Source: Candidatus Poribacteria bacterium (lineage in GTDB: Bacteria; Poribacteria; WGA-4E; WGA-3G). Taken from it: a stretch of DNA of 64,000 nucleotides. The DNA lies in assembly GCA_965205025.1 (NCBI GenBank), contig CBDBFU010000002.1, positions 128,001-192,000 of the forward strand, read 5' to 3'. The notes under the pieces are model-generated. The model searched no databases. It saw only the letters and a list, made by a program, of their open reading frames with translations, and was not told the DNA's origin. The number at the start of each line of letters is the position of its first letter. The first letter of the stretch is position 1. Made by a program: the position numbers and the translations under genes. This document shows positions 1 to 64,000 of the stretch, piece after piece.

Positions 1-2
1 AA

Positions 3-314
3 TTAGAATATATAGAAATAGCCAAGTTAATCAAGGTGGCAGTCCGGCGTGATTACCGTGAAGTAGCAAATGCGAAAGAACGGATGGAAATAGAACAGAA
101 ACGTGTTAAGATCTTTGAACAACAATTACGCACTATAGAGCGAGTCTTGGACGAAGTCACTGTTGAAATACCTGGATACCGAGGATTAACATTTAACGAT
201 GCTTTTCAGGCACAAGCACAATTCACTGAAGCGCAACGAGTATCTTATCAAGCCAGACGAGACTATGCCAAAGCAAAGGAAAGATTACGTGAAACAATGG
301 CATGGATTGAGTAA
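3..314 (+). CDS. Partial (5'-truncated by window) probable TolC/outer-membrane efflux family protein, C-terminal helices
   Basis: Frame is open from base 3. Helical heptad pattern ending ..GLTFNDAFQAQAQFTEAQRVSYQARRDYAKAKERL.., typical of OEP repeat ends. Confidence 0.5.
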   Translation, partial: LEYIEIAKLIKVAVRRDYREVANAKERMEIEQKRVKIFEQQLRTIERVLDEVTVEIPGYRGLTFNDAFQAQAQFTEAQRVSYQARRDYAKAKERLRETMAWIE

Positions 315-551
315 ACACAATTGAACAGATTAAGTTTTTCCCACTCCCTTTTAAGACCTTGACTTTCTCTAAAATTCACCTCAATTTATTTTGCATAATC
401 TGAACAATTTCCATATCATTTTGCATTTTTCTTGTATCATTTTTTAGGTATTTTCTGTTATAATTATATATCATAATTTAGAGAATATTGATAAAAATCT
501 AACCTTTTTTAGCCTTAAAACACACATAATCACATATAAGCAGGGGGTTCC

Positions 552-3500
552 ATGTCATCGGATTTTGTCCATTTACACAACCATAGCGAATACAGTATGC
601 TTGACGGTGCATGTCGCATTTCCGATATGATCCAGTGGGCAGTTGAAAATAGTACTCCCGCCGTTGCACTCACCGATCACGGTAATATGTTTGGTGCGTG
701 GGAGTTTTACAAAACTGCGGAAGAAGCGGGTGTAAACCCGATTGTTGGATGTGAGGTATATGTCGCACCTGGCTCTCGGTTAGAACGTGGCAAAGAACAA
801 GGTAACCCTTACCATTTAACTCTACTTGTAGAGAATGCTGCTGGCTACCAAAACCTCCTTGAATTGGTATCGCTTGGTTACACCGAAGGTTTCTACAGTA
901 AACCGCGTATTGACATGGAGAAATTGCGTGAACACCGTGAAGGGATAATTGCACTGACAGGTTGCATTCAAGGACAAGTTCCGCAACTCCTTTCCTCCAA
1001 CAAACGTGAAGAAGGAATCCAAAATTTCAAAACTCTGATTGACATAATGGGAGAACGGAACCTCTATGTTGAAGTGCAAAACCATTATATTGACAAGGAA
1101 CTTGAAGCTTACCCGATCATGGTTGATTTAGCGCGAGAATTCAACCTTCCTCTTGTTGGCACCAACGATTGTCATTACCTTAGAAAATCCGATCATAGAA
1201 TGCACGATGTTCTTCTCTGTATCCAGACAAAGAAAACTGTAAATGACGCCGATCGAATGCAGTTTGACAATCATTTTTATTTTAAGAATGTGGATGAGAT
1301 GCGGGAAGTCCTCAAAGATTTTCCACCTGAAGTTATCAGTAACACTGTTGAAATAGCAAATCGATGTAATCTTAAACTTGATTACGGTCAGAGTATAATG
1401 CCGAAATATGAGGTTCCAGAAGGACATACAAATGAGAGTTACCTAAAGGAACTCTGTGTCCAAGGTTTACGAGAGAAAATGGGTGGAGAACTCTCCTCGG
1501 AGGTCCAGCAACGATTGGATCATGAACTTGACATAATTAACAAAACAGGTTACCCCGGTTATTTCCTGATTGTATGGGACTATGTCAAATTCGCCAACCA
1601 GCAAGGATATCCACTTACTGCTCGGGGTTCTGCTGCTGGTAGTCTTGTGCTTTATGCGCTTGATGTAATTACTTTCAATCCAATGGATTATGACTGTCTT
1701 TTTGAAAGGTTTCTGAATCTTGAACGTATAAGTCCACCTGATATTGACATAGACTTTTCAGATCGCACGCGTGCCTTTGTTATAGAATATCTTGTGGAAA
1801 AGTATGGCCCCGATTCTGTTGGCAAAGTTGCAACATTTTCAACTCTGGGGGCAAAGGGATCTATCAAAGATGTTGGTCGAGCACTCGATGTTCCTTTGGA
1901 GAATGTCAATAAGTTAACTCAATTGATTCCAAGTAATCCACCAGGTATTACACTTGACGAGGCGTTGGATCAAGTACCCGAATTTAAGACACTTTCCGAA
2001 CAGCCTGAAAATAAAGAACTGATGGATCTCAGTTTGGCAGTTGAAGGCATGAAACGACATGTCTCCTGCCATGCCTCTGCAATCGTCGTCTCAAACGGCC
2101 CCATGACAGATTTTGCTCCGTTATTCAAGGATAAACATGATCAGGTCGCTACACAATTTGAAGGGAAAACAGTTGAAAATGTTGGTATTGTTAAATTCGA
2201 TTTTCTTGGTGTTCGCAGTCTGACTGAGATTCAGGATTGCATTGAAATGATTAAATCAAATCATGGTAAAGATATAAAGTTAGAAGATATACCATTTGAT
2301 GATGATAAGACCTATTCAGTAATTAATAAAGGTTTGATTCAAGGATTATTCCAATTGGAATCCTCTCCTGGTATGCTTCGAGTTGTAACACAACTCAAAC
2401 CAGATAATTTTGAGGATTTCTCAGCGATTCCTGCCCTTTATCGTCCAGGTCCGTTGGAAAGTGGAATGACACAGCAATTCATTGATCGAAAAAACGGCTT
2501 GGAAAATGTTGAATACATACACTCTTCGCTTGAAAATGCACTCCAAAAAACTTACGGTGTCTGTGTTTATCAGGAACAGGTAATGCAAATTGCACGTGAC
2601 ATGGCAGGTTTTACACTTGGTGAGGCGGATATCCTACGGGATGCGATGGGTAAAAAGAAGATGGACCTTCTCAAAGAACAACGTCCGAAATTCATTGAAG
2701 GGGCAGTTAATAACGGTATTTTAGAAAAAGATGCAGAAAAAATGTATGACCTGTTAGTTCCGTTTGGTGGATATGCCTTCAACAAATCGCATACGGTTGC
2801 ATATTCTATGTTAGCATACCGTATGGCGTATCTGAAAACACACTATCCTCATGAATTTATGGCATCAATGATGACAGGTGAAGCAGGAATTTCAGAAAAG
2901 CTTATACGGTACAGAGCCGAATGTGGGAAACTTTCTGACTTTCTTGATGTAGAAATTAATACGCTTCGCCCCGATGTCAACAGCAGTAATAAAGATTTTG
3001 CTGTAGATGGGAACGATATCTGTTTCGGTTTTGTAGCAGTAAAAAACGTAGGTGATAATGCAATAGACGCAATTATTGAAGCAAGAGAAGAGGGTGGATC
3101 ATTTACATCCCTACAAGATTTCTGTGAACGAGTGGATACAAGAGTGGTCAACAAACGTGCTATTGAAAGCCTTATTCTTTGTGGTGCTTTTGATTCACTT
3201 GATGGAAATCGAGCTGAACTCCTTGATAACTTAGAAAATATATTGAAAGTTGCTCAGAACGCTCAAGCGGAACGTGACCGTGGTCAAATGAATCTTTTTG
3301 AAGAAACTAAAGAAGCACCACCGTCAAATGTGGCACTCACAGAAACCCCCGATTTTGATTTTTTAGAACGGTTAAAGTTGGAAAAGGATCAACTTGGGTT
3401 TTATGTGTCAGGACATCCACTTCAAGAATATAAAGATATCATCGAATACTATACAACAGCAAGCACACAAACTCTTAGTGTGCATCCGATTGAATCCGAC

Positions 3501-4094
3501 GTTAGTGTAGCGGGGATGATCACTGATGTTAAAAGTCTTACTACAAAAAAAGGCGAACCGATGGCGGTCCTAATGTTTGAGGATTTAGAGGGTTCAATAG
3601 AGGTTGTTGTTTTTCCTGATGCTTATAAAGAAGCAGGTGAGCTTTTTGAAGGTAGGATAGTATGGATTGAAGGTAAAGTTAAGATTAATCAGAACGGAAG
3701 AAATCGAAATTCAGACGGTGAAACTGAGGAAGAAGAAGAGGAACGACAAATACAAGCTGACAAAATTACCGATATAGAAACTGTTGCAGAAGAACAGACT
3801 TGTGCAGTTGAAGTATTAATATCGGAAGCCGATATTGAGAACCTTGACAAAATGAAAGCATTCAGAGAGATCGTGTCTGCTAACAGAGGTAAGCTTGATG
3901 TTGTTTTACGTTTGATGAGTCCACAATTCGGTGAAGTAATTGCTCGTTGTGGGTCTAAGTATAAGATAGAGAAGACAGATTCTGTTTTTGAACAGGTAGA
4001 AAATCTGTTCGGGGAAGATTCTATCAAATGTAGTAATAGGACAAAGCAAAAAAAGAAAAATGGGAACCGGTTTGCAAGAATGGATTATGTTTAA
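552..4094 (+). CDS. dnaE: DNA polymerase III alpha subunit
   Basis: PHP domain (FVHLHNHSEYSMLDG, TDHGN, TNDCHY), RGSAAGS, PPDIDIDF, GIVKFDFLG, YAFNKSH and a C-terminal OB fold. Confidence 0.97.
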   Translation: MSSDFVHLHNHSEYSMLDGACRISDMIQWAVENSTPAVALTDHGNMFGAWEFYKTAEEAGVNPIVGCEVYVAPGSRLERGKEQGNPYHLTLLVENAAGYQNLLELVSLGYTEGFYSKPRIDMEKLREHREGIIALTGCIQGQVPQLLSSNKREEGIQNFKTLIDIMGERNLYVEVQNHYIDKELEAYPIMVDLAREFNLPLVGTNDCHYLRKSDHRMHDVLLCIQTKKTVNDADRMQFDNHFYFKNVDEMREVLKDFPPEVISNTVEIANRCNLKLDYGQSIMPKYEVPEGHTNESYLKELCVQGLREKMGGELSSEVQQRLDHELDIINKTGYPGYFLIVWDYVKFANQQGYPLTARGSAAGSLVLYALDVITFNPMDYDCLFERFLNLERISPPDIDIDFSDRTRAFVIEYLVEKYGPDSVGKVATFSTLGAKGSIKDVGRALDVPLENVNKLTQLIPSNPPGITLDEALDQVPEFKTLSEQPENKELMDLSLAVEGMKRHVSCHASAIVVSNGPMTDFAPLFKDKHDQVATQFEGKTVENVGIVKFDFLGVRSLTEIQDCIEMIKSNHGKDIKLEDIPFDDDKTYSVINKGLIQGLFQLESSPGMLRVVTQLKPDNFEDFSAIPALYRPGPLESGMTQQFIDRKNGLENVEYIHSSLENALQKTYGVCVYQEQVMQIARDMAGFTLGEADILRDAMGKKKMDLLKEQRPKFIEGAVNNGILEKDAEKMYDLLVPFGGYAFNKSHTVAYSMLAYRMAYLKTHYPHEFMASMMTGEAGISEKLIRYRAECGKLSDFLDVEINTLRPDVNSSNKDFAVDGNDICFGFVAVKNVGDNAIDAIIEAREEGGSFTSLQDFCERVDTRVVNKRAIESLILCGAFDSLDGNRAELLDNLENILKVAQNAQAERDRGQMNLFEETKEAPPSNVALTETPDFDFLERLKLEKDQLGFYVSGHPLQEYKDIIEYYTTASTQTLSVHPIESDVSVAGMITDVKSLTTKKGEPMAVLMFEDLEGSIEVVVFPDAYKEAGELFEGRIVWIEGKVKINQNGRNRNSDGETEEEEEERQIQADKITDIETVAEEQTCAVEVLISEADIENLDKMKAFREIVSANRGKLDVVLRLMSPQFGEVIARCGSKYKIEKTDSVFEQVENLFGEDSIKCSNRTKQKKKNGNRFARMDYV

Positions 4095-4156
4095 GACCAG
4101 ACTTATTTATAGAATAAGCAACTACCATCTAAATTTTATAAGGGAATTAAGCAATT

Positions 4157-4978
4157 ATGCAATATCGTACACTCGGTAAAACAGGACTTCGTGTTTCAGA
4201 AATTGGCTATGGTGGTGGTAGAGTTCGTCCAGAGCATGATGAAAACGCTTTGGTTAACATGCTTCACTATGCCATCGGTAATGGCGTAAATTATTTTGAC
4301 ACAGCATCTTCATACGGTGGTGGGTATAGTGAAACAGTACTCGGTAAAGCGATTGCAGGACGACGAAATGCTTGTATTGTAGCCACCAAAACAAAGGCGA
4401 TTGACCCCAATGGTATTACTGATGAAGTTGAAGGGAGTTTACAACGTCTTGGAACAGATTTTATTGATATTCTTCAATTTCACGGTGGTTGGTTTCATAC
4501 TGATGAAGCTAACCAGATCTTGAATAATGGTGGATTAGAAACCTATCTTAAGCTGAAAGAAGAAGGTAAGGTTCGGTATATAGGTTTTTCTGCTGATGGT
4601 CCTTCAGGTGGAATTGAGCTGCTAATTGCTACAGGTGAATTCGATATGATACAAACTCATTATAACCTTATGTATCAGAGCACTTACGATGCATTCAGTG
4701 GACAAGGTATTATTCCTGATGCTGTTAAGCAAGATATGGGTATTGTGCTAATGCGTTCTACCACAAGTAATGCCTTCCAAAATCTTATTAAACAGTGTTT
4801 TGCGGATGAGATGGCAGATGTTGATATAGATAGTTTTCTGTTGAATTATACGCTTTCGAACCCAATGGTAAATGTTGCTTTGATGAGTCTGCAAAGTATA
4901 AAGGATGTAGATTGGACAAAGGCTGTGTCTGACGATGTTAATGGACGATTAGATCTGAAAGCGATTCATGGGAGGTAA
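4157..4978 (+). CDS. Aldo/keto reductase family oxidoreductase
   Basis: MQYRTLGKTGLRVSEIG, FDTASSYGGGYSE, VATK, SLQRLGTDFIDILQFH, GKVRYIGFS. Confidence 0.9.
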   Translation: MQYRTLGKTGLRVSEIGYGGGRVRPEHDENALVNMLHYAIGNGVNYFDTASSYGGGYSETVLGKAIAGRRNACIVATKTKAIDPNGITDEVEGSLQRLGTDFIDILQFHGGWFHTDEANQILNNGGLETYLKLKEEGKVRYIGFSADGPSGGIELLIATGEFDMIQTHYNLMYQSTYDAFSGQGIIPDAVKQDMGIVLMRSTTSNAFQNLIKQCFADEMADVDIDSFLLNYTLSNPMVNVALMSLQSIKDVDWTKAVSDDVNGRLDLKAIHGR

Positions 4979-5045
4979 TTGATAAGATATTTGATACAAC
5001 TTCGCATTTTCAGTTGTCAATCTGGAATATAGTCCTGCGTTTATT

Positions 5046-5465
5046 TTATTGATACTGACTTGGCTTCCGAGGTGGTTTCACATCAATCGGTGCCTCTTCC
5101 TTATTCAACACCTCAATCAAACGATAATCGTATATACCTACATCTTGGATTTCATAGGCGTATTCATATACACTAACCTTTAGTGTATAGATATATCCTG
5201 GTTCATAATCAAATCCGTCTATACCATCATAGAAGAAATGCCAACGTTGTGCTTCCTCGTTGTATTCGAGATAACACTCTTGTTCAAAAGCTCCGGTACA
5301 AGTTGTCCTGTAGGGACCGATTATAAGGATTTTTGTATTCGCGTCACATCGCGTAATCCACGAACCTTTACATGGACTCTTGAATTCGGAGTCGGGTCCG
5401 CATCCAATGGTTAGGGGTAGAAGGATTAGTGTAGTTACGAGTATTATTCTTGTCGAGGAATACAT
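5046..5465 (-). CDS. DUF4377-like exported/lipoprotein
   Basis: Signal peptide ending TIGC; C..G...QECY and FFYDGIDGFDYEPGYIYTLKV motif. Confidence 0.7.
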   Translation of the reverse strand: MYSSTRIILVTTLILLPLTIGCGPDSEFKSPCKGSWITRCDANTKILIIGPYRTTCTGAFEQECYLEYNEEAQRWHFFYDGIDGFDYEPGYIYTLKVSVYEYAYEIQDVGIYDYRLIEVLNKEEAPIDVKPPRKPSQYQ

Positions 5466-5677
5466 CTATACCCCTTTGGTACCAAGAATTGTCTTATATC
5501 CATCCAATGCATTGCCAACCTTAAACTTTCAACCGAAGAAAACGTTAATATCAATATGTTAGAACATGTCTATATTTCTCGTAGGTGAACTGTAAAAACT
5601 GTCAAACTGGTTGGTACATCCAATTTCAATTTTCTAAAATTCAAATTAATCTAATTATTAACTTCAAAGACAACCAA

Positions 5678-6421
5678 ATGACACTTGAATCTGCTTACCA
5701 AATTGCTACAATTGTAATAGCACTAACAGCATTTGTGAAATATGTGATTCCTCGCATAAAAAAGATAGTAGTGAATTGGTGGAACAAAATACGCGATCGA
5801 ACTGAATTCATTTTGGGCTATAAAACTAAATCAAGACAAGAAGAAACACACTCTGCAGAATACACAATTGGTTATCTTTTTATATGTTACAAAACAAGCA
5901 ATAGAAAGGCATTTATTCATTGGAAGTATATATTTCTAGACTCCTTCTATAGATGGATTGCTAAAATATACAAATTCGAGAATTTAGCGATTACAAAAAG
6001 CATGAATAACTTCATTAAATTCGTTAAGGAAAGATCTAAAACAACAGACGGTAGTAGTGCCTCATATATTTACAAAGAGGAAAGAACGCTGGCATTTTAC
6101 CCTATAAAAGAGTTCAATCATTCTCCTAGTTGGACCAGACTTCCTTATGTAGAAAGAGAAATATATACATATTTCAAATGTTACGAAACTAAAAAACAAA
6201 ATCAATACGATCTCCGGAACGGGGAAAGATGGATGAAATCAGAAGAATTAGATAGTTGGGAATGGCTTGGAATTGCACGTGTGAATGTAAATCATAACCA
6301 AGACCCACTAATGCCTGAATCAAAAAAGATAATAAAGTTGCTCAAAAAAGGGTTCAAAAAACAATTCGTAGTTGATAAAATAGGACACATTGTCTGTATA
6401 AAAAGACGTACTGTGCGTTAA
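5678..6421 (+). CDS. Hypothetical protein with N-terminal TM helix (AT-rich)
   Basis: Long ORF; ATG at 5678 precedes hydrophobic IATIVIALTAFV. No recognisable motif. Confidence 0.5.
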   Translation: MTLESAYQIATIVIALTAFVKYVIPRIKKIVVNWWNKIRDRTEFILGYKTKSRQEETHSAEYTIGYLFICYKTSNRKAFIHWKYIFLDSFYRWIAKIYKFENLAITKSMNNFIKFVKERSKTTDGSSASYIYKEERTLAFYPIKEFNHSPSWTRLPYVEREIYTYFKCYETKKQNQYDLRNGERWMKSEELDSWEWLGIARVNVNHNQDPLMPESKKIIKLLKKGFKKQFVVDKIGHIVCIKRRTVR

Positions 6422-6773
6422 AAATATTTGGAGTTACATTCCTTATATACTATACTCTTAGGCACTTTGATTACGATCTATGAAGGTTAGTTTATATCGT
6501 ATATCGGGTGTTGTTTCGCACTACCCATAGGTACCATTTAGCGTGTTTTTATTATGTTGTAGGAATTTAACTCCGATTTGAGAGAAAATCCTTAAATCGG
6601 GATGGTCTCATCAACAAGAGATGATATTCTCAAATATACGTCTATAGGTGAGTATTTCTTTACCTTTTCCAGATAGATTGGCTATAATCACCTAAACAAC
6701 TCCATGTGTTTCTATGTCTAAATAGTAATGTATTTTGTATACGGTTATCTACAATCATGGTTGAAATTTTCTT

Positions 6774-6901
6774 ATACCATTTCTATAAATGATTCTCCCA
6801 TGATTAGATGATATTTATGTCTTAAAATACAACACAAACTGGAAGTTTGTGCTACATTAAAGAGATTCTATTAATGAGACTTTAATTACCAGAAATGGTA
6901 T
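6774..6901. mobile_element. MITE-like element family A (TIR ATACCATTTCT) with central REP-like hairpin
   Basis: ATACCATTTCT (6774) ... AGAAATGGTAT (6891-6901). Internal CACAAACTGGAAGTTTGTGCTAC. Related copies at 14227-14340 and ~17149-17256. Confidence 0.65.
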
Positions 6902-7038
6902 TACTTAGCTTTTCCCTTTCGTTTAATTGTTTCAACTATCGCAGTGCTTTTGCGTCGCTTTGCTTCCTTTACTGGTATAAACCGACCTGTTTTTGCATCG
7001 CGTCCGACTTTGGTAATTGTAGCTCTTTTGCGTGCCAT
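6901..7038 (-). CDS. Small basic protein, 45 aa (MARKRATITKVGRDAKTGRFIPVKEAKRRKSTAIVETIKRKGKAK), missed by the ORF track
   Basis: Strong RBS AAGGAGGTGG upstream of ATG 7038; TAA at 6903-6901; GRDAKTGRFI..EA.RR..T..VET pattern. Confidence 0.75.
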   Translation of the reverse strand: MARKRATITKVGRDAKTGRFIPVKEAKRRKSTAIVETIKRKGKAK

Positions 7039-7207
7039 TAAACCCACCTCCTTTTTCTATAGGAAGTTACGCTAAATTGCTAAAAGTAATTGCTTTTAAC
7101 TGGAGAATAACACATTCTACAAGCAGATATCAAGTATATTTTGAAAATTCTAAATACGAATAGTTTATCAACCTAATTACTCTATCCTATAAAGGTAACA
7201 CCTTTAT

Positions 7208-9880
7208 CTACTCAGATAAGAAGTTGCGTATTACATAATCCAGAATTCCGCCGTGTTTGTAGTATTCTACCTCTACAGGAGAATCAATTCGGATGCGTGC
7301 TTCAGTTGTCTGTGTATCTCCATTTTCTCTTATGATTTTTAAAGTTGCCATTTGTCCGGGTTGGAGATTATTCTCAAAACCAGTAATGCTTATGATCTCA
7401 CTCCCATCAAGTTTAAGTGATTGAACATTTTCACCATCCTTAAACTGCAATGGTAGAATCCCCATACCGATAAGATTACTACGGTGTATCCGTTCGTAAC
7501 TTTCTACAACGACAGCCTTGACACCGAGGAGTTTTGGACCTTTTGCAGCCCAATCTCGTGAGCTTCCCATACCATAATCCTGTCCTGCGAAAATAACAGT
7601 AGGCACATTGATCTCACGGTAGTGTAGTGCCGCGTCATATATTGTCGTCTGTGTAGCATCCGGATACTGAAGGGTATATCCCCCTTCTACCTCAGGCGTC
7701 ATTAAATTACGGACACGTCTGTTAGCAAATGTGCCACGACTCATGACACGGTCATTACCGCGTCTTGCGCCATAGGTATTGAAATCTCGTGTTTCAACAC
7801 CGCGTTCCTGCAGATAGCTCCCTGCAGGACTGGCTGATGCGATTGCACCTGCGGGTGAAATATGGTCTGTTGTAACAGAATCACCAAAGATGCCGAGAAT
7901 GCGTGCATCGGTAATATCAGATATAGGCGCGGGTTCACGTGAAAACCCTTCAAAGAAGGGTGGGTGCTGTATGTATGTGCTTCTTTCGTTCCACGGATAA
8001 AGTACACCTGTAGCACCTTCGAGTTCTTCCCATTCTGGTGCTTGATTTCCAATTGACTCATACATTTCTTTGAATGTTCTACGGTTAACAGCATTGGCAA
8101 TCATTTCAGCGATTTCTTGGCGTGTTGGCCAAATATCCCGTAGATAAACAGCTTCACCGTTATCATTATGTCCGAGTGGTTCAGTAGCAAGGTCAATATC
8201 AATCCTCCCCGCAAGTCCATAAGCTACGACAAGTGGTGGGGACATGAGGAAATTTGCTTTAATCTCTGGATGTACCCGTGCCTCAAAGTTTCGATTACCA
8301 CTCAAGACACTTGCAGTCACAAGGTTGTTAGCATCAATAGCGTCTTGAACAACTTCGTTGAGTGGACCGCTATTACCAATACAAGTGGTGCAGCCATAAC
8401 CTACTACGTTATACCCAATCTTTTCTAAATATGGTAACAAACCTGTGTTCCGTAGATACTCCGTTACAACGCGCGATCCTGGAGCTAAACTTGTTTTAAC
8501 ATAATCCGGAACACGCAATCCTTTCTCCACTGCTTTTTTAGCGAGTAATCCTGCTCCTATCATCACAGACGGGTTGCTTGTATTTGTACAACTTGTAATG
8601 GCTGAAATTACAACGGAACCGTGTGTTATGTCCTCTTCCGTCTGATTATCAACAGTTACACCAAACCCATCCTCTGACACTGGCAATGCAAGGAGTTCAT
8701 TGAATTTGTCTTTTACATCTGATAATGCAATACGGTCCTGTGGCCGTTTTGGTCCGGCAATACTTGGCTCAATATCACCTAAATCGACTTCTAATACATC
8801 TGAATAGTCAACTTCTCCGGAACGTGGGATTCCAAACAATCCTTGTGCTTTGAGATATGTTTCTACAAAATCAACATGTGCATCATCTCTCCCTGTAAGA
8901 CGTAGGTAGTTTATGGTCTCATCGTCAGGTGGGAAGAAACCAATTGTTGCGCCATATTCAGGACACATGTTAGAGAGTGTTGCTCGGTCAGGCAGTGATA
9001 GTGCATCCACGCCTTCTCCGAAAAACTCAACAAATTTTCCAACCACAGCAGCTTCTCTAAGACGTTGTGTAATGGTCAATACGAGGTCGGTAGCGGTAAC
9101 ACCTTCTTGGAGTTCACCTTTCATATAAACACCGAGTACTTCGGGAGTTAGTATATATACTGGTTGTCCTAACATAGCTGCTTCAGCCTCAATTCCACCG
9201 ACACCCCAACCGACAATCCCTAATCCGTTTATCATTGTAGTATGTGAATCTGTACCAACGACAGTATCTGGATATGCCACTGAATCTTCTGCCATAACCA
9301 CCTGTGCAAGGTATTCGAGATTCACCTGATGAACAATACCGATAGACGGAGGAATAATCTTGAACTTATCAAAAGCTTGTTGTCCCCATTTCAAAAATTC
9401 ATATCTTTCTTTATTTCGCTCAAACTCTCTTTGTGTGTTAAACTGAAATGCATTTTCTGTACCGTATGCGTCAACTTGAATAGAGTGATCAATCACCAGG
9501 TCAACAGGAACAAGGGGTTCAATCATGCTTGCATCACCACCGAGTTCAGCAACAGCAGTACGCATTGCGGCAATATCAACGACAAGAGGTACACCTGTAA
9601 AATCTTGTGCGACCACACGTGCAGGTTTAAATGGGATCTCAGCTGCTTGTGGTGAACTGGCATCCCAACTGGCTAAATTAAGAACATCTTGCTCGGTAAT
9701 TTGGTGTCCGTCGTAATTCCGTAATAATGATTCAAGTAAAATTCGTATACTAACAGGTAAGTTCTCAATTGTTCCTTTACCTGCTTCAGCTAATGCTGGT
9801 AGCGAATAATATGTGCATTCAGAATCCCCGCTTTTAAGCGTTTTTCGGGTATTAAATAAATTATGAGAGAGGTTTGGCAT
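7208..9880 (-). CDS. acnA: Aconitate hydratase A
   Basis: [73 protein letters not shown]. Confidence 0.97.
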
Positions 9881-10013
9881 CAATAACTCCTTTATATAAA
9901 TGATGTGTCTTATGTTATTTTATCATAGCAGGTATCCGATTTCAATTCTATTGGATGTTAAGTGCATAAAGTTTTTGGCATGAATTCCCTTATCTTGTGT
10001 TTGGATTACAATG

Positions 10014-10061
10014 AAAAAACCTGATTCAGTTATTCGCGGTGCGTTTTAACTGAATCAGGTT
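10014..10061 (-). terminator. Intrinsic terminator of the tandem NPCBM genes
   Basis: 15-bp perfect stem AACCTGATTCAGTTA/TAACTGAATCAGGTT running into a T-tract on the minus strand. Confidence 0.75.
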
Positions 10062-10095
10062 ACGAATTATGATACTACTCATAAATAGGTAAGGT

Positions 10096-10872
10096 CTAAT
10101 AACTTGCTTTGATAGCCCCCCAAGAAGTAGAAACTTTGTTTGCGGGATCTACGGCAGTAACTGAGGATGTGAGTAGTTTTGCATCGCCTAATGAAGAATG
10201 ATCACACCCTAATCCATCGCCCCCATCTCCCATAACGATTGTGAGTTCTTTTGCATTTGCGGGAATATCAAATTCAACCTTGAGTGGTTCAACATTTTCA
10301 CCATCTGCAGACCCCGTCAGGGTATCGGTTTTAACAACTTCATCTCCATCAAGAGAAAAGACGAAATGGCTACTACCACCGTGTCCACATCCACCTGGAT
10401 CTTTTTCGTCGGACATTCCGGCATATCCTACAAATTTGACGTAATCTCCCCCGGTTAAATCGTAAACAAACGTACCGACAGAATGAGCACCAATGCCGCG
10501 TTCAAAATAAGTTCCACCGATTACGATATGGTTCCGTGTTGTTGCCCCTTCACCGATAGTGACATTATCAAAGTTTAGAGGACCACCCCATCCTGTCCAT
10601 TCCCCTGCAGGATTTTTTGGTATGAGACCACAAGCGTTTGGTTTCGGTTGACTTCCGCCAATTAATGCGAGATAAACAACGCCATCACGCGTATCTTCTT
10701 CAACGGTTTCATCATAATCATTTGCAACCCCAACATCTTCTGATCCGACCTTTGTGATAGGTACAGCACCGTCACCGTCAAGGTTAGTACAATCACTCTT
10801 GGCTGCATATAAGTTGAATGCAAGACCGATGATTAGAAGAGTAGACAGAATAAAGATATTAGTAATTTTCAT
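10096..10872 (-). CDS. Secreted NPCBM/NEW2 carbohydrate-binding domain protein, paralog 2
   Basis: GGAGG RBS; signal peptide; GIGAHSVGTFVYDLTGGDYVKFVGYAG..DG.GCDH..GDAKL (NPCBM-like); tail AVDPANKVSTSWGAIKASY. Confidence 0.75.
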   Translation of the reverse strand: MKITNIFILSTLLIIGLAFNLYAAKSDCTNLDGDGAVPITKVGSEDVGVANDYDETVEEDTRDGVVYLALIGGSQPKPNACGLIPKNPAGEWTGWGGPLNFDNVTIGEGATTRNHIVIGGTYFERGIGAHSVGTFVYDLTGGDYVKFVGYAGMSDEKDPGGCGHGGSSHFVFSLDGDEVVKTDTLTGSADGENVEPLKVEFDIPANAKELTIVMGDGGDGLGCDHSSLGDAKLLTSSVTAVDPANKVSTSWGAIKASY

Positions 10873-11010
10873 TGTAAAAACCTCCAAAGATTAGTTTTAT
10901 GTATATACGAAATAAAGTGTAGATTAACTTCTATCTTGAGGAGACGAATCATTAGGATTCACCCCCTCAATCAGTTAAATTTATAAACAACAATAGTATG
11001 TTATCTTAGT

Positions 11011-11826
11011 TTAATAACTTGCTTTTAGTGAACCCCACGTTGTAGAAACTTTGTTTGCTGGATCCACGGCAAGTGCTTGTGAGGTTAGTAATTTGGCATC
11101 GCCCACAGTGGAATGGTCACATCCAATTCCGTCTCCACCATCTCCCATGACGATGGTAAGTTCCTTAGCATTATTGGGTATGTCAAATTCCACTTTGACT
11201 GCTTCGATATTTTCTCCACCTTCAGAACCCTTAAGAGTTTCGGATTTGAAGGCTTGTTTTCCATCAATAGAGAAGGTGAAATCGCTACTACCGCCGTGTC
11301 CACACCCACCTGGGTCTTTTTCATCAGACATTCCAACATACGCTTCAAATTTGACGTATTTCCCTCCAGATAAATCATAAACGAGCGTACCAATAGCATG
11401 ATTACCAAATCCACGGACAAAGAGTGTACCACCTATAACGATATGGTTTCTTGTGCCACCACCTTCACCGATAGTGACATTGTCAAAGTTTAGAGGTCCT
11501 CCCCATCCTGTCCATTCCCCTGCGGGATTCTTTGGAATGAGACCGCAAGCGTTTGGTTTGGGTGTATCTCCACCAATCAATGCAAGATAGACAACACCTT
11601 TCCGTTCATCTTCTTCAACGACTTCATCATAATCGTTGGTAACACCTACATCTTCTTTCCCTACCTCTTTAATTGGTACTGCTCCATCACCATCTATATT
11701 TGTGCAATCATCTTTTGCAGCATATACTGTGAAAGAGAACCCTATAATTAGAGCCATCATAATGAGTGTGAGAGATAACATACTACCTCTATCATTAATT
11801 GCCCTATACGTATTAACAATGTTCAT
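11011..11826 (-). CDS. Secreted NPCBM/NEW2 carbohydrate-binding domain protein, paralog 1
   Basis: GGAGG RBS before ATG 11826; colinear and highly similar to 10096-10872; tail AVDPANKVSTTWGSLKASY. Confidence 0.75.
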   Translation of the reverse strand: MNIVNTYRAINDRGSMLSLTLIMMALIIGFSFTVYAAKDDCTNIDGDGAVPIKEVGKEDVGVTNDYDEVVEEDERKGVVYLALIGGDTPKPNACGLIPKNPAGEWTGWGGPLNFDNVTIGEGGGTRNHIVIGGTLFVRGFGNHAIGTLVYDLSGGKYVKFEAYVGMSDEKDPGGCGHGGSSDFTFSIDGKQAFKSETLKGSEGGENIEAVKVEFDIPNNAKELTIVMGDGGDGIGCDHSTVGDAKLLTSQALAVDPANKVSTTWGSLKASY

Positions 11827-12108
11827 ATAAACCTCCATATTGAGAGAAAGTTAATTGTTTACAGGATCACAATGTTTACGACTGGCGCCAATTAACTACT
11901 TGTAAAATAATTAATGCTATTATGATTTTATTATCGGAAATATACCCTTTGTCTCCGATGGTAACTGTATAAGTTACCACACTCACATAAGATTGGAAGC
12001 ACCTGTCGAATTTACTTTGTATTATTAAGGTCTTACTTGCTATAAGTTGAGTGATAAACGATTTGACACAACCAAATTGACAAGCATTGAAAAACTCTCC
12101 AATGCAAC

Positions 12109-12158
12109 AAAAAAAGCCCGCGACGTAACACTCCGTGCGAGACGAAGTACGTGCGAGC
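12109..12158 (-). terminator. Long hairpin plus U7 (terminator/attenuator) in the leader upstream of the NPCBM genes
   Basis: Minus strand reads GCTCGCACGT-ACTTCGT-CTCGC-ACGGAGT-GTT-ACGTCGCGGGC-TTTTTTT, giving two stacked stems. Confidence 0.6.
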
Positions 12159-12490
12159 GTGAAAGCAGGATAACCGCTAAAATTCTTAACGTTACTCTGT
12201 TGTAAATCGAAATAATAAATAACAGAAGTAAAGTTATATTTAACGAGGTGACGTGGGGGGGGTGAAAAACCTTGGGTTAAAGCAAAGCCTGCGACTATTT
12301 TACGTAGGCAGTTCCCGCTTGGACGATAACCTTTTAGCATATCTATTTTATATGGCAATTTTGCTTGTTGGTTTTTCATATTCAAATCCCAAATATCTGA
12401 AAACAAAACGAAATGTAAAGTCGTTTCTTACCCCATTCTATCCTTAGGTATAATATACATTATATTTTGACAGATGTCAAAATATATCTA

Positions 12491-12613
12491 ACAGGACTTA
12501 CGCAACTTAAGCAAAAAAGGTAAAATTTGACTTAAAAATCCGTCATTTCGGTGTTTTAACCCCCTAAATCCCCCTTATCAAGGGGACTTTAAGATGAAAT
12601 GCGTAAGTCCTGT
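12491..12613. mobile_element. MITE-like element family B (14-bp TIR ACAGGACTTACGCA) with internal REP-like hairpin
   Basis: ACAGGACTTACGCA ... TGCGTAAGTCCTGT perfect TIR. Internal CCCCCTAAATCCCCCTTATCAAGGGGAC. Second copy at 17458-17621. Confidence 0.75.
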
Positions 12614-12681
12614 CTAATTAATTCGCAAGAGTTCTTTAGAATTTACATTATCCTTTAATAACTCGTAAATTGGTAATAACA

Positions 12682-13101
12682 TTAACAGAGTTCTTGTGGG
12701 GAAAACACTATAGATAATTCGCGTTTTGCGTTTTCCAAACAATCGGATGCGTGTACAAGATTCTCAGTGATGTCAGTTGAGTAGTCTCCGCGGATACTTC
12801 CCGGTACCGATTCAAGTGGATCAGTTGCCCCATTAATAAGCCGTGCTAATTGAATCGCATTTTTACCTTCAACCCCGATCGCAACAATAGGTGTCGTGAT
12901 CATGAAATTGATGAGTTTATCATAAAAGGGTTGTCCTAAATGTACTTCGTAAAGTTCTTCTGCTTTGCTCCGTGACAATTGCAACAATTTCAACCCTATA
13001 AGTTTGAGTCCCTTTCGTTCATAACGGGAAATTATCTCTCCGACAAGTCCGCGTTGAACACCATCTGGTTTCACCAGAATCAGTGTCTTTTCTATTTCCA
13101 T
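12682..13101 (-). CDS. ndk: Nucleoside diphosphate kinase
   Basis: EKTLILVKPDGVQRGLVGEII, PGSIRGD, NLVHASD. Confidence 0.96.
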   Translation of the reverse strand: MEIEKTLILVKPDGVQRGLVGEIISRYERKGLKLIGLKLLQLSRSKAEELYEVHLGQPFYDKLINFMITTPIVAIGVEGKNAIQLARLINGATDPLESVPGSIRGDYSTDITENLVHASDCLENAKRELSIVFSPQELC

Positions 13102-13233
13102 CTCAACTCCGTTTCAATGTTAAACTTGTTCCTATAATACTAATATAGTGTCTATTCTTGACACTTAACCTATTGAGAGTATATTATATTTACTAATTAT
13201 TGTCAAATCATTAAAAATGGATGCGTAGTAGAT

Positions 13234-14211
13234 ATGTACGAAAAATTAGGTGAGTCCGAACTGAAATCAGGAGAATGCATGGAGGTAGGCGTAATTCACG
13301 CGCCTGATGAACCGCATGCAGACGAAATAAAGGAATTCCTTGGACATAAACCGGGGAATTATAAATGGCATATTGAAAGATGTGTTGATGAACGGCTTGA
13401 TGATTTATCAACACTTTTCTATGTTGGGAAAGTGGATGGCAATGTAATTACCAATATCATGACTGTTGAACACGAAGGGATTGGAATTTTAGGGCATGTA
13501 TTTACACTGCCTGACCAACGTAGAAAAGGGGCATGTAAAGGCACCATGGTTCACCAGATGGAGCACTTTCGAGGACGGAATGGTCGTGCACTCTACTTAG
13601 GAACAGGATACGATAGTCATCCGTATCATATCTATCACGGTTTTGGATTTGATAGCGTTTTTCCTGAATCTGGTTTTATGGAATATCATGTGGAGCAGGA
13701 TTTTCTTGATGATTATTTCGCTGCATCTACAGCGTCTCCTAAATCGGTTGAATGGCATGATTGGCCGAAGTTGACCGCATTGTCTGGAATTGTTGGTGTA
13801 GATATTTTACGGAGTCTTGCTTGGAACATCTACGGTCCATCTAATCTTGAAGGTCCATTTCTATCCTTTAAACATATTCTTGAAACTGAAGATGTGTATG
13901 ATGATGCGAAACTACTCATCTCTGAGAATGGAGCGATCGTTGGTTGGGCAACGGTGTGTAGAGATAGAAAATGGCGTGATAATATTGCTCTTATGGATCT
14001 GTTTTTCCATCCTAATTTTACTGATTCTGTTCCTGATCTACTTTCTGCGGTGGAGTTTCCTGATTTAAAGGTTCAATGTTATGTTGATAGTACGTCTGTA
14101 AAGAAGACGGAGGTATTGGAAGCGGAGGATTTTTCTTGTGAGGGTGAGTTCAAAAATCAGTTTTCGTATGGTGGTGAGGAATATGATGTGTTGGTGTTTG
14201 GACGTGGATGA
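13234..14211 (+). CDS. GNAT-family acetyltransferase (probably two GNAT domains)
   Basis: GHVFTLPDQRRKG acetyl-CoA motif A; YHIYHGFGF motif B. Confidence 0.7.
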   Translation: MYEKLGESELKSGECMEVGVIHAPDEPHADEIKEFLGHKPGNYKWHIERCVDERLDDLSTLFYVGKVDGNVITNIMTVEHEGIGILGHVFTLPDQRRKGACKGTMVHQMEHFRGRNGRALYLGTGYDSHPYHIYHGFGFDSVFPESGFMEYHVEQDFLDDYFAASTASPKSVEWHDWPKLTALSGIVGVDILRSLAWNIYGPSNLEGPFLSFKHILETEDVYDDAKLLISENGAIVGWATVCRDRKWRDNIALMDLFFHPNFTDSVPDLLSAVEFPDLKVQCYVDSTSVKKTEVLEAEDFSCEGEFKNQFSYGGEEYDVLVFGRG

Positions 14212-14226
14212 TTTGCGATCTAAATA

Positions 14227-14340
14227 ATACTATTTCTATAGATGTTTATCCCATGCATAGATGTTAAGCATGTCTTGAAAAACCACACAAACTGGAAGTT
14301 TATGCTACATTAAAGAAACCCTAAATATCAGAAATGGTAT
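14227..14340. mobile_element. MITE-like element family A copy
   Basis: ATACTATTTCT ... AGAAATGGTAT with central CACAAACTGGAAGTTTATGCTAC. Confidence 0.6.
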
Positions 14341-14352
14341 AACTACCTCTTT

Positions 14353-15342
14353 TCACTTTTTGCTTTTATTGAGCGTTGATTCAATCATAGCATGGGTATC
14401 AGGTTCACTACATAGACTGAGAAAAATTTCATGTTCCAAGTCCAACAAGTACTGTTCTGTGACGAACTGTGGTTCTGAAAGTCTACCCCCACAGATAACA
14501 TACGCCAACTTTTCAGCAAGAGACTGCTCATAATCGTTTATGGCGTCTTCCTCTCTCAATTTCTGAACATGTAGATTTATATAGTTTATCCCTTCCTCAC
14601 CTAATACAAATATATTTCGTGGTTGATGTGGCTGATAATTATTGTTACGGAGTGATATGACAAGTTGTTTTGCATCATGTAGTAGGTTTGTTCTATCGGC
14701 AGTGATTAGATCAGATTCACGAAGGAAACCGAGTTTTTTTGCTTCAGCACTGTTTTCTGAAACTTTGGCTTCACGGATGGTGTCAAATGCCTCCAATAAA
14801 TTCGGCATTATCTGCTGAATCGGTGTTGATGTGTTTTTACCATCTAAACAACGGAATGCCATTTCTGTAGTACCACCACCACCGGGGATCAGTCCAACAC
14901 GAAGTTCAACGAGTCCAAGTTTGCTGTTCGTATGTGCTTGTATAGCGTCTGCTCCGATGGCAAGTTCACATCCACCCCCGAGTGCCATACCTGCTGTAGC
15001 TGCTACGACAGGTATTGATGAAAGACGTAGACGCGTACAAACCTTCTGCAGGTTTCTTAGTGTATTTGAAATTGCCTGCCAGTTTTGACTTTGTGCGCGT
15101 TCCAGTAATAGTTTAAGGTTGAGACCTACAGAAAAATGGTATGCTTCTGTACCGAGGATCAAACCTGAATAATTCGTTTCTACTTCGTCCAGGGCAGAAT
15201 TAAGCATTGATAGCATGCTATCTTCTATAATGTTCAACTTACCATGCAATTCAAGATAGGCGATACCATCACCTATGTGAAAAAGGCTTGCTTCTGCACT
15301 GGTTTTAATGGGTTTAGTATCTGATGTTTTGATTGTTGACAT
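14353..15342 (-). CDS. Enoyl-CoA hydratase/isomerase (stand-alone crotonase part of FadN-type proteins)
   Basis: FSVGLNL, GMALGGGCEL, GLVELRVGLIPGGGGT, TEQYLLDLEHEIFLSLC. Confidence 0.85.
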   Translation of the reverse strand: MSTIKTSDTKPIKTSAEASLFHIGDGIAYLELHGKLNIIEDSMLSMLNSALDEVETNYSGLILGTEAYHFSVGLNLKLLLERAQSQNWQAISNTLRNLQKVCTRLRLSSIPVVAATAGMALGGGCELAIGADAIQAHTNSKLGLVELRVGLIPGGGGTTEMAFRCLDGKNTSTPIQQIMPNLLEAFDTIREAKVSENSAEAKKLGFLRESDLITADRTNLLHDAKQLVISLRNNNYQPHQPRNIFVLGEEGINYINLHVQKLREEDAINDYEQSLAEKLAYVICGGRLSEPQFVTEQYLLDLEHEIFLSLCSEPDTHAMIESTLNKSKK

Positions 15343-15390
15343 TCCAATGATTCCTTTAATAGTTAAAACTCGCTATAGGTGTATGATGGG

Positions 15391-15789
15391 TTACGCATCA
15401 AAAATGTATGTGATTTCGTCAAAAGAATCTCGAGCAAATGTGAATATGAAAACCAGGGGTTCTTTTCCCGTGCAACGGACGGAATGTTTAGCATTGGGTG
15501 GTATGTAGATTGTTGATCCTGCGCAGACTTCTGCTTGAGAATCGTCAATTTGCATGAGTCCATTCCCACTGATGATGTAATAGGTTTCTTCTGGTTCGTG
15601 GTGATGTAGTAATAGTGATTCGCCGGGTGGTATTTCAGCTATTCCCGTTACTATTCCGCTACTTGGCATGCGTTCACTTGTGATTAGAAGCTTCCAGCGT
15701 ATAGGACTTTTTGCAGCAATTTCTGGGTCATCCCAACCTTCCCACTCAAGTTCGGACTGATTGAGGATGATAGGTTTCACAGATGTCAT
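15391..15789 (-). CDS. Cupin-2 protein, DddK/DddW DMSP-lyase-like
   Basis: WKLLI..SSG..GIAEIPPG..L.LHHHEPEETYYIISGNG..YIPPNAKH..G.EPL.F..F..DSFDEITY. Confidence 0.75.
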   Translation of the reverse strand: MTSVKPIILNQSELEWEGWDDPEIAAKSPIRWKLLITSERMPSSGIVTGIAEIPPGESLLLHHHEPEETYYIISGNGLMQIDDSQAEVCAGSTIYIPPNAKHSVRCTGKEPLVFIFTFARDSFDEITYIFDA

Positions 15790-16239
15790 AATACTTCCTA
15801 TTCTTTGGATTATACAGATACGGATTAGTTATTATACAGCAATAGGTGTATGGTGACAATTCAATTATGATCTGAGGGTGTGTAAAGTTTTTGTCACTAA
15901 ACCTTATGCTGCTATTGGTCTGGATACCAATATTTATCTCAAGTATCATCTTTAGTTTTCATCTCAACTGTAATTATGTTAGATGTATGGATACTGTATA
16001 TTGTAAAAAACTGTTAATATTTGTCGTTTTGAGATGGTCTCACATTCACGGAAACCTTCACGGAGCATTTTTGCGAGCCCTTATTCTATAAGGGTTTATA
16101 ATTTTAACTATACCCATTCTCCGTGAATCACATACGTTAACTGTTATATAACTTAAATGCGTATGAACTGTATTTCTGGTTTTCAAATGAATACAACATT
16201 TCTATTTGTTCAACTTCCGTTTGCGTCCCATTCCTCTTC

Positions 16240-16283
16240 TGTAGGAGCGACCTCCTGGTCGCGACCGGGAGGTCGCTCCTACA
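16240..16283. repeat. GTAG-type REP inverted pair
   Basis: TGTAGGAGCGACCTCC..GGAGGTCGCTCCTACA perfect 16-bp inverted repeat; a half copy occurs at ~36097-36121. Confidence 0.75.
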
Positions 16284-16433
16284 AGTAAAGTGTCTAAATT
16301 ATATCTAAAGTTTACTATATTTACACACCCTTTAGCGTTCTTTATATTCATCCAATGGGTTATTATACTGTAAATTCCTCGTTTCAACTTATTAACAATA
16401 GTAATATTTATGTTATTTTAATGTTGAAAATAG

Positions 16434-16780
16434 TTACACTTTTTGTCACACGGTGTGACATTGATAAAACCTCTCTCCCGTCAGTACTATACTGGGTTTA
16501 GAGCCACTTTTTTAATGTCACAAGAATTTGTCACTGTGACGATTTTTGTGTCTTTTTCTTTACTTTTGATCCATTGATTTGGAATCGTTTGAATGTGAAA
16601 CATCTTATCCATCCATTTTGACATGGTATTAGAACATATCCCATAAATCATAGATTTGGAGGATTCTTTGTACGTGCAATTTGCTATATTTTGAACCAAC
16701 GGACGGGGAAACACTAATTCTATGAAGAGAATTATATCTGTATGGACGATTCGTAGTAATGAGATACACTGTAGTTTACT
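16434..16780. repeat. Dispersed ~340-bp non-coding repeat, copy 1
   Basis: Colinear with 54998-55340 (e.g. TTACACTTTTTGTCACAyGGTGTGACATTGATAAAACCTCT; CATAAATCATAGATTTGGAGGATTC). Confidence 0.75.
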
Positions 16781-17457
16781 GTTGTGCATGATAGTCTGTT
16801 TTGTTTGAAGTCGGTCTAATTTTTAGTTTTTCAAGTTTTTTTAGTTGCTTTTTAAGAAATGCTTTTTTAATGAGCCGTAAACCCTGTTGGGGGTTGGGAT
16901 AACAAAGGATTTGATTAATAGGTGTAAAATTTTAAAATTAGAAAAACTAAAAAAATATTCGGTTGAATTCGTATTGATTTTCCTCCGTATCTGCTTTTTT
17001 AGCCTCTTACTATATATGTTTTGAGAACGATTCTCAAAAGTTTGCAATTCTGAATATTTTTGTTGTAGTTCTAACATGGATAATCCTATACTCCAGATAG
17101 TGAATTTAGTTAAATGTAGCAGGAAGTTAGAAGTAGCAATAATGAAAGTACCATAAATGTTTATCTCATGAACAGATGTTATACATGGCTTGAAATGCTG
17201 CACAAACTGGAAGTTTATGCTACATTAAAGAGATTTTCAATGATGGGAAACGGTATTCTATAGAATTATGTATTCTGATCCAGTTTCGAATATAATCAAT
17301 CCCGTGAAATCCTAAGTACTGTGTTAGTTTTAGTTTAATATAATTGAACGATATAGTATTGTACAATTTTATTTTCATTTTGACAAATATTTTTATGTTA
17401 TTGTGATATATGTATATTAGTTGTTAGATATTCATGTTTTCTTCATTTTATTTTTAT

Positions 17458-17621
17458 CAGGACTTACGCAGTTTGTGAAGAAAATAGGAGATTTTAGTCA
17501 AAAAATCCGACAATTAAGTACTTTTTGTTTTTTAACCCCCTAAAGAATCAACGGTATGAATGCCTTAGGGCATTCCCCGCCCCTTATCAGGGGAACTTTA
17601 AGAGGAAATGCGTAAGTCCTG
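17458..17621. mobile_element. MITE-like family B copy carrying an inserted ~35-bp micro-element
   Basis: CAGGACTTACGCA..TGCGTAAGTCCTG. GAATCAACGGTATGAATGCCTTAGGGCATTCCCCG (17545-17579) interrupts the CCCCCTAAA/CCCCTTATC motif. Confidence 0.75.
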
Positions 17622-18130
17622 TTTCTTCAATAAATATACTTTAGGTAAATCCGAAAGGGTCATTAGTGTAGTGAGAATAAACTGTAAATCGGTAAATTCT
17701 GATTGGATTTATTTGTAATTGAGATTTCATTGGTGTTTATTATAGTGGCAAAGAGTTTACGCACCTATGATCTGATTTCAAGGGTATTGAAACAACGATA
17801 ACCAACTTACAAGTCAATGCAATACTGCTCGGATACGCGATCGTGACATTGGGATTTATTACACGATTGAGCAATGAGTTTTCTGGTTTTACATTAGGTG
17901 TATTCCTGAATCAATGTTAGGTCGTCCATTGATGTCGTTCAAATATATGATCATAGCATAAGACAAAATAGAAATATCAAACTTATTACAAAAAGTTAGA
18001 TAGGACAAGTCTTGAGTTTAATATTGACATAATATTACCATCATGTTATGATTATCCAAAATTGAATTAGTCTAAGAATATCTATTGCGCGCATCTCACC
18101 TTAAGATTTCTTAAATTCTGAATTAATATT

Positions 18131-20086
18131 ATGATTACTTACAAAGAATGGAATAAAGCACTTATTTCCTATTTTTTTGAAAAACGAGAACCTGGGGAAA
18201 TAGTCTTTCTACACACGACTTCTGAAACATTACCTGATATTGTGAAGCATGCAGGTTTTGATGTTGCGGATGCTGAAGAAAGTTTGAAGGAAACAGTAAG
18301 AAAACAGGTTATATTAAACAGAATCATTCCTACCGATGAGATTTGGCTTCGCAGGATCTCTCCTGCAGAAAAAGAACCTCCGCACATGGCTTTCCTTGCC
18401 CTTTGTGTACTCGCTGCAAGTAATATGGAAAAATCTGAAGAAGCCTCTCATACCAATTATTATGTGCAATTAAACAAACTACTGTTTGACAAATCGAATG
18501 GAGGAAAACCAAAAGGACTCAAATATCAAGATTGGGAAGAAAACTGGATATATCTCCAAGATTGGGTGAAAGATAAGCATGACGTAGAACTATATCTGAC
18601 AGAAGGTCATCCAAAGTATGTTTGGTATCCGATTTCGCAATGTCTGATTAGTAAATATGACGAACATAAACTTCATACTATTTTTAAGGAAGCTAAACTG
18701 AAACCTGGAGCATACCTTGCCGAGAAACAACTTTTTGACATACTTCGTATAAGCAAATATTTTCAAAATCTTTCAGTGAAAATAAAACGACCTTTAGAAC
18801 AAAAAACTGCTGAAATCCGATTGATTTTAGGTCAAGTCCAATTGCTTTTAGAAAACTGGGATGGTATAGTACAGGAGAGAAAGAAAATCGGATGGGCAGA
18901 AGAACGTAAGACTTACATAATTGATGTCCAACTAAAATTCAATCCATTCAGATCCGAACAAATTGATCAGCTTCGCTACTGGTTTAGATGTAGACGAAAC
19001 CCTCAAATTACTTTCAAAGCCAATTCACTAAACGTAAAAACTCTACAGTCAGATGATGGCAAGTGGTTTGAACCATTCGTTGTGGATGCTGATATTTCAA
19101 CACTCCAAGTACTGCAAAAAGGTATTGATATCAGATCTGAAGAAGCAAAATCGTTAACTTATCAGTTAAAACCTAACAATATTTGGGTTTTCCGGAACGA
19201 ATCAGAACCAGATGAAGGTTGGTTTAGCAAAGGGAACCTTTTGCTACACGAAGACCACCGTATAGTATTTCGCAAAGAACGTCGTAATCGAGTCACATCA
19301 ATATTGGAAATTGTATGCGAACCATTTAATCCGCCACAATCAATTTACATTGACCGTGAAGAAACAAATTGGCAATTTGTTGATGTTAAGCCAACAGTTT
19401 TAGCCAAATCAGATATTTTAGGATATCGTATAACGACATCAGAGCAAATTAGTTTTGTTGGTGGATTGCCTTTAGACAGACGAAAAAACCAATATTTTGA
19501 CTTTTGCCTTCCTACGATTGTTGTTCCTGACTACTATACAGTATCCGATGAACCTCTTTATTTCAATGGTAAAGCAATGAATGTACCAAGTAACCGAAAA
19601 ATTGTGCTTACTAAGAAACTTGATCCGGGTGAATATGAACTCTCCTATCTAATAAATTCTCGACCAAAATTGCGCGTTGTTTCTCTCAAACGCTCATGTG
19701 ATTTTGAAACTCAAACCTTTGTAATCAATATTGATCTTAATTCTAAGGATCCTCCTTTTTTCAAGGAATGTAATCTTGCCGAGATTTCAGATGATTCAAA
19801 ATTATGGCTTTCAGGAGCGAAGTTTTTTGGAGAAGACAAAATCCCGCGCTTGCCAAATGGTGGCAAAGGAGTATCTGCTTTGTCTGCTGCTGAACTTGTC
19901 TCGTCAATTGTGAAAGTCGCAATGGAACTAAAGCAGGATAATATTGATCTTCCAGAGTGGTTAAACAACGCAATGAATATTCTAAATCAAGACATAGCAT
20001 TACAAGCACTCGTAAAAAAGAAACTATATGATTACCGAGAAATTGCCCTGTCATATCAAGAACTCTCCGCTTTGGGAGGTGATTGA
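18131..20086 (+). CDS. Druantia-like accessory protein 1 (resembles N-terminal part of DruH/DruF/DruC-type proteins)
   Basis: First gene of a coupled operon upstream of a DruE-like helicase; Y.EWN.AL..YFF, FLALCVLAAS, YV.YPISQCL, FVGGLPL motifs. Family assignment is from recall. Confidence 0.6.
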   Translation: MITYKEWNKALISYFFEKREPGEIVFLHTTSETLPDIVKHAGFDVADAEESLKETVRKQVILNRIIPTDEIWLRRISPAEKEPPHMAFLALCVLAASNMEKSEEASHTNYYVQLNKLLFDKSNGGKPKGLKYQDWEENWIYLQDWVKDKHDVELYLTEGHPKYVWYPISQCLISKYDEHKLHTIFKEAKLKPGAYLAEKQLFDILRISKYFQNLSVKIKRPLEQKTAEIRLILGQVQLLLENWDGIVQERKKIGWAEERKTYIIDVQLKFNPFRSEQIDQLRYWFRCRRNPQITFKANSLNVKTLQSDDGKWFEPFVVDADISTLQVLQKGIDIRSEEAKSLTYQLKPNNIWVFRNESEPDEGWFSKGNLLLHEDHRIVFRKERRNRVTSILEIVCEPFNPPQSIYIDREETNWQFVDVKPTVLAKSDILGYRITTSEQISFVGGLPLDRRKNQYFDFCLPTIVVPDYYTVSDEPLYFNGKAMNVPSNRKIVLTKKLDPGEYELSYLINSRPKLRVVSLKRSCDFETQTFVINIDLNSKDPPFFKECNLAEISDDSKLWLSGAKFFGEDKIPRLPNGGKGVSALSAAELVSSIVKVAMELKQDNIDLPEWLNNAMNILNQDIALQALVKKKLYDYREIALSYQELSALGGD

Positions 20087-21915
20087 CTGTGTATATAAAA
20101 CAATATCCTGAAGAAAAGCGAAAGATATTAGCTGAACATAGCACTAAGAATATTGATGATTTCGTAAAATTTTTGGAAGAAATTAAAGGTATAGAGGCAT
20201 CATATCTACAAAAGATGCTTACTCCTCCAAAAGGTTTTCCCAAAAATAAAAAACTAAAAACAGAAACAAGACACTATCTATTTAAGCAATTCATTTCCAA
20301 ATTGGTAGGAGAAAAAGATTTCTCTAATCCTGACTCTGACGTTTGGAATAAGTTTGGGCAGATTTTCAGATGGTGGGTCAAATCACAATCCGAACTTTTC
20401 AAAATACTTGAGGATTTTAAAAATGATGAGGATTTTGAGGAAAATGATAAGTCAGTTGAACCTAATAGTGTCCTTGATATCAAGTGTTTTGAAATCCTAC
20501 TCAAAGCAAATCGCAAACTCCAAATAAATCAGGAAATAATCCGGCGTTTTTACCAGTTCGGATATTTCCTCAAAGATGAACAAATTGAAGATCTTATTGA
20601 TAATGCTTTAACTCAAGAAGACATTGATCACAAGTGGAGAATAAAGGAACTTCCTGACAAGGTTGATGAATTATCTGAAACGATCTCGGATATTAAATCT
20701 CGTGTCTCTGCCGTGGAGTCTGCTAATGAATTGAAGCAGGAACTGAATGAACAAATTACAGGGTTAAGCAAATCCTTTGAGGATAATATCCAGAAACTCA
20801 ACGAACAAATTACAGAAGTCAGTGAAGCACTTAATGAAAAAATATCTAAAATAGAATTGAGTCAAACCAGTGATTTATCTAACCAGATTAATTCATTTAA
20901 ATCTCAGTTCACCGAGCTTAAAAAATCGGTTAGTAAGCTTGAAGATAAACGCCAAACAACTGAAGTGCCGCGAATTGCTAATCAAGCCGTAGAGATTGGA
21001 GAAAAAGCTGCTTCATTAATTAAAAATCGAAAAAAAACTAAAAATGAAAAAGATTACTTGAAAGCATTTAGTATCCCCCTCTGGCTTCTTGGAATTACTA
21101 ATCCTGAAGATTCTATTAAGACTGAAGCTATTCATATTGCGTTAAAGGCTTTTTCTGTTATAGAAATTCCTGACACACGAATTATTAACGCATGGAAAGC
21201 TGCTTGTGGTAACAACTTACACATCACAACACTTGATGTAGGAATGGGTTGGCTTGATTCACAAGATTGGTTTCCCAAACTTTTTTCTGAAATATGTTTT
21301 GGAGAACAATTAAGGCAAATGGATCTTGATGTTTCTGTAGAGGAAATGATAAACAAGGGTAATTTTTTATGGGCAATTCACTTAAATAATTACGACCGTT
21401 CATTTCCAGAAAGTTATCTACCCAGATTTCTAAAATGGTTGGGAGAACGCAAAGCCTTTGCTAAAGTCTTCGTAACGCGATGTCACAGTGAGAATCGTTG
21501 TAAAACCAGTTTTGAGGTATATAATGAAGTGGGTCAACTACCTAAACCCACAAAAACGCTGTCTATTAATCCGACAACACTACCGGATACTGATGCTATT
21601 ATTGATAAATCAGTTTGGGGAAAGTGGTGTCAGCCATCTGAGGAGACATTGTATAAAACAGAGGTTCAATTCTTGGACAAATTACAATCAGAAATAGAGA
21701 ATATCCCTTTATCACTTTTTCAGGACATCCAATCTTACCTTCTATTATCACATCAGATTATTGATCCTGATAAAGCCCTTGACTGGGCGTTATACTTACG
21801 CCTATGTCCTTGGATTGATGGTAGAACCAAAATTGAGGATGGTTTGTTTAGCTTAATCAACCAAGTCGATCTGGATCTACCGAAAACCAGGGCAGTTCTA
21901 CAGGAAAATTTTTAA
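20083..21915 (+). CDS. Coiled-coil protein with degenerate McrB-like AAA+ domain
   Basis: TTG start overlaps upstream TGA. Central coiled coil (~aa 190-290). DVGMGWLDSQDW and IHLNNYDRSFPESYLPRFL resemble McrB V..xW.D and LDE.NL..E.Y..FL, but there is no Walker A. Confidence 0.6.
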   Translation: MTVYIKQYPEEKRKILAEHSTKNIDDFVKFLEEIKGIEASYLQKMLTPPKGFPKNKKLKTETRHYLFKQFISKLVGEKDFSNPDSDVWNKFGQIFRWWVKSQSELFKILEDFKNDEDFEENDKSVEPNSVLDIKCFEILLKANRKLQINQEIIRRFYQFGYFLKDEQIEDLIDNALTQEDIDHKWRIKELPDKVDELSETISDIKSRVSAVESANELKQELNEQITGLSKSFEDNIQKLNEQITEVSEALNEKISKIELSQTSDLSNQINSFKSQFTELKKSVSKLEDKRQTTEVPRIANQAVEIGEKAASLIKNRKKTKNEKDYLKAFSIPLWLLGITNPEDSIKTEAIHIALKAFSVIEIPDTRIINAWKAACGNNLHITTLDVGMGWLDSQDWFPKLFSEICFGEQLRQMDLDVSVEEMINKGNFLWAIHLNNYDRSFPESYLPRFLKWLGERKAFAKVFVTRCHSENRCKTSFEVYNEVGQLPKPTKTLSINPTTLPDTDAIIDKSVWGKWCQPSEETLYKTEVQFLDKLQSEIENIPLSLFQDIQSYLLLSHQIIDPDKALDWALYLRLCPWIDGRTKIEDGLFSLINQVDLDLPKTRAVLQENF

Positions 21916-21925
21916 GAGGTGGTCA

Positions 21926-22819
21926 ATGCGTCAGAATCGTACACGTTTTTTAGATGAATTACTTTACTACCTTTCACATCTCGGTAAGATGCCTTGGGTA
22001 AAGTTTAAACAAGGAATTGAATGCCTAAATAGAGATAACAAGAATCCCCAAAGTGACTCCTTTTACCTTAAATCTCTTGCCTCTGTCGGACACTTGGAAT
22101 ACGATCCTGCGATATTAGATTGGGTTTATGTTGCTCCTCCGGTCCTTGTAGAAACTGCCACTCCAAACCAGTATGTTCTTGCCGGTAGTAGAACACCGGA
22201 CTTCATTTCTAAAATAGAGAAAACTGCATTATCAAATGGCGGGAAGTTACATCGTATTCAAGAAGTTGTTCCTGTTACCACAATTGTTTTGCGTGATTTG
22301 AACGAAGCGTCTATAAAGGAGATTGAAGGATGTGGTGTTCATATTAGCATTAAATTCTCCAAGAAATTGTCTTGTATCCTCCCCAATTTACGTTTAAATA
22401 GTTTTGCGCCAGATGAGTCTATGCTAAGTACACCAATTGAGAAATTTAACATTGAGACGTTGAAGTATGAAAATAATTCTTCAAATATATCTGAAGGTCT
22501 CTTTCGCATAATGAATCATGGACGTTATACACACTTCTTAAAATTGAACAATATTCAACGAATAGTACCACCAGAATGGGGGGCATGGTTAATACTTCGT
22601 GCCTTTCGCAAATCCAAATTAATATATTACAAAAAAGAACAGAACATCTTGCAGGTGAAGTTTCCACTGACTTTACCATTATTGGCAAACCGATGTGCGG
22701 TGCTCTGCTCTGGACACATACCTACATTGAAAAATGGGTTTTATTGTTACCGCAATGTCCCGATTGAGATAGCAGACAACATAGCCAAATCACTTAACCA
22801 ACAACTTGAGGAACAATAA
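21926..22819 (+). CDS. Druantia-like accessory protein 3 (resembles DruD / C-terminal part of DruH)
   Basis: GAGGTGG RBS; LASVGHLEYD..VAPPVLV..YVLAGSRT and LPLLANRCAVLCSG..P..Y.NVP..IA..IA.SL; TAATG overlap with the helicase. Confidence 0.6.
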   Translation: MRQNRTRFLDELLYYLSHLGKMPWVKFKQGIECLNRDNKNPQSDSFYLKSLASVGHLEYDPAILDWVYVAPPVLVETATPNQYVLAGSRTPDFISKIEKTALSNGGKLHRIQEVVPVTTIVLRDLNEASIKEIEGCGVHISIKFSKKLSCILPNLRLNSFAPDESMLSTPIEKFNIETLKYENNSSNISEGLFRIMNHGRYTHFLKLNNIQRIVPPEWGAWLILRAFRKSKLIYYKKEQNILQVKFPLTLPLLANRCAVLCSGHIPTLKNGFYCYRNVPIEIADNIAKSLNQQLEEQ

Positions 22820-25800
22820 TGACAGATCCTTTTGATATTTCTAATAAACTACGTGAATCCTATATTCGATATATTGAAACGGCTTTTAAGTTCAACAGTC
22901 CATCTTTAGAACAGAAGCCTGTTTTAGAACAGGAACGTCGAGCACTACTACAAAAAGAAGGCATGATTTATCAAGAACCACTCTTTGAACCGATTCTCCC
23001 TCCTAATTCGTCAGAGAAAACGCTATTCCAAGTTTGTTCTAATCTTGGAATCTCAAAAGATATTGCAGAATTCTTGGCTGCAGGTGGTGAAGAAGGACTT
23101 GCCCCGAGAACACGGAAACTTTACAAAAACCAATTTAAAGCAATAAAGGCTTCGTTAATTGACAAGCGAGATGTTGTTGTTACTACAGGAACGGGTTCTG
23201 GTAAAACAGAGTGTTTTCTTTTACCTATATTTAGTCAATTGGTCATGGAATCAAAAAATTGGCAACCATATGGAGACCGAAAACCTAAACCTTGGACGGA
23301 AAAAGGAAAAAGACAACGGGATGGTGAACACAAAGATAGACAGGCGGCGATTCGTGCACTAATTTTGTATCCGTTGAATGCACTGGTTGAGGATCAGTTA
23401 ATGCGGCTTCGCGGGGCGTGTGATAGTCCTAATGCTCATAAGTGGCTTGATGAGAACCGTGATGGGAATCGTTTTTATTTTGGACGTTACATTGGTTCAA
23501 CCCCTGTCGCAGGATCTGAGGAAAGAGATTACAAACGCATATTATTACGTGAAGAATTAAATAAATTATATGAACAAGCAAGACAAATTAAAGCCCAGGT
23601 TCAAAAGACAGATGATCAAAACATTCGTTACTATTTTCCACTAATGGAACCAGATACGGCAGAAATGTGGTCGCGTTGGGATATGCAGGATTATCCACCG
23701 GACATATTAATTACAAATTATGCGATGTTAAACATCATGTTAATACGAGATTTAGAGGAATCAATCTTTGAGAAAACGCGCGAATGGTTAGAAAAAGACG
23801 ATAGCGTTTTCTATCTTGTTGTAGATGAATTACATTCTTATCGTGGAACATCTGGGACGGAAGTTGCCTATCTGTTAAGAACACTGTTTTCTCGTCTTGG
23901 TCTTGAACCTGATTCGCCAAAATTGCGAATAATAGCGAGTAGTGCATCTTTAGAAGGAGAATATGGAGATAAATATCTCAAACAATTTTTTGGAAGAAGT
24001 AGCAGTTTTGAGCGAATTACTTCAGATCCAATTTGTGCTTCAGACGAACCGCTTCGCGAGTGTTTGAAACATGCAGATGCATTTAAGACGTATGATGAGG
24101 GATACAAGGATACAGAATTACCCGTCAAACCTGAAATGCTTAAAGAAGCGGTAATTAGACTCTGCAATCAAAATGAAAAATTACTTGCGTCAAAGATAGA
24201 TCAAATGGTTACTGTTGCAAAGGATGTCGTAGGAGAGGAAATTTCAGAACAAACTATTCGCGGTATGATTCGTTATCTAATTCGTCAGAAGAACCCTCAG
24301 GAACCTGAACAAGCACTTCTGCCGTTGCGTACACATTACTTATTCAAGAATTTTGAGGGGATATGGGTATGTAGTAATCAAGCATGTAGTGGGGTCGAAC
24401 ACGCTGAACAACGTCCTCCAATAGGTAAGTTGTTCTCAGCTCCGAAAACTCTCTGTGATGATTGTGGGTCGCGCGTGTTGGAGTTGTGGGCATGTCAAAC
24501 ATGTGGTGATCTGTTTTTAGGTGGCTATAAAAGACCAGTTTCTAAAGATCCACTAGACGGTTGGTGGCTTAGTGGTGACTTCCAACAGTTGGAAGGTTTG
24601 CCAGAACGTAATATCAAAGATCGGAGATATAGCAACTATGCCATTTTTTGGTTGGGGACAGAAAAGCCGAAACAACCCCAACCCTGGTGGAGGAAAAACG
24701 GAATTAAAAGAAAATGGACAAAGGGACAATTTGACTCATTTCGTGGTGTTCTTAAACCCAAACCATCTGAAAATAACTGCTACTTTTATAAAATTTTCGA
24801 AAACGAATTGAATAAGAATGACACAGATAAATGTTCAGAAGTCCCAAAATACTGTCCAAAATGTGGAGACTTTTGGGATTTTTTGTCGGAACGGTTTATT
24901 GGTGGTAAGGAAGAGGCTGTCTCACCAATCCGTAAAATGGGAACAGGATTGCAAAGGGTACTTCAAGTTCTCGTTCAGACCTTGCAAAATTCAATTGATG
25001 ATGAAAATAAACGCAAAACGATTGTTTTTTCTGACAGCCGAGGTGACGCTGCTAAATTGTCAGTAGGTATAGAGTATTCACATTACTTAGACATGATACG
25101 TTCCATTACGGTCAAGTCTTTAGACGAAGTGGAAGAAAGCCCTGATTTGATGACGATTCTTGATGCTATTCAAGGTAAAGAAATAGATCATGTCAAGTTT
25201 TATGAGGCACTCGGTCGAATTGCCGGAATGCCGGGATGTGAAGGTACCTTAATTCATTCCATTAACGAGGCATCTACGAAAAATGAAAGTTTAACTGAAG
25301 AACAAGAAACCCAACTTCGCTCCTTGTTCTCCGATTACTCTTTTATAAAACTTGAAAACAGCGTTTTTGATCGTTTTATTAATCTTGGAATGAATCCTGG
25401 AGGTTATGGTATAAAAGTTGATGGTTACTCACAACAAGTAAAAGATGGTGAAGAAGTGCGCAGATGGGTGGAACTATTTGATTGGTCTGAAAATACAGTA
25501 TCAAGAAAAGAATTCGAAGGTTTGAGTGATCCTCAAAAGGACCTCTTACGCAGAATTCAACAACAACTTCGTCAAACAATTACAGAACGTATTTTGTTTG
25601 CTCGTAGGGGAACAGGTTTAGAAGGACTCGGATTGGGGTGGTGTGAACCGAAAATTGATCCTAAACTATGGACAATTGATGAACTTGATGTAGCAGAAAT
25701 GATGTCAGCAGTCGTACGGATTCTTGGTGAGCGGAATCGGACAACACTCACTCATAAACCATATCCGGATATACCGGATTTCCTTAAGAAATACCTAAAT

Positions 25801-28308
25801 AAATCAGCTAAGCAAATTGATTGTGAACCAACCGAACTGGAATCAGTAATTAAGGATCAAATTGGCTTAAATGACGGAAGTTTCGACCAAAACCGCGTTA
25901 ATATGGAGAGACTGGTAATTCGAAAGCGCAAGAATAATCTGGTTTTTATATGCTCAGTTTGCCAACGCATACACCTCTATAAAGCAAGCGGACTCTGTAC
26001 AAACACCTTGTGTTTAGGTGATTTAAAACCTATTGAGATTGTTGATATATCTGAAAAATTTGGAGGTTATCATTCCTATCAGGCAAAGTTAGGTATTGAA
26101 CCTTACCGTCTCCACTGTGAAGAATTATCAGGGCAAACAGATTCAGAGGATAGACCCAAGCGACAACGCTGGTTCCAAAATGCAACTCTCAACAGCGAAA
26201 ATAAACGTTCTGATCCTGTAGATTTGCTTTCTGTAACAACAACAATGGAGGCAGGTGTTGACATTGGAGGACTCTCTATTGTTTTAATGGGTAATGTTCC
26301 TCCCCAACGTTTCAATTATCAGCAACGGGTAGGCCGTGCAGGAAGACGTGGAGATGCGGTTTCTTACGCATTAACGCTGTGTCGATCGCGGACTCATGAT
26401 GAACACTACTTTACAAATCCAGAAGAAATTACCAGTGCACCAACTCCACCGCCGTATCTTGATCTGCGACGCGATGATATAATAAAACGTATCATTGCAA
26501 AAGAGGTACTGTACCAAGCATTCAAAGATGTTTCTAAAGCAAATGAGTTTTCAGACACCGATAATGTACATGGTGAGTTTGGAAAAGTATCGGATTGGAA
26601 GACGAATCGAAAACAACTTATAAAATGGACATCGTCAAATAGAAGTAGAATAAAACAGATCGTCCAGTTGCTTAGTGTCCAGACTGAGCCGGAAATAGCC
26701 AACAATGTCTATGAACTAATAGACTGGGTTGTCAAGGAACTTGTAAATGAGATTGATAAGTATGCCGAAAACCATCCATTTGAGATGGACGACCTGAGTC
26801 AAGCCCTTGCAGAGTCGGGACTTTTACCAATGTTTGGTTTCCCAACGCGAACCCGTTTGTTGTATCATGAAAAGCCAAAAGGTAAGCCATGGCCACCAAA
26901 GTCTGGCAAAGTTGACCGAGACATTGAGGTAGCGATTAGCGAGTTTGCTCCAGGTTCAGAAACGATCAAAGACAAAAGAATCCATACTTCAATAGGAATA
27001 GTCTCTTACCGTCCTTCCTGGAATAACTATGCAATTCCTGAAGATGGTATAGCACACCCCTTGACAATCGGTTTTTGTCCTGAATGTAAATCCATTTTTG
27101 CCAACGAAGAATCCGTGGAAGCTGCTTCTTGCCAAACCTGTAATGCTGAAAGTGGATTTCAGCAAATAGAAAGTTTTGAACCAAAAGGTTTTCTGACAGA
27201 TTTTCAACCTACAGATGCTGCCGAATATTTTGAATGGAAACCTCGCGCAACCTACTCTCGTCTTCCTTCGGATATTAATATTAAATTCAATACGAATACT
27301 AATTTCCATTACGGAACGAATCGTGATGAAAAAGTCCATTTGTTATCAATTAATAATAATGATGGATCGGGTTTTAATCTTGGAAGATTTAAAAGAGGAA
27401 AAGAGTTGGTGTCACCTCAAGTTTTAAAAGAATTGGTAGAACGAAAAAATGGTAAATTTGACCAAGACCAAGTTTTTGAAGGCAAACTCAAAAAAACCGC
27501 TATTCACGCAAGTAAAGTAACCGACGTATTATTGATAGAAATCAACTCAATTCCGGATGGAATTAAGTTAGATTATACTGAAGTTTACGCTCGATCAGCC
27601 TTATATTCTTTTGGTTATCTTCTACGCAAATATGCTGCAATTCAAGAATTGGACATTAGCACAGATGAATTACAGGTAGAAATTCGCCCTTTCCGACGCG
27701 ATGAAAATGTCTATGGGCAAATATTTCTCGCTGATAAGTTGGCGAACGGTGCTGGATATTGTCGTCATCTTGCTGATTTCAATGATAAGGGTGAACTTCG
27801 TCTTAGGAACATACTACAAAAGATGGTAAAAGAAGATTCTAATTTTTACCGTGAACTTGTAGATCATGGACATCAATGTGATTCATCTTGTTACAAATGT
27901 ATGCGGGATTACTCAAATATGGCATATCACCCGCTTATGGATTGGCGATTGGGTATGGATTTAGTCAATCTCTGTCTTAATGAAGAATTTGCTATCAATC
28001 TTGAGAAACCATATTGGTCGCCGCTTGTGAAGAGTGTAAAAAAGAACCTATTAGAACTAGTTGGCAATGAGAATGAAATGAAATGGGAGAATCGCTATGG
28101 AATACATATTCTTTTAGGTCAAATAAAAAACGAGAAAAAAGCGTTTATTTTGCATCATCCACTCGCTGTTTACGATAAATCAGACCCCAGACCGGAGAAT
28201 TTCGCTCGTGTTTTTGTTGAATTAAAGAAAGAAGGATTCCTTATAGAAACTATCAACATTTTTGAAGCAATTAGAAGGATAAGCGAATTTATCGAACTAT
28301 TCTATTAA
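22819..28308 (+). CDS. druE: DruE-like DExH-box helicase with C-terminal DUF1998 (MrfA-type Zn) domain, 1829 aa
   Basis: TGTGSGKTE, LYPLNALVEDQ, SRWDMQDYPPDILITN, VVDELHSY, SSAS, VFSDSR, TTTMEAGVDIG, QRVGRAGR, several CxxC, D..ANGAGY and C..SC..C. Size and N-terminus (DPF..RESYIRYIETAF) are DruE-like. Confidence 0.8.
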   Translation: MTDPFDISNKLRESYIRYIETAFKFNSPSLEQKPVLEQERRALLQKEGMIYQEPLFEPILPPNSSEKTLFQVCSNLGISKDIAEFLAAGGEEGLAPRTRKLYKNQFKAIKASLIDKRDVVVTTGTGSGKTECFLLPIFSQLVMESKNWQPYGDRKPKPWTEKGKRQRDGEHKDRQAAIRALILYPLNALVEDQLMRLRGACDSPNAHKWLDENRDGNRFYFGRYIGSTPVAGSEERDYKRILLREELNKLYEQARQIKAQVQKTDDQNIRYYFPLMEPDTAEMWSRWDMQDYPPDILITNYAMLNIMLIRDLEESIFEKTREWLEKDDSVFYLVVDELHSYRGTSGTEVAYLLRTLFSRLGLEPDSPKLRIIASSASLEGEYGDKYLKQFFGRSSSFERITSDPICASDEPLRECLKHADAFKTYDEGYKDTELPVKPEMLKEAVIRLCNQNEKLLASKIDQMVTVAKDVVGEEISEQTIRGMIRYLIRQKNPQEPEQALLPLRTHYLFKNFEGIWVCSNQACSGVEHAEQRPPIGKLFSAPKTLCDDCGSRVLELWACQTCGDLFLGGYKRPVSKDPLDGWWLSGDFQQLEGLPERNIKDRRYSNYAIFWLGTEKPKQPQPWWRKNGIKRKWTKGQFDSFRGVLKPKPSENNCYFYKIFENELNKNDTDKCSEVPKYCPKCGDFWDFLSERFIGGKEEAVSPIRKMGTGLQRVLQVLVQTLQNSIDDENKRKTIVFSDSRGDAAKLSVGIEYSHYLDMIRSITVKSLDEVEESPDLMTILDAIQGKEIDHVKFYEALGRIAGMPGCEGTLIHSINEASTKNESLTEEQETQLRSLFSDYSFIKLENSVFDRFINLGMNPGGYGIKVDGYSQQVKDGEEVRRWVELFDWSENTVSRKEFEGLSDPQKDLLRRIQQQLRQTITERILFARRGTGLEGLGLGWCEPKIDPKLWTIDELDVAEMMSAVVRILGERNRTTLTHKPYPDIPDFLKKYLNKSAKQIDCEPTELESVIKDQIGLNDGSFDQNRVNMERLVIRKRKNNLVFICSVCQRIHLYKASGLCTNTLCLGDLKPIEIVDISEKFGGYHSYQAKLGIEPYRLHCEELSGQTDSEDRPKRQRWFQNATLNSENKRSDPVDLLSVTTTMEAGVDIGGLSIVLMGNVPPQRFNYQQRVGRAGRRGDAVSYALTLCRSRTHDEHYFTNPEEITSAPTPPPYLDLRRDDIIKRIIAKEVLYQAFKDVSKANEFSDTDNVHGEFGKVSDWKTNRKQLIKWTSSNRSRIKQIVQLLSVQTEPEIANNVYELIDWVVKELVNEIDKYAENHPFEMDDLSQALAESGLLPMFGFPTRTRLLYHEKPKGKPWPPKSGKVDRDIEVAISEFAPGSETIKDKRIHTSIGIVSYRPSWNNYAIPEDGIAHPLTIGFCPECKSIFANEESVEAASCQTCNAESGFQQIESFEPKGFLTDFQPTDAAEYFEWKPRATYSRLPSDINIKFNTNTNFHYGTNRDEKVHLLSINNNDGSGFNLGRFKRGKELVSPQVLKELVERKNGKFDQDQVFEGKLKKTAIHASKVTDVLLIEINSIPDGIKLDYTEVYARSALYSFGYLLRKYAAIQELDISTDELQVEIRPFRRDENVYGQIFLADKLANGAGYCRHLADFNDKGELRLRNILQKMVKEDSNFYRELVDHGHQCDSSCYKCMRDYSNMAYHPLMDWRLGMDLVNLCLNEEFAINLEKPYWSPLVKSVKKNLLELVGNENEMKWENRYGIHILLGQIKNEKKAFILHHPLAVYDKSDPRPENFARVFVELKKEGFLIETINIFEAIRRISEFIELFY

Positions 28309-28320
28309 GGATATATTTTT

Positions 28321-29421
28321 ATGCAAGTTCAACCACTACCAAAACTCAATCCAATCACGAAGCTTTCCCCTACACTTTTTGCCACCTTAAGACAGTGTCA
28401 ATTACGTGCAGGATTAAGTCACGCCAGAGCTCAACGGACAACCAAAATTTCAACAGCCGCACTGTTAGGAACGATTGCCCATCGCGTATTAGAAGATGCA
28501 AGAACATTGAAACGTGATGAGGATTTACGAAAACAGGCAAAGACACTGTGGGATAAAACTGTGGAACAAGTAGAGAAGACACTACAGAATTCACCACTTG
28601 ACAAGAGCTTATTGCCAATTAGTAGATGGAAAAAATACTACCTTTTAAGAGAATATACGATTTGTAGATGTGAAGAGATTGCGCTGGGTCACGGAATATC
28701 TGAAAGGCAGGTCATCGCAAGTGAGCGAAAATTCGATAATCTTGAATATGGATTCACTGGCAAACCTGATTTAATCATTCGTCGAGAAAATGGTCTGGTA
28801 ATAATAGACTACAAAAGTACCGAGTTATCTGATGATCCAGAAGAGCGAGATGAAAAGGTTGAATCTTGGCGACGACAAGTCAAGTTCTACGCTTCAATTG
28901 TAAAATCTGAATTTGGAGAGTATCCAGTAGAAGGAGAAATCAGATTACTAAACGGAGGTGTAATCCCAATTCCTATCAATCCTGAGGAAGTGGAACAACT
29001 CATGGCAGAAGCAAGAATATTAAAAGAAAAGTACAATGCTAATATTGCTGCGGGTGTTCCAGAATCGAAATTGGCACAATATTCCGAAGAGAATTGTGGT
29101 TTTTGTGATTACAAAGGGTCATGTAACACATTCTGGAAAATGAATCCAATTCCAGGTGCGGACGAATTCGGTTCCTTGAGTGGGAAAATCGTTAGATTAT
29201 CAAATACAGAAAAAGGAGTAGGTAGTATTGTCATTGCTTCTGATATGAAAAACGAAGCAACGAAGGAATGGAAGATTACGAATCTATCAATAGATAAATT
29301 CGAAGGACTTAGGGAATTGAAAAAAGGAGATTTTGTTAGGTTAATTGACTTTAAAATAGATTCTCAAAATGAATTTCATGCAAAACCCACTCGAAATTCA
29401 GTCATTTGGAAGGTTCCCTAA
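28321..29421 (+). CDS. PD-(D/E)XK nuclease (AddB/Cas4-like, putative Fe-S staple) with C-terminal OB-like domain
   Basis: LSPT..QC, GTIAH, SE, GKPDLI, IIDYKS, Q..FY, CGFCDYKGSC (1+3 Cys). Confidence 0.85.
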   Translation: MQVQPLPKLNPITKLSPTLFATLRQCQLRAGLSHARAQRTTKISTAALLGTIAHRVLEDARTLKRDEDLRKQAKTLWDKTVEQVEKTLQNSPLDKSLLPISRWKKYYLLREYTICRCEEIALGHGISERQVIASERKFDNLEYGFTGKPDLIIRRENGLVIIDYKSTELSDDPEERDEKVESWRRQVKFYASIVKSEFGEYPVEGEIRLLNGGVIPIPINPEEVEQLMAEARILKEKYNANIAAGVPESKLAQYSEENCGFCDYKGSCNTFWKMNPIPGADEFGSLSGKIVRLSNTEKGVGSIVIASDMKNEATKEWKITNLSIDKFEGLRELKKGDFVRLIDFKIDSQNEFHAKPTRNSVIWKVP

Positions 29422-29477
29422 TTCTATTCAAACAATACTATCTAATGGGAGTTCGGTTTAAGCAATAGTATCCATTA

Positions 29478-29836
29478 GTGCGGTTAGATACCGTACCATA
29501 GGCGTCAATTAGATACACCTTTCGCCCCGCTGGGGCTTATTATTTAGGGTTTGTACGTTTGCTACATACCTTTCGCCCCGCTGGGGCTTGGTATATTGGT
29601 GATAACGACTTCTATAAACATTCCGTCCCTACCAAATCAACGGTATGAATGCCATTTAGGCATTCCCCGGGACTCATTTAATGGGTTAATCCTTTTTCTA
29701 TAGACATTCCGTCCCTACGGGACTCAAGTATAGGATATTCCCGTTTTTCTATAGACATTTCGTCCCTACGGGACTACATAAATTATAAGAATAGAGAAGA
29801 AATGTAAGGATCGGGGATCGGAGTTCCCTCCTACAG
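29478..29836. repeat. REP cluster bounding the defence operon
   Basis: 2x TTCGCCCCGCTGGGGCTT; 3x CGTCCCTACGGGACT (the first interrupted by the micro-element at 29633-29669); GTGCGGTTAGA.ACCG.ACC. Confidence 0.75.
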
Positions 29837-29849
29837 AAGAGGTTATACG

Positions 29850-32800
29850 TTATTTAAGTATTAGTATTTTACCAACCTTTTGTACGCTTTTATCATTTTT
29901 GGTGGCGGTGAATTTGTATATATAGACACCGTTGGCAAGAGGGTCTCCGTCTTCGTCCAATCCATCAAAATGGTATTCGTTGTAAGATGTGTCCGCATCC
30001 AATGTATCCACATTTCTGATGAGTCTACCCGTAAGTGTATAGATCTTAAGGCTGACTGTGTCTGCGTTTTCCGTAAGATAGTATGCGAAGTCTGTGCCTT
30101 TGCCAGGACGGAACGGATTTGGGAAGTTCGCAATGTTTTTTATCTCTAATCCGCCTGCAACTTTTCCGTTGAGTTCTGTTTCCGCTGTGTTCCCGTTTGC
30201 ATCCTGTGCCTGTAAACGAATACGATACTCCCCTGGTTGCAATGCATGATCTGGTGAATGGGTTAGCAGGAGAACATTACTATTTGTGGGTGAGGTAGAT
30301 ATTATATACTCGTACTGGGGAACACGATTTCCGTTTCTGGTAAGGATGATATTGTCTGGTCGCGGATCTATCCCATTTGCATCCACAATCCTTGCGGAGA
30401 TAGTAGGCAAATCAGAAATATAATCACCATCAACAAACCCTTGATCTTCCACAGTTAATTCCAGTAATGGTGGACGATTATCTGAGTGAGATAGTAGTGC
30501 GAAGGTTCCGGGTAGTTTAACCTTGGCAGAAATAGTTTCACCATCCTCAGTTTGGTTGCCAACACGTATCCAATTCCCTGTTTCATCATCACGCATGTAG
30601 ATATGTGATTTTACTTCAGTCTTACTAACAAAAGTAGCTGTCCCTGTTAATTCAGTTTGTTGTTTCAAGTTAATCTGATATGCCATAGGAGCTGTCTGTT
30701 CAATCCCAGATGGTTTTATAATATCTGGTTGATTTTTGATGATTAACTCCTGTGTTTCAAAGATCAGTGTTGATGTCTCTTGCAGACTGTCCTTAGGTAT
30801 TGTGATACGAAAAGCACCATCTATACTTTGTATCGGTTGGTTGATGTTCTCTGAAGTGAGAAAGACAGTGTTGTTAACGAATTCTTTGGATGAACTGTTG
30901 TTGGATTCTCGTACCTCCTTAATTAGACCACTTGGTTGTTCGTCTGTTGGCATATCTACAAAGACAGTAACAGTGTATTCACCAGGTTTCGGTTTCCATG
31001 GCACACTTGCTATAACATATTCATCAGGAGGTATTTCAGGAATAATCTGCACAACGCCGATTTGTGTTGCATTTTTTAGGTCTTCAAGCGTAATTTCTTG
31101 TTCCACAGGAGATCTATTTGCTGGTAATTGTAAGAAATGTACAGGAACATTCTTGCCAGAAATATCACCATTGTTTTTAATCTGTGCGGAGAGATTGAAA
31201 GAAGCATCCGTACTCCAATTGATTGTGTGTCCTAAAACAGAGAAATCTGGCTCACCTACCCCGTAGGTGACCACCTGTGTTTGTAGTATCCGTCCATCCT
31301 TAGGTATAACGAGTAGATAATAATCAATCAGATCCCCTCTATCAGCAGCTGGAATAGGGTATTCTGTTCTATAAATTCCTGCCTTTTGATGCACCAAAGG
31401 AATTTTTTCTACATCCAATACTTGACGTCGATCTTCAATTACCTGATAACTCCAGTAGAGAGTTATTGTATCGATTTCTTTTCTATTTAACACCTCCACA
31501 TAGACATGGACAGGTTCATTAGGTGGGATAGGATCAGGTTCCAGACGAATATTTTTGACAAATCGTTCAAGTGGAGTATATGATGTATACCCTATCGCAT
31601 CTTCTTGTGTATTCCAGGCGTATGCTCTCACCTGTAATGCATCGAAAGCACTATTATAAGGGATTGGCATTTGTGTTTGGAACTTCCCATCAACTACCGA
31701 GACAGTTTCGATTCGAGGCACGTCATCCACAGAACGTACAAGTGGTGCGGTTATATTTCTGGGTCCAATAGGTCTTTTCTTTTGTATTCTTTCTGGTGGG
31801 TTAGGTATAACCGTAATCTCAGCATCACCGGTAAAGTCTGGATTCGGCAGACTCCCAGCAACAGTTAATAGTGTATCTTTTCCCTCGTTATCCCTTTCAT
31901 TGGGATCGTCCAGATTTATATTTAGTTTCATTTCGGTGCGTGGCAATCTTAACCGAGTTGCTGGATCACCGAAAAGCGTAAAGACCTCCGTAAGATCAAT
32001 GTATCCTGGATAATTAATGAGGAACTGTGTTTTTGCTTCAGCGAGGATTGCGCCAATATGCTCAGTTTTGTCATTAAACATCACCTCGAATATTTCTTGA
32101 TTGAGTATAAAATCTCCATCTAATAGTCCAATACTGGTACCCCCGATTACAGCAATTGCCCCGCCGTTTTGAGAACGGAGTAATGCTTCAGCCAAACAAC
32201 CTGTGGGACTATCAAATTCACCGGTAAAACAGGTCATGCTGATGACAAACGGCATCCGTGATATATTGGTTAGATTTTTTTCAGGATCTTCTAAATCCAT
32301 CATCCGACTTGACGACCAAACACCGCCGCCACCGTGTCCGATGTAATTGACTAAACTGGCGCCTTCGTTGAATCCATTAATGACTTGTCTACCTACAGGT
32401 GTACTACCTCCTGTTAATGATAAATCTTCTTCAGAGGTAGGTGGAGCATAAATTGGAACAATTTCATATTTTTCATTTAGCCGATTCGTATTGGTTAGAA
32501 AATTTGTCTGGTAATGGAATGTTTCCTCCGATCCTGCGAGCATTAAAATCCGTTTATGCCACGGTCCAACATCTGCTTTGCTTTCATAATATATTGCCCG
32601 TTCGACGAATACGCGTACATCAACACTATTTGCGGCTGGCACTCTCCCTATAAACATTTCAGGGAAATTATCGTTTCCGCGAAAATTAACAAACCTATAA
32701 TCGCTTGCGGATGATCCGTATCCTGGGATTTGGACTTGAATTGTCGGCACCGTACTAGTTTTCTCTTTTAGATTTGTATCTCCAACTAACAGGACATAAG

Positions 32801-35027
32801 TTGGTGCGGGGGATTGCCAATTTTCATAAGCATATTTTAGAAAATCCCGTAATGCATAAGGATTTGGAATACCGTGATTAAATTCATCATAGATATCCTC
32901 AACAGTTACGATTTTAGATCGTAAACCTTGTTGACTTCGAAAACTTGCGAGTGGTTGTACTTCTCTTACAAATTCTGTATCGGTAATAATTATGTAATCC
33001 GCCCCGTTGTTTGAGTTTCGTAAATCGGATGGTGAATCTTTAATAATATCCTTCGGCGTTAGATATTTATCCTTTGTCAATGCGATATATTGGATTTGGG
33101 TATTTAAGGGTTGATTAATGTTGTTTGATGATGTACCTTCAATTTGTGTTGATTGAAAAACGACGTTATATTTTCCCTGTATGTTTTCATCTTGCTGTGG
33201 GGATAGCCCGACATAACGTGTTCCGTCAATACCATATATTTCTATGGCAGGTGTATTAAAGTTCTTTAATTCTACTCTAAAGTTTGGATTAGGTCTGCCG
33301 GTTTCATCTGGTATTAATGTAACAGCAAATGGTAGCAGGTTATTTGTAGCGTCATAAGTTCGCCAATAATCCACCTCAAACCAGTTTAACATCTGGAGAT
33401 CTAAATTCCTACCTCCAGGAAGCACGGCACCTATTGTATTTCTACCATTTTTGAGAAAAGACTGTGAAATTGCCGTATTTTCTAATAGGAATTCTATATC
33501 GCCTTCCCAGCGTGGACTCCCGATAACAATATCATTGTTTAACCATAATTCTGCGAAATGTGTATCCACAGATCTACCATGGAGAGCAATCCGTAGTGTT
33601 GCTTTATTTGCAGTTCCAGCAACACCGTTAATTGTAAAAGCAAACTCTCGTGTAGTTGGTGCACTGAGTTGTGCCCAAAACCGACTATCATCTGGTAGGT
33701 CTGGGAGGGAACTAAGTTGGAAGTTACGTGCTTGAAGTCCTTCACCGAATTCCTCATAGTCGTCACTTGCTGATAATCCAAAATCCTTAAATCTACGAAA
33801 CTGGTTATCCTTTTCAAAATGTACACGAGTGAGAAAGTTTCTGGGTTGATATCGTATTGATGAATCTACAGAAATAGTTTTCGTTTCCATTCGAAGTCCT
33901 GGTCCAGCATTCCATGTTAACCAATAGACATTTTCATCAGAATAAGGATCAATATATGTTTTTTCACCGCTATGCCGTTCTGCATAAAATATGATTTCAC
34001 CTTCTGGATCGAATCCGTTAAAATTCTCTCCAGTTCCTGATATTTCTTGTCCACTTGTGGCGTTTCGAACCAAAATTGGAACATGTCTCCCTTTGTTAGA
34101 TAGTGTCAATGTAGAAGATTTTATTGCCGGTAGGTCGACACCAGCAGCGGCTAAATCACTTGCAGTGATACGATACATACCTGATTTGTCAATAACGATC
34201 TTGTACCGGTCTCCACTGGGTAAAGAAAAGAAGGATGGGTTTTTAAGATGTAGGTCTTCAGTAGATCCATTATTTAGGAATTTTCCGCCGACTGTGGAAC
34301 GCCACTGATTCGCAGTTTTTGGATTTATAAGGAGATTCTCAAACATTTCTTGATAAACGGATGATTCTGGACGAGGTATTCTCTGAACTGGTGATGGTGC
34401 ATTCGCTAATCTGTTGAACCGAACTTCAACCACAAGTCGATGATAAAGTTTTACCATACCAGTGACAGGATTATACTGTACTGGATGAACTTGAATGGGT
34501 AGAACCCGATTCTCACGAATCCATCCTGCAGTTCCGATTTCAGCAAGGTTTCGTGGCATATATTGATTGGTAGTATATATGTTCTCTGATTCTATTCCAT
34601 GTTTAGCTAACTCTTTAATATAGCCATCTCTACTGTTTGCGATTTTATGTGTCAGTCTGTATATACTGAAATCTGCCTTTTCGTGTATTACGACAGTAAA
34701 ACTCACATCAGTCGGCACACCTATTAAGGTAGTTTGCATAGGAATGCGTGGTACACCTTTTTCAGTAGTATACCTACATTTTGGGAAGGAGAGAGTCTGG
34801 TATTGTTGACCGTTGTGTTCCTCAATACCGATCTTCAGATCTGATTTTTCAATATTGAGCTGTATTGTAACACCTTGTGGCGTTTCTTTCACCAATTCAA
34901 TCTTTCCAGTGGTAGTCATTTTGTTAGCTTGAATAACTGGTGTTGTTTCCATAGGCAGGGCAGCACAAAACTGGATAATCGCAAAAAGCAGTAAAACAGT
35001 TGTAGGATATAAAATATGTCTTATCAT
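29850..35027 (-). CDS. Peptidase C25 (gingipain/PorU-like) multidomain secreted protein with propeptide, CARDB/Ig and C-terminal FlgD-Ig/T9SS-like domain
   Basis: Signal peptide; ADYIIIT, IYDEFNHG, YVLLVGD, IGRVPA, catalytic NYIGHG and SMTC, LFGDPA; tail NFPNPF..LKIYTLTGRLIR..DGLDEDG..LANGVYIY..KILILK. Confidence 0.85.
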   Translation of the reverse strand: MIRHILYPTTVLLLFAIIQFCAALPMETTPVIQANKMTTTGKIELVKETPQGVTIQLNIEKSDLKIGIEEHNGQQYQTLSFPKCRYTTEKGVPRIPMQTTLIGVPTDVSFTVVIHEKADFSIYRLTHKIANSRDGYIKELAKHGIESENIYTTNQYMPRNLAEIGTAGWIRENRVLPIQVHPVQYNPVTGMVKLYHRLVVEVRFNRLANAPSPVQRIPRPESSVYQEMFENLLINPKTANQWRSTVGGKFLNNGSTEDLHLKNPSFFSLPSGDRYKIVIDKSGMYRITASDLAAAGVDLPAIKSSTLTLSNKGRHVPILVRNATSGQEISGTGENFNGFDPEGEIIFYAERHSGEKTYIDPYSDENVYWLTWNAGPGLRMETKTISVDSSIRYQPRNFLTRVHFEKDNQFRRFKDFGLSASDDYEEFGEGLQARNFQLSSLPDLPDDSRFWAQLSAPTTREFAFTINGVAGTANKATLRIALHGRSVDTHFAELWLNNDIVIGSPRWEGDIEFLLENTAISQSFLKNGRNTIGAVLPGGRNLDLQMLNWFEVDYWRTYDATNNLLPFAVTLIPDETGRPNPNFRVELKNFNTPAIEIYGIDGTRYVGLSPQQDENIQGKYNVVFQSTQIEGTSSNNINQPLNTQIQYIALTKDKYLTPKDIIKDSPSDLRNSNNGADYIIITDTEFVREVQPLASFRSQQGLRSKIVTVEDIYDEFNHGIPNPYALRDFLKYAYENWQSPAPTYVLLVGDTNLKEKTSTVPTIQVQIPGYGSSASDYRFVNFRGNDNFPEMFIGRVPAANSVDVRVFVERAIYYESKADVGPWHKRILMLAGSEETFHYQTNFLTNTNRLNEKYEIVPIYAPPTSEEDLSLTGGSTPVGRQVINGFNEGASLVNYIGHGGGGVWSSSRMMDLEDPEKNLTNISRMPFVISMTCFTGEFDSPTGCLAEALLRSQNGGAIAVIGGTSIGLLDGDFILNQEIFEVMFNDKTEHIGAILAEAKTQFLINYPGYIDLTEVFTLFGDPATRLRLPRTEMKLNINLDDPNERDNEGKDTLLTVAGSLPNPDFTGDAEITVIPNPPERIQKKRPIGPRNITAPLVRSVDDVPRIETVSVVDGKFQTQMPIPYNSAFDALQVRAYAWNTQEDAIGYTSYTPLERFVKNIRLEPDPIPPNEPVHVYVEVLNRKEIDTITLYWSYQVIEDRRQVLDVEKIPLVHQKAGIYRTEYPIPAADRGDLIDYYLLVIPKDGRILQTQVVTYGVGEPDFSVLGHTINWSTDASFNLSAQIKNNGDISGKNVPVHFLQLPANRSPVEQEITLEDLKNATQIGVVQIIPEIPPDEYVIASVPWKPKPGEYTVTVFVDMPTDEQPSGLIKEVRESNNSSSKEFVNNTVFLTSENINQPIQSIDGAFRITIPKDSLQETSTLIFETQELIIKNQPDIIKPSGIEQTAPMAYQINLKQQTELTGTATFVSKTEVKSHIYMRDDETGNWIRVGNQTEDGETISAKVKLPGTFALLSHSDNRPPLLELTVEDQGFVDGDYISDLPTISARIVDANGIDPRPDNIILTRNGNRVPQYEYIISTSPTNSNVLLLTHSPDHALQPGEYRIRLQAQDANGNTAETELNGKVAGGLEIKNIANFPNPFRPGKGTDFAYYLTENADTVSLKIYTLTGRLIRNVDTLDADTSYNEYHFDGLDEDGDPLANGVYIYKFTATKNDKSVQKVGKILILK

Positions 35028-35069
35028 GGGAATTATTAGTAAGTAGAATATTAGAGAATGTCGTGGTAA

Positions 35070-35728
35070 TTAATTGTTTTTTGCCAGGTGGTATATTTCA
35101 ATTTCTCTTACTTGAGCAACTGAAGGTCGCACCACTCGATAGTGAGGAAAATACTGATTGCCAATAGTCATCCGTCTATTTACCACTTTATCACCTTGGT
35201 CAAGTTTAACCTTATTGACAACGACGTCATCAACAGTGCGGCTTACAGCAATTCGGATCATTTCGTATTAATATTTAATCTGTCAATAACAAAGGTAGGT
35301 TGTGCGTTTTTGCCTTCTAAGTTTCGTCGCTGAATAACAGAATGAAAAGTTTCCCATTTATCTGTTTCAGAATTCAGATATTCCATTTGAAATCTAAATA
35401 GATTTCCGTTATGAATTATAATTTTGCGAACTGGATGTATTTCAGCAAAACGTATGACAAAGTTCCGATCATTCTTTGCCGGGAGGGTTGCGATAGTTTC
35501 CAAGTTCCCATCGTTTAATCCGGGGTGGTTTGCTTCAGTTCCATAAGTAGCAGTGGCAATATTCTCACTGTATTGAGTTGACAAGACCTGGGCAAGACGG
35601 CAAGCATTCAAATGCATACTGACAAAAAGTAAGAGGACACTGAGTAATATATTTCTACAAATGACAACTGACGATGTGGATTCAATGTGTGAAAGGTTTT
35701 GTAATCTCATTGTATGTTTATGTATCAT
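35070..35728 (-). CDS. Exported protein with discoidin/F5-8-like domain; split by a 1-bp frameshift at ~35261-35263
   Basis: LNDGNLET..I.F....VRKIII..FQMEY..WET, continuing as MIRIAV..VREIEIY in the next frame. Adding one A fuses the two ORFs. Confidence 0.6.
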
Positions 35729-36012
35729 TTGTTTCCTCCGGTAAAGTCACATCAAAATGATCTACAATTCCCATAATTAGTTCTCGGATAGGTGCATTTT
35801 CTATACCGAATACCTCTTGTGCCACTCCGGGTCCAGCCCCCACGATCACAGTGTCTCCTTCACCAGCACCGACATAATCCACTGCTATCGTTGGTGTCCG
35901 TACGACGTGTGATTTTAGACTTAAGGGTTGGACAAGCAGCAAGGTTCGATTTTCATACGCTGGATGTTTTAGAACGGAAAACGGTTTTACCAATTACTTT
36001 TGCCAGATACAT
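35718..36012 (-). CDS. BMC vertex protein (EutN/CcmL family); 1-bp frameshift at ~35978-35981
   Basis: MYLAKVIGKTV from ATG 36012, then SVLKHP..LLLVQP..IAVDYVGAGEGDTV..IMGIVD in the shifted frame. Confidence 0.85.
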
Positions 36013-36175
36013 AGAAACCTTCTAAATCCTGATTATTTTGAAGTATTACAAACTAATGGACAGTCCAGACTAAAATTGATTGTATCAATAAATCATGTCG
36101 CGACCAGGAGGTCGCTCCTACAGAAGAAAACTACGCATAAATTTAGCGTGGACGATCTACTAATGCTTAGAAATA

Positions 36176-36469
36176 TTATGACGATGTATTATTCTGTTCT
36201 TCAAGTAGTGAAATAGAATCAACAAGTCCAACGATTGCCACATCTACAGGCATTCGCTTTCCGGGGAGTACACCTACTGCATCCCCTCCGGTGACATAGT
36301 AAACTATTTCCCCTTCTCCTGCATCTTTTAATGTATCCACTGCGACGATTGGGGTTTTGATAGGATTCTGTTTCTCGTCCAATGGTTGCACAATAAGGAG
36401 ACGTGTCCCATCTAAACTTGGGTCTTTACGTGTTGCGACTACTGTTCCAATTACTTTTCCTATATCCAT
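36176..36469 (-). CDS. BMC vertex protein (EutN/CcmL family)
   Basis: MDIGKVIGTVVATRKDPSL..LLIVQP..VAVD..AGEGE.V..PVDVAIVGLVD. Confidence 0.92.
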   Translation of the reverse strand: MDIGKVIGTVVATRKDPSLDGTRLLIVQPLDEKQNPIKTPIVAVDTLKDAGEGEIVYYVTGGDAVGVLPGKRMPVDVAIVGLVDSISLLEEQNNTSS

Positions 36470-36541
36470 TAGTGTTATCTCATATTAATTTAATTCAATT
36501 TTTTTAGATTTCGTGATTTATAGAAACGACTTGTGCCAGTT

Positions 36542-36863
36542 TTCTATAGACATAGCACTCCGCTGGAGTGCGAGAATATATCAGTAGTGTCTTCTATAGA
36601 CATAGCAATCCGCTGGAGTGCGAGAATATATCAGTAGTGTCTTCTATAGACATAGCAATCCGCTGGAGTGCGAGAATATATCAATAGTTTTCTATAGACA
36701 TAGCAATCCGCTGGAGTGCGAGAATATATCAATAGTTTTCTATAGACATAGCAATCCGCTGGAGTGCGAGAATATATCAATAGTTTTCTATAGACATAGC
36801 AATCCGCTGGAGTGCAAGAATATATCGATAGTTTTCTATAGACATAGCAATCCGCTGGAGTGC
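36542..36863. repeat. Tandem array of 7 REP-like units (48-50 bp period)
   Basis: Units start at 36542, 36592, 36642, 36690, 36738, 36786 and 36834; core TTCTATAGACATAGCAmTCCGCTGGAGTGC; linkers nearly identical. Confidence 0.9.
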
Positions 36864-36918
36864 TGTATTTTTGTTGGATACCACTGATATAGACAATTCA
36901 CAAAAATAAACTTATCAT

Positions 36919-37042
36919 TAACGTGAGTTTGATAAAACACATTTTAACCCAAACTTTTAGTTAAGACCAGAGTGCACAAACTGGAAAGTTTGTGCTACAA
37001 AGACTATTCTCAGGTCAAAATACTATTATCAAACTGACATTA
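36919..37042. mobile_element. MITE-like family C (TIR TAACGTGAGTTTGATAA) with central REP
   Basis: 15/17 TIR match to TTATCAAACTGACATTA; internal GCACAAACTGGAAAGTTTGTGCTAC. Confidence 0.6.
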
Positions 37043-37090
37043 TCATTAGAAACGCAGCTTCCTCATGAATAAGAGTTGTCCAAACTATAG

Positions 37091-38519
37091 TTATTTTATA
37101 TCGTACTCGTTTAACTTTGTGTGGAGTGTATTTCGGTTGATCCCGAGTATCTCAGAGGCTTTACTCCTGTTACCATCGGTATGCTCAAGTACAATCTCAA
37201 AGAGCGGTTTCTCAAAAATAGCCCGAATTTTAGCATATAGTTGTCCCGTCATCCACATCAGATTCTAACAAATGTGCTACTTGTCCTTGAAGGAGTGTTT
37301 GCATTTGCGAATCCAGATTTTGATTGTCTACGTTCGTTTCCAGAACCGGTTTTTCGAAGATCTCTGAAAAATGTTCTGGAAGTAGCATCTGTCCCGAACA
37401 CATGACGAGTGCGCGTTTTATAGCGTTTTCGAGTTCACGAACATTCCCGTGCCACTCATGTTCGGTAAGTTTTTCAATTGTCTCGGAAGAGACCCCGATT
37501 TTTGGTATTTGATACTCTTGTGCAAATCGACTTGTAAATAGATCAATTAAATCTGGAATATCCTCTCTCCGTTCTCTTAGAGGTGGTAGAGAAATAGGAA
37601 CAACATTCAATCTGTAGTAAAGGTCGTCTCTAAAAGTCTTTTCCGTAATTGCAGTATCGAGTTTTTGATTAGTTGCAGCGATAATACGTACATTTACCGC
37701 GCGTGTATCATTACTGCCAACTGGTTCTATCTCTCGTTCTTGGAGTACTCGCAACAATTTCATCTGGACATCAATAGGTAATTCTCCAACTTCGTCAAGA
37801 AATATCGTACCGCTATCTGCTTGTTCAAATTTACCTTTTCTATCCGCGTGTGCATCGGTAAATGCGCCTTTGACGTGTCCAAAGAGTGTACTTTCAATAA
37901 GACTCGGTGGTATAGCACTACAATCTACAACAATAAAAGGATTTTCAGTACGTGGACTATTTTTATGGATAAGTTCTGCGACCAATTCTTTGCCGGTACC
38001 ACTTTCACCCATAATTAGAACGGTTTCGTCACTGACAGCTGCCCGTCCGATTATTTGATATACCACCTGCATAGCCGGACTTTTCCCGACCATTCTCCCT
38101 TGAGCGTCAATGGATTCTGCTTCTTGTGTATCGTCTGTTTCTTCTTTTGTGATAGTTACAGCCGATGCTGCGCGTTCTACCAAATCAAGCAATTCTTCTC
38201 GATCAACAGGTTTCGTGAGGTATCCGTAAGCGCGTCTCTTTGCTGCTTCAATAGCCGTTTGTGTTGTACCGTGTCCAGTAATTATAATGATTGCGACAGT
38301 CGGGTTTATCTCTTGAATAGACTCTATCAATTCAAGTCCATCGGCATCTCCTAAGAATATATCGAGTAGTATGACATCAATCTCATTCTTATGTACACAC
38401 TCAATGGTCTCTTTGCCATTCCGAGCTTTGACAGTGTTATATCCTGCCTTATTGAGTGCTGCACTTAAGACTTGTCGTAGACTATTGTCATCATCTGCTA
38501 TGAGGATTGAGTAGGACAT
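37091..38519 (-). CDS. NtrC-family sigma-54 response regulator; 1-bp frameshift at ~37245-37247 before the Fis HTH
   Basis: REC domain (ADDD, LLDI, KP), GESGTGKE, GAFTDA, FLDEVGE, WHGNVREL. HTH ..GNRSKASEILGINRNTLHTKLNEYDIK lies in the shifted frame. Confidence 0.9.
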
Positions 38520-38587
38520 AATTGTATCTCGTTTATCAACTATCTAATAACGACGTGAGTTTGATAACTAAAATTATTTTATACGTC

Positions 38588-38960
38588 GAATCAAGGAATC
38601 CAGGAATCAAGGAATCAACGGTATGAATGCTATTTAGCATTCCCCGGGTATGAATGCTATTTAGCATTCCCCGGGTATGAATGCTATTTAGCATTCCCCG
38701 GGTATGAATGCTATTTAGCATTCCCCGGGTATGAATGCTATTTAGCATTCCCCGTGGTTAGAAACCGCACCATAGGCATCAATTTAGGGATACACCTTTC
38801 GCCCCGCGAATCAACGGTATGAATGACATATGAAGATTAATTTTTAAATTCGGTATTTTTGGAGAAATATCCAGTGCGGTTAGGAAACCGCACCTACCGG
38901 GTTTGGGAAAAAAAGAATTACCGAACTATTTACTTAATCTTCATTAGTCATTCACCGGGG
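38588..38960 (+). repeat. Nested micro-element stack: 4 heads plus 5x27-bp bodies, then a further copy interrupted by a 115-bp MITE
   Basis: GAATCAAG GAATCCAG GAATCAAG GAATCAAC (38588-38619) followed by (GGTATGAATGCTATTTAGCATTCCCCG)x5 (38620-38754). MITE ATGAAGATTAA..TTAATCTTCAT at 38830-38944. Confidence 0.85.
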
Positions 38961-39063
38961 CTTCTAATACTCACATTGAAGTATTTTTTCTGAGTAATTA
39001 TATGGTCATTACAGACAGAAATACAACTATACTCGGATATATAATACCAATTTTACTTAATTA

Positions 39064-39968
39064 TAGTGACCATCAGAATTAAAGAGACATTTTTTGTATT
39101 TTGTAATAGAATGTGTCTATTATGGCATATTCAACAGATTTACGCAAACGCGTTTTAGATTTTATTGAAGCTGGCGGGAAAAAAGCCGAAGCTGCCCGTC
39201 GTTTTTCTCTGAATCGTTCAACGATTTATAGATGGTTAGCCGCTGAAGACCCGCTTTCGACCCAAAAACCGGGGGCCAAAAGCATGAGAGTGCTTGACGA
39301 GGCAGCACTAAAAAAACATGTCGCTGATTTCCCAGACTTGACGCAAAACGAACGCGCCTCACATTTCGGTGTTTCAGAGTCTTCTATAGCCTATGGGTTG
39401 CGGAAACTCGGCATCACACGAAAAAAAAACAATCGGATATAAGGAGCGGTGCGATGAGAAACGTAGGGGCTACCGTCAGACACTCACCGAGAAACACGCC
39501 GCTGGTAAAAAGATAGTTTATGTTGATGAATGCGGTTTTCGTGCTGAAAGTTATAGGCGTCATGGCTATGCCCCGAAAGGTGAATGTGTCTTAGGTTTGA
39601 TCTCAGGCACAAGAACACGAACAACGACGCTGGTCGCAGCGCGTATCGGTTCGACTTTTACGGCACCTTGTTTGTTTGATGGAAGCTGCGATTCTGCGTG
39701 TTTCAATGCGTGGCTTGAAGCCTATTTATGTCCACGGCTGTCTGTCTCAGACGTGGTTGTTCTTGATAATGCGAAGATCCACAAGACGCTTCGGACGCGT
39801 GAGTTGATAGAAGCATCGGGAGCAGAGGTATTGTTTTTACCACCTTATTCACCGGACTACAACCCGATTGAACACGACTTTGCGAATATCAAACGTCTCA
39901 GAGAATACAATGCTGATATAACCATTGATGAAGTTATAAACATGTATCATTAATTCTAAAGTTTACTA
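39064..39968 (+). mobile_element. IS630/Tc1-family insertion sequence
   Basis: Imperfect TIRs TAGTGACCATCAGAATTAA / TTAATTCTAAAGTTTACTA, flanking TA on both sides, transposase inside. Confidence 0.9.
39122..39953 (+). CDS. IS630 transposase (HTH ORF and DDE ORF joined across the A9 run at 39421-39429)
   Basis: MAYSTDLRKRV..STIYRW; YVDECG, VVLDNAKIH, LPPYSPDYNPIE. Confidence 0.9.
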
Positions 39969-40173
39969 TAGTTTACATTAATAGCAGATCGGAAAAGCCA
40001 ATTTAAGTTTAAAAGGTATTATATAAACATTCCGTCCCTACGGGACTCAAGATAGTGGATAAACACGTTTTCTATAGACATTTCGTCCCTACGGGACTCA
40101 TAAAGCTTTATATGATTGTTACTGTTACACTTAAATCATAATGTAAGTGTATCAATTGAAAATGGTATTAGAA

Positions 40174-41727
40174 CTAAATTACACTGGGAAGAGATATTAT
40201 AAAAGCAGTTCCAGTTGAAAGGGTAGCATCCACTTCAATATTCCCCTCGTGTTCTGCTAAGATTTTACGGCTAATGTAAAGTCCAAGTCCTGTCCCCTTC
40301 TGTTTTGTAGTGTAAAAGGCATCAAATAGGTTCGGAATGTCAGTCTGTGAAATACCCTGACCTGTATCTTGTATCCTGATGTTAACTGTTTTGGTTTCTT
40401 TCTCGGTGTAAGTTTTAATTGTTAACGTCCCACCAGTTTCCATTGCTTCTATGGCATTAGAAAACAGGTTGAAGATAACCTGTGTTATTCCATCCTGATT
40501 TAGATATACGGATGGACATTCATCAAACTCACATATAACTTCAATATTGTGTCTATCTAATTCTGGTTGATAGGTGGCAAGACAATTATCAAGTAATTTC
40601 TGTATATCACATAGTTCTGCGTCTGTTGTTGCTGGTTTACCGAATGCAAGTAGTTGTTCTATAGATCGGTTTAACCGGTCTACCTCTTTTATAATTATTG
40701 AGGTATACTCAGCAATCTCTTCTTGTTCCTCTATTGGAAGTTTTTCAAATCTATCGAAAGGTTCGCTTAGAAGTTGTGTTGCCAATCGAATACTTCCGAG
40801 AGGATTTCTGACTTCATGAGCAATGGTAGTCACCAATTTTCCGAGTGCTGCTAAGCGTTCAGATTGAACTAAAGCATCAATCGTCTGCTGTATTTTTACT
40901 CTCTGTGCTATGATTGAAGCGATAATTTCCAACACCTGTAGATCTTCTGATGCTGAAAGTTCATCTTTTGCCTTGTCAATTCTTAGAGTTCCGATGATTT
41001 GTTCTTCAACAATTACTGGTAAACACCAGAAATCGATATTATCTTTCGATTCTACCTGTTCAGGTGGATATAGTTCTACTGAAGAGCGAGGAATCCGATA
41101 TTGTGGCACCCCACGCGCTTCACCATCTGCGAGTACTTTTCTCTCAATCTCCTCTATTTGGTGATCAGTTCCACGTTTTTGCTCTGCAGCGGTTAATCCT
41201 AAAATCACCTCAGCAGATGTTACCACCTCACCATCATCATAAAGGTTTAGTGTCCCGCGATAAATTCCGAGACGTTCCGATAAGATTTCAATAATCCGTT
41301 GAAAGAGTTCATCAAATTCGAGTGCATCATTGGCTGCTTGACTCACCTCAAAAACGATTGATAAATCCCGCACCCGTTTTTCCAATGTAGCGATATCAAT
41401 ACTGATTCTATCCATCTCTTTGGTTCGATTCAAACGTTGAATCTGCAATTGACGGATAGTTCTACCCAAGAGAAATGCTACAACGGGATATAGGAACGCT
41501 ATAGCAATACCTTCAACCTGTTGTGGAAATCGCAATACATAGACCCAATTAGCTATAGTTGTTAGTCCGAGGAGAATCTGTTGTTTACGTTGACTTGTAT
41601 AAAGAGCTGCCAACATTATCACACCATAATAGAGATGTGAAACAGTGAAATAATACTGATGCCATCCCGACACATAAACAATAATATTGACGCATATTAC
41701 ACCGAATGCTAATAATAAAGCTTTCAT
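40174..41727 (-). CDS. Membrane GAF-domain sensor histidine kinase (NtrB-like), likely cognate of the downstream NtrC-type regulator
   Basis: N-terminal TM helices, GAF, ERLAALG..IAHEVRNPL, NLFSNAIEA, DTGQG, FYTTK..GTGLGL. Confidence 0.9.
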   Translation of the reverse strand: MKALLLAFGVICVNIIVYVSGWHQYYFTVSHLYYGVIMLAALYTSQRKQQILLGLTTIANWVYVLRFPQQVEGIAIAFLYPVVAFLLGRTIRQLQIQRLNRTKEMDRISIDIATLEKRVRDLSIVFEVSQAANDALEFDELFQRIIEILSERLGIYRGTLNLYDDGEVVTSAEVILGLTAAEQKRGTDHQIEEIERKVLADGEARGVPQYRIPRSSVELYPPEQVESKDNIDFWCLPVIVEEQIIGTLRIDKAKDELSASEDLQVLEIIASIIAQRVKIQQTIDALVQSERLAALGKLVTTIAHEVRNPLGSIRLATQLLSEPFDRFEKLPIEEQEEIAEYTSIIIKEVDRLNRSIEQLLAFGKPATTDAELCDIQKLLDNCLATYQPELDRHNIEVICEFDECPSVYLNQDGITQVIFNLFSNAIEAMETGGTLTIKTYTEKETKTVNIRIQDTGQGISQTDIPNLFDAFYTTKQKGTGLGLYISRKILAEHEGNIEVDATLSTGTAFIISLPSVI

Positions 41728-41776
41728 GACTATTCGCTGTGAGTATCGGATTACGATTGATTCAAATAGATTAGGT

Positions 41777-42379
41777 CTACATTTTCAGGAAGTTTTCTAA
41801 CATTTTTAATCCGACACGTCCACTTTTCTCTAAATGAAATTGGGTAGCGATAAGGTTGTTATGTGCAATTGCACTACAGAATTCAAGACCGTAGGTAGTT
41901 TTTCCGATGATCGTTTCCTCCATCTCTGGAACAGGATAGTATGCGTTAACAAAATAGAAGTGTGCTGGGTTTGGTACATCTTCAAAGATGGTGTGAGATT
42001 GTATCTGTGCCACTTCATTCCATCCGATTTGGGGTACTTTAAGACGTTTTTGATTGGGGTATTTTTTGACATAACCGGGAAACAGACCGAGACATTCTGT
42101 ATCCTCTTCCTCACTATGTTGAAATAGGATTTGGATACCGATGCAGATACCTAACATCGGTTTACCGGATTCATAATATTTACGGAGGATATTGTCAAGG
42201 GAACGGTTCTGCAAGTTTTCCATTGTTGCTTTTGCGGCCCCAACACCGGGGAAAATAACCCGTTCTGCGTTTAAGATTGTTTCAGCATCATCGGTTATCG
42301 TGTTTTTGTATCCGAGTTTATCTAAAGCTCGAGCAACACTTGTAAGATTGCCTGCTTTGTAGTCTATTATTGCAATCAT
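41777..42379 (-). CDS. hisH: Imidazole glycerol phosphate synthase glutaminase subunit
   Basis: IAIIDY.AGNL.SV, PGVG, LGICIG.Q, VPQIGWN, TQFHLEKSG. Confidence 0.95.
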   Translation of the reverse strand: MIAIIDYKAGNLTSVARALDKLGYKNTITDDAETILNAERVIFPGVGAAKATMENLQNRSLDNILRKYYESGKPMLGICIGIQILFQHSEEEDTECLGLFPGYVKKYPNQKRLKVPQIGWNEVAQIQSHTIFEDVPNPAHFYFVNAYYPVPEMEETIIGKTTYGLEFCSAIAHNNLIATQFHLEKSGRVGLKMLENFLKM

Positions 42380-42537
42380 TTATGTTTTGCGGCTCCGAAA
42401 CGTTTATTTTTTAACATATCTACAGTGCTTCATAGATCGGGTAAAACTGCAGTGAATCACATTCGGAAATCCTTAAATTGATAGTAATAGGTTTTGCATA
42501 CGCTCTACCCGTCCTACTATATTCGTTCATTGAGTAT

Positions 42538-44283
42538 TTATTCATTTTGCTCAAGTGCTGTTTTCACCACTTCTCGATCTTCGACTGCTTTCACATGATT
42601 CGGGTTAAGACAGATTGCTTCATCAAAATCAGCAAGTGCATCATTATATTTCTCAAGCATGACTTTCACCAATCCTCTGTAATAGTATGCTTCAGTATGA
42701 TTCGAGTTGAGACGAATTGCTTCATCAAAATCAGCAAGTGCATGTTCGTATTTTTCAAGCTGAGCATATACGTATGCCCTATCATAATATGCTTCCGCAT
42801 TATTTAGATCAAGATTAATTGCTTTATCATAGTCTGCTAAAGCAGTGTTATATTCACCAAGATCTTTATTTGCTTTTCCTCGAAAAAAATGACCTTTGGC
42901 ATTTTCAGGTTCCAGACGAATTACTTGGTTAAAATCCGATAGTGCTTCAGTTGGTTTCCCAAGAACACCATGTGAATATCCGCGTAGATTATAGGCTTTT
43001 ACAAAAGCTGGATTTATCTGAATTGCCTTGTTGCAGTCGGCAATAACAACATCATGTTTATCTAATGAGTTGTTTGCAAGTGCACGGTTGAAGTAAGCAT
43101 TAGCAGAGTTAAGTCCTAACTTGATTCCTCTATCAAAATCGGTAATAGCAGATTGGTATCTGCCAAGTCGATTCTTAGTAATTCCTCTTGTGTAATATCC
43201 TTGAATAAAATCTGGGTTTAACTCAATGGCTTTATCAAAATCAGCAATTGCAGACTCGTGCTTATTCAACAGTGTCTTTACGATTCCTCTTAGATGGTAA
43301 GTATGGAAATAATCAGGATTCAATTCAATGGCTTTATCAAAATCAGCAATTGCGGATTCGTAATTATTTAATTGGATCTTCGCCAAGCCTTTACCGATAT
43401 ACGCTTCAGAATAATTCGATTTCAACCTAATAGCATCATCAAAATCAGGAATTGCAGATTTGTGTTGATTAAGTTGGCATTTCGCCATCCCTCTGCAGCA
43501 ATAGGCTTTTGCATAGCTTGGATTTAACTTAATCGCATGATCAAAATCGTATTTAGCAGATTTAACTTGACCAGATTTGCCCTTTGCACAACCTCTGTTA
43601 ACGTAAAGTTCGGCAAAATCAGGAGCAAAATCGATTGCTTTCCCCAAGTCAGAAATCGCTTCATCGTATTGGCAAAGTTCCTGCAGTAAGCCACCTCTAT
43701 TGTTATAGGCTACCCAAAAATTAGGTTTCAGTGTAATTGCCTTGTTATAAGCTGTAAGTGCTTTTTCATTTTGTTTCCCTTGATAAAGAAGGAAACCAAT
43801 TGCGAAGAAGGCATGCGCAGCGAGCTCATCTTCACTTCCGCTCTCTATTATTCCTTTCTCTGCCAATTTTGGAGATTGTTCTGTCAGTTTTGGAACATAA
43901 GTCTCCTCGTACTCGTTAATGAGACGGATAACCAATTCCATTAATGAAGCCAAGAGATGATTCTCGTTGTCCCCAACAGAATAGATTAATTCTTCAAGAA
44001 CATCATCAAGCCAGTCGTACTCATCTTCTGTCAAATTGACGATGCCGTAATGTCCGTGTTGGTTTCCAAAATTGATTAATCTATCTAACACCTCTACTAA
44101 CCATTGATAGGCACTTTCAGGATAGTTTGTGTATACAACACGGGTGGTCCGACGAATATCTATCGGTTCAGAAGTGGCGTACAATTGAGAACTATTCGGA
44201 ATCACATCGGATAACACGGGATTAAAACTTAAATCCTTTAGCATTGATGGTGTATTGAACGCTGACTGTATTTCCATCAACAT
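42538..44283 (-). CDS. HigA-like antitoxin N-terminal region fused to ~12 TPR repeats
   Basis: Starts 3 bp after the higB stop. Contains EDEYDWLDDVLEELIYSVGDNENHLLASLMELVIRLINEYEETY, then repeated AY.NRG..A..DFD.AI.LNP units. No HTH. Confidence 0.75.
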   Translation of the reverse strand: MLMEIQSAFNTPSMLKDLSFNPVLSDVIPNSSQLYATSEPIDIRRTTRVVYTNYPESAYQWLVEVLDRLINFGNQHGHYGIVNLTEDEYDWLDDVLEELIYSVGDNENHLLASLMELVIRLINEYEETYVPKLTEQSPKLAEKGIIESGSEDELAAHAFFAIGFLLYQGKQNEKALTAYNKAITLKPNFWVAYNNRGGLLQELCQYDEAISDLGKAIDFAPDFAELYVNRGCAKGKSGQVKSAKYDFDHAIKLNPSYAKAYCCRGMAKCQLNQHKSAIPDFDDAIRLKSNYSEAYIGKGLAKIQLNNYESAIADFDKAIELNPDYFHTYHLRGIVKTLLNKHESAIADFDKAIELNPDFIQGYYTRGITKNRLGRYQSAITDFDRGIKLGLNSANAYFNRALANNSLDKHDVVIADCNKAIQINPAFVKAYNLRGYSHGVLGKPTEALSDFNQVIRLEPENAKGHFFRGKANKDLGEYNTALADYDKAINLDLNNAEAYYDRAYVYAQLEKYEHALADFDEAIRLNSNHTEAYYYRGLVKVMLEKYNDALADFDEAICLNPNHVKAVEDREVVKTALEQNE

Positions 44284-44286
44284 AAT

Positions 44287-44610
44287 TTACCTCTTCCAGT
44301 TGCCTCTATCATATTCTTCGTGTGTGAGCACGTGCCTAATAGAAACTTCCTGTATTTTGTAATTAATGAATGCAATTAGGCGTACATCCCTACCAATGTT
44401 GAAAACTGTCAATGTTGTACTTTTCCCTGGAAGTGCAAACTTTCCCGCACGGACTCGGACCGGATCCGCTTGAGGAAATGTTTTACGCAAATCAATAATA
44501 GACTCAAATGTGCCTTCCTCCATTGATTCATACCATCCCTGAAGTCTTTGACTGACAGTTGAATGTCTTTTTGCAAATTTATCCAGTTTACTTCGTCCGA
44601 TGATACGCAT
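44287..44610 (-). CDS. higB: HigB-family toxin (RelE superfamily mRNA interferase)
   Basis: MRIIG..L..F...H..L..W..F....DLRKTFP.AD.V..VFNIG..RLIA.I.Y....V.IR.VLTHEEYD.G.WK. Confidence 0.88.
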   Translation of the reverse strand: MRIIGRSKLDKFAKRHSTVSQRLQGWYESMEEGTFESIIDLRKTFPQADPVRVRAGKFALPGKSTTLTVFNIGRDVRLIAFINYKIQEVSIRHVLTHEEYDRGNWKR

Positions 44611-44916
44611 TAGGTATTTTGAGAAGGAACCCTTTATATGTAATTGCGGTGTTTTTCAAAATTATTATACCATACTAAGACTTGGGTTGCCAAATAGGAG
44701 CAAATCAACGCTAAATACATGTGTACGGTATTTGGCAGATACACATAGCTTATAGAAATGTGATGGACTTCCCTCGGAACAATATGTGTCCAACAACGGA
44801 CTATAGACATATCGTCCTTACAGAACTAAGAAAAGTAGGAATGACACATTACTATAACATATCGTCCCTATCGTACTAAAGAGTGTTCTTCATTCTTTTT
44901 CTTATACCACATTTGT

Positions 44917-46353
44917 TTACTGTAACACTCCCTGTTCTTTCAATCGTGCGATGAGTTGTGCTTGTGTACCGTTGCCTTTGGTTGAATTACACGCCCCGCA
45001 GAGCAGTTGTAGGTTATCCTCGTGGTCTGTACCGCCTTGTGATTGTGGCACAATGTGGTCAATCGTCATGTTTCGAAACGGAAATTGCGTCCGGCATCCG
45101 TTACATAACCCTTCCTGCTTACCGAATAACGTATGCTTGTGTGTGCGGTAGTTGGGTAATTTTTCACTCCGTTTGGGGATGTCTGTGCGATGGACAACAT
45201 CTCCGAACATGCCAACCTCGTTCTCCAGTCGCACACGCACCAGATCAACTGCCTTTGGAGATATGTCAATACCGATCCAATGCCGTTGTAGTCGTTCCGC
45301 CGCGACGCAGGTTGTGGCACAACCACAGAATGGGTCTAACACGATATCCCCAGAATTGGATGATGCTTTGATGATGCGCTCTAATAACGCTACAGGTTTT
45401 TGCGTCGGGTAACCGACACGTTCTTTTGATTTACCTGAAAGCGGATTTATATCTGTGAAAACATCGTTGACCCTTCGTCCCTTTGACTTAGACAAATACC
45501 TTTTGAAACCTGGAACCCTACCCCTCGGTGGCCAGTAAATTAATCCATTCGCATCTAATGTATCTAACCTTTCCTGAACCGATAGGTTTTCATAGTTCTC
45601 AGGGCTTTGAACATCATCAGGCCATGCTTGCTTTTGGGGAACACTCCAATGTCTACCCACGTTAGTCGGATCCACATCACGCCAAGATTGCCCTGATTCA
45701 CCTTGACTGACTCCTGCTGCAGTTAGATCTCCAACTCGGTAGCGACCTTTTTCATCTTTGTAACGATAAAATTTTTCTATGTATTCCGGGTTATGTTCTA
45801 TGTAAATAGGATTCCATGTCGCTTTCTTTCCGTTGTTATAGGACAAAATTATGTCGTGAACCCTACCGAAACGATTACTGTCATTATGTGTATTTGTGCG
45901 TTGCCACACAATTTCATTCCTAAAGTTTTTCCTGCCAAACACAGCGTCCATTAGCGTTTTCAAATAGTGGCTTGCAGTCGGGTCGCAGTGTAGGTATATG
46001 CTGCCTGTCTTTTTAAGGACACGTTTCATCTCTAACAACCGCACCGCCATCATAATGAGATAAGACTTCATGCCTTTACCGTGTGTGAGTTCGGCGGCAT
46101 GAATCGCTTGATAGAGCGCGGGTTCTCGGTCTGCTATCTCTCCGTGCCATGCGTTGTCTATATCGGAGAGTGTCCATGTGTCTTTGAACGCAGCCCCCGC
46201 TGCCTCGCTCCCAATCGGCGCAGCATAGTTGCGGTTAGAGTTAAACGGCGGGTCAAGATAGATCAAGTCTATGGACTCGCTGTCTATTCCGCGTAGGACA
46301 GGTAGGTTGTCGTTTGAGAAAATGGTGCGGTTTTGGACGTTCATGGGTTTCAC
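44917..46353 (-). CDS. Beta-class N6/N4 DNA methyltransferase fused to a C-terminal HNH endonuclease
   Basis: DLIYLDPPF, YPTQKP, VLDPFCGCATT, then CNGC..IDHIVP..GG.DH..NLQLLCGACNSTKG. Alternative ATG at 46344. Confidence 0.88.
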   Translation of the reverse strand: MKPMNVQNRTIFSNDNLPVLRGIDSESIDLIYLDPPFNSNRNYAAPIGSEAAGAAFKDTWTLSDIDNAWHGEIADREPALYQAIHAAELTHGKGMKSYLIMMAVRLLEMKRVLKKTGSIYLHCDPTASHYLKTLMDAVFGRKNFRNEIVWQRTNTHNDSNRFGRVHDIILSYNNGKKATWNPIYIEHNPEYIEKFYRYKDEKGRYRVGDLTAAGVSQGESGQSWRDVDPTNVGRHWSVPQKQAWPDDVQSPENYENLSVQERLDTLDANGLIYWPPRGRVPGFKRYLSKSKGRRVNDVFTDINPLSGKSKERVGYPTQKPVALLERIIKASSNSGDIVLDPFCGCATTCVAAERLQRHWIGIDISPKAVDLVRVRLENEVGMFGDVVHRTDIPKRSEKLPNYRTHKHTLFGKQEGLCNGCRTQFPFRNMTIDHIVPQSQGGTDHEDNLQLLCGACNSTKGNGTQAQLIARLKEQGVLQ

Positions 46354-46414
46354 TGAAGTAGAGATTGATTCAAATTTGTCATTAAAGTCAATTTACTTTA
46401 ATAGGTATAGTATA

Positions 46415-46766
46415 AACATTCCGTCCCTACCAAATCAACGGTATGAATGCCATTTAGGCATTCCCCGGGACTCAGGATAAGTATTGCATAGTTTTTCTAT
46501 AAACATTCCGTCCCTACGGGACTCCATTTAGTGTATGATAACTTGTTATGTAATTGCAATAGTAGGTTTGTAGACATATCATAGAAAGAAATATATTCTA
46601 AAATTGACGCTTATGAATTAACGGTATGAATGCTATTTAGCATTCCCCGTGGTTAGGAAACCGCCAAATCAACGGTATGAATGCCTTAGGGCATTCCCCG
46701 TCTACAGGGTTTGGGAAATTAGAATTACCGAAATATTTTCTTAATCTTCATACAGTTTGTGCTACA
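46415..46766 (+). repeat. REP/MITE cluster with three single micro-element insertions
   Basis: Elements at 46431-46467, 46615-46649 and 46665-46700, inside CGTCCCTAC|GGGACT and GGTTAGGAAACCGC|..CTAC repeats. Confidence 0.8.
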
Positions 46767-46772
46767 AATGAA

Positions 46773-47003
46773 TTATTCAAAGAACTGAAGTTCTCTATCC
46801 TTGACGACCATTATAATCTGGTCATATAGTACGTCTCCGTCAGGATTGAAAGAGAACTTGCCTAACTTGCCTAAAATTGTAGGAATATCTGACGTTTTTG
46901 CGAGGGCGTCCTTAATGATAGTCGGATCTGTCGATTGTGCCACCTTAATTGCATTGGCAAGTACATAAAGGGTCACATACGACTGTGCCGCCCACGGTTC
47001 AGG
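46773..47003 (-). pseudogene. 3' remnant of a branched-chain amino-acid ABC substrate-binding protein gene, copy 2
   Basis: PEPWAAQSY..LYVLANAIKVAQSTD..IKDALA..GKFSFNPDGD..VVKD..F. No upstream part; near-duplicate of 47830-48060. Confidence 0.7.
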
Positions 47004-47020
47004 AGGCAGGTGTCAGTATA

Positions 47021-47431
47021 TTACCGATGATTATTACTCGGTCTTGGTGGAGGCGGGTCATTGAATTCTAAACCTTTTTTGATAGCGGCCTTTTTCCGTT
47101 TCTCCCAGTCGGCATACCATTCTTTGTAGGTTTCTTCGCGTCCCTGTTCAATACCCTGTTTAATGAGTCTGTCTCTTATTAACGTGTAGCGTATCATGAT
47201 AGCTCCTATTATCTCAAATGCCCCAATAACAACAAATATTGTATAATGAAAAAACGAGACTGATTCTTTCACAGTAACCTTAAGCGTCTCTAATATTGAT
47301 TCCGATGTTTGACTTTCATCTATCCAAATGATTACGGAATAGACCATTGTCGCGGTAAATATAATCAGTATCTCAAGAAATATCCAATCTACTCTCGCCG
47401 ATATCAACGGTGATCGTTCTTTTCTATTCAA
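47021..47431 (-). CDS. Hypothetical membrane protein
   Basis: Two TM segments followed by QGIEQGREE..WYADWEKR..PPPP tail. Confidence 0.6.
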   Translation of the reverse strand: MNRKERSPLISARVDWIFLEILIIFTATMVYSVIIWIDESQTSESILETLKVTVKESVSFFHYTIFVVIGAFEIIGAIMIRYTLIRDRLIKQGIEQGREETYKEWYADWEKRKKAAIKKGLEFNDPPPPRPSNNHR

Positions 47432-47586
47432 TTATTATTTCCCATCAAACTGTTACATACTTTAAAATATTATACCAAAATGTCTTGTAGTAAACAACTT
47501 GAGTTTGATATATGCTGGGATATAGCGATTTTCCCAAACCGGTATGTGGGATTAGGAAACCGCACCTATCGGGTTGGGAACATCCT

Positions 47587-47823
47587 AAATTGACGCTTAT
47601 GAATCAAGAAATCAACGGTATGAATGCCTTAGGGCATTCCCCGGGTATGAATGCTATTTAGCATTCCCCGTGGTTAGGAAACCGCCAAATCAAGGAATCA
47701 ACGGTATGAATGACATTTAGTCATTCCCCGGGTATGAATGCCTTAGGGCATTCCCCGCCTACCGGGTTTGGGAAATTAGAATTACCGAAATATTTTCTTA
47801 ATCTTCATACAGTTTGTGCTACA
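47587..47823 (+). repeat. Paralog of 46600-46766 in which both micro-elements are doubled (nested)
   Basis: 47601-47670: 2 heads plus 2 bodies; 47686-47757: 2 heads plus 2 bodies. Confidence 0.85.
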
Positions 47824-47829
47824 AATGAA

Positions 47830-48213
47830 TTATTCAAAGAACTGAAGTTTTCCATCCTTGACGACCATTATAATCTGGTCATATAGTGCGTCTCCGTCAG
47901 GATTGAAAGAGAACTTGCCTAACTTGCCTAAAATTGTAGGAAAATCTGTCATTTTGTGCAAGTACGTCCTTAATAATTGTCAGATCTGTCGATTGTGCCA
48001 CCTTAATTGCATTGGTCAGTACATAAAGCGTCGCATACGACTGTGCCGCCCACGGTTCAGGTTGAATACCATATTTCGTCTGATAATTTCGAACGAAGGT
48101 TTGGTTTCCGGGTGGGTCAGATGTATTAGACCATCCACTAAAACCTATTGTCCCTTCGGCGGCATCGCCAGCCTTTTTGACTTCATTCATAGTTAGATCA
48201 GGAACAATAGTGC
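47830..48213 (-). pseudogene. 3' remnant of a branched-chain amino-acid ABC substrate-binding protein gene, copy 1 (frameshift ~47952-47955)
   Basis: AGDAAEGT..FV.NYQ.KYG..PEPWAAQSY. Begins directly after the stop of the upstream gene. Confidence 0.7.
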
Positions 48214-48214
48214 T

Positions 48215-48859
48215 TTAACGTCTCTCCTTTCCCTTCTTATTCATGAAAAAATGCATCCCCAAACCCCAGCAGAAGCCTGCTACCAACCAGAGTGGCAACT
48301 GAAAAACAAACAACATCATCAAATCCCACTCTTCTCCATTCAAGACATTCCACACCTCCGGAATAACCCCCATAATCAACCACATCAATCCACCCCAAAA
48401 GAAAATGCCTCTCAAATACCAATTTATGTCCACGGCTTGAATCAACGGACGTTCAAGAACTTTTGCCAATCTTGCTTTTTCTTTCTCTATCCATCTATAG
48501 CGGAAGAACCGAGCAGGAAAATACCACAGTGGATAGGTAACCGCCAAGACAGCATAACTACTAATGCTCCATAGACACGGAATTATTTGATAGCAATTTG
48601 GACAAATAAACCCAAACCAATGTCCAAATGCATTTCCTTTACTCCATATACGACCATCATTTAGTGTTTCACAGTGAGGGCATGGAATATAATTTCGCTC
48701 AGCAAAAGGTGCATCGCTCTCTTTGTCTATCAACGTCACCTTTGGGAGTCGTTGTCCCAAAATCAGTTCGTTGATTATAATAACCGGATTCAATATCCAG
48801 AATAAGACCAGAGGGTGAGATAGTGTCCATATTTGGTATCTGTTTTTGTCGTATTGCAT
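48215..48859 (-). CDS. Hypothetical membrane protein with CxxC..CxxC zinc ribbon
   Basis: CPHC..CPNC; several Trp-rich TM helices. Confidence 0.65.
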   Translation of the reverse strand: MQYDKNRYQIWTLSHPLVLFWILNPVIIINELILGQRLPKVTLIDKESDAPFAERNYIPCPHCETLNDGRIWSKGNAFGHWFGFICPNCYQIIPCLWSISSYAVLAVTYPLWYFPARFFRYRWIEKEKARLAKVLERPLIQAVDINWYLRGIFFWGGLMWLIMGVIPEVWNVLNGEEWDLMMLFVFQLPLWLVAGFCWGLGMHFFMNKKGKERR

Positions 48860-48969
48860 CGGAGTTAATCTCCATCAAATGTATTTGTATTCCAAATAGC
48901 GCGGGGTTTAGCGTCTCTCTACAGATTTGTTGTCAACGGAGTAGCGTTTGTTTATTCATGACTTTCAAA

Positions 48970-49455
48970 TTAACTTGATAGTGTCTGCAGTTGTTTATGA
49001 AGGTTCGCCATTTCAATTGCGGTTACGGCTGCTTCTGCCCCTTTATTTCCTGCTTTTGTCCCCGCACGTTCAATAGCCTGCTCAATTGTATCTGTAGTAA
49101 TAACACCATAGATAACCGGAATACCTGTCTGTAATGAAACTTGTGAAATACCTTTTGCACTCTCACCTGCTACATAATCGAAATGGGGTGTGGCTCCACG
49201 TATTACTGCCCCGATACAGATAAGTGCATCATATCGTCCACTTTCAGCAAGTTGTTTAGCAATACTTGGAGTTTCAAATGCTCCGGGTATCCACACTACA
49301 TCAACGTCATCCAAATTACCTCCGTGACGTTTGAAGGCATCAAGTGCTCCATCCAAGAGTTTAGTTGTAATAAAACTGTTGAATCGGCTTACAATAATAC
49401 CGATTTTAAGCTCTGTACTATTCAAATTACCTTCATATATATTTGGCATATTCAT
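48970..49455 (-). CDS. ribH: 6,7-dimethyl-8-ribityllumazine synthase
   Basis: [33 protein letters not shown]. Confidence 0.96.
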
Positions 49456-49517
49456 TTCCTACGAATTTTCAACCTCAGAGTTGCTTAAGAATTGGTAATT
49501 TCTCCACTCAGACTCCA

Positions 49518-51722
49518 TTATTGAAGTCGGATTGCATCCCGTACGAGACCAATTAGTTCGTCTTGCTGTGGTGTGCGTTGACTTGTAAATGGGAAAAGCC
49601 CTTCAAGTGTCTGTTCAACAGCGTTTAAACTCCCGTTTTGTGCCCAATAACTTCTGCGAAGGATTTCTGCGAATTCAGCTACAGATGCTGCAAGTTGAAA
49701 TGAGGTGGATGCTTCTTCAAATGTTTCTTTAATTTCATTTGCAAAAATATCCTGACTAACTTCTGTAACAATACGAGTATCCGGATCTTCGTGTCGGATG
49801 AAAACAGTTGCGAGTTTACCGACAACCTGCTCAGTTTGCAGTTTAATTTCATAGAGAGCGGTCACACTATGTCCTGAACCGATTTCACCTGCGTCTACAC
49901 TGTCATCCCTGAAATCCTCCTGTCTAAGTCGGCGATTCTCATACCCGATCAACCGAAAGCGACTTACAGTCTGAGGATTGAATTCAACCTGAACTTTAGC
50001 ATCTTTTGCAATGACTTGCAGTGTCCCAGTCAAATTTTCTACAAAGACACGTTTGGCTTCTTTGAGTGTATCCACATAGGCGTAGGTCCCGTTTCCTTTA
50101 TTCGCCAGTTGCTCCATAAGAACATCGTTAAAATTCCCCATACCAAATCCGACTGTTGTCAGATAAATGCCATCTTTAACATAGTTCTCAATTTCAGCAA
50201 GGATTGCATCTGGTCCCGTGTGTCCAACATTCGCAACGCCATCTGAACAGAGAATCACACGGTTGATGTAATCTGGGTTAAAATTCTGAATTGCGAGTTG
50301 GTATCCTAATCGTAATCCATCTTCTGCATTTGTTGCCCCACCGGGATATAGGGAATTGATTGCAGCCAGTATGTGTTCTCGATTCACATTTCGCGTATGT
50401 GGTAGAACAACACTGGCGGTGGAACCGTATACAACGATACCTATCTCATCCTCTGGACGAAGTTCGTCAACAAGTAGCGTTAATGCCTGTTTTACCAATT
50501 CTAATCGGTTTTCCCTATTCATTGAACCTGAAATATCAATCACAAATGTTAGTTTAGCGTTTTTCCTATCTGCGTCTGGAACAACGTAACCTTGAATCCC
50601 AATTCGCAACAATTGTAGCCGTTTTCCCTCTCCGAATTTGGAAGGAGCACTTTCAAGATGTATAGCAAATGTTTCATCAGTGGGTGGTGTATAATTGTAA
50701 TCAAATGCGTTTACAAATTCCTCAACGCGCACTGCCTCTGGGGGTGGTAGGTTTCCATCTCGAAGGTAACGACGTAGGATAGAATAGGACGCGGTATCTA
50801 CATCCATTCCAAACGTCGAAAAAGCTTCATCCTCTGTATCAATAAACGGATTGGTACCATGTGCCTGAAAGAAAACATCGTCGTAAGCAGCACTATTCGG
50901 TGGGTTCAACACAATACCATCCGGATTTATTATAGGAGGAGTTGGAATTGAAGGAGGAGTTGGTATTGTAGCAACTAAACCAGTATCGGCAGGTTCCGCA
51001 ACCGTTGCTTCGATATCATATTCAATTTCTGGAATTACATCAAGCACTTCATGCTTAGGAACTGGAATCTTCTGTCCAAAATATTTGGCGACAAGAATCA
51101 AGTCCAAAATGTTGACGACTCCATCAGCATTGACATCAGTACGTGGATTTTCTAATGAAGGGGTTCCAAAGTTATTTGCTATCAGTGTCAAATCCTGGAT
51201 ATTTACAATATCATCTTGGTTTACATCTGCAGCGAGTAAAGCAGTAATCACAATCATTCCATCTATAGTTGTAACTGGTAACAACATCCCATTACTATCA
51301 AATAGAGATACCATCAGTAAAAGAATTGGAGAGGGTTTAACGGATACTACTTCAAAATTTAATGTCGCAAGTGCTCCGTTTTCAGCAGATGCACCATCTG
51401 GCGTTGAAGTCGCAGCTAATAAAACACTATCCCCTGTATTTAACAATGTAGAGGTAAAGGTCTTTGTAGGAAAGTGATCCGCATTTGCACTATCAACATA
51501 ACGAAGAGCAGTTGGATCAAATCCAATGACTAATTTATAACCCACAACGTCTTTACCACCTGTGATCTGAATGTTGATTTGCATCTGTTCTCCGGCTGCT
51601 GGAGACATAATTGTTTCTGGGTATACAGAAACGACAGTCTCACCGAAACCAGGACTTGCGAATGTGAGTCCGACAAAAACAAGAAAACAGAAAAAAAGGA
51701 TGTTCTTAAATATATTATTCAT
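49518..51722 (-). CDS. Secreted cohesin + dockerin + VWA (YfbK/DUF3520-type) protein
   Basis: Signal peptide; cohesin-like (FDPTALRY..GALATLNFEV); dockerin DVNQDDIVNIQDL / DVNADGVVNILDL; STFGMDVDTASY, DISGSM MIDAS, RLIGYENR, DAGEIGSGH. Confidence 0.85.
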   Translation of the reverse strand: MNNIFKNILFFCFLVFVGLTFASPGFGETVVSVYPETIMSPAAGEQMQINIQITGGKDVVGYKLVIGFDPTALRYVDSANADHFPTKTFTSTLLNTGDSVLLAATSTPDGASAENGALATLNFEVVSVKPSPILLLMVSLFDSNGMLLPVTTIDGMIVITALLAADVNQDDIVNIQDLTLIANNFGTPSLENPRTDVNADGVVNILDLILVAKYFGQKIPVPKHEVLDVIPEIEYDIEATVAEPADTGLVATIPTPPSIPTPPIINPDGIVLNPPNSAAYDDVFFQAHGTNPFIDTEDEAFSTFGMDVDTASYSILRRYLRDGNLPPPEAVRVEEFVNAFDYNYTPPTDETFAIHLESAPSKFGEGKRLQLLRIGIQGYVVPDADRKNAKLTFVIDISGSMNRENRLELVKQALTLLVDELRPEDEIGIVVYGSTASVVLPHTRNVNREHILAAINSLYPGGATNAEDGLRLGYQLAIQNFNPDYINRVILCSDGVANVGHTGPDAILAEIENYVKDGIYLTTVGFGMGNFNDVLMEQLANKGNGTYAYVDTLKEAKRVFVENLTGTLQVIAKDAKVQVEFNPQTVSRFRLIGYENRRLRQEDFRDDSVDAGEIGSGHSVTALYEIKLQTEQVVGKLATVFIRHEDPDTRIVTEVSQDIFANEIKETFEEASTSFQLAASVAEFAEILRRSYWAQNGSLNAVEQTLEGLFPFTSQRTPQQDELIGLVRDAIRLQ

Positions 51723-51773
51723 TAATCGTATTCTACCTATTATAATATTTGTGATTTAGATGCACCTGAGTAT

Positions 51774-52991
51774 TTAGAGAAGGTGCCCGAGTTTGGTACG
51801 TTTCGTTTGTAGATAATGTTTATTATGTGAGTTGGGAGTAGTTTGCAATGGGATTTGTTCAACGATTTCCAAGCCGTACCCGGATAATCCTTTGACTTTG
51901 TGAGGATTGTTCGTCATCAGTCGCATTTTTTTGACCCCTAAATCAACGAGAATTTGCGCCCCTATACCGTAGTCGCGCAAATCTGGTGGAAACCCAAGGC
52001 GTTCGTTCGCTTCAACAGTGTCCAACCCTTCATTATCTTGAAGATGATACGCCCGAATCTTGTTTTTAAGTCCCATGCCTCTACCTTCTTGTCGCATATA
52101 TAGTAATACACCTCTTCCCTCTTTCTCTATATTTCCAAGGGCAATTTGGAGTTGCTCACCACAATCACAACGGAGTGAACCGAAAACATCGCCGGTTAAA
52201 CATTGCGAATGCACCCGAACTAAAATAGGTCCTTCATCAGCAATTATGCCTTTCGTTAAAGCAACGTGTGTGTCAGCTGGTTCCCCTGGTGTTGGAACCC
52301 CATCAACGTTGCTCTCATAAGCGTGAAGTTTAAATTCTCCTTGTTCAGTAGGGATTGTGGCTGTTGAAACCTTTTTAATAAGCGTTTCGGTGTGTCTACG
52401 ATATGCGATAAGGTCTGAAATAGTAATAATCTTTAGATTATGTTTCTGTGCAAATTCGATTAATTCTGGTACGCGCGCCATTGTTCCATCATCATTGAGT
52501 ACTTCACATAAAACACCTGCGGGATAGAGACCTGCGAGTCGTGCTAAATCGACTGTAGCCTCTGTATGTCCAGCGCGTCGGAGTACGCCTCCGGGTTGTG
52601 CTTCAAGTGGAAAGATATGTCCGGGTCTAACAAAATCGGATGGTACAGCATCTTCATCTACAAATTTGCGTATGGTAAAAGCACGTTCCTGTGCAGAAAT
52701 TCCGGTGGTAACTTCTTTGGCATCAATTGTCACAGTGAATGCGGTTTGCATCTGTGCGGTGTTATCCATCACCATGGGATTAAGCTGAAGTTCTGCGAGG
52801 CGTTCTGTACATGTTGGGAGACATATAAGTCCGCGCCCGTATTTTGCCATGAAGTTGATGGACTCGGCAGTCACCTTTTCGGCAGCCATAATGAGATCAC
52901 CTTCATTTTCGCGATCCGGTTCATCAACAACAATGATCATTTCTCCATCTTTAATGGCAGAAAGGGCATCAGGGATAGTACTAAAATTCAT
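51774..52991 (-). CDS. ribBA: Bifunctional DHBP synthase / GTP cyclohydrolase II
   Basis: [56 protein letters not shown]. Confidence 0.96.
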
Positions 52992-53014
52992 AATGTAGTC
53001 TCGCCTTCGTTTCT

Positions 53015-53659
53015 TTAACCGTAACCATGTTTTTGTAAAAATTCTAAATCTAAAGTCTTTGGGGGTGTCACTTGGTTTCGCATTAGTGTTTCAACGTATC
53101 GTGCCATTACATCAACTTCTATGTTCACAACGTCACCAGGTTGCTTTTCACCAAAGGTTGTAACTTGTAAGGTATGTGGAATTAGCGCGACTTCAAATTT
53201 ATCTTCAAGAACGTTTGCTATTGTAAGACTTACACCATCAACAGAAATTGAACCTTTATATGCAATATAAGGCTTTACACTTTCGCCTACAGTAACCCCC
53301 ATGATTACTGATGTGCCTTCGTGTATCCATCCACTGATAGTAGCTACTTCATCAATATGTCCTAATACCAAATGTCCACCAAGTCGGTCTTCTAATCGTA
53401 GGGAGCGTTCCAGATTTACCTGTGTGCCAACTTTACAGGAGCGTAAGGTGGTTTTGCGACAGGTTTCTTCACTGATATCAGCAATAAATCCATCCGTTTC
53501 AAGTTCTCGAACAGTAAGGCAAGGTCCGTTAACAGCAATACTATCCCCAATTTTGGTATCTTCAAGAATAGTTTGTGCGTTGATCTTAACAGTTACGCCG
53601 CTGGATTGTGTATGTATTTGAGAAATCGTACCAATTTCCTCAATTATCCCTGTAAACAT
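53015..53659 (-). CDS. ribE: Riboflavin synthase alpha chain
   Basis: [44 protein letters not shown]. Confidence 0.95.
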
Positions 53660-54762
53660 TTCTTAGTGATATATCCTTCAATCAGTAAGTCATTGTCAAG
53701 TTGTGTGACTGAAAGCCTTTGTAGTTCAGGAGCATCTATTAATCGCTTAATTCCATCTCCATTTATTATTCCTGGAGCCTTTCTTCCGCCAATGATTTTT
53801 GGAGCAATAAAACACATGACTTTATCCACCTCACCTGATTCTAATACACTTGCATTAACTTTTCCACCACCCTCGACTAACACACTTGTTATACCTCGTG
53901 CTCCTAATGTTTGCATCAAGGTTTTAAAACAGACCCGTCCGTCTTTGTCGGGAATGACAATTACTTCAGCATGCCTCTCTTTGAGTTGAGCGATCTTTTC
54001 TTTCGGTGCATGTGGTGTAACAGCGATGATTACCTCTGCCAGACTATTGGGATTGATAACTCTTGCCGTTAAAGGTGTTCGTGCATGCGAATCTAAAACT
54101 ATCCGTATTGGATCTTTTCCCTTCTTATTTGGGAGTCTCGTGGTTAGAACAGGATCATCGCTTAGAATTGTTCCAATACCGACAATAATGGCATCTACTT
54201 GATCCCGTATTTCATGTGCCTTTTCACGTGATGCTTCCGATGTAATCCATTGCGATTCACCCGTCGAAGTTGCGATTTTACCATCAAGACTCATCGCCGT
54301 TTTTAATATGACAAACGGGTATCCAGTGGAAATATGTTTAATATAGACTTCATTCAGAGTTTCCGCAGCTTCGGCACATACGCCTACGGCGGTCTTTATA
54401 CCTGCCGCCTCTAACTCTTTTATACCCTTTCCTGCAACTTTTGGATTTGGATCTAAATGTGCGAGATAAACATTGGCAATTCCAGATTTGATGATCGCAT
54501 TTGTGCAAGGAGGTGTTCGTCCCCAATGGCAACATGGTTCAAGGTTGACATAGAGAGTTGCACCTTGTGCATTCTCTCCCGCTGCATCTAAAGCGTGAAT
54601 TTCGGCATGTGGTCCACCGGCTTTTTTATGATACCCTTCAGCTATTATCTTTCCGTCCTTAACGACCACTGCACCGACAAGCGGATTTGGACTTGTACGT
54701 CCTTTTGCTAACTCTGCTAATGTAAGTGCGCGATTCATAAAGGTAATGTGCGACTCGTTCAT
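53644..54762 (-). CDS. ribD: Riboflavin deaminase/reductase
   Basis: PNPLVGAV, HAE, LEPCCHWGRTPPC, SLDGKIA, VEGG. Confidence 0.96.
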   Translation of the reverse strand: MNESHITFMNRALTLAELAKGRTSPNPLVGAVVVKDGKIIAEGYHKKAGGPHAEIHALDAAGENAQGATLYVNLEPCCHWGRTPPCTNAIIKSGIANVYLAHLDPNPKVAGKGIKELEAAGIKTAVGVCAEAAETLNEVYIKHISTGYPFVILKTAMSLDGKIATSTGESQWITSEASREKAHEIRDQVDAIIVGIGTILSDDPVLTTRLPNKKGKDPIRIVLDSHARTPLTARVINPNSLAEVIIAVTPHAPKEKIAQLKERHAEVIVIPDKDGRVCFKTLMQTLGARGITSVLVEGGGKVNASVLESGEVDKVMCFIAPKIIGGRKAPGIINGDGIKRLIDAPELQRLSVTQLDNDLLIEGYITKKCLQG

Positions 54763-54997
54763 TGTACTGCTTCACCTACAATGCTGTACGCGTCTTATAG
54801 TATACCACACATTCAGCGTAATTCAAAATCATTTGTCCACTGTGGGTATGTAAAGTTTTTAGCATGAATATCACGGAATCATAGGGTTCTTTTTCCTTGG
54901 CATATATTATATTGAACCAAGGGTAATTGTTCCGTAAATTTATTGTTTTTTAGCGATCCACATGTGTAATATAATTATTATTTATATGTTTAAATTG

Positions 54998-55340
54998 TTA
55001 CACTTTTTGTCACATGGTGTGACATTGATAAAACCTCTATCCCGTCAGTACTATACTATGTTTATAGCCATTTTTTTAAGGTTACGAGAATTTGTCAAAA
55101 TGACGGATTTGTGTCTTTTTCTATTCTCCTCATCCATTGAAATCGGATCGTATAAACGTGAAATATCTTAACAGTCAATTTTGACAAGATATTCGAGTTT
55201 ATCTCATAAATCATAGATTTGGAGGATTCATCGATCTTGCAATGTATAATATATTGAAAATTCGGACGGGGAGACCCCGTCCCTACGAAGAGGAACTGTA
55301 TTAATATGATACTCTGTAGTAAAATGAAAAAGTTACACTT
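54998..55340. repeat. Dispersed ~340-bp non-coding repeat, copy 2
   Basis: Colinear with 16434-16780; includes an intact REP GGACGGGGAGACCCCGTCCCTAC that is degenerate in copy 1. Confidence 0.75.
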
Positions 55341-55689
55341 TTCGTTACATGGTGTAACTTTGTAATATTGCTCTAATCCCTGTGGTGAACTGGGTTTATG
55401 ATAATTTTCTTGAAATTTAAGAATTTTGAGTTTTGTGTCATTTTCTGGTTTTACTGAATTTCCTGACCACTGAAACCATTCGCTATTTTTTCTATGTCTT
55501 ATTGTATTTTTATGAAGATTTTGGATTTTCATTTTTCCTCTTCCTATTTATTGCTCTATCTTCATTCTGTAGATGTGAATTCTGTTTAGTGTGTATCTCA
55601 TATCTAAAGACACACGGGTATCTTCAATAGACCTGTCTACGAGATGTTTATAGAAAATCATACGTCTAATGAGAACTCCACCTATATGT

Positions 55690-56085
55690 TGATATAGACA
55701 TTCCGTCCCTACGGGACTCATTCGCTTAATTGATCCGTTTTCTATAGACATTCCGTCCCTACGGGACTCAAAACCAATAAATCATAGTCTAAATTGACGC
55801 TAATGAATCAACGGTATGAATGGTATTTAGCATTCCCCGTGGTTAGGAAACCGCCAAATCAAGAAATCAACGGTATGAATGCTATATAAAGATTAATTAT
55901 TTAATTCGGTAGTTTTGGAGAAATATTCAGTGCGGTTAGGAAACCGCACCTACCGGGTTTGGGAAAATTAGGATTATAGAACTATTTATTTAATCCTCAT
56001 ATAGCATTCCCCACCTAACGGGTTGGAAAATTAGAATTACCGAAATATTTACTTAATCCTCATACAGTTTGTGGTACATTAAAGA
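55690..56085 (+). repeat. REP / micro-element / MITE composite
   Basis: 2x CGTCCCTACGGGACTCA; micro-elements at 55805 and 55855; 115-bp MITE (55886-56000) inside the loop of the second. Confidence 0.8.
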
Positions 56086-56297
56086 GACAATATTGGTAGT
56101 AAATATTTTTACAACACATTTTTTTCAGCAACATGTTTTAAACTGCTCTAAAGTCAGTCCCAGAAAGGTTTTTTTAGAAATACCTAAAAAATGTTAGTTT
56201 TTTTTATTTTTTAGAAAATTCATACTCTGTTCTTGTTTGAAGTGTTCTAAACCCTGTTCTGGTATAGGTTTGTAGGGGCATGAAATTTCGATTTTCT

Positions 56298-56336
56298 TTT
56301 TACAACTGTTGTAAAACTTTTACAACAGTTGTAAAA
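56298..56336. promoter_or_regulatory. Two tandem perfect palindromes TTTTACAAC-W-GTTGTAAAA (operator-like)
   Basis: 56298-56316 and 56318-56336, 20-bp period. Confidence 0.4.
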
Positions 56337-56660
56337 CTTTCATGACTACATTCTATGCTATACTTTTCCTGTAATACATATAGTAACATAATAAAAACAC
56401 ATGTGTCAAGTATAATGTTGTTTTATGTGATACAATTTCACAATATATTTACTTTTGTTATTTATTTTTCGCTATAATTTCAATTAGTTTATATGTTTAG
56501 TTGTGTTATGGTTTGGTTTTCTTCAATATTTTTTCATTTATTTTTTGTTATTATATTCTTTGTATTATTTTCTATGTGTTAATCCACTTCTTTTGGATTA
56601 TGGGTGATGGGGTTTCGGATGATGAATAGGAGGGTGGAAGGAATGAATAGTTGTTGAATT

Positions 56661-57170
56661 CTACAGAATCTGCAGGTCTTTGTCTGTGTTTAAGGACTTT
56701 AAGCAGTCTATTAACTCAGTTTGATCTACCATGTCGAATTGGTGTGATCCGATATACATATATTGTATAATGCCTTGTTTGTCGATAATGAAGGTGGCGG
56801 GTCTTGCGATATTATATGCTTCAAAACTAAGCCAGTGGTAGACGCCATAACTTTTTATGACGTTTCGGTCTTTGTCAACTAAGAGTGGATAGGTAATTCC
56901 GTTGCGTTCTGCGTATCCGCGTAGTTCTCGAGGCCATTGACCAGCAATTGCTAATGGGGTTGCATTGTATTGTGCGTAATCGTCGGTGTGTTCCTGTATG
57001 GCAGTCAACTGACGGCGACTGTTTGGTCACCATGTACCTCGAAAAAAGACCAGTATTATGTGCTGATTCTCGCGGTAGGATGTGAGGGAAACTGTTTGTC
57101 TTCTATGGGAGGGGAGTGAGAATGGTGGGGCAGCATCGCCAATGTTGAGGATTTTGTTTTTGCGTGGCAT
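56661..57170 (-). CDS. AhpC/TSA (peroxiredoxin-like) probable selenoprotein, 169 aa, in-frame UGA at codon 48
   Basis: MPRKNKILNIGDAAPPFSL..VSL..ILVFFRGTW*PNSRRQL..YPLLVD..YGV..ARPATFIIDKQG; TGA at 57029-57027 occupies the catalytic Cys position. Confidence 0.8.
57002..57021 (-). promoter_or_regulatory. Candidate bacterial SECIS hairpin
   Basis: CAGTCG-CCGTCAGT-TGACTG stem-loop starting 5 nt after the UGA; G at the start of the apical loop. Confidence 0.4.
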
Positions 57171-57269
57171 GCGGGTATCTTATCAAACGATGTAGTCAAT
57201 GTCAAGTTTAGTACTATCATCTCAAAACAATAAATATTAACACTTTTTCATTCACATTATCCATACATC

Positions 57270-58412
57270 TTACATCAATTCAACAAATACCTCATTTGCC
57301 AAAAAGAGACCACGATCAGTAAGACGGAGATGGGTTTCCGTCTGTTCTAACAACTCTAAGTCCTTCCATTTTTGAATTACCTCTCCAAATTCTACATCAA
57401 TTGATTCACCGAAACGCAATGTATAATCCTTTATACAGATCCCCTCTCGCTTACGAAGTGATAACATAAGGGTTTCTGCTTTTTCTGCTTTCCCGGTAAG
57501 AACTTCAGTATCTGCAATCGGTTTCTTCAGTTCATTGAGTGTTTCAATATAGGGTGGTATCCCTTTTATGTTAGTATACCTTATACCATCAACATATCCA
57601 CACGCACCAACACCTAACCCTATATATTCTTGATTATTCCAATAGACTATGTTGTGATTCACTTCTCTGTTCGGTTTAGCAAAGTTGCAGATTTCATAGT
57701 GTGTATAGCCGTGTGCGATGAGGGTGTCAATTGTATATTGAAACATATCCGCTTCTGTGTCTTCGGATGGCATATTAAGCTGGTCAGTTTTCCACCGTTC
57801 GTAAAACGGTGTTGACGCTTCCATAACAAGATTATAGGCGGAGATATGTTCGGGTTGTAGAGAGATTGTTTCTGTTAATGTGTGTTGCCACATTTCCATT
57901 GTCTGATCTGGAAGAGCAAAGATTAAATCAATGTTGATATTATCGAAACCGAATTCGCGTGCCAAACGATAGCTATGGTGGAATTCTTCAACGGTATGGA
58001 TTCGTCCTAACTGGCGTAATACCTCATCCTGCATGGCTTGTAAGCCGAAACTCAATCGGTTAACACCCGAATCCATCATTACACCCAATTTTTCTGCATC
58101 GACTGTTCCTGGATTACATTCAACAGTGATCTCAACATCTGAACATAACTGGAATGTCGAACCTATATCGGAAAATAAACGTTCCAAACTGTTTGCTGAA
58201 AGGATTGAAGGTGTTCCACCGCCAATAAAGATTGTTTGTAATGGACTGGTTTGTGGTGAATAGATTTTCATCTCTGCACTAAGTGCATCTAAGTACGCTT
58301 TTGCTTGTTCTTTTTGGAAAGAGTAGGTATTGAATGCACAATAGTAGCATTTCGTTGTACAGAACGGAATGTGAATATATAAGGAGGTAGGCTTTTTAGG
58401 TCGGGTATTCAT
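57270..58412 (-). CDS. hemW: Radical SAM heme chaperone HemW (HemN-like)
   Basis: LYIHIPFCTTKCYYCAF, FIGGGTPS, YEICNFA, HNIVYW. Confidence 0.9.
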   Translation of the reverse strand: MNTRPKKPTSLYIHIPFCTTKCYYCAFNTYSFQKEQAKAYLDALSAEMKIYSPQTSPLQTIFIGGGTPSILSANSLERLFSDIGSTFQLCSDVEITVECNPGTVDAEKLGVMMDSGVNRLSFGLQAMQDEVLRQLGRIHTVEEFHHSYRLAREFGFDNINIDLIFALPDQTMEMWQHTLTETISLQPEHISAYNLVMEASTPFYERWKTDQLNMPSEDTEADMFQYTIDTLIAHGYTHYEICNFAKPNREVNHNIVYWNNQEYIGLGVGACGYVDGIRYTNIKGIPPYIETLNELKKPIADTEVLTGKAEKAETLMLSLRKREGICIKDYTLRFGESIDVEFGEVIQKWKDLELLEQTETHLRLTDRGLFLANEVFVELM

Positions 58413-58431
58413 CAGCGTTGGCTATTGATTG

Positions 58432-59547
58432 TTAGCTTTCAGAACTGGTATTGAATTTCAATCCAACTCTAATAGCTGAACCTTCATCGGCATAGGAAAA
58501 TGCTTCGTTTATATCGTTAAATGTGAAGGTGTCTGATATGATTTTATGGAACGGATATTTGTTTCGTGTACGGCTAAGGAAATCCAGAGCCCGTGGTATA
58601 ACCCACGGTTCATAAACGATGACACCACGTATTGTCTTGCTACATCGGACAATATTACCCGGATCTATTTCGGTTGGAAATCCGAGATTAATATTACCTA
58701 TCCATAAATAACGACCACCCCACCGGAGCATTTCAATTCCTTCAGCGAGTACACGGGGTGAACCTACAAATTCTGCTACAAGATCTGCACCAATACCCCC
58801 AGTCTGGTCAAGTACATAATTTACGCGTTCCTCTATTCCAATTTCATCTACATTTAAGGTATTGTCTGCTCCGAATTCTTGTGCAAGTGCAAGACGTCCA
58901 GGAAGTCGATCAAGGACAATTATTTTTCCAGCCCCCATCTCTCTTGTCACTGCGGTAGCATAAAGTCCTAATCCACCTGCGCCTTGAATGACAACCGTAT
59001 CTCCGATTGTAATACCTATCTGATTTAAACCATATATTACTTCCGATAATGCACAGTTAATAGGTGAAACGAGTTCATCTTCCAGATCATCAGGCACTTT
59101 AAACACCCAATGACCAGCTTTCATATAGTAGTATTCCCCGTAGGCACCATGAAAGTGCGGTGGTTGTTCACTGGAAACACCCAGCCAATCTCGGTACCGG
59201 TTAGGACATCCGGGTTTACCGTTAAGACACATCCAACAACGTTGACACGGTTTGAAGTAGGAATATACAATTCGATCCCCCTCTTCTAAGGTTTGTCCGA
59301 TACTATCAACGTTGACATTTCGTCCCATTTCTTCAATTGTACCGATCATTTCGTGCCCCAGAACTTGTGGGATACCACTTTCGATCTTCGGACCGTGTCC
59401 ACGCCAAAAATGTAAATCCGAACCGCATATATTTGCCATTCGGATTCGTACCAGTATGTCATCAGGTGTTACAGAAGGAATTGGGTATTCCCTAAATTCT
59501 AACGGGGTTTGAGGTTGTGAAAAGATGGCAACCCTACCAGTTTTCAT
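58432..59547 (-). CDS. Zinc-dependent alcohol dehydrogenase (MDR)
   Basis: CGSDLH, GHE, CQRCWMC..C, GAGGLG. Confidence 0.9.
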   Translation of the reverse strand: MKTGRVAIFSQPQTPLEFREYPIPSVTPDDILVRIRMANICGSDLHFWRGHGPKIESGIPQVLGHEMIGTIEEMGRNVNVDSIGQTLEEGDRIVYSYFKPCQRCWMCLNGKPGCPNRYRDWLGVSSEQPPHFHGAYGEYYYMKAGHWVFKVPDDLEDELVSPINCALSEVIYGLNQIGITIGDTVVIQGAGGLGLYATAVTREMGAGKIIVLDRLPGRLALAQEFGADNTLNVDEIGIEERVNYVLDQTGGIGADLVAEFVGSPRVLAEGIEMLRWGGRYLWIGNINLGFPTEIDPGNIVRCSKTIRGVIVYEPWVIPRALDFLSRTRNKYPFHKIISDTFTFNDINEAFSYADEGSAIRVGLKFNTSSES

Positions 59548-59594
59548 ACATTCTCCATATTCAGATATTTGTATTCCTCGTGTATCTTAGATCA

Positions 59595-60017
59595 TTAATA
59601 TTCATCAAAATTGACGACTTTCCACTGTCCATTTATATTTTCAGTAGTAATCACAACATTTCGAGAATGTGTTGTTGTACCATCTCTGCTTTTAATTGTT
59701 AATTTGTAGTTAAATAGTTCGTGTATTACCCCTTCAACCTCAGTTGATCTTTCTTTCCCAGTCTGTTGATAATCAATTTGTGGCATATCCGTGACAGGTT
59801 GATCCTGTGAACGTACCTCTTGCACTCGAGCGATTTCTGCCTGTAGTTTTTCCTCCGCGCGACCGGCACACAATTTGATGGATGCTCCTTGGTTTGCGTT
59901 CTTATAGTAGTTATAAATAAAATCTTCTGTTACACCTTGAGGGGTATTCCTATTTGAACAGGCAACGAAGATCAGGATTGTTAATATAGCATATCCAGAT
60001 ATTCTGTATTTATTCAT
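59595..60017 (-). CDS. Lipoprotein (NTF2-like/DUF4878-like)
   Basis: Lipobox VAC; TP..V...F..Y; ..NGQWKV end. Confidence 0.6.
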   Translation of the reverse strand: MNKYRISGYAILTILIFVACSNRNTPQGVTEDFIYNYYKNANQGASIKLCAGRAEEKLQAEIARVQEVRSQDQPVTDMPQIDYQQTGKERSTEVEGVIHELFNYKLTIKSRDGTTTHSRNVVITTENINGQWKVVNFDEY

Positions 60018-61404
60018 CTTTCTTACGAATCACGGCAACATTGAAGATAGGTCGCTCATATCCATGTGCGGGTCTATTGACAATTTCCCCTAATGCCCAT
60101 AATGCTGAGGAACTCCCTCCATCAAAGTTTATAGCGTTTTTAACACCTATGTCGTTGAAAAAATCAGCCATTTCGTATAGTGTCATTCCCATACTATACC
60201 CGTGCTGTCTACCATCAACAACAATTAGGAATAGTTTTTCATCGTTGTACCCTAATGCACTCCTTGGATGTCGTTGTGTCCCGTTATGATGTCCGATTGC
60301 GCTGCTACCTCTGGTACGGTTAAACCGCACAAGTTCTGGTTCAATTCTTCCATTTCTCAATAGACGTAGATTACCACCAATACCTTCGTTGACATTCTGC
60401 CACTTCTGAGGGGTAAGTGCAATTTCTAATTCTCCTTTTGTAAATTCGGTAATCTTCCTATACCAACTTCTTGATAAGCGTGGTTCAATTGCCAAAACGA
60501 CACCATCAGATGGAATAACACTGTTCCCTCTTGGATTTACATCTGTAACGACAAATTTACTCTTATACTTTCCAGTAATTGGAAGTGTCAGATTTTTGAG
60601 TGTAAATTCATAGCATCGTCGGGTCAGAGTTGATCTTCCAAAACGCGGTGTAAAAATGACTACCTGACAATACGAATCACAGATCTGGTTTATAGCGTCA
60701 ATCACAAGTGTATCATTACCAATGTGAAGGCTGCCGTTTAATTGAACTGCCTGCATGAGGAATTCACCATCTGGTGTAACCCCAAAACTTGTTTCCCCCC
60801 AAGGTGTCGGTGGTGAATACCCCCATCTATTTATCAATTTCGGAATACTGACAAGTTCCCCATTTTGTATATGGAGGTTAAAGATCATTCCTCCTCGTCC
60901 CCAGTTATCCTCGCGTATACCAAAACTTCCATTAACACCTGCTATAGATTGTATGCCTTTTCTTTTAAGTCGTCTTGTGGTACTGGATACTGTTTCACGC
61001 CTGAGTATTTGTCCATTAGCAAGTCCTACATCAAATTTCAGATTTTTAGCTTTACGGTCCATTTCAGCTACATAAACAGCTGCACCACCACGCCACCAAT
61101 AGCGATAAAGATGAAAACCATCAGGGCTTCGTCTTGTAGTAAGTGTTTCTTTACGTCTTACAGAGTTTGGACTCTTTTCGTTAGTTTCAGCAATAAGTTG
61201 TGGATTAGGTAAAGGCTGTGTGTTAGTTTTCCTTACCTCAACGGTGCGTGTTGAAGTAAGTTTCCTTCTCTTCTCAATCACCCGCATAGCATTTACGACA
61301 AGAATAAAGAGCAAGAGCAGTCCGCATATAGCAATCAGTTTAGGTAAAGGATTTCGGTGTCTATTTTCAGGGTGCATATTATTGTCCAAATTTAACGGTA
61401 TCAT
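60010..61404 (-). CDS. Phosphodiester glycosidase (NAGPA/DUF2233) family protein
   Basis: AGVNGSF, HPRSALG, IVVDGRQ..S.GMTL.E, AINFDGGSS, VNRP..ER. Confidence 0.85.
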   Translation of the reverse strand: MIPLNLDNNMHPENRHRNPLPKLIAICGLLLLFILVVNAMRVIEKRRKLTSTRTVEVRKTNTQPLPNPQLIAETNEKSPNSVRRKETLTTRRSPDGFHLYRYWWRGGAAVYVAEMDRKAKNLKFDVGLANGQILRRETVSSTTRRLKRKGIQSIAGVNGSFGIREDNWGRGGMIFNLHIQNGELVSIPKLINRWGYSPPTPWGETSFGVTPDGEFLMQAVQLNGSLHIGNDTLVIDAINQICDSYCQVVIFTPRFGRSTLTRRCYEFTLKNLTLPITGKYKSKFVVTDVNPRGNSVIPSDGVVLAIEPRLSRSWYRKITEFTKGELEIALTPQKWQNVNEGIGGNLRLLRNGRIEPELVRFNRTRGSSAIGHHNGTQRHPRSALGYNDEKLFLIVVDGRQHGYSMGMTLYEMADFFNDIGVKNAINFDGGSSSALWALGEIVNRPAHGYERPIFNVAVIRKKDE

Positions 61405-61592
61405 ACTATTTTATTTGAGATAGGCTAATACCAACCTAAAGATAAAGGATTCGGAGAGTTAATTATTTCGTAGTATCGTATTATCATTTATCACATTATA
61501 ACTGATCTATACGTATATTGCAAAGGATTTAAGGGGTATGGACAGATAGTATGTATTTAATAGTAATTCAGGAAGGGAAGTCGGTGGGCAAA

Positions 61593-61880
61593 CTACTCAG
61601 TTGGTGCTGGTTTAGTGACCTTGATTTTTATTTCACCAGGTTTTACATAACCAAACCTTTTTCTAACAAGGCGTTCTTTTGTAAGGGTGTCATTCTTCAA
61701 CAATTCGACGCGTTTTTTTAGTTGATCTCGTCTATTTTCCAGCCTTAGAATTTCCTTTTGAAAATCCGCTTCGAGTCTTTGTGCATCTTGCCATGCTCTA
61801 TAACCGTTCATAAATTGTCGGACGCTAACAACGAGTAAAGCCAATGCGACAATAAGTAGAATTACTCGAAAAATACGCAT
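61593..61880 (-). CDS. ftsB: Septum formation initiator FtsB/DivIC family
   Basis: TM helix plus coiled coil plus ER..R..GYVKPGE; classic position downstream of eno. Confidence 0.75.
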   Translation of the reverse strand: MRIFRVILLIVALALLVVSVRQFMNGYRAWQDAQRLEADFQKEILRLENRRDQLKKRVELLKNDTLTKERLVRKRFGYVKPGEIKIKVTKPAPTE

Positions 61881-61939
61881 AAGAATACCATTACAAGACA
61901 TTGGGACAGTATATGACTGTCCCAATGTTTATCTGTAAG

Positions 61940-63288
<1,349 letters not shown>

Positions 63289-63329
63289 TTATCAGAATCA
63301 ATTATCTCACTCTGATATTTCAACCCCAA

Positions 63330-63998
63330 CTATTCCTCTATAACAGCATCTGCAAGCAAGTATGCGGATGCCAAAAAAAGTAGGCTTGAACCTATTAACA
63401 TATACAACCATAGTCTGTCTTCTAATCCACCGGTCACCAAAATAGAGACTGTGCATTTTGTGCCGCTCATAATGATTGGAATTACAAGAGGGAGAAGAAG
63501 GACAGAAAGTAGACTTTCACCTCCGGTTGTGCTTGTTGATATGCCTGCCAACAACACACCGACAGAACAAAATCCCAGTGTTCCTATAATGAGTATCCCA
63601 AATAGTTTCAGTAAAATCTCAATCGTGACAACATCAAATATATCTAATAACTGCAAGGCAATAGGTGTAATCACAATTTCTAATAGAAATAGGAAAATCA
63701 CACTACTGATAACTTTGGAAAGGTACAGACTTCCAGCATCAACACCCGTAAGACGAATTCCGTGTAATGCCCCATGTGCTCTTTCTAATGTAAATGAACG
63801 ATTTAGTGTAATAATCCCGGCAAATACAAATGCTGCCCAGAGCACACTCGCTGTTAATTTTCCACGTTCTATTTTATCCGGAAATATAGGACCAAATGCA
63901 AAAGCGAAAATTAGAACGACTAATACACTAAAAACAAAGATTAATGCCAGTGTCTCCTTAGAGCCTAATTGGAGTCTGAGATCTTTCCGAATCAACGC
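63330..63998 (-). CDS. ccmB: Heme exporter protein B (start lies beyond the window end)
   Basis: RKDLRL, LW...FAG...LNRSF..E..G, LL..LLLPL.IP; six TM helices. Confidence 0.85.
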   Translation of the reverse strand, partial: ALIRKDLRLQLGSKETLALIFVFSVLVVLIFAFAFGPIFPDKIERGKLTASVLWAAFVFAGIITLNRSFTLERAHGALHGIRLTGVDAGSLYLSKVISSVIFLFLLEIVITPIALQLLDIFDVVTIEILLKLFGILIIGTLGFCSVGVLLAGISTSTTGGESLLSVLLLPLVIPIIMSGTKCTVSILVTGGLEDRLWLYMLIGSSLLFLASAYLLADAVIEE

Positions 63999-64000
63999 GG

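Follow-up and report, generated by a model that had tools for sequence, protein, structure and literature searches.

A ~35-nucleotide tagged hairpin repeat nested in REP hairpins and in itself in a Candidatus Poribacteria genome

The analyzed window comprises 64,000 nucleotides of a Candidatus Poribacteria bacterium (assembly GCA_965205025.1, contig CBDBFU010000002.1, positions 128,001 to 192,000, forward strand) and contains a short repeat unit consisting of an 8-nt head, RAATCAAC, and a 27-nt imperfect hairpin body. Eleven unit sites with 17 bodies were found, all on the plus strand, against a chance expectation of 0.01 (Table 1). An earlier note on this sequence had reported the same 17 bodies at 11 sites, and its coordinates agree with ours within 1-2 nt. 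A search with AATCAACGGTATGAATG allowing up to two mismatches gave 11 matches in the window, 10 exact and one (at 46616) with a single mismatch, all on the plus strand, and none of 100 shuffles reached 11 matches. Exact occurrences of GGTATGAATG numbered 17 in the window, again all on the plus strand.

Table 1. Sites of the repeat unit in the window, in positions of the whole stretch.
Feature	Position	Strand	Details
Single unit	17545..17579	+	Head 17545-17552, body 17553-17579; between CCCCCTAAA and CCCCTTATCAGGGG
Single unit in REP-A hairpin loop	29634..29669	+	Between CCGTCCCTAC and GGGACT
Array, 4 heads and 5 identical bodies	38588..38754	+	Heads 38588-38619, bodies 38620-38754
Unit in REP-B loop	38808..38957	+	Between TTCGCCCCGC and GGGGCTT
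Single unit in REP-A loop	46432..46467	+	Empty REP-A at 46509
Single unit, head variant GAATTAAC	46615..46649	+	At the 5' foot of the GGTTAGGAAACCGC hairpin
Single unit just 3' of the GGTTAGGAAACCGC hairpin	46666..46700	+	Starts with C and ends with G, between GGAAACCGC and TCTAC
Nested stack, 2 heads and 2 different bodies	47601..47670	+	Heads GAATCAAG and AAATCAAC; also folded
Nested stack, 2 heads and 2 different bodies	47687..47757	+	Heads AAATCAAG and GAATCAAC
Single unit with stem mismatch	55805..55839	+	GAATGGT..AGCATTC
2 heads, 1 body interrupted by a MITE	55856..56013	+	Heads 55856-55871, MITE ~55886-56000

The consensus of the unit, AAATCAACGGTATGAATGCC..GGCATTCCCCG, contained neither GTAG nor CGTC on either strand. 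When folded as DNA, the unit hairpin had a free energy of -5.8 kcal/mol (z -4.1) and the head was unpaired. The unit is described here as a REP-like 'tagged hairpin': a single-stranded tag of 7-8 nt (AATCAAC) is followed by the spacer GGTAT and by a stem of 7 bp, which two outer G-C pairs close across an asymmetric internal loop. The covariation of the stem that had been claimed earlier was confirmed: 99.3% of 441 cells were paired, changes on both sides were present at five of nine pairs, and none of 500 shuffles reached any of the five measures used. Head and stem were conserved across two genera, with compensatory changes in the stem. The unit has a single hairpin, and two different subterminal hairpins marking a left and a right end were not present; neither were terminal inverted repeats beyond its own hairpin, a target-site duplication or a TA-type duplication.

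The host repeats were also found in empty form. For the four hosts quoted in the earlier note, the window contained 7, 1, 2 and 2 empty copies, all on the plus strand, in line with its statement that the empty forms are in the window. The empty host of the 17545 unit, CCCCCTAAATCCCCCTTATC, is found at window position 12560 and, as an exact match, 42 times in the whole genome, while the 29634 unit is followed by two empty REP-A copies (29710 and 29761) and, in a DNA fold, keeps the REP-A stem of its host with the head looped out. Genome-wide, 169 empty and 32 filled copies were counted for REP-A, 118 and 46 for REP-B, and 90 and 29 for the REP-D loop. The orientation of the unit relative to its host was nearly invariant, with ratios of 32:0, 46:1 and 29:1, respectively (107:2 summed). 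Of the hosts, REP-A, REP-D and the CCTACAGAAG repeat have a GTAG when read on the complementary strand, and the label 'REP' is justified for hosts with GTAG that flank RAYT-type genes.

No target duplication was observed at the unit junctions, as previously stated. The accompanying claim that 1-2 host bases are lost had to be widened, as 0-2 bases were replaced in the four quoted hosts and ~5-6 in one further context, the 5' arm of the GTGCGGTT..AACCGCAC hairpin. Junctions with 0-6 replaced host bases are unlike the exact cuts of HUH enzymes. The first base of the inserted unit was either G or C, and the junctions are thus not perfectly precise. Seven of 12 right flanks, read by eye from a context list, began with GG, and there was no one fixed target word. 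The two ends of the unit recurred in at least six unrelated host contexts. Taken together, the data support a defined ~35-37-nt unit that has entered copies of itself as well as six or more recurrent host contexts, without duplicating the target.

At one and the same host position, at least nine body variants were found in REP-B and seven in REP-A, which means that independent insertions took place repeatedly. The outer body variant was at the same time tied to the host (17 of 23 in REP-A, 40 of 46 at REP-D 5' and 10 of 12 in context C). As the variant is largely host-specific, most copies were probably multiplied along with the REPs and MITEs that carry them, as passengers, and its copies far outnumber the independent insertions of the unit. 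Nesting of MITE and unit runs in both directions: a unit occurs in a MITE hairpin, and the loop of the 38808 unit holds a ~115-nt MITE (38830-38944) that splits the body into 38816-38829 and ~38945-38957. The ends of this MITE match an IS of the IS630 type, which has other ends than the unit and carries a 395-aa ORF with DDE_3 and HTH_32/HTH_29 domains; the parent IS of the MITE encodes a DDE_3 transposase. At the other split body, in the 55856 site, the right half ends with CATTCCCCA at 56005-56013.

Units were also found inside the loops of other units and in stacks. The earlier note had described the multi-copy sites as (head)n(body)n. This arrangement was present at two of the four multi-copy sites of the window (47601 and 47687), the exceptions being 38588, with four heads (one of which reads GAATCCAG) and five bodies, and 55856, with two heads and one body. 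Among 243 arrays genome-wide, heads equaled bodies in 174, outnumbered them in 46 and were outnumbered in 23 (Spearman 0.46 between head and body counts). The pattern is therefore a tendency only, with heads often in excess, and not a rule. In 29 stacks, adjacent bodies differed in 27 of 32 pairs, and random draws from the pool of bodies predicted 14.6% identical pairs. Because stacked bodies are almost always different, the stacks are attributed to nested insertion and not to slippage, in agreement with the earlier suggestion that new copies land between the head and the body of older ones. The outer heads ended in G instead of C at these junctions, also as described before. The outer body and outer head kept their host-specific form and the inner bodies varied, with six variants in eight REP-A stacks. 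The 38588 array is the sole stack of the genome with runs of identical bodies; it accounts for four of the five identical adjacent pairs and is most likely a local tandem duplication. Other genomes, assembled independently, contained stacks as well (80 loci with 76 arrays, 10 of them multi-copy), and so did closed chromosomes (loci of G020).

In the whole genome, GGTATGAATG had 316 exact occurrences, 219 of which were preceded by GAATCAAC or AAATCAAC. The exact head-body junction was counted 220 times; 219 of these 220 copies lie outside long ORFs and one inside. The exact 17-mer of the unit was detected in 99 of 176 genomes of the phylum: 40 of 40 in genus g1, to which the source genome belongs, 58 of 65 in g13, and one single match elsewhere. 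Copy numbers ranged from 1 to 424 per genome, with 0 for the reversed control; such a range among species of one genus is as expected for mobile DNA. In a scan of genome contigs, 75 of the 80 matches listed were titled Poribacteria and none of the 80 was titled as a cyanobacterium. Five matches to the 17-mer in IMG/VR were not followed by the hairpin and were dismissed as chance.

Unit pairs within 300 nt were direct in 55 cases and inverted in five. Units and REP families were locally co-oriented (127 of 162, 99 of 120 and 159 of 196), and unit orientation was anti-correlated with that of neighboring genes (r -0.32; 93 antisense vs 43 sense in co-directional spacers). The source genome, in which replichores are not placeable, showed a strong regional strand coherence of units (111 of 153 vs 77.6 +/- 6). 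Neither replication-strand bias nor coherence was seen in the complete lists for the closed chromosomes G095, G003 and the G020 subset.

The window encodes neither a Y1 transposase nor a reverse transcriptase, as had been noted before; Y1-type matches of the source genome are on contigs C27 and C13. The unit was not found as a flank of any of the three Y1/RAYT-type genes examined, and each of these genes has its own repeat: RAYT1, present three times, is flanked by REP-A, RAYT2 of G020 by GGTTCGGTT..AACCGAACC hairpins and a 222-aa RAYT-like gene by GTAGCGTAA.. arrays. Y1 transposases with their own flanking repeats thus occur in the source genome and in its genus. No transposase-like ORF was recognized by eye between inverted units in eight pairs 300-4000 nt apart. 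In G107 (one contig), G004 and G013, which have 116, 96 and 104 unit copies, neither PF01797 nor the three RAYT-type proteins gave a match, whereas RAYT1 is present in G006 and G010, which have only 1 and 9 copies. Sister genera that lack the unit have RAYT1 and RAYT2, too. The abundance of the unit does not follow the presence of RAYT-type genes.

Several known systems resemble the unit. IS200/IS605 single-strand transposons and their hairpin-ended miniature derivatives, whose Y1 enzyme recognizes a hairpin, insert in one orientation beside a short specific target and produce no target duplication. The unit shares the fixed orientation relative to the target and the lack of a duplication; it differs in having one hairpin instead of two different ends, in its inexact junctions and in the missing replication-strand bias in three closed chromosomes, and TnpA and TnpB of the IS605-type element of a relative had no tblastn match in the source genome. 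The SDR4-6 repeats of heterocystous cyanobacteria (the work of Elhai and coworkers, 2008) are reportedly 21-27-nt, hairpin-capable and behave as mobile, without target duplications, inside other repeats and each other, and the enzyme is said not to be known. SDR5 is described as entering HIP1 precisely, with its third base on one side and its fourth on the other (PMC4390886), and SDRs as having been found in Nostocaceae only (PMC5861425); they do not appear in the Delihas review. The unit, compared with SDRs by description, occurs in another phylum, is longer, and has a separate 8-nt head and a head/body nesting rule. The IS630-family MITEs of the same genomes occupy the same spacers and nest mutually with the unit, which is unlike them in having no terminal inverted repeats, TA-type duplication or related transposase.

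Like the elements of the REP/REPIN-RAYT system, GTAG-tagged REPs included (excerpts of Bertels & Rainey 2011, PMC3116915, and Di Nocera et al. 2013, PMC3733652), the unit is a short, imperfect palindrome outside genes that bears a conserved single-stranded tag on one side, its copy number is high and lineage-specific, and there is no target duplication; it also lies beside genuine REPtron-like loci of the same genome. Parts of the latter paper report that REP families are regularly inserted inside other palindromes and that tyrosine transposase genes do not correlate with them in any obvious way, and the paper states of CGTC-tagged REPs that they 'apparently lack a dedicated transposase'. As a tagged hairpin family without a cognate transposase gene the unit resembles these CGTC REPs; their tag and stem are different, with 8-9-bp stems starting from A-T pairs and a short 3' tail, and nesting is not described for them in those parts. 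From REPs and REPINs in general, the unit is set apart by its tag (AATCAAC with GGTAT, not GTAG or CGTC), the lack of a cognate transposase gene flanked by it, the scarcity of inverted pairs with no REPIN-type inverted doublets, and nesting at its own tag/hairpin junction. Our literature searches, which covered main texts, returned no paper on these repeats of Poribacteria and no description of nesting of this sort for REPINs and RAYTs.

We consider a REP-like non-autonomous insertion module, most copies of which spread passively and which would have a putative mobilising enzyme, to be the best explanation, with a probability of roughly 0.55. In this reading, a ~35-37-nt segment (an extra G or C, RAATCAAC and a body ending in CCCC(G)) has integrated without target duplication, in one orientation, at a few preferred positions, namely a loop/3'-arm junction or a hairpin foot. 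Its own tag/hairpin junction is one preferred target, which gives rise to head-head-body-body stacks and changes the base after the outer AATCAA from C to G. Surplus heads would be left if bodies were later lost as the longer direct repeats recombined, or if the 8-mers slipped, and most present copies arose passively as a host REP/REPIN or IS630-type MITE multiplied. The weakest step is the enzyme: we would only tentatively propose that the substrate of integration is hairpin DNA in single-stranded or extruded form and that the catalyst is a Y1 (HUH) transposase of the RAYT kind working in trans. The Y1 transposases with repeats of their own and the local co-orientation of units and REP families lend this step plausibility; the lack of a unit-flanked Y1 gene and the Y1-less genomes with ~100 copies speak against it. 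Of the earlier proposal of a mobile unit far smaller than MITEs, insertion, nesting and variable copy number have stood, whereas mobilisation by HUH or reverse transcriptase enzymes was left unsupported or weakened and most copies appear to be passengers.

An unlikely alternative dispenses with dedicated mobility and assumes copying between hairpin repeats through template switching or short-homology recombination at stalled forks, with spread otherwise only as a passenger of REPs and MITEs. It would account for the imprecise junctions, the body variants tied to host context, chimeric flanks that combine the left of one host with the right of another (e.g. C7:63853) and the persistence of units in genomes without a detected Y1 gene; the host GAGTTCCCTCC moreover resembles the unit tail CATTCCCCG, and the host GGAATCC can be read as a pseudo-head GAATCCAG. 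It does not readily explain why the two unit ends recur in unrelated contexts or why orientation is so strict, and the conservation of head and stem over two genera with compensatory changes argues for sequence- and structure-specific recognition. In another alternative, the unit is a true mobile element served by a non-Y1 enzyme, possibly a housekeeping protein or an undescribed family that reads tag and hairpin. This rather improbable version fits the independence of unit abundance from all three RAYT-type classes, the absence of the GTAG tag from the unit while several RAYT-flanking hosts have it, and the confinement of the unit to two genera when RAYT1 and RAYT2 reach unit-free sister genera. 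A candidate gene was not found, however, and the share of imperfect copies (up to two mismatches, relative to exact ones) was somewhat higher in Y1-less genomes (1.55-1.86) than in the source genome (1.30). REPIN populations decay slowly after RAYT loss according to excerpts of a preprint (bioRxiv 10.1101/2021.07.10.451892), so that the absence of Y1 genes today is weak evidence for such an enzyme.

The intergenic position of the copies, the compensatory stem changes and the anti-correlation with gene orientation would also suit a selected motif, such as the binding site of a protein or the hairpin of an RNA or terminator, kept in many copies to the benefit of the host and with incidental nesting. 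We regard this as improbable, since strongly variable copy numbers within one genus and absence from sister genera speak against a needed function, insertion into repeats and into itself with nested piles is unexpected of a regulatory site, and no Rfam family was found in the window. An origin through a reverse transcriptase, acting in trans as once suggested and using a small hairpin RNA or an msDNA-like molecule as template, would match the small size, hairpin shape and imprecise junctions and nothing else; as RVT_1 had no match in the 95.5%-complete source genome, it is close to refuted. Equally remote is the idea that the stacks arose in the assembly, as artefacts, or by simple slippage during replication: the five identical bodies at 38620-38754, period-35 tandem arrays in two relatives and runs of identical 8-mers such as AAATCAAG x3 are of that character, but the prevalence of differing adjacent bodies and the recurrence of stacks in independent assemblies of other species and in closed chromosomes argue against it.

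Few pieces of DNA that show the behavior of mobile elements are as small as this unit. Two ends and ~100 bp are usually taken as the minimum for mobile DNA, and to our knowledge there are only rare descriptions of 20-40-nt elements inserting at defined sites, with an unsolved mechanism. Going beyond the preferred module, the unit could, though this is doubtful, be a minimal transposon of a new kind, a single ~35-nt tagged hairpin that would be cut and pasted, or copied, by an enzyme outside the recognized RAYT-type genes and prefer its own tag/hairpin junction; the nested head-head-body-body stacks would then record the cleavage point directly. If so, no smaller self-targeting mobile DNA would be known from bacteria, and the unit would be tractable as a model for the movement of SDR-like micro-elements. 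A probable cleavage point, after AATCAA, can be read from the nesting rule, targets are plentiful in both filled and empty form, and three candidate enzymes are at hand.

The piles of nested repeats mark spacers in which entire genes and blocks of several genes distinguish the source genome from its nearest relative, and they probably shape genome plasticity in these uncultivated sponge symbionts. All 11 window sites are in DNA missing from the syntenic contig of the nearest species, whose shared blocks are 92-95% identical; in species-level comparison with relatives, spacers were replaced wholesale and no single-unit event was readable. A 23-mer beside the 38588 array had 0 matches in one metagenome scan. 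The piles also break short-read assemblies: in four public runs compared with window positions 38000-56500, the contigs stop at the repeat clusters.

The unit, an 8-nt head (RAATCAAC) followed by a 27-nt hairpin body, is a real, non-random and structured insertion module of 35-37 nt, found nested within copies of itself and within other hairpin repeats. Allowing up to two mismatches, AATCAACGGTATGAATG had 11 matches in the window, 10 of them exact and all on the plus strand; by 100 shuffles, 0.01 matches would be expected. The body start, GGTATGAATG, was found 17 times exactly, every time on the same strand, which confirmed the 11 sites and 17 bodies counted in an earlier note. The window corresponds to C2:128001-192000 of the 5.66-Mb genome under study (G000, 33 contigs), which contained 316 exact body starts. 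A compact hairpin followed in 190 of these, in 27 variants of which the commonest had 76 copies; 219 body starts lay after GAATCAAC or AAATCAAC and ∼55 directly after the tail of another body. One of 220 copies was located within a long ORF. The phylum was represented by 176 genomes, 99 of which contained an exact 17-mer, at 1 to 424 copies each: all 40 genomes of genus g1 (G000 included), 58 of the 65 from genus g13, and one elsewhere with a lone match. A reversed-pattern control over the same 176 genomes gave no match. A scan with one genome per species yielded the 17-mer in at least 85 stretches, and among the matches listed 75 of 80 were titled Candidatus Poribacteria.

The anatomy of the unit was derived from an alignment of 49 distinct units, taken from the window and from about 40 loci in other genomes. 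The head core AATCAAC and the spacer G-TAT were unvarying. The body has a 7-bp stem with the consensus GAATGCC/GGCATTC, and two outer G-C pairs close it, separated from it by an internal loop with TAT on one side and one base on the other. On this structure 99.3% of 441 cells were paired, and pairing fell to 27-54% when the structure was shifted by 1-3 columns. Covariation of the stem, as previously proposed, was borne out: five of nine stem pairs carried changes on both sides (e.g., U-A to C-G or G-C, and C-G to A-U or U-A), and none of 500 shuffles attained any of the five measures; the extraction pattern constrained three outer stem positions and left the four varying positions free. Folded as single-stranded DNA, the unit reached -5.8 kcal/mol (z -4.1), leaving its head unpaired. 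When the filled REP-A at 29621-29678 of the window was folded as DNA, the host TACC paired with GGTA of the unit, the 8-nt head formed a small loop and the whole a three-way junction.

Unit sites of the window, the RAYT-like gene on contig C13 and the repeats that carry units
Feature	Position	Strand	Remarks
Single units, seven sites	17545, 29634, 46432, 46615, 46666, 55805, 38808	+	38808 with a MITE in the loop
Two-head stacks with two different bodies	47601 and 47687	+	multi-copy sites
Four-head array, five identical bodies	38588-38754	+	multi-copy site
Two heads and one MITE-split body	55856-56013	+	multi-copy site
222-aa RAYT-like gene	G000 C13:281598-281804 (locus L160:1477-2145)	-	REP_Tyr_transpos 66.7 bits, cut-off 80
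REP-A			host context; CATTCCGTCCCTAC/GGGAC, unit at slash
REP-B			host context; TTCGCCCCGC(T)/GGGGC, unit at slash
Context C			host context; CCCCCTAAA(TC)/CCCCTTATC, unit at slash
REP-D			GTGCGGTTAGGAAACCGCAC CCTACCGGG hairpin; three unit positions: loop, 5' foot, just 3' of hairpin
CGGAGTTCCCTCCTACAGAAG repeat			further host of units

Empty hosts were recovered by genome searches with the two flanks of every array joined together. The empty forms of four hosts named in the earlier note were indeed present in the window, in 7, 1, 2 and 2 copies, all on the plus strand. Empty versus filled counts were 169 versus 32 for REP-A, 118 versus 46 for REP-B and 90 versus 29 for the REP-D loop, and the orientation of the unit relative to its host was constant (32:0, 46:1 and 29:1, respectively). 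The inserted piece consists of one G or C, then RAATCAAC, and ends in CCCC(G). Comparison of array flanks with empty hosts showed no target duplication at the unit junctions, in agreement with the note; its loss of 1-2 host bases held in part, as 0-2 bases were replaced on insertion, rising to about 5-6 where the unit sits at the 5' foot of REP-D.

Multi-copy sites had been described as (head)n(body)n, and this arrangement was found at two of the four in the window and not at the other two. Genome-wide, heads equaled bodies in 174 of 243 arrays (152 of 1+1, 21 of 2+2 and one of 3+3) and the counts of heads and bodies gave a Spearman coefficient of 0.46 over the whole set; 23 arrays showed body excess and 46 a head excess that is partly a parsing effect, since MITE-split and GAACG..CGTTC-type bodies were left uncounted. 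If stacks grew by slippage, nearly all adjacent bodies would be identical, while random draws from the pool would make 14.6% so. Neighboring bodies were unlike in 27 of 32 pairs (29 stacks), and slippage is therefore not the source of the stacks; four of the five identical pairs came from a single array, 38620-38754. The outermost body and head of a stack keep the single-insertion form of the host, in REP-A AAATCAA- with GCCATTTAGGC, and the inner bodies are diverse (8 REP-A stacks held 6 variants). This is the pattern predicted for insertion of new units between the head and the body of older ones. The mechanism we infer is that a new unit would enter an older unit at this junction, after which the outer AATCAA would be followed by G. 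The base after the outer AATCAA was G in stacks and C in single units, as had been noticed before. Units were also found within the loops of other units. The assemblies of other species held 10 multi-copy arrays among 76 arrays (80 loci), and stacks were present in a closed chromosome too. Arranged unlike these nested stacks, head+body tandem arrays with a period of 35 occurred in relatives (G107:C1:1044374-1044600, 7 copies; G013:C91:2469-2590, 4 copies; C94:358-444, 3 copies); none was found in the G000 genome.

Bodies with a compensated GAACG..CGTTC stem (e.g., C7:227833 and, on the minus strand, C14 227101 and C33 40066) were the inner unit of stacks in 7 of about 12 cases and could be a subfamily specialized on the unit's own head/body junction. 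In a further genome, G020, loci L165 and L178-L182 held deep nested piles of the unit and a long-stem relative, which has the same head and GGTAT..CCCCG frame and a 16-bp stem (GAATCATGGCGAATAC/GTATTCGCCATGATTC); additional heads were followed there by GCC- or GCT-type bodies.

Six recurrent contexts contained 144 arrays, and at least 30 were located elsewhere. The body variant was largely specific to the host: a single one accounted for 17 of 23 copies in REP-A and 40 of 46 at the 5' foot of REP-D, for 10 of 12 in context C and for 14 of 29 in REP-B. In G020 most of 20 sampled copies lay within one hairpin of an IS630-type MITE, the parent IS of which encodes in G000 a protein of 395 aa that carries DDE_3 and HTH_32/HTH_29 domains. 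Given the host-specific variants and the MITE-borne copies, most copies probably multiplied together with their host repeats, as passengers. Repeated independent insertions are nevertheless required, because one and the same host position is occupied by minority variants, numbering at least 9 in REP-B and at least 7 in REP-A, and because stacks contain diverse inner units. The unit thus probably combines mobility of its own with passenger spread.

Mobilization in trans by a HUH (RAYT/IS200-like) enzyme or a reverse transcriptase had been suggested. No Y1 transposase or reverse transcriptase gene is encoded in the window, as the note had observed. A reverse transcriptase received no support, RVT_1 having no match in the G000 genome, and the IS605-type TnpA/TnpB pair of a relative had no tblastn match there. 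Three identical-type Y1 genes on C27 (RAYT1; IS200-type, 84 bits, NCBIfam) each had inverted REP-A arrays on both sides. The RAYT-like gene on C13, to which the PF01797 profile gave no match, was located between GTAGCGTAA(t/a)(c/g)TTCCAGATTGCG hairpin arrays, direct downstream and inverted upstream. A third RAYT-type class (RAYT2, G020), with 123 bits to REP_Tyr_transpos, was flanked by REP-D-type hairpins. All three classes are thus flanked by repeats of their own and none by the unit. RAYT1 was present in 87 and RAYT2 in 83 of 112 family genomes. PF01797 and the three RAYT-type proteins had no match in G107 (116 copies, one contig), G004 (96) and G013 (104), and G006 and G010 carried RAYT1 with unit copies numbering 1 and 9. 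The ratio of near to exact matches was 1.30 in G000. It was 1.59 in G020 and ranged from 1.55 to 1.86 among the genomes lacking a Y1 match, where the higher values hint at decay faintly, if at all. Parts of the preprint by Bertels and Rainey describe REPIN decay after RAYT loss as taking very long (bioRxiv 10.1101/2021.07.10.451892), and in the sections of Di Nocera et al. that bear on the matter no obvious correlation of tyrosine transposases with REP families is reported (PMC3733652). As far as these passages go, the absence of a Y1 gene today is a weak argument against a Y1 enzyme.

The unit resembles REPs in its tagged hairpin, extragenic location and lineage-specific copy number. It departs from REP/REPIN on three defining features: its tag is neither GTAG nor CGTC, no RAYT gene flanked by the unit was found, and neighboring unit pairs were mostly direct (55, against 5 inverted) instead of forming inverted doublets. 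IS200/IS605 derivatives have two ends, whereas the unit has one hairpin, and it is not a MITE. Cyanobacterial SDRs are reportedly 21-27 nt long, nested and without a known enzyme, and on this description the unit is functionally alike. With SDRs compared by description only, it appears to be a new variant of the REP/SDR kind, outside any described family. A literature search on Poribacteria repeats, REPIN/RAYT nesting and the sequence word found no paper on the unit.

The nearest species, G007, has a syntenic contig that was 92-95% identical in most shared blocks. This contig lacked every repeat cluster holding the 11 sites of the window, together with several genes adjoining these clusters; the differences thus involved whole clusters, and none came down to a single unit. 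As G007 has 132 copies elsewhere in its genome, unit occupancy turns over completely between close species. A 14-kb block (15813-29849, genes at about 18131-29421) was missing from the otherwise syntenic G007:C22, and both its borders lie in repeat-rich spacers with the unit sites 17545 and 29634. Contigs of public runs end at repeats, and one metagenome scan with a 23-mer beside the 38588 array gave no match. Other differences from G007 were seen as well. A 734-aa gene (49518..51722, minus strand; region 49462-51772) was missing in G007, and contigs from two related-strain runs join 49453 directly to 51776 without it. The window has at 36058-36159 an insert of ∼103 nt, absent from the equivalent place in G007, which holds a GTCGCGACCAGGAGGTCGCTCCTACAGAAG hairpin repeat and has direct ACTAATG flanks; it resembles a clean insertion that duplicated 7 nt. 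At about 36590-36880 a 48-nt unit (TTTTCTATAGACATAGCAATCCGCTGGAGTGCGAGAATATATCAATAG) is repeated six times in tandem and occurs once in G007.

In G000, neighboring unit clusters were on the same strand in 111 of 153 cases versus 77.6 ± 6 expected, a value reached in none of 5000 shuffles, and the strand coherence of REP-D was similar. Units shared the orientation of empty REPs nearby in 127 of 162, 99 of 120 and 159 of 196 cases, and their orientation was anti-correlated with gene strand (r -0.32); the GC skew was too weak for placing replichores. Coherence was absent from the complete lists of G095 (37 of 77 versus 38.1 expected) and G003 (18 of 43 versus 21.0) and from the G020 subset (13 of 22 versus 12.2), and long one-strand stretches of units or REPs were not found in the closed chromosomes of relatives. 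In G000, units and several REP families hold one strand over stretches of at least 100 kb; on C2, for example, 17 consecutive copies between 58 and 230 kb were on the plus strand, and of the next 9 copies 8 were on the minus strand.

Follow-up and report, generated by a model that had tools for sequence, protein, structure and literature searches.

A five-gene operon in the genome of a Candidatus Poribacteria bacterium raises the question of whether a Druantia locus that carries an ATPase-like gene and a nuclease gene besides its helicase represents a subtype of its own or a described type with additions. The window, i.e., the whole stretch of DNA that was analysed, is 64,000 nucleotides long, and the ORF list of this window places the operon on the + strand at 18131-29421. 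The original prediction favoured an atypical or undescribed subtype. Our analysis gives a different answer: with a probability of roughly 0.7, a figure that refers to classification and anatomy, the locus is a Druantia type IV system (druF, druL, and druE) on a chromosomal island, supplemented by an optional DruK and by a lineage-specific gene of the DruC family. Its core does not represent an undescribed subtype, since it is the Druantia type IV of PADLOC (Payne 2021).

The operon and its chromosomal island

The operon consists of five same-strand ORFs (Table 1), and the gene sizes and close junctions that had been proposed agree exactly with the ORF list; from one ORF to the next, they overlap by 4 nt, lie 10 nt apart, overlap by 1 nt, and lie 12 nt apart. 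By their PADLOC matches, four of the genes are DruF4, DruL4, DruE4, and DruK. The sigma-70-like match upstream of druF came from a consensus scan alone, and the region holds 32 such matches vs. a mean of 42.7 after shuffling; it is regarded as a promoter candidate and not as evidence.

Table 1. Positions of the operon genes and surrounding features in the window.
Feature	Position	Strand	Description
Inserted island	14212..29849		Between GNAT gene and C25 peptidase gene
Sigma-70-like promoter match (candidate)	18024..18052	+	TTGACA-17-TATGAT, 11/12, TG; ~80 nt 5' of druF
druF	18131..20086	+	651 aa, ATG start; N-terminal half of split long DruF
druC-like gene (gene 2, X)	20083..21915	+	610 aa, TTG start; shares 4 nt with the end of druF
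druL	21926..22819	+	297 aa; C-terminal half of split DruF; final base is first base of druE
druE	22819..28308	+	1829 aa; YprA/MrfA-family SF2 helicase, type IV clade
druK	28321..29421	+	366 aa; Cas4/AddB-type Fe-S PD-(D/E)XK nuclease by sequence, extra C-terminal ~100 aa
Repeat cluster	29517..29775		3' of druK; units of ~50 nt that contain small GC hairpins

The operon is located among genes for aconitase, NDK, GNAT acetyltransferase, enoyl-CoA hydratase, cupin, and C25 peptidase, and the inserted island comprises the enoyl-CoA hydratase and cupin genes, two small ORFs, repeats, and the operon itself. In three genomes of the same genus without DruE (L098, L099, and L100), the GNAT and C25 genes adjoin, with a spacing of about 25 nt in L098. 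Both the identities of the neighbours and this empty site bear out the earlier view that the operon was inserted among unrelated genes. The arrangement F-X-L-E, in which X is gene 2, comes after the GNAT gene in four loci (L020, L022, L033, and L034), and in the last three of these the C25 gene lies downstream. Full-length DruE was found in 5 of the 19 same-genus genomes searched, the genome under study included, and in one other genome of the order. The same site is occupied by other defence-type genes in sister loci, namely a TIR-TPR ThsB-like gene (L024) and PDC-S11 (L028), and the locus is an example of a defence hotspot that is stable in uncultured symbionts of sponges.

The first hairpin of the repeat cluster downstream of druK (29524-29536) is followed by a T-rich run and is terminator-like. 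One related repeat copy was found on the other flank of the operon (17538-17600), and the operon does have repeats on both sides, as had been proposed. However, the family is dispersed, a 71-nt query giving 55 matches in the 5.66-Mb assembly; since it is scattered over the whole genome, the flanking repeats are not a marker of the island.

The type IV core: DruE, DruF and DruL

Druantia type IV has been defined computationally by DruE, DruF, and DruL without DruM or DruG (Payne 2021, NAR 49:10868, PMC8565338). In the available portion of Loeff et al. 2026, DruE proteins form four clades, I to IV, and type IV accounts for 18% of 566 Druantia loci, or nearly one in five; the sources as available give no proposed mechanism for type IV, and no phage test of a type IV system was found in the literature searched. 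The F-L-E architecture accompanies DruE relatives in many phyla (78 loci).

That the operon is of the Druantia kind, with a DruE helicase at its base, had been recognised correctly. The druE product matches PADLOC DruE4 (PDLC00051) over its full length (E 0, 1687.8 bits, profile positions 3-1821 of 1829), with DruE2 as the next-best model (1555.6 bits) and DruE1 at 674 bits. Pfam detects DEAD and Helicase_C domains, as well as an MZB/DUF1998 match just below the cut-off (23.3 vs. 24.2 bits), and the protein carries GSGKT at 126, DELH at 336, and seven CxxC motifs. Its matches among PDB sequences are 9wae_A (E 5.9e-168), 9tu7_Y (1.2e-55), and YprA 6znp (7e-10). No nuclease domain was found in DruE by Pfam, and its tail gave no Pfam match at E ≤ 5; an 'inactivated Vsr' domain has been reported for DruE of types I and II. 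Among the Poribacteria loci, DruE has diverged to 51-54% identity (about 50% divergence), and no docking insertion peculiar to Poribacteria DruE was found, three short deletions being present instead.

Neither DruM nor DruG had a match among the six proteins compared with the models, and the DruM2 and DruG2 models (one model each) matched nothing in the genome at E ≤ 0.01. DruA (DUF4338) had no match in the operon either, and the DruA1 model had none in the genome, which is a weak negative as the control was without a match anywhere. With this reservation for DruA, the earlier statement that the locus has no DruA and no methylase agrees with the lack of any genome match for the DruA, DruM, and DruG models at E ≤ 0.01.

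The druF product matches PADLOC DruF4 (E 3e-34, residues 2-497 on profile positions 1-500 of 678), its C-terminal 150 aa being uncovered, and it also matches DruF2 models, the long ones among them at their N-terminus. DruL matches DruL4 (E 8.4e-31, residues 10-296 on profile positions 4-307 of 309) and the C-terminus of the long DruF2 models (771-1028 of 1030, E 7e-14). In a natural fusion of 1030 aa (P0177), which PADLOC reads as DruF2 across its full length, the F profile aligns with residues 6-483 (prob 99.6) and the L profile with residues 730-1027 (prob 99.5). Moreover, complex prediction for DruF and DruL gave 0.68 (median of three runs) vs. 0.00 for the best control, the mark used in this prediction being reached by 116 of 157 solved pairs vs. 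2 of 215 mismatched pairs. At least 57% of contacts are shared between the runs, partner pLDDT is 81 or higher, and the predicted interface (F 444-565, L 11-160) includes the invariant residues G445 of F and H56, G87, and R256 of L. Taken together, the fusion, the PADLOC matches, and the complex prediction indicate that genes 1 and 3 are the halves of one long DruF, DruL being its detached C-terminal domain; binding between the two is predicted. Separated halves of one protein had been proposed for these genes, and this part stands; the halves, however, are of the DruF type and not of the DruH type, and none of the five proteins matched a PADLOC DruH model at E ≤ 0.01.

DruF has no Pfam or NCBIfam match, and two of its fragments yielded in Pfam at E ≤ 5 a chance-level Fn3-like match alone (E 0.031, below the cut-off). 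The DruF and DruL profiles matched no PDB sequence, no Pfam family or solved relative was found for them, and no enzyme motif was detected in either protein. The AF2 model of DruL (pLDDT 91.2, pTM 0.88) has a predicted N-terminal winged-helix fold, the best VIA match (Z 6.3) covering residues 6-98 only and the remainder being without a fold match; Foldseek returned nothing at E ≤ 1e-3 for this model, and the best ESM Atlas score was 0.78. A homolog search with DruL alone retrieved close relatives only, at 71% identity or more. We also considered, and rejected, a shift in the position at which F and L are split: the last 150 aa of DruF from Poribacteria, compared with 54 non-Poribacteria L proteins (21 of them at least 420 aa long), gave nothing below E 0.69.

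The DruC-like protein and the DruK nuclease

By hhalign, the gene 2 family and the DruC-like family align with prob 100 (E 6.3e-55) over 508 columns, while the direct PADLOC match of gene 2 to DruC1 is weak and partial (E 9.7e-10). Among 14 distant relatives of gene 2, nine match DruC1 strongly, one weakly, and four not at all at E ≤ 1e-5, and other DruC relatives are found in type I operons. On the strength of these alignments, gene 2 is a full-length, divergent DruC homolog, otherwise a type I component. Gene 2 and DruG gave no similarity in hhalign (prob 1.4), and the gene 2 profile retrieved coiled-coil noise only from PDB sequences. The DruC1 model was without a match in 400 genomes of another class at E ≤ 1e-20, as was the control, and its matches at E ≤ 1e-3, in 9 of 14 control genomes, amount to coiled-coil noise.

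The architecture of gene 2 comprises a helical N-domain, a coiled-coil hairpin, and a degenerate MoxR/McrB-class AAA+ domain with its lid. In the AF2 model (pLDDT 73.9), the AAA+ fold is matched by VIA to MoxR-like 2r44_A (Z 15.1, rmsd 3.6, 249 aligned), followed by RavA (Z 12.1), BchI (Z 10.5), and McrB (Z 7.2-7.3), and the Foldseek matches listed are all AAA+-type NTPase assemblies at E 5e-3 or weaker. The original prediction, which placed a coiled-coil/McrB-like gene between the two halves, is borne out by this fold; the DruC homology had not been seen in it. Since the Walker A motif GxxxxGK[ST] is present nowhere in gene 2, nor in the family consensus, the AAA+ domain is read as catalytically dead. 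The family has 62 invariant columns among 40 members, with a mean column identity of 47%. Gene 2 lies between druF and druL in all 17 Poribacteria loci and in none of the 50 others. It is shortened to the AAA+ part (364-371 aa) in L028 and L034, where this part stays in frame directly after druF, and is broken into three pieces in L031; because of these shortened and fragmented forms, gene 2 may be dispensable.

The druK product matches PADLOC DruK (E 6.7e-30) better than Cas4 (1e-10), and Pfam assigns it to PDDEXK_1 (E 4.4e-23). It carries the RecB-family motifs (D, D-x-K, and QxxxY) and four putative Fe-S cluster cysteines, and all 15 of the aligned homologs retain each of C26, D150, D163, K165, Q186, Y190, C259, C262, and C268. 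The Fe-S PD-(D/E)XK nuclease that had been predicted after druE is therefore confirmed at the level of family and motifs. DruK weakly resembles the AddA/AddB nuclease domains (NCBIfam addA E 0.003), and its tail had no Pfam match at E ≤ 5. In addition, PADLOC already has models named DruK; the main text of Payne 2021 (PMC8565338) deals with DruE, DruF, and DruL only, and the term 'DruK' occurs 0 times in that text and in one supplement file.

DruK was suggested to be a dedicated nuclease effector, and its distribution speaks against this: it is present in 8 of the 17 loci from Poribacteria and, among 46 others with sufficient sequence after druE, in 5. Where it is absent (9/17 and 41/46, respectively), nothing consistent takes its place. 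DruK is an optional accessory and not a defining effector, and, because most loci are without it, the system must work without DruK or use another nuclease.

Possible function, alternatives and relation to known Druantia types

We infer a defence function for the operon, and a sequence of steps might be put forward by analogy with type III Druantia. According to 2026 preprints, as far as available, DruE of type III is recruited by DruH and works as a 3'-5' helicase or helicase-nuclease on ssDNA or forked DNA. In a similar way, DruF and DruL might form one complex with the sensor/adaptor role that DruH has in type III, and DruE might be brought by this complex to phage DNA that is single-stranded or forked; the sensor part is pure conjecture, because the two proteins offer no enzyme motif, Pfam family, or solved relative. 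The DruC-like protein, presumably unable to hydrolyse NTP, would serve as a coiled-coil/AAA+ scaffold or assembly regulator, a role that the inactivated CnuB-like proteins of types I and II have reportedly been suggested to play. DruK, where present, would degrade the DNA unwound by DruE. These steps are tentative, far more so than the classification and anatomy. A broader proposal, which we hold with slightly more reserve still, is that the operon keeps or re-creates a common multigene Druantia plan linking types I, II, and IV, composed of a two-part partner, a dead-AAA+ DruC scaffold, DruE, and an optional Cas4-like nuclease; the DruC-like protein might bridge the DruF-DruL sensor to DruE and gate a DruE-DruK machine that destroys phage replication intermediates.

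The locus might instead be an ordinary type IV Druantia, with a DruC-like gene that has no role and came in as a passenger or as an insertion now in decay. Its truncation in L028 and L034, its fragmentation in L031, its absence from the 50 non-Poribacteria type IV loci, and a DruE without any Poribacteria-specific insertion would all fit such an origin. Nevertheless, gene 2 has been retained in every Poribacteria locus, even though DruE has diverged to 51-54% identity there, and the 62 invariant columns at 47% mean identity, the 4-nt overlap with the druF stop, and the end 10 nt short of druL also speak against a passenger. Even the shortened forms retain an in-frame AAA+ part right after druF, and the gene is homologous to an established Druantia component and not to a mobile-element gene, so that we consider a passenger unlikely.

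Improbable, too, is a type I-like Druantia minus DruA, in which DruF and DruL would be extremely diverged DruB and DruD and types I and IV would share one B/F-C-D/L-E plan. The gene order and sizes do agree with type I of pKF715A, the DruC homology spans the full length of gene 2, and a Cas4/DruK-like nuclease follows DruE in 3 of 6 type I metagenome loci with a whole DruE and downstream sequence. Against it, DruB and DruD had no PADLOC match in the operon, and hhalign gave prob 0.13 for F vs. DruB (13 sequences) and 1.6 for L vs. DruD (11 sequences), single-sequence comparisons being equally negative; moreover, DruE scores 1688 bits on DruE4 vs. 674 on DruE1, and DruA was not found in the genome, though this negative is weak. 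A DNA repair or recombination helicase-nuclease module, such as MrfA/YprA with a nuclease partner or AddAB, is a reading that we regard as very improbable. It draws on the YprA/MrfA family membership of DruE (PDB 6znp, E 7e-10), on the weak addA match of DruK (NCBIfam, E 0.003), and on the purely computational definition of type IV, but the Druantia models are the best matches by far, the operon is patchy within one genus with a clean empty site, and other defence-type genes (TIR-TPR ThsB-like in L024 and PDC-S11 in L028) occupy the site in sister loci. In addition, DruE of types I and III is reported to protect against phage in published work, as far as the sources are available.

The type IV reading with additions, therefore, refines the classification of Druantia and overturns no current view. 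What is unusual here is a DruC-family gene, otherwise typical of type I, between the halves of a split gene, while the core itself is already catalogued as type IV. A DruC-family dead AAA+ protein that can be combined with a type IV core ties type I to type IV and offers a natural comparison of loci with and without it; as well, an optional effector, the Cas4-like Fe-S nuclease, is met with repeatedly after DruE in loci of both types.

Like the Cas4/AddB/Dna2-type Fe-S RecB-family nucleases, DruK has an N-terminal Cys plus CX2CX5C, D...D-x-K, and QxxxY within a PDDEXK_1 match; unlike Cas4, it is about twice as long, with ~100 additional residues at the C-terminus that match nothing in Pfam, and it lies outside any CRISPR or AddAB context. 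With Druantia type III (DruH-DruE), the locus has the DruE helicase base in common. Type III DruH, as described in the available sources, consists of Ig-like repeats and a helical DruE-binding domain, whereas the DruL model shows a winged helix and alpha/beta domains, and type III DruE bears PLD nuclease domains, whereas none was detected by Pfam in the DruE of this locus.

Types I and II are called 'Type IV CoCoNuT' by Bell et al. 2025 (PMC12458937), and according to the available part of that paper they encode inactivated CnuB-like coiled-coil proteins. Gene 2, with its coiled coil and its apparently dead AAA+ domain, might by description be such a protein; the Dru gene concerned is not named in the available part of the paper. 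Type II (DruM-F-G-E; Agrobacterium pusense plasmid pR76 NZ_CP053858.1) has DruF in common with the locus, its long fused DruF2 corresponding to DruF plus DruL here; in contrast to type II, the locus is without a cytosine methylase or DruG, and gene 2 is unlike DruG. In type I (DruA-B-C-D-E; Pseudomonas putida plasmid pKF715A NZ_AP015030.1), DruC likewise lies two genes upstream of druE, and the sizes (B 558, C 625, D 260, and E 1841 aa) compare with F 651, X 610, L 297, and E 1829 aa here; unlike type I, the locus has no DruA, and its DruE belongs to another clade. With type IV, it shares the type IV-clade DruE, the F-L-E order, the absence of DruM and DruG, the operon-like spacing, and a wide phyletic spread, and to type IV as described it adds a DruC-family gene between druF and druL and a DruK after druE.

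Operon layout and a type IV core

The five same-strand open reading frames of the original prediction are present at identical coordinates: genes 1 and 2 overlap by 4 nt and genes 3 and 4 by 1 nt, genes 2 and 3 are 10 nt apart, and genes 4 and 5 are 12 nt apart. G+C is 0.31-0.38 across 16-23 kb, compared with about 0.39-0.43 for most of the window. PADLOC-DB models matched four of the five genes strongly, namely genes 1, 3, 4 and 5. Gene 4 matched DruE4 (E 0, 1687.8 bits, profile 3-1821 of 1829), as well as the models of other types, DruE2 (1555.6 bits) and DruE1 (674 bits); it carries Pfam DEAD and Helicase_C domains, GSGKT at 126 and DELH at 336, and a sub-threshold MZB/DUF1998 match (23.3 bits, cut-off 24.2). 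Genes 1 and 3 matched DruF4 (E 3e-34) and DruL4 (E 8.4e-31), respectively; neither matched a Pfam family, and no recognisable catalytic motif was found in DruF or DruL.

Druantia type IV was defined computationally as DruE, DruF and DruL without DruM or DruG, with 168 instances in 11 phyla and no experiment (Payne et al. 2021, PMC8565338). In a more recent preprint, four DruE clades were recovered and type IV made up 18% of 566 loci (Loeff et al. 2026, preprint). Taken together, the PADLOC matches and the published definition place the operon core in this already described subtype, so that the original reading of an atypical or undescribed Druantia is partly supported: the observed operon stands, while its core is type IV. 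A literature search found no paper pairing "Poribacteria" with "Druantia" and no report of phage protection by any type IV Druantia. The additions made here, a DruC insertion, a split-DruF reading and a recurrent Cas4-like nuclease, are modest and testable.

Coordinates of the operon and associated features (window positions unless a compared locus is named)
Feature	Position	Strand	Description
Gene 1, druF	18131-20086	+	ORF, 651 aa
Gene 2, DruC-like	20083-21915	+	ORF, 610 aa, TTG start
Gene 3, druL	21926-22819	+	ORF, 297 aa
Gene 4, druE	22819-28308	+	ORF, 1829 aa
Gene 5, druK	28321-29421	+	ORF, 366 aa
GNAT gene	13234-14211		reference for homologs in same-genus genomes
Insert	14212-29849		operon, enoyl-CoA hydratase, cupin, two small ORFs
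Small ORF, 100 aa	16487-16789	-	inside island, no Pfam family
Small ORF, 120 aa	16841-17203	-	inside island, no Pfam family
Repeats flanking operon	17538-17600; 29517-29775		short intergenic, GC-rich hairpins, REP/MITE-like
Peptidase_C25 (gingipain-like), 1725 aa	29850-35027	-	propeptide, CARDB, FlgD-Ig/CHU_C-type C-terminal domains
Cas4/DruK-like nuclease 3' of type I Druantia	L104:15468-16640; L105:17332-18474; L109:17601-18779		metagenome contigs

A split DruF and the DruC-like protein between its halves

Genes 1 and 3 had been read as separated halves of a DruH-type protein. The evidence indicates that they are indeed halves of one protein. The long DruF2 models place their N-terminus on gene 1 (PDLC00016 positions 23-415) and their C-terminus on gene 3 (771-1028 of 1030, E 7e-14). 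When longer proteins were searched by profile, a single naturally fused one came up (P0177, 1030 aa, E 1.9e-28), in which the DruF profile covers residues 6-483 (prob 99.6) and the DruL profile residues 730-1027 (prob 99.5), and PADLOC assigns DruF2 along the whole length and DruL4 at residues 735-1026. Moreover, prediction of the DruF-DruL complex supports binding, with a score of 0.68 as the median of three runs (0.68, 0.72, 0.68) and a best control of 0.00; the score mark is reached by 116 of 157 solved pairs and 2 of 215 mismatched pairs. Contact agreement between the runs was at least 57% and partner pLDDT at least 81, and the predicted interface (F 444-565 against L 11-160, 215 and 253-260) includes the family-invariant residues G445 of DruF and H56, G87 and R256 of DruL. 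The whole, however, is DruF rather than DruH; no DruH model in PADLOC-DB matched either gene at E<=0.01. The predicted DruL fold is confident (pLDDT 91.2, pTM 0.88); its N-terminus alone gave a weak winged-helix match in VIA (Z up to 6.3), and Foldseek returned nothing at E<=1e-3.

Direct library matches of gene 2 are weak, comprising DruC1 (E 9.7e-10, residues 26-300) and coiled-coil noise. Its family is compact (86 proteins, each with at least 35% identity), and proteins of about 590-680 aa that share 25-32% identity across the first ~300 residues were added by exhaustive searching with phmmer (59 hits). When 14 of these added proteins were scanned against DruC1, nine matched at E 1.7e-40 to 1.8e-64, one weakly (6e-11) and four not at E<=1e-5, while profile-profile comparison aligned the gene 2 and DruC-like families over 508 columns (prob 100, E 6.3e-55, gene 2 residues 2-573). 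In the AF2 model (40 sequences, pLDDT 73.9), the N-domain is helical, residues ~178-290 form a coiled-coil hairpin of low confidence, and there is also an alpha/beta domain bearing a lid of helices. Residues 320-597 map to MoxR-class AAA+ proteins among the 48,161 chains of VIA, with 2r44_A as the top match (Z 15.1, rmsd 3.6, 249 aligned), followed by RavA (Z 12.1), BchI (Z 10.5) and McrB (Z 7.2-7.3), and the Foldseek matches listed were all AAA+-type NTPase assemblies (E 5e-3 or weaker). No Walker A motif is present in gene 2 or its family consensus. By description, this anatomy fits a preprint statement according to which inactivated homologs of CnuB (McrB-like) with coiled coils are encoded by types I and II of Druantia (Bell et al. 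2025, PMC12458937). DruG was also considered for gene 2 and rejected (hhalign prob 1.4 against a type II DruG; DruG2 model unmatched in the genome). As well, three proteins of 595-639 aa from the phmmer search match gene 2 over stretches of ~340-550 residues and may be further lineages of this kind; DruC1 matches P0113 and P0126 weakly (E 6e-11 and 1.4e-4) and P0134 not at E<=1e-5.

Distribution, the DruK nuclease and the genomic site

Among 277 DruE relatives, the best 80 were kept, giving 78 loci, and the remaining 197 were left out; ORFs were called by script and compared with phmmer and HMMs built from its matches. Where both druF and druL were seen, gene 2 lies between them in 17/17 Poribacteria loci and 0/50 loci of other phyla; two loci retain a short form comprising the AAA+ part (364 and 371 aa), and in one locus gene 2 is fragmented. 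Poribacteria DruE forms a single clade (FastTree, 71 full-length sequences, midpoint root). Some loci are decayed: druE is in two pieces (933 and 865 aa) around an opposite-strand ORF in L018, gene 2 is in three pieces with inserted ORFs in L031, and druF is in two pieces in L032.

Gene 5 matched DruK (E 6.7e-30), Cas4 models (E 1e-10 and weaker) and Pfam PDDEXK_1 (E 4.4e-23), and its motif residues C26, D150, D163-x-K165, Q186xxxY190 and C259-x2-C262-x5-C268 are each kept in 15/15 homologs of an alignment spanning Poribacteria and further phyla. DruK is an existing PADLOC model name for which no printed description was found, being absent from the main text and one supplement file of Payne et al. 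2021 (PMC8565338) and from any paper on Druantia retrieved by literature search. Counting loci with at least 1300 nt beyond druE, DruK follows druE in 8/17 Poribacteria loci and 5/46 others. It is patchy even inside the Poribacteria clade (present in L034, absent from its sister L028) and is dispensable in most loci; the next genes in DruK-less loci are mutually unrelated (oxidoreductase, DUF4268/PDC-S11, M50B peptidase, DUF805, TIR-TPR protein). In sister Poribacteria loci, directly after druE lie a TIR-TPR protein in L024 (12954-15164, ThsB-like E 1e-25, start overlapping the druE stop) and a DUF4268/PDC-S11 candidate defence gene in L028 (15587-16624, E 5e-113), so that the site gathers other defence genes.

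Full-length DruE occurs in 5/19 same-genus genomes, its own included, and in 1/12 others of the order. In three DruE-less genomes of the same genus, the GNAT gene adjoins that of the C25 peptidase, while in L020, L022, L033 and L034 druF, gene 2, druL and druE lie directly 3' of GNAT, with druK too in L022 and L034, and C25 lies downstream of the operon in L022, L033 and L034. The repeats do flank the operon on both sides as predicted, but a 71-nt query from the left repeat has 55 matches in the 5.66-Mb assembly, often in tandem clusters (e.g., G000:C2:174667-175759), so they represent a generic dispersed family and not an island border. Inside the island, the 120-aa ORF has a weak partial AbiEii match (E 3e-4) and may be what is left of a further defence or toxin-antitoxin gene. 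The C25 protein has an ortholog (58-66% identity) in 5/5 same-genus genomes searched, each with two more distant paralogs (27-31%). Its C-terminal sorting domain, familiar mainly from type IX secretion in Bacteroidota, is found here in a Poribacteria genome.

Comparison with other Druantia types

Published mechanism work (2026 preprints, including Loeff et al.) concerns type III only, where DruE, a 3'-5' helicase or helicase-nuclease, is recruited or activated by DruH and acts on phage DNA that is forked or contains ssDNA. By analogy, DruF-DruL might serve as a DNA-sensing or DNA-binding partner that engages DruE, the DruC-like protein with its dead AAA+ domain could scaffold or regulate assembly, and DruK, if present, would degrade unwound DNA.

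In a type II example, L097 (Agrobacterium pusense pR76), a separate very-short-patch repair endonuclease gene directly follows druE (14859-15278), as one more small nuclease gene trailing DruE. Among six DruC-relative metagenome loci with whole DruE and downstream sequence, three carry a 380-392-aa Cas4/DruK-like nuclease after DruE; in these type I operons (L104, L105 and L109) the Fe-S nuclease is last and DruA is relocated downstream or inverted, a layout not found described in the literature consulted.

The order and sizes of the genes in a canonical type I operon on Pseudomonas putida pKF715A (DruA 409, DruB 558, DruC 625, DruD 260 and DruE 1841 aa) parallel those of druF, gene 2, druL and druE here, while neither DruB and DruF (prob 0.13) nor DruD and DruL (prob 1.6) show profile-profile similarity. 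DruC relatives found in metagenomes with the DruC-like alignment have type I neighbours (DruA, DruB, DruD, or a DruE scoring best as type I) in 20/21 loci and DruF4 or DruL4 matches in 0/21. Given this type I context and the type IV core, the operon is a mosaic of a type IV core and a type I-type DruC.
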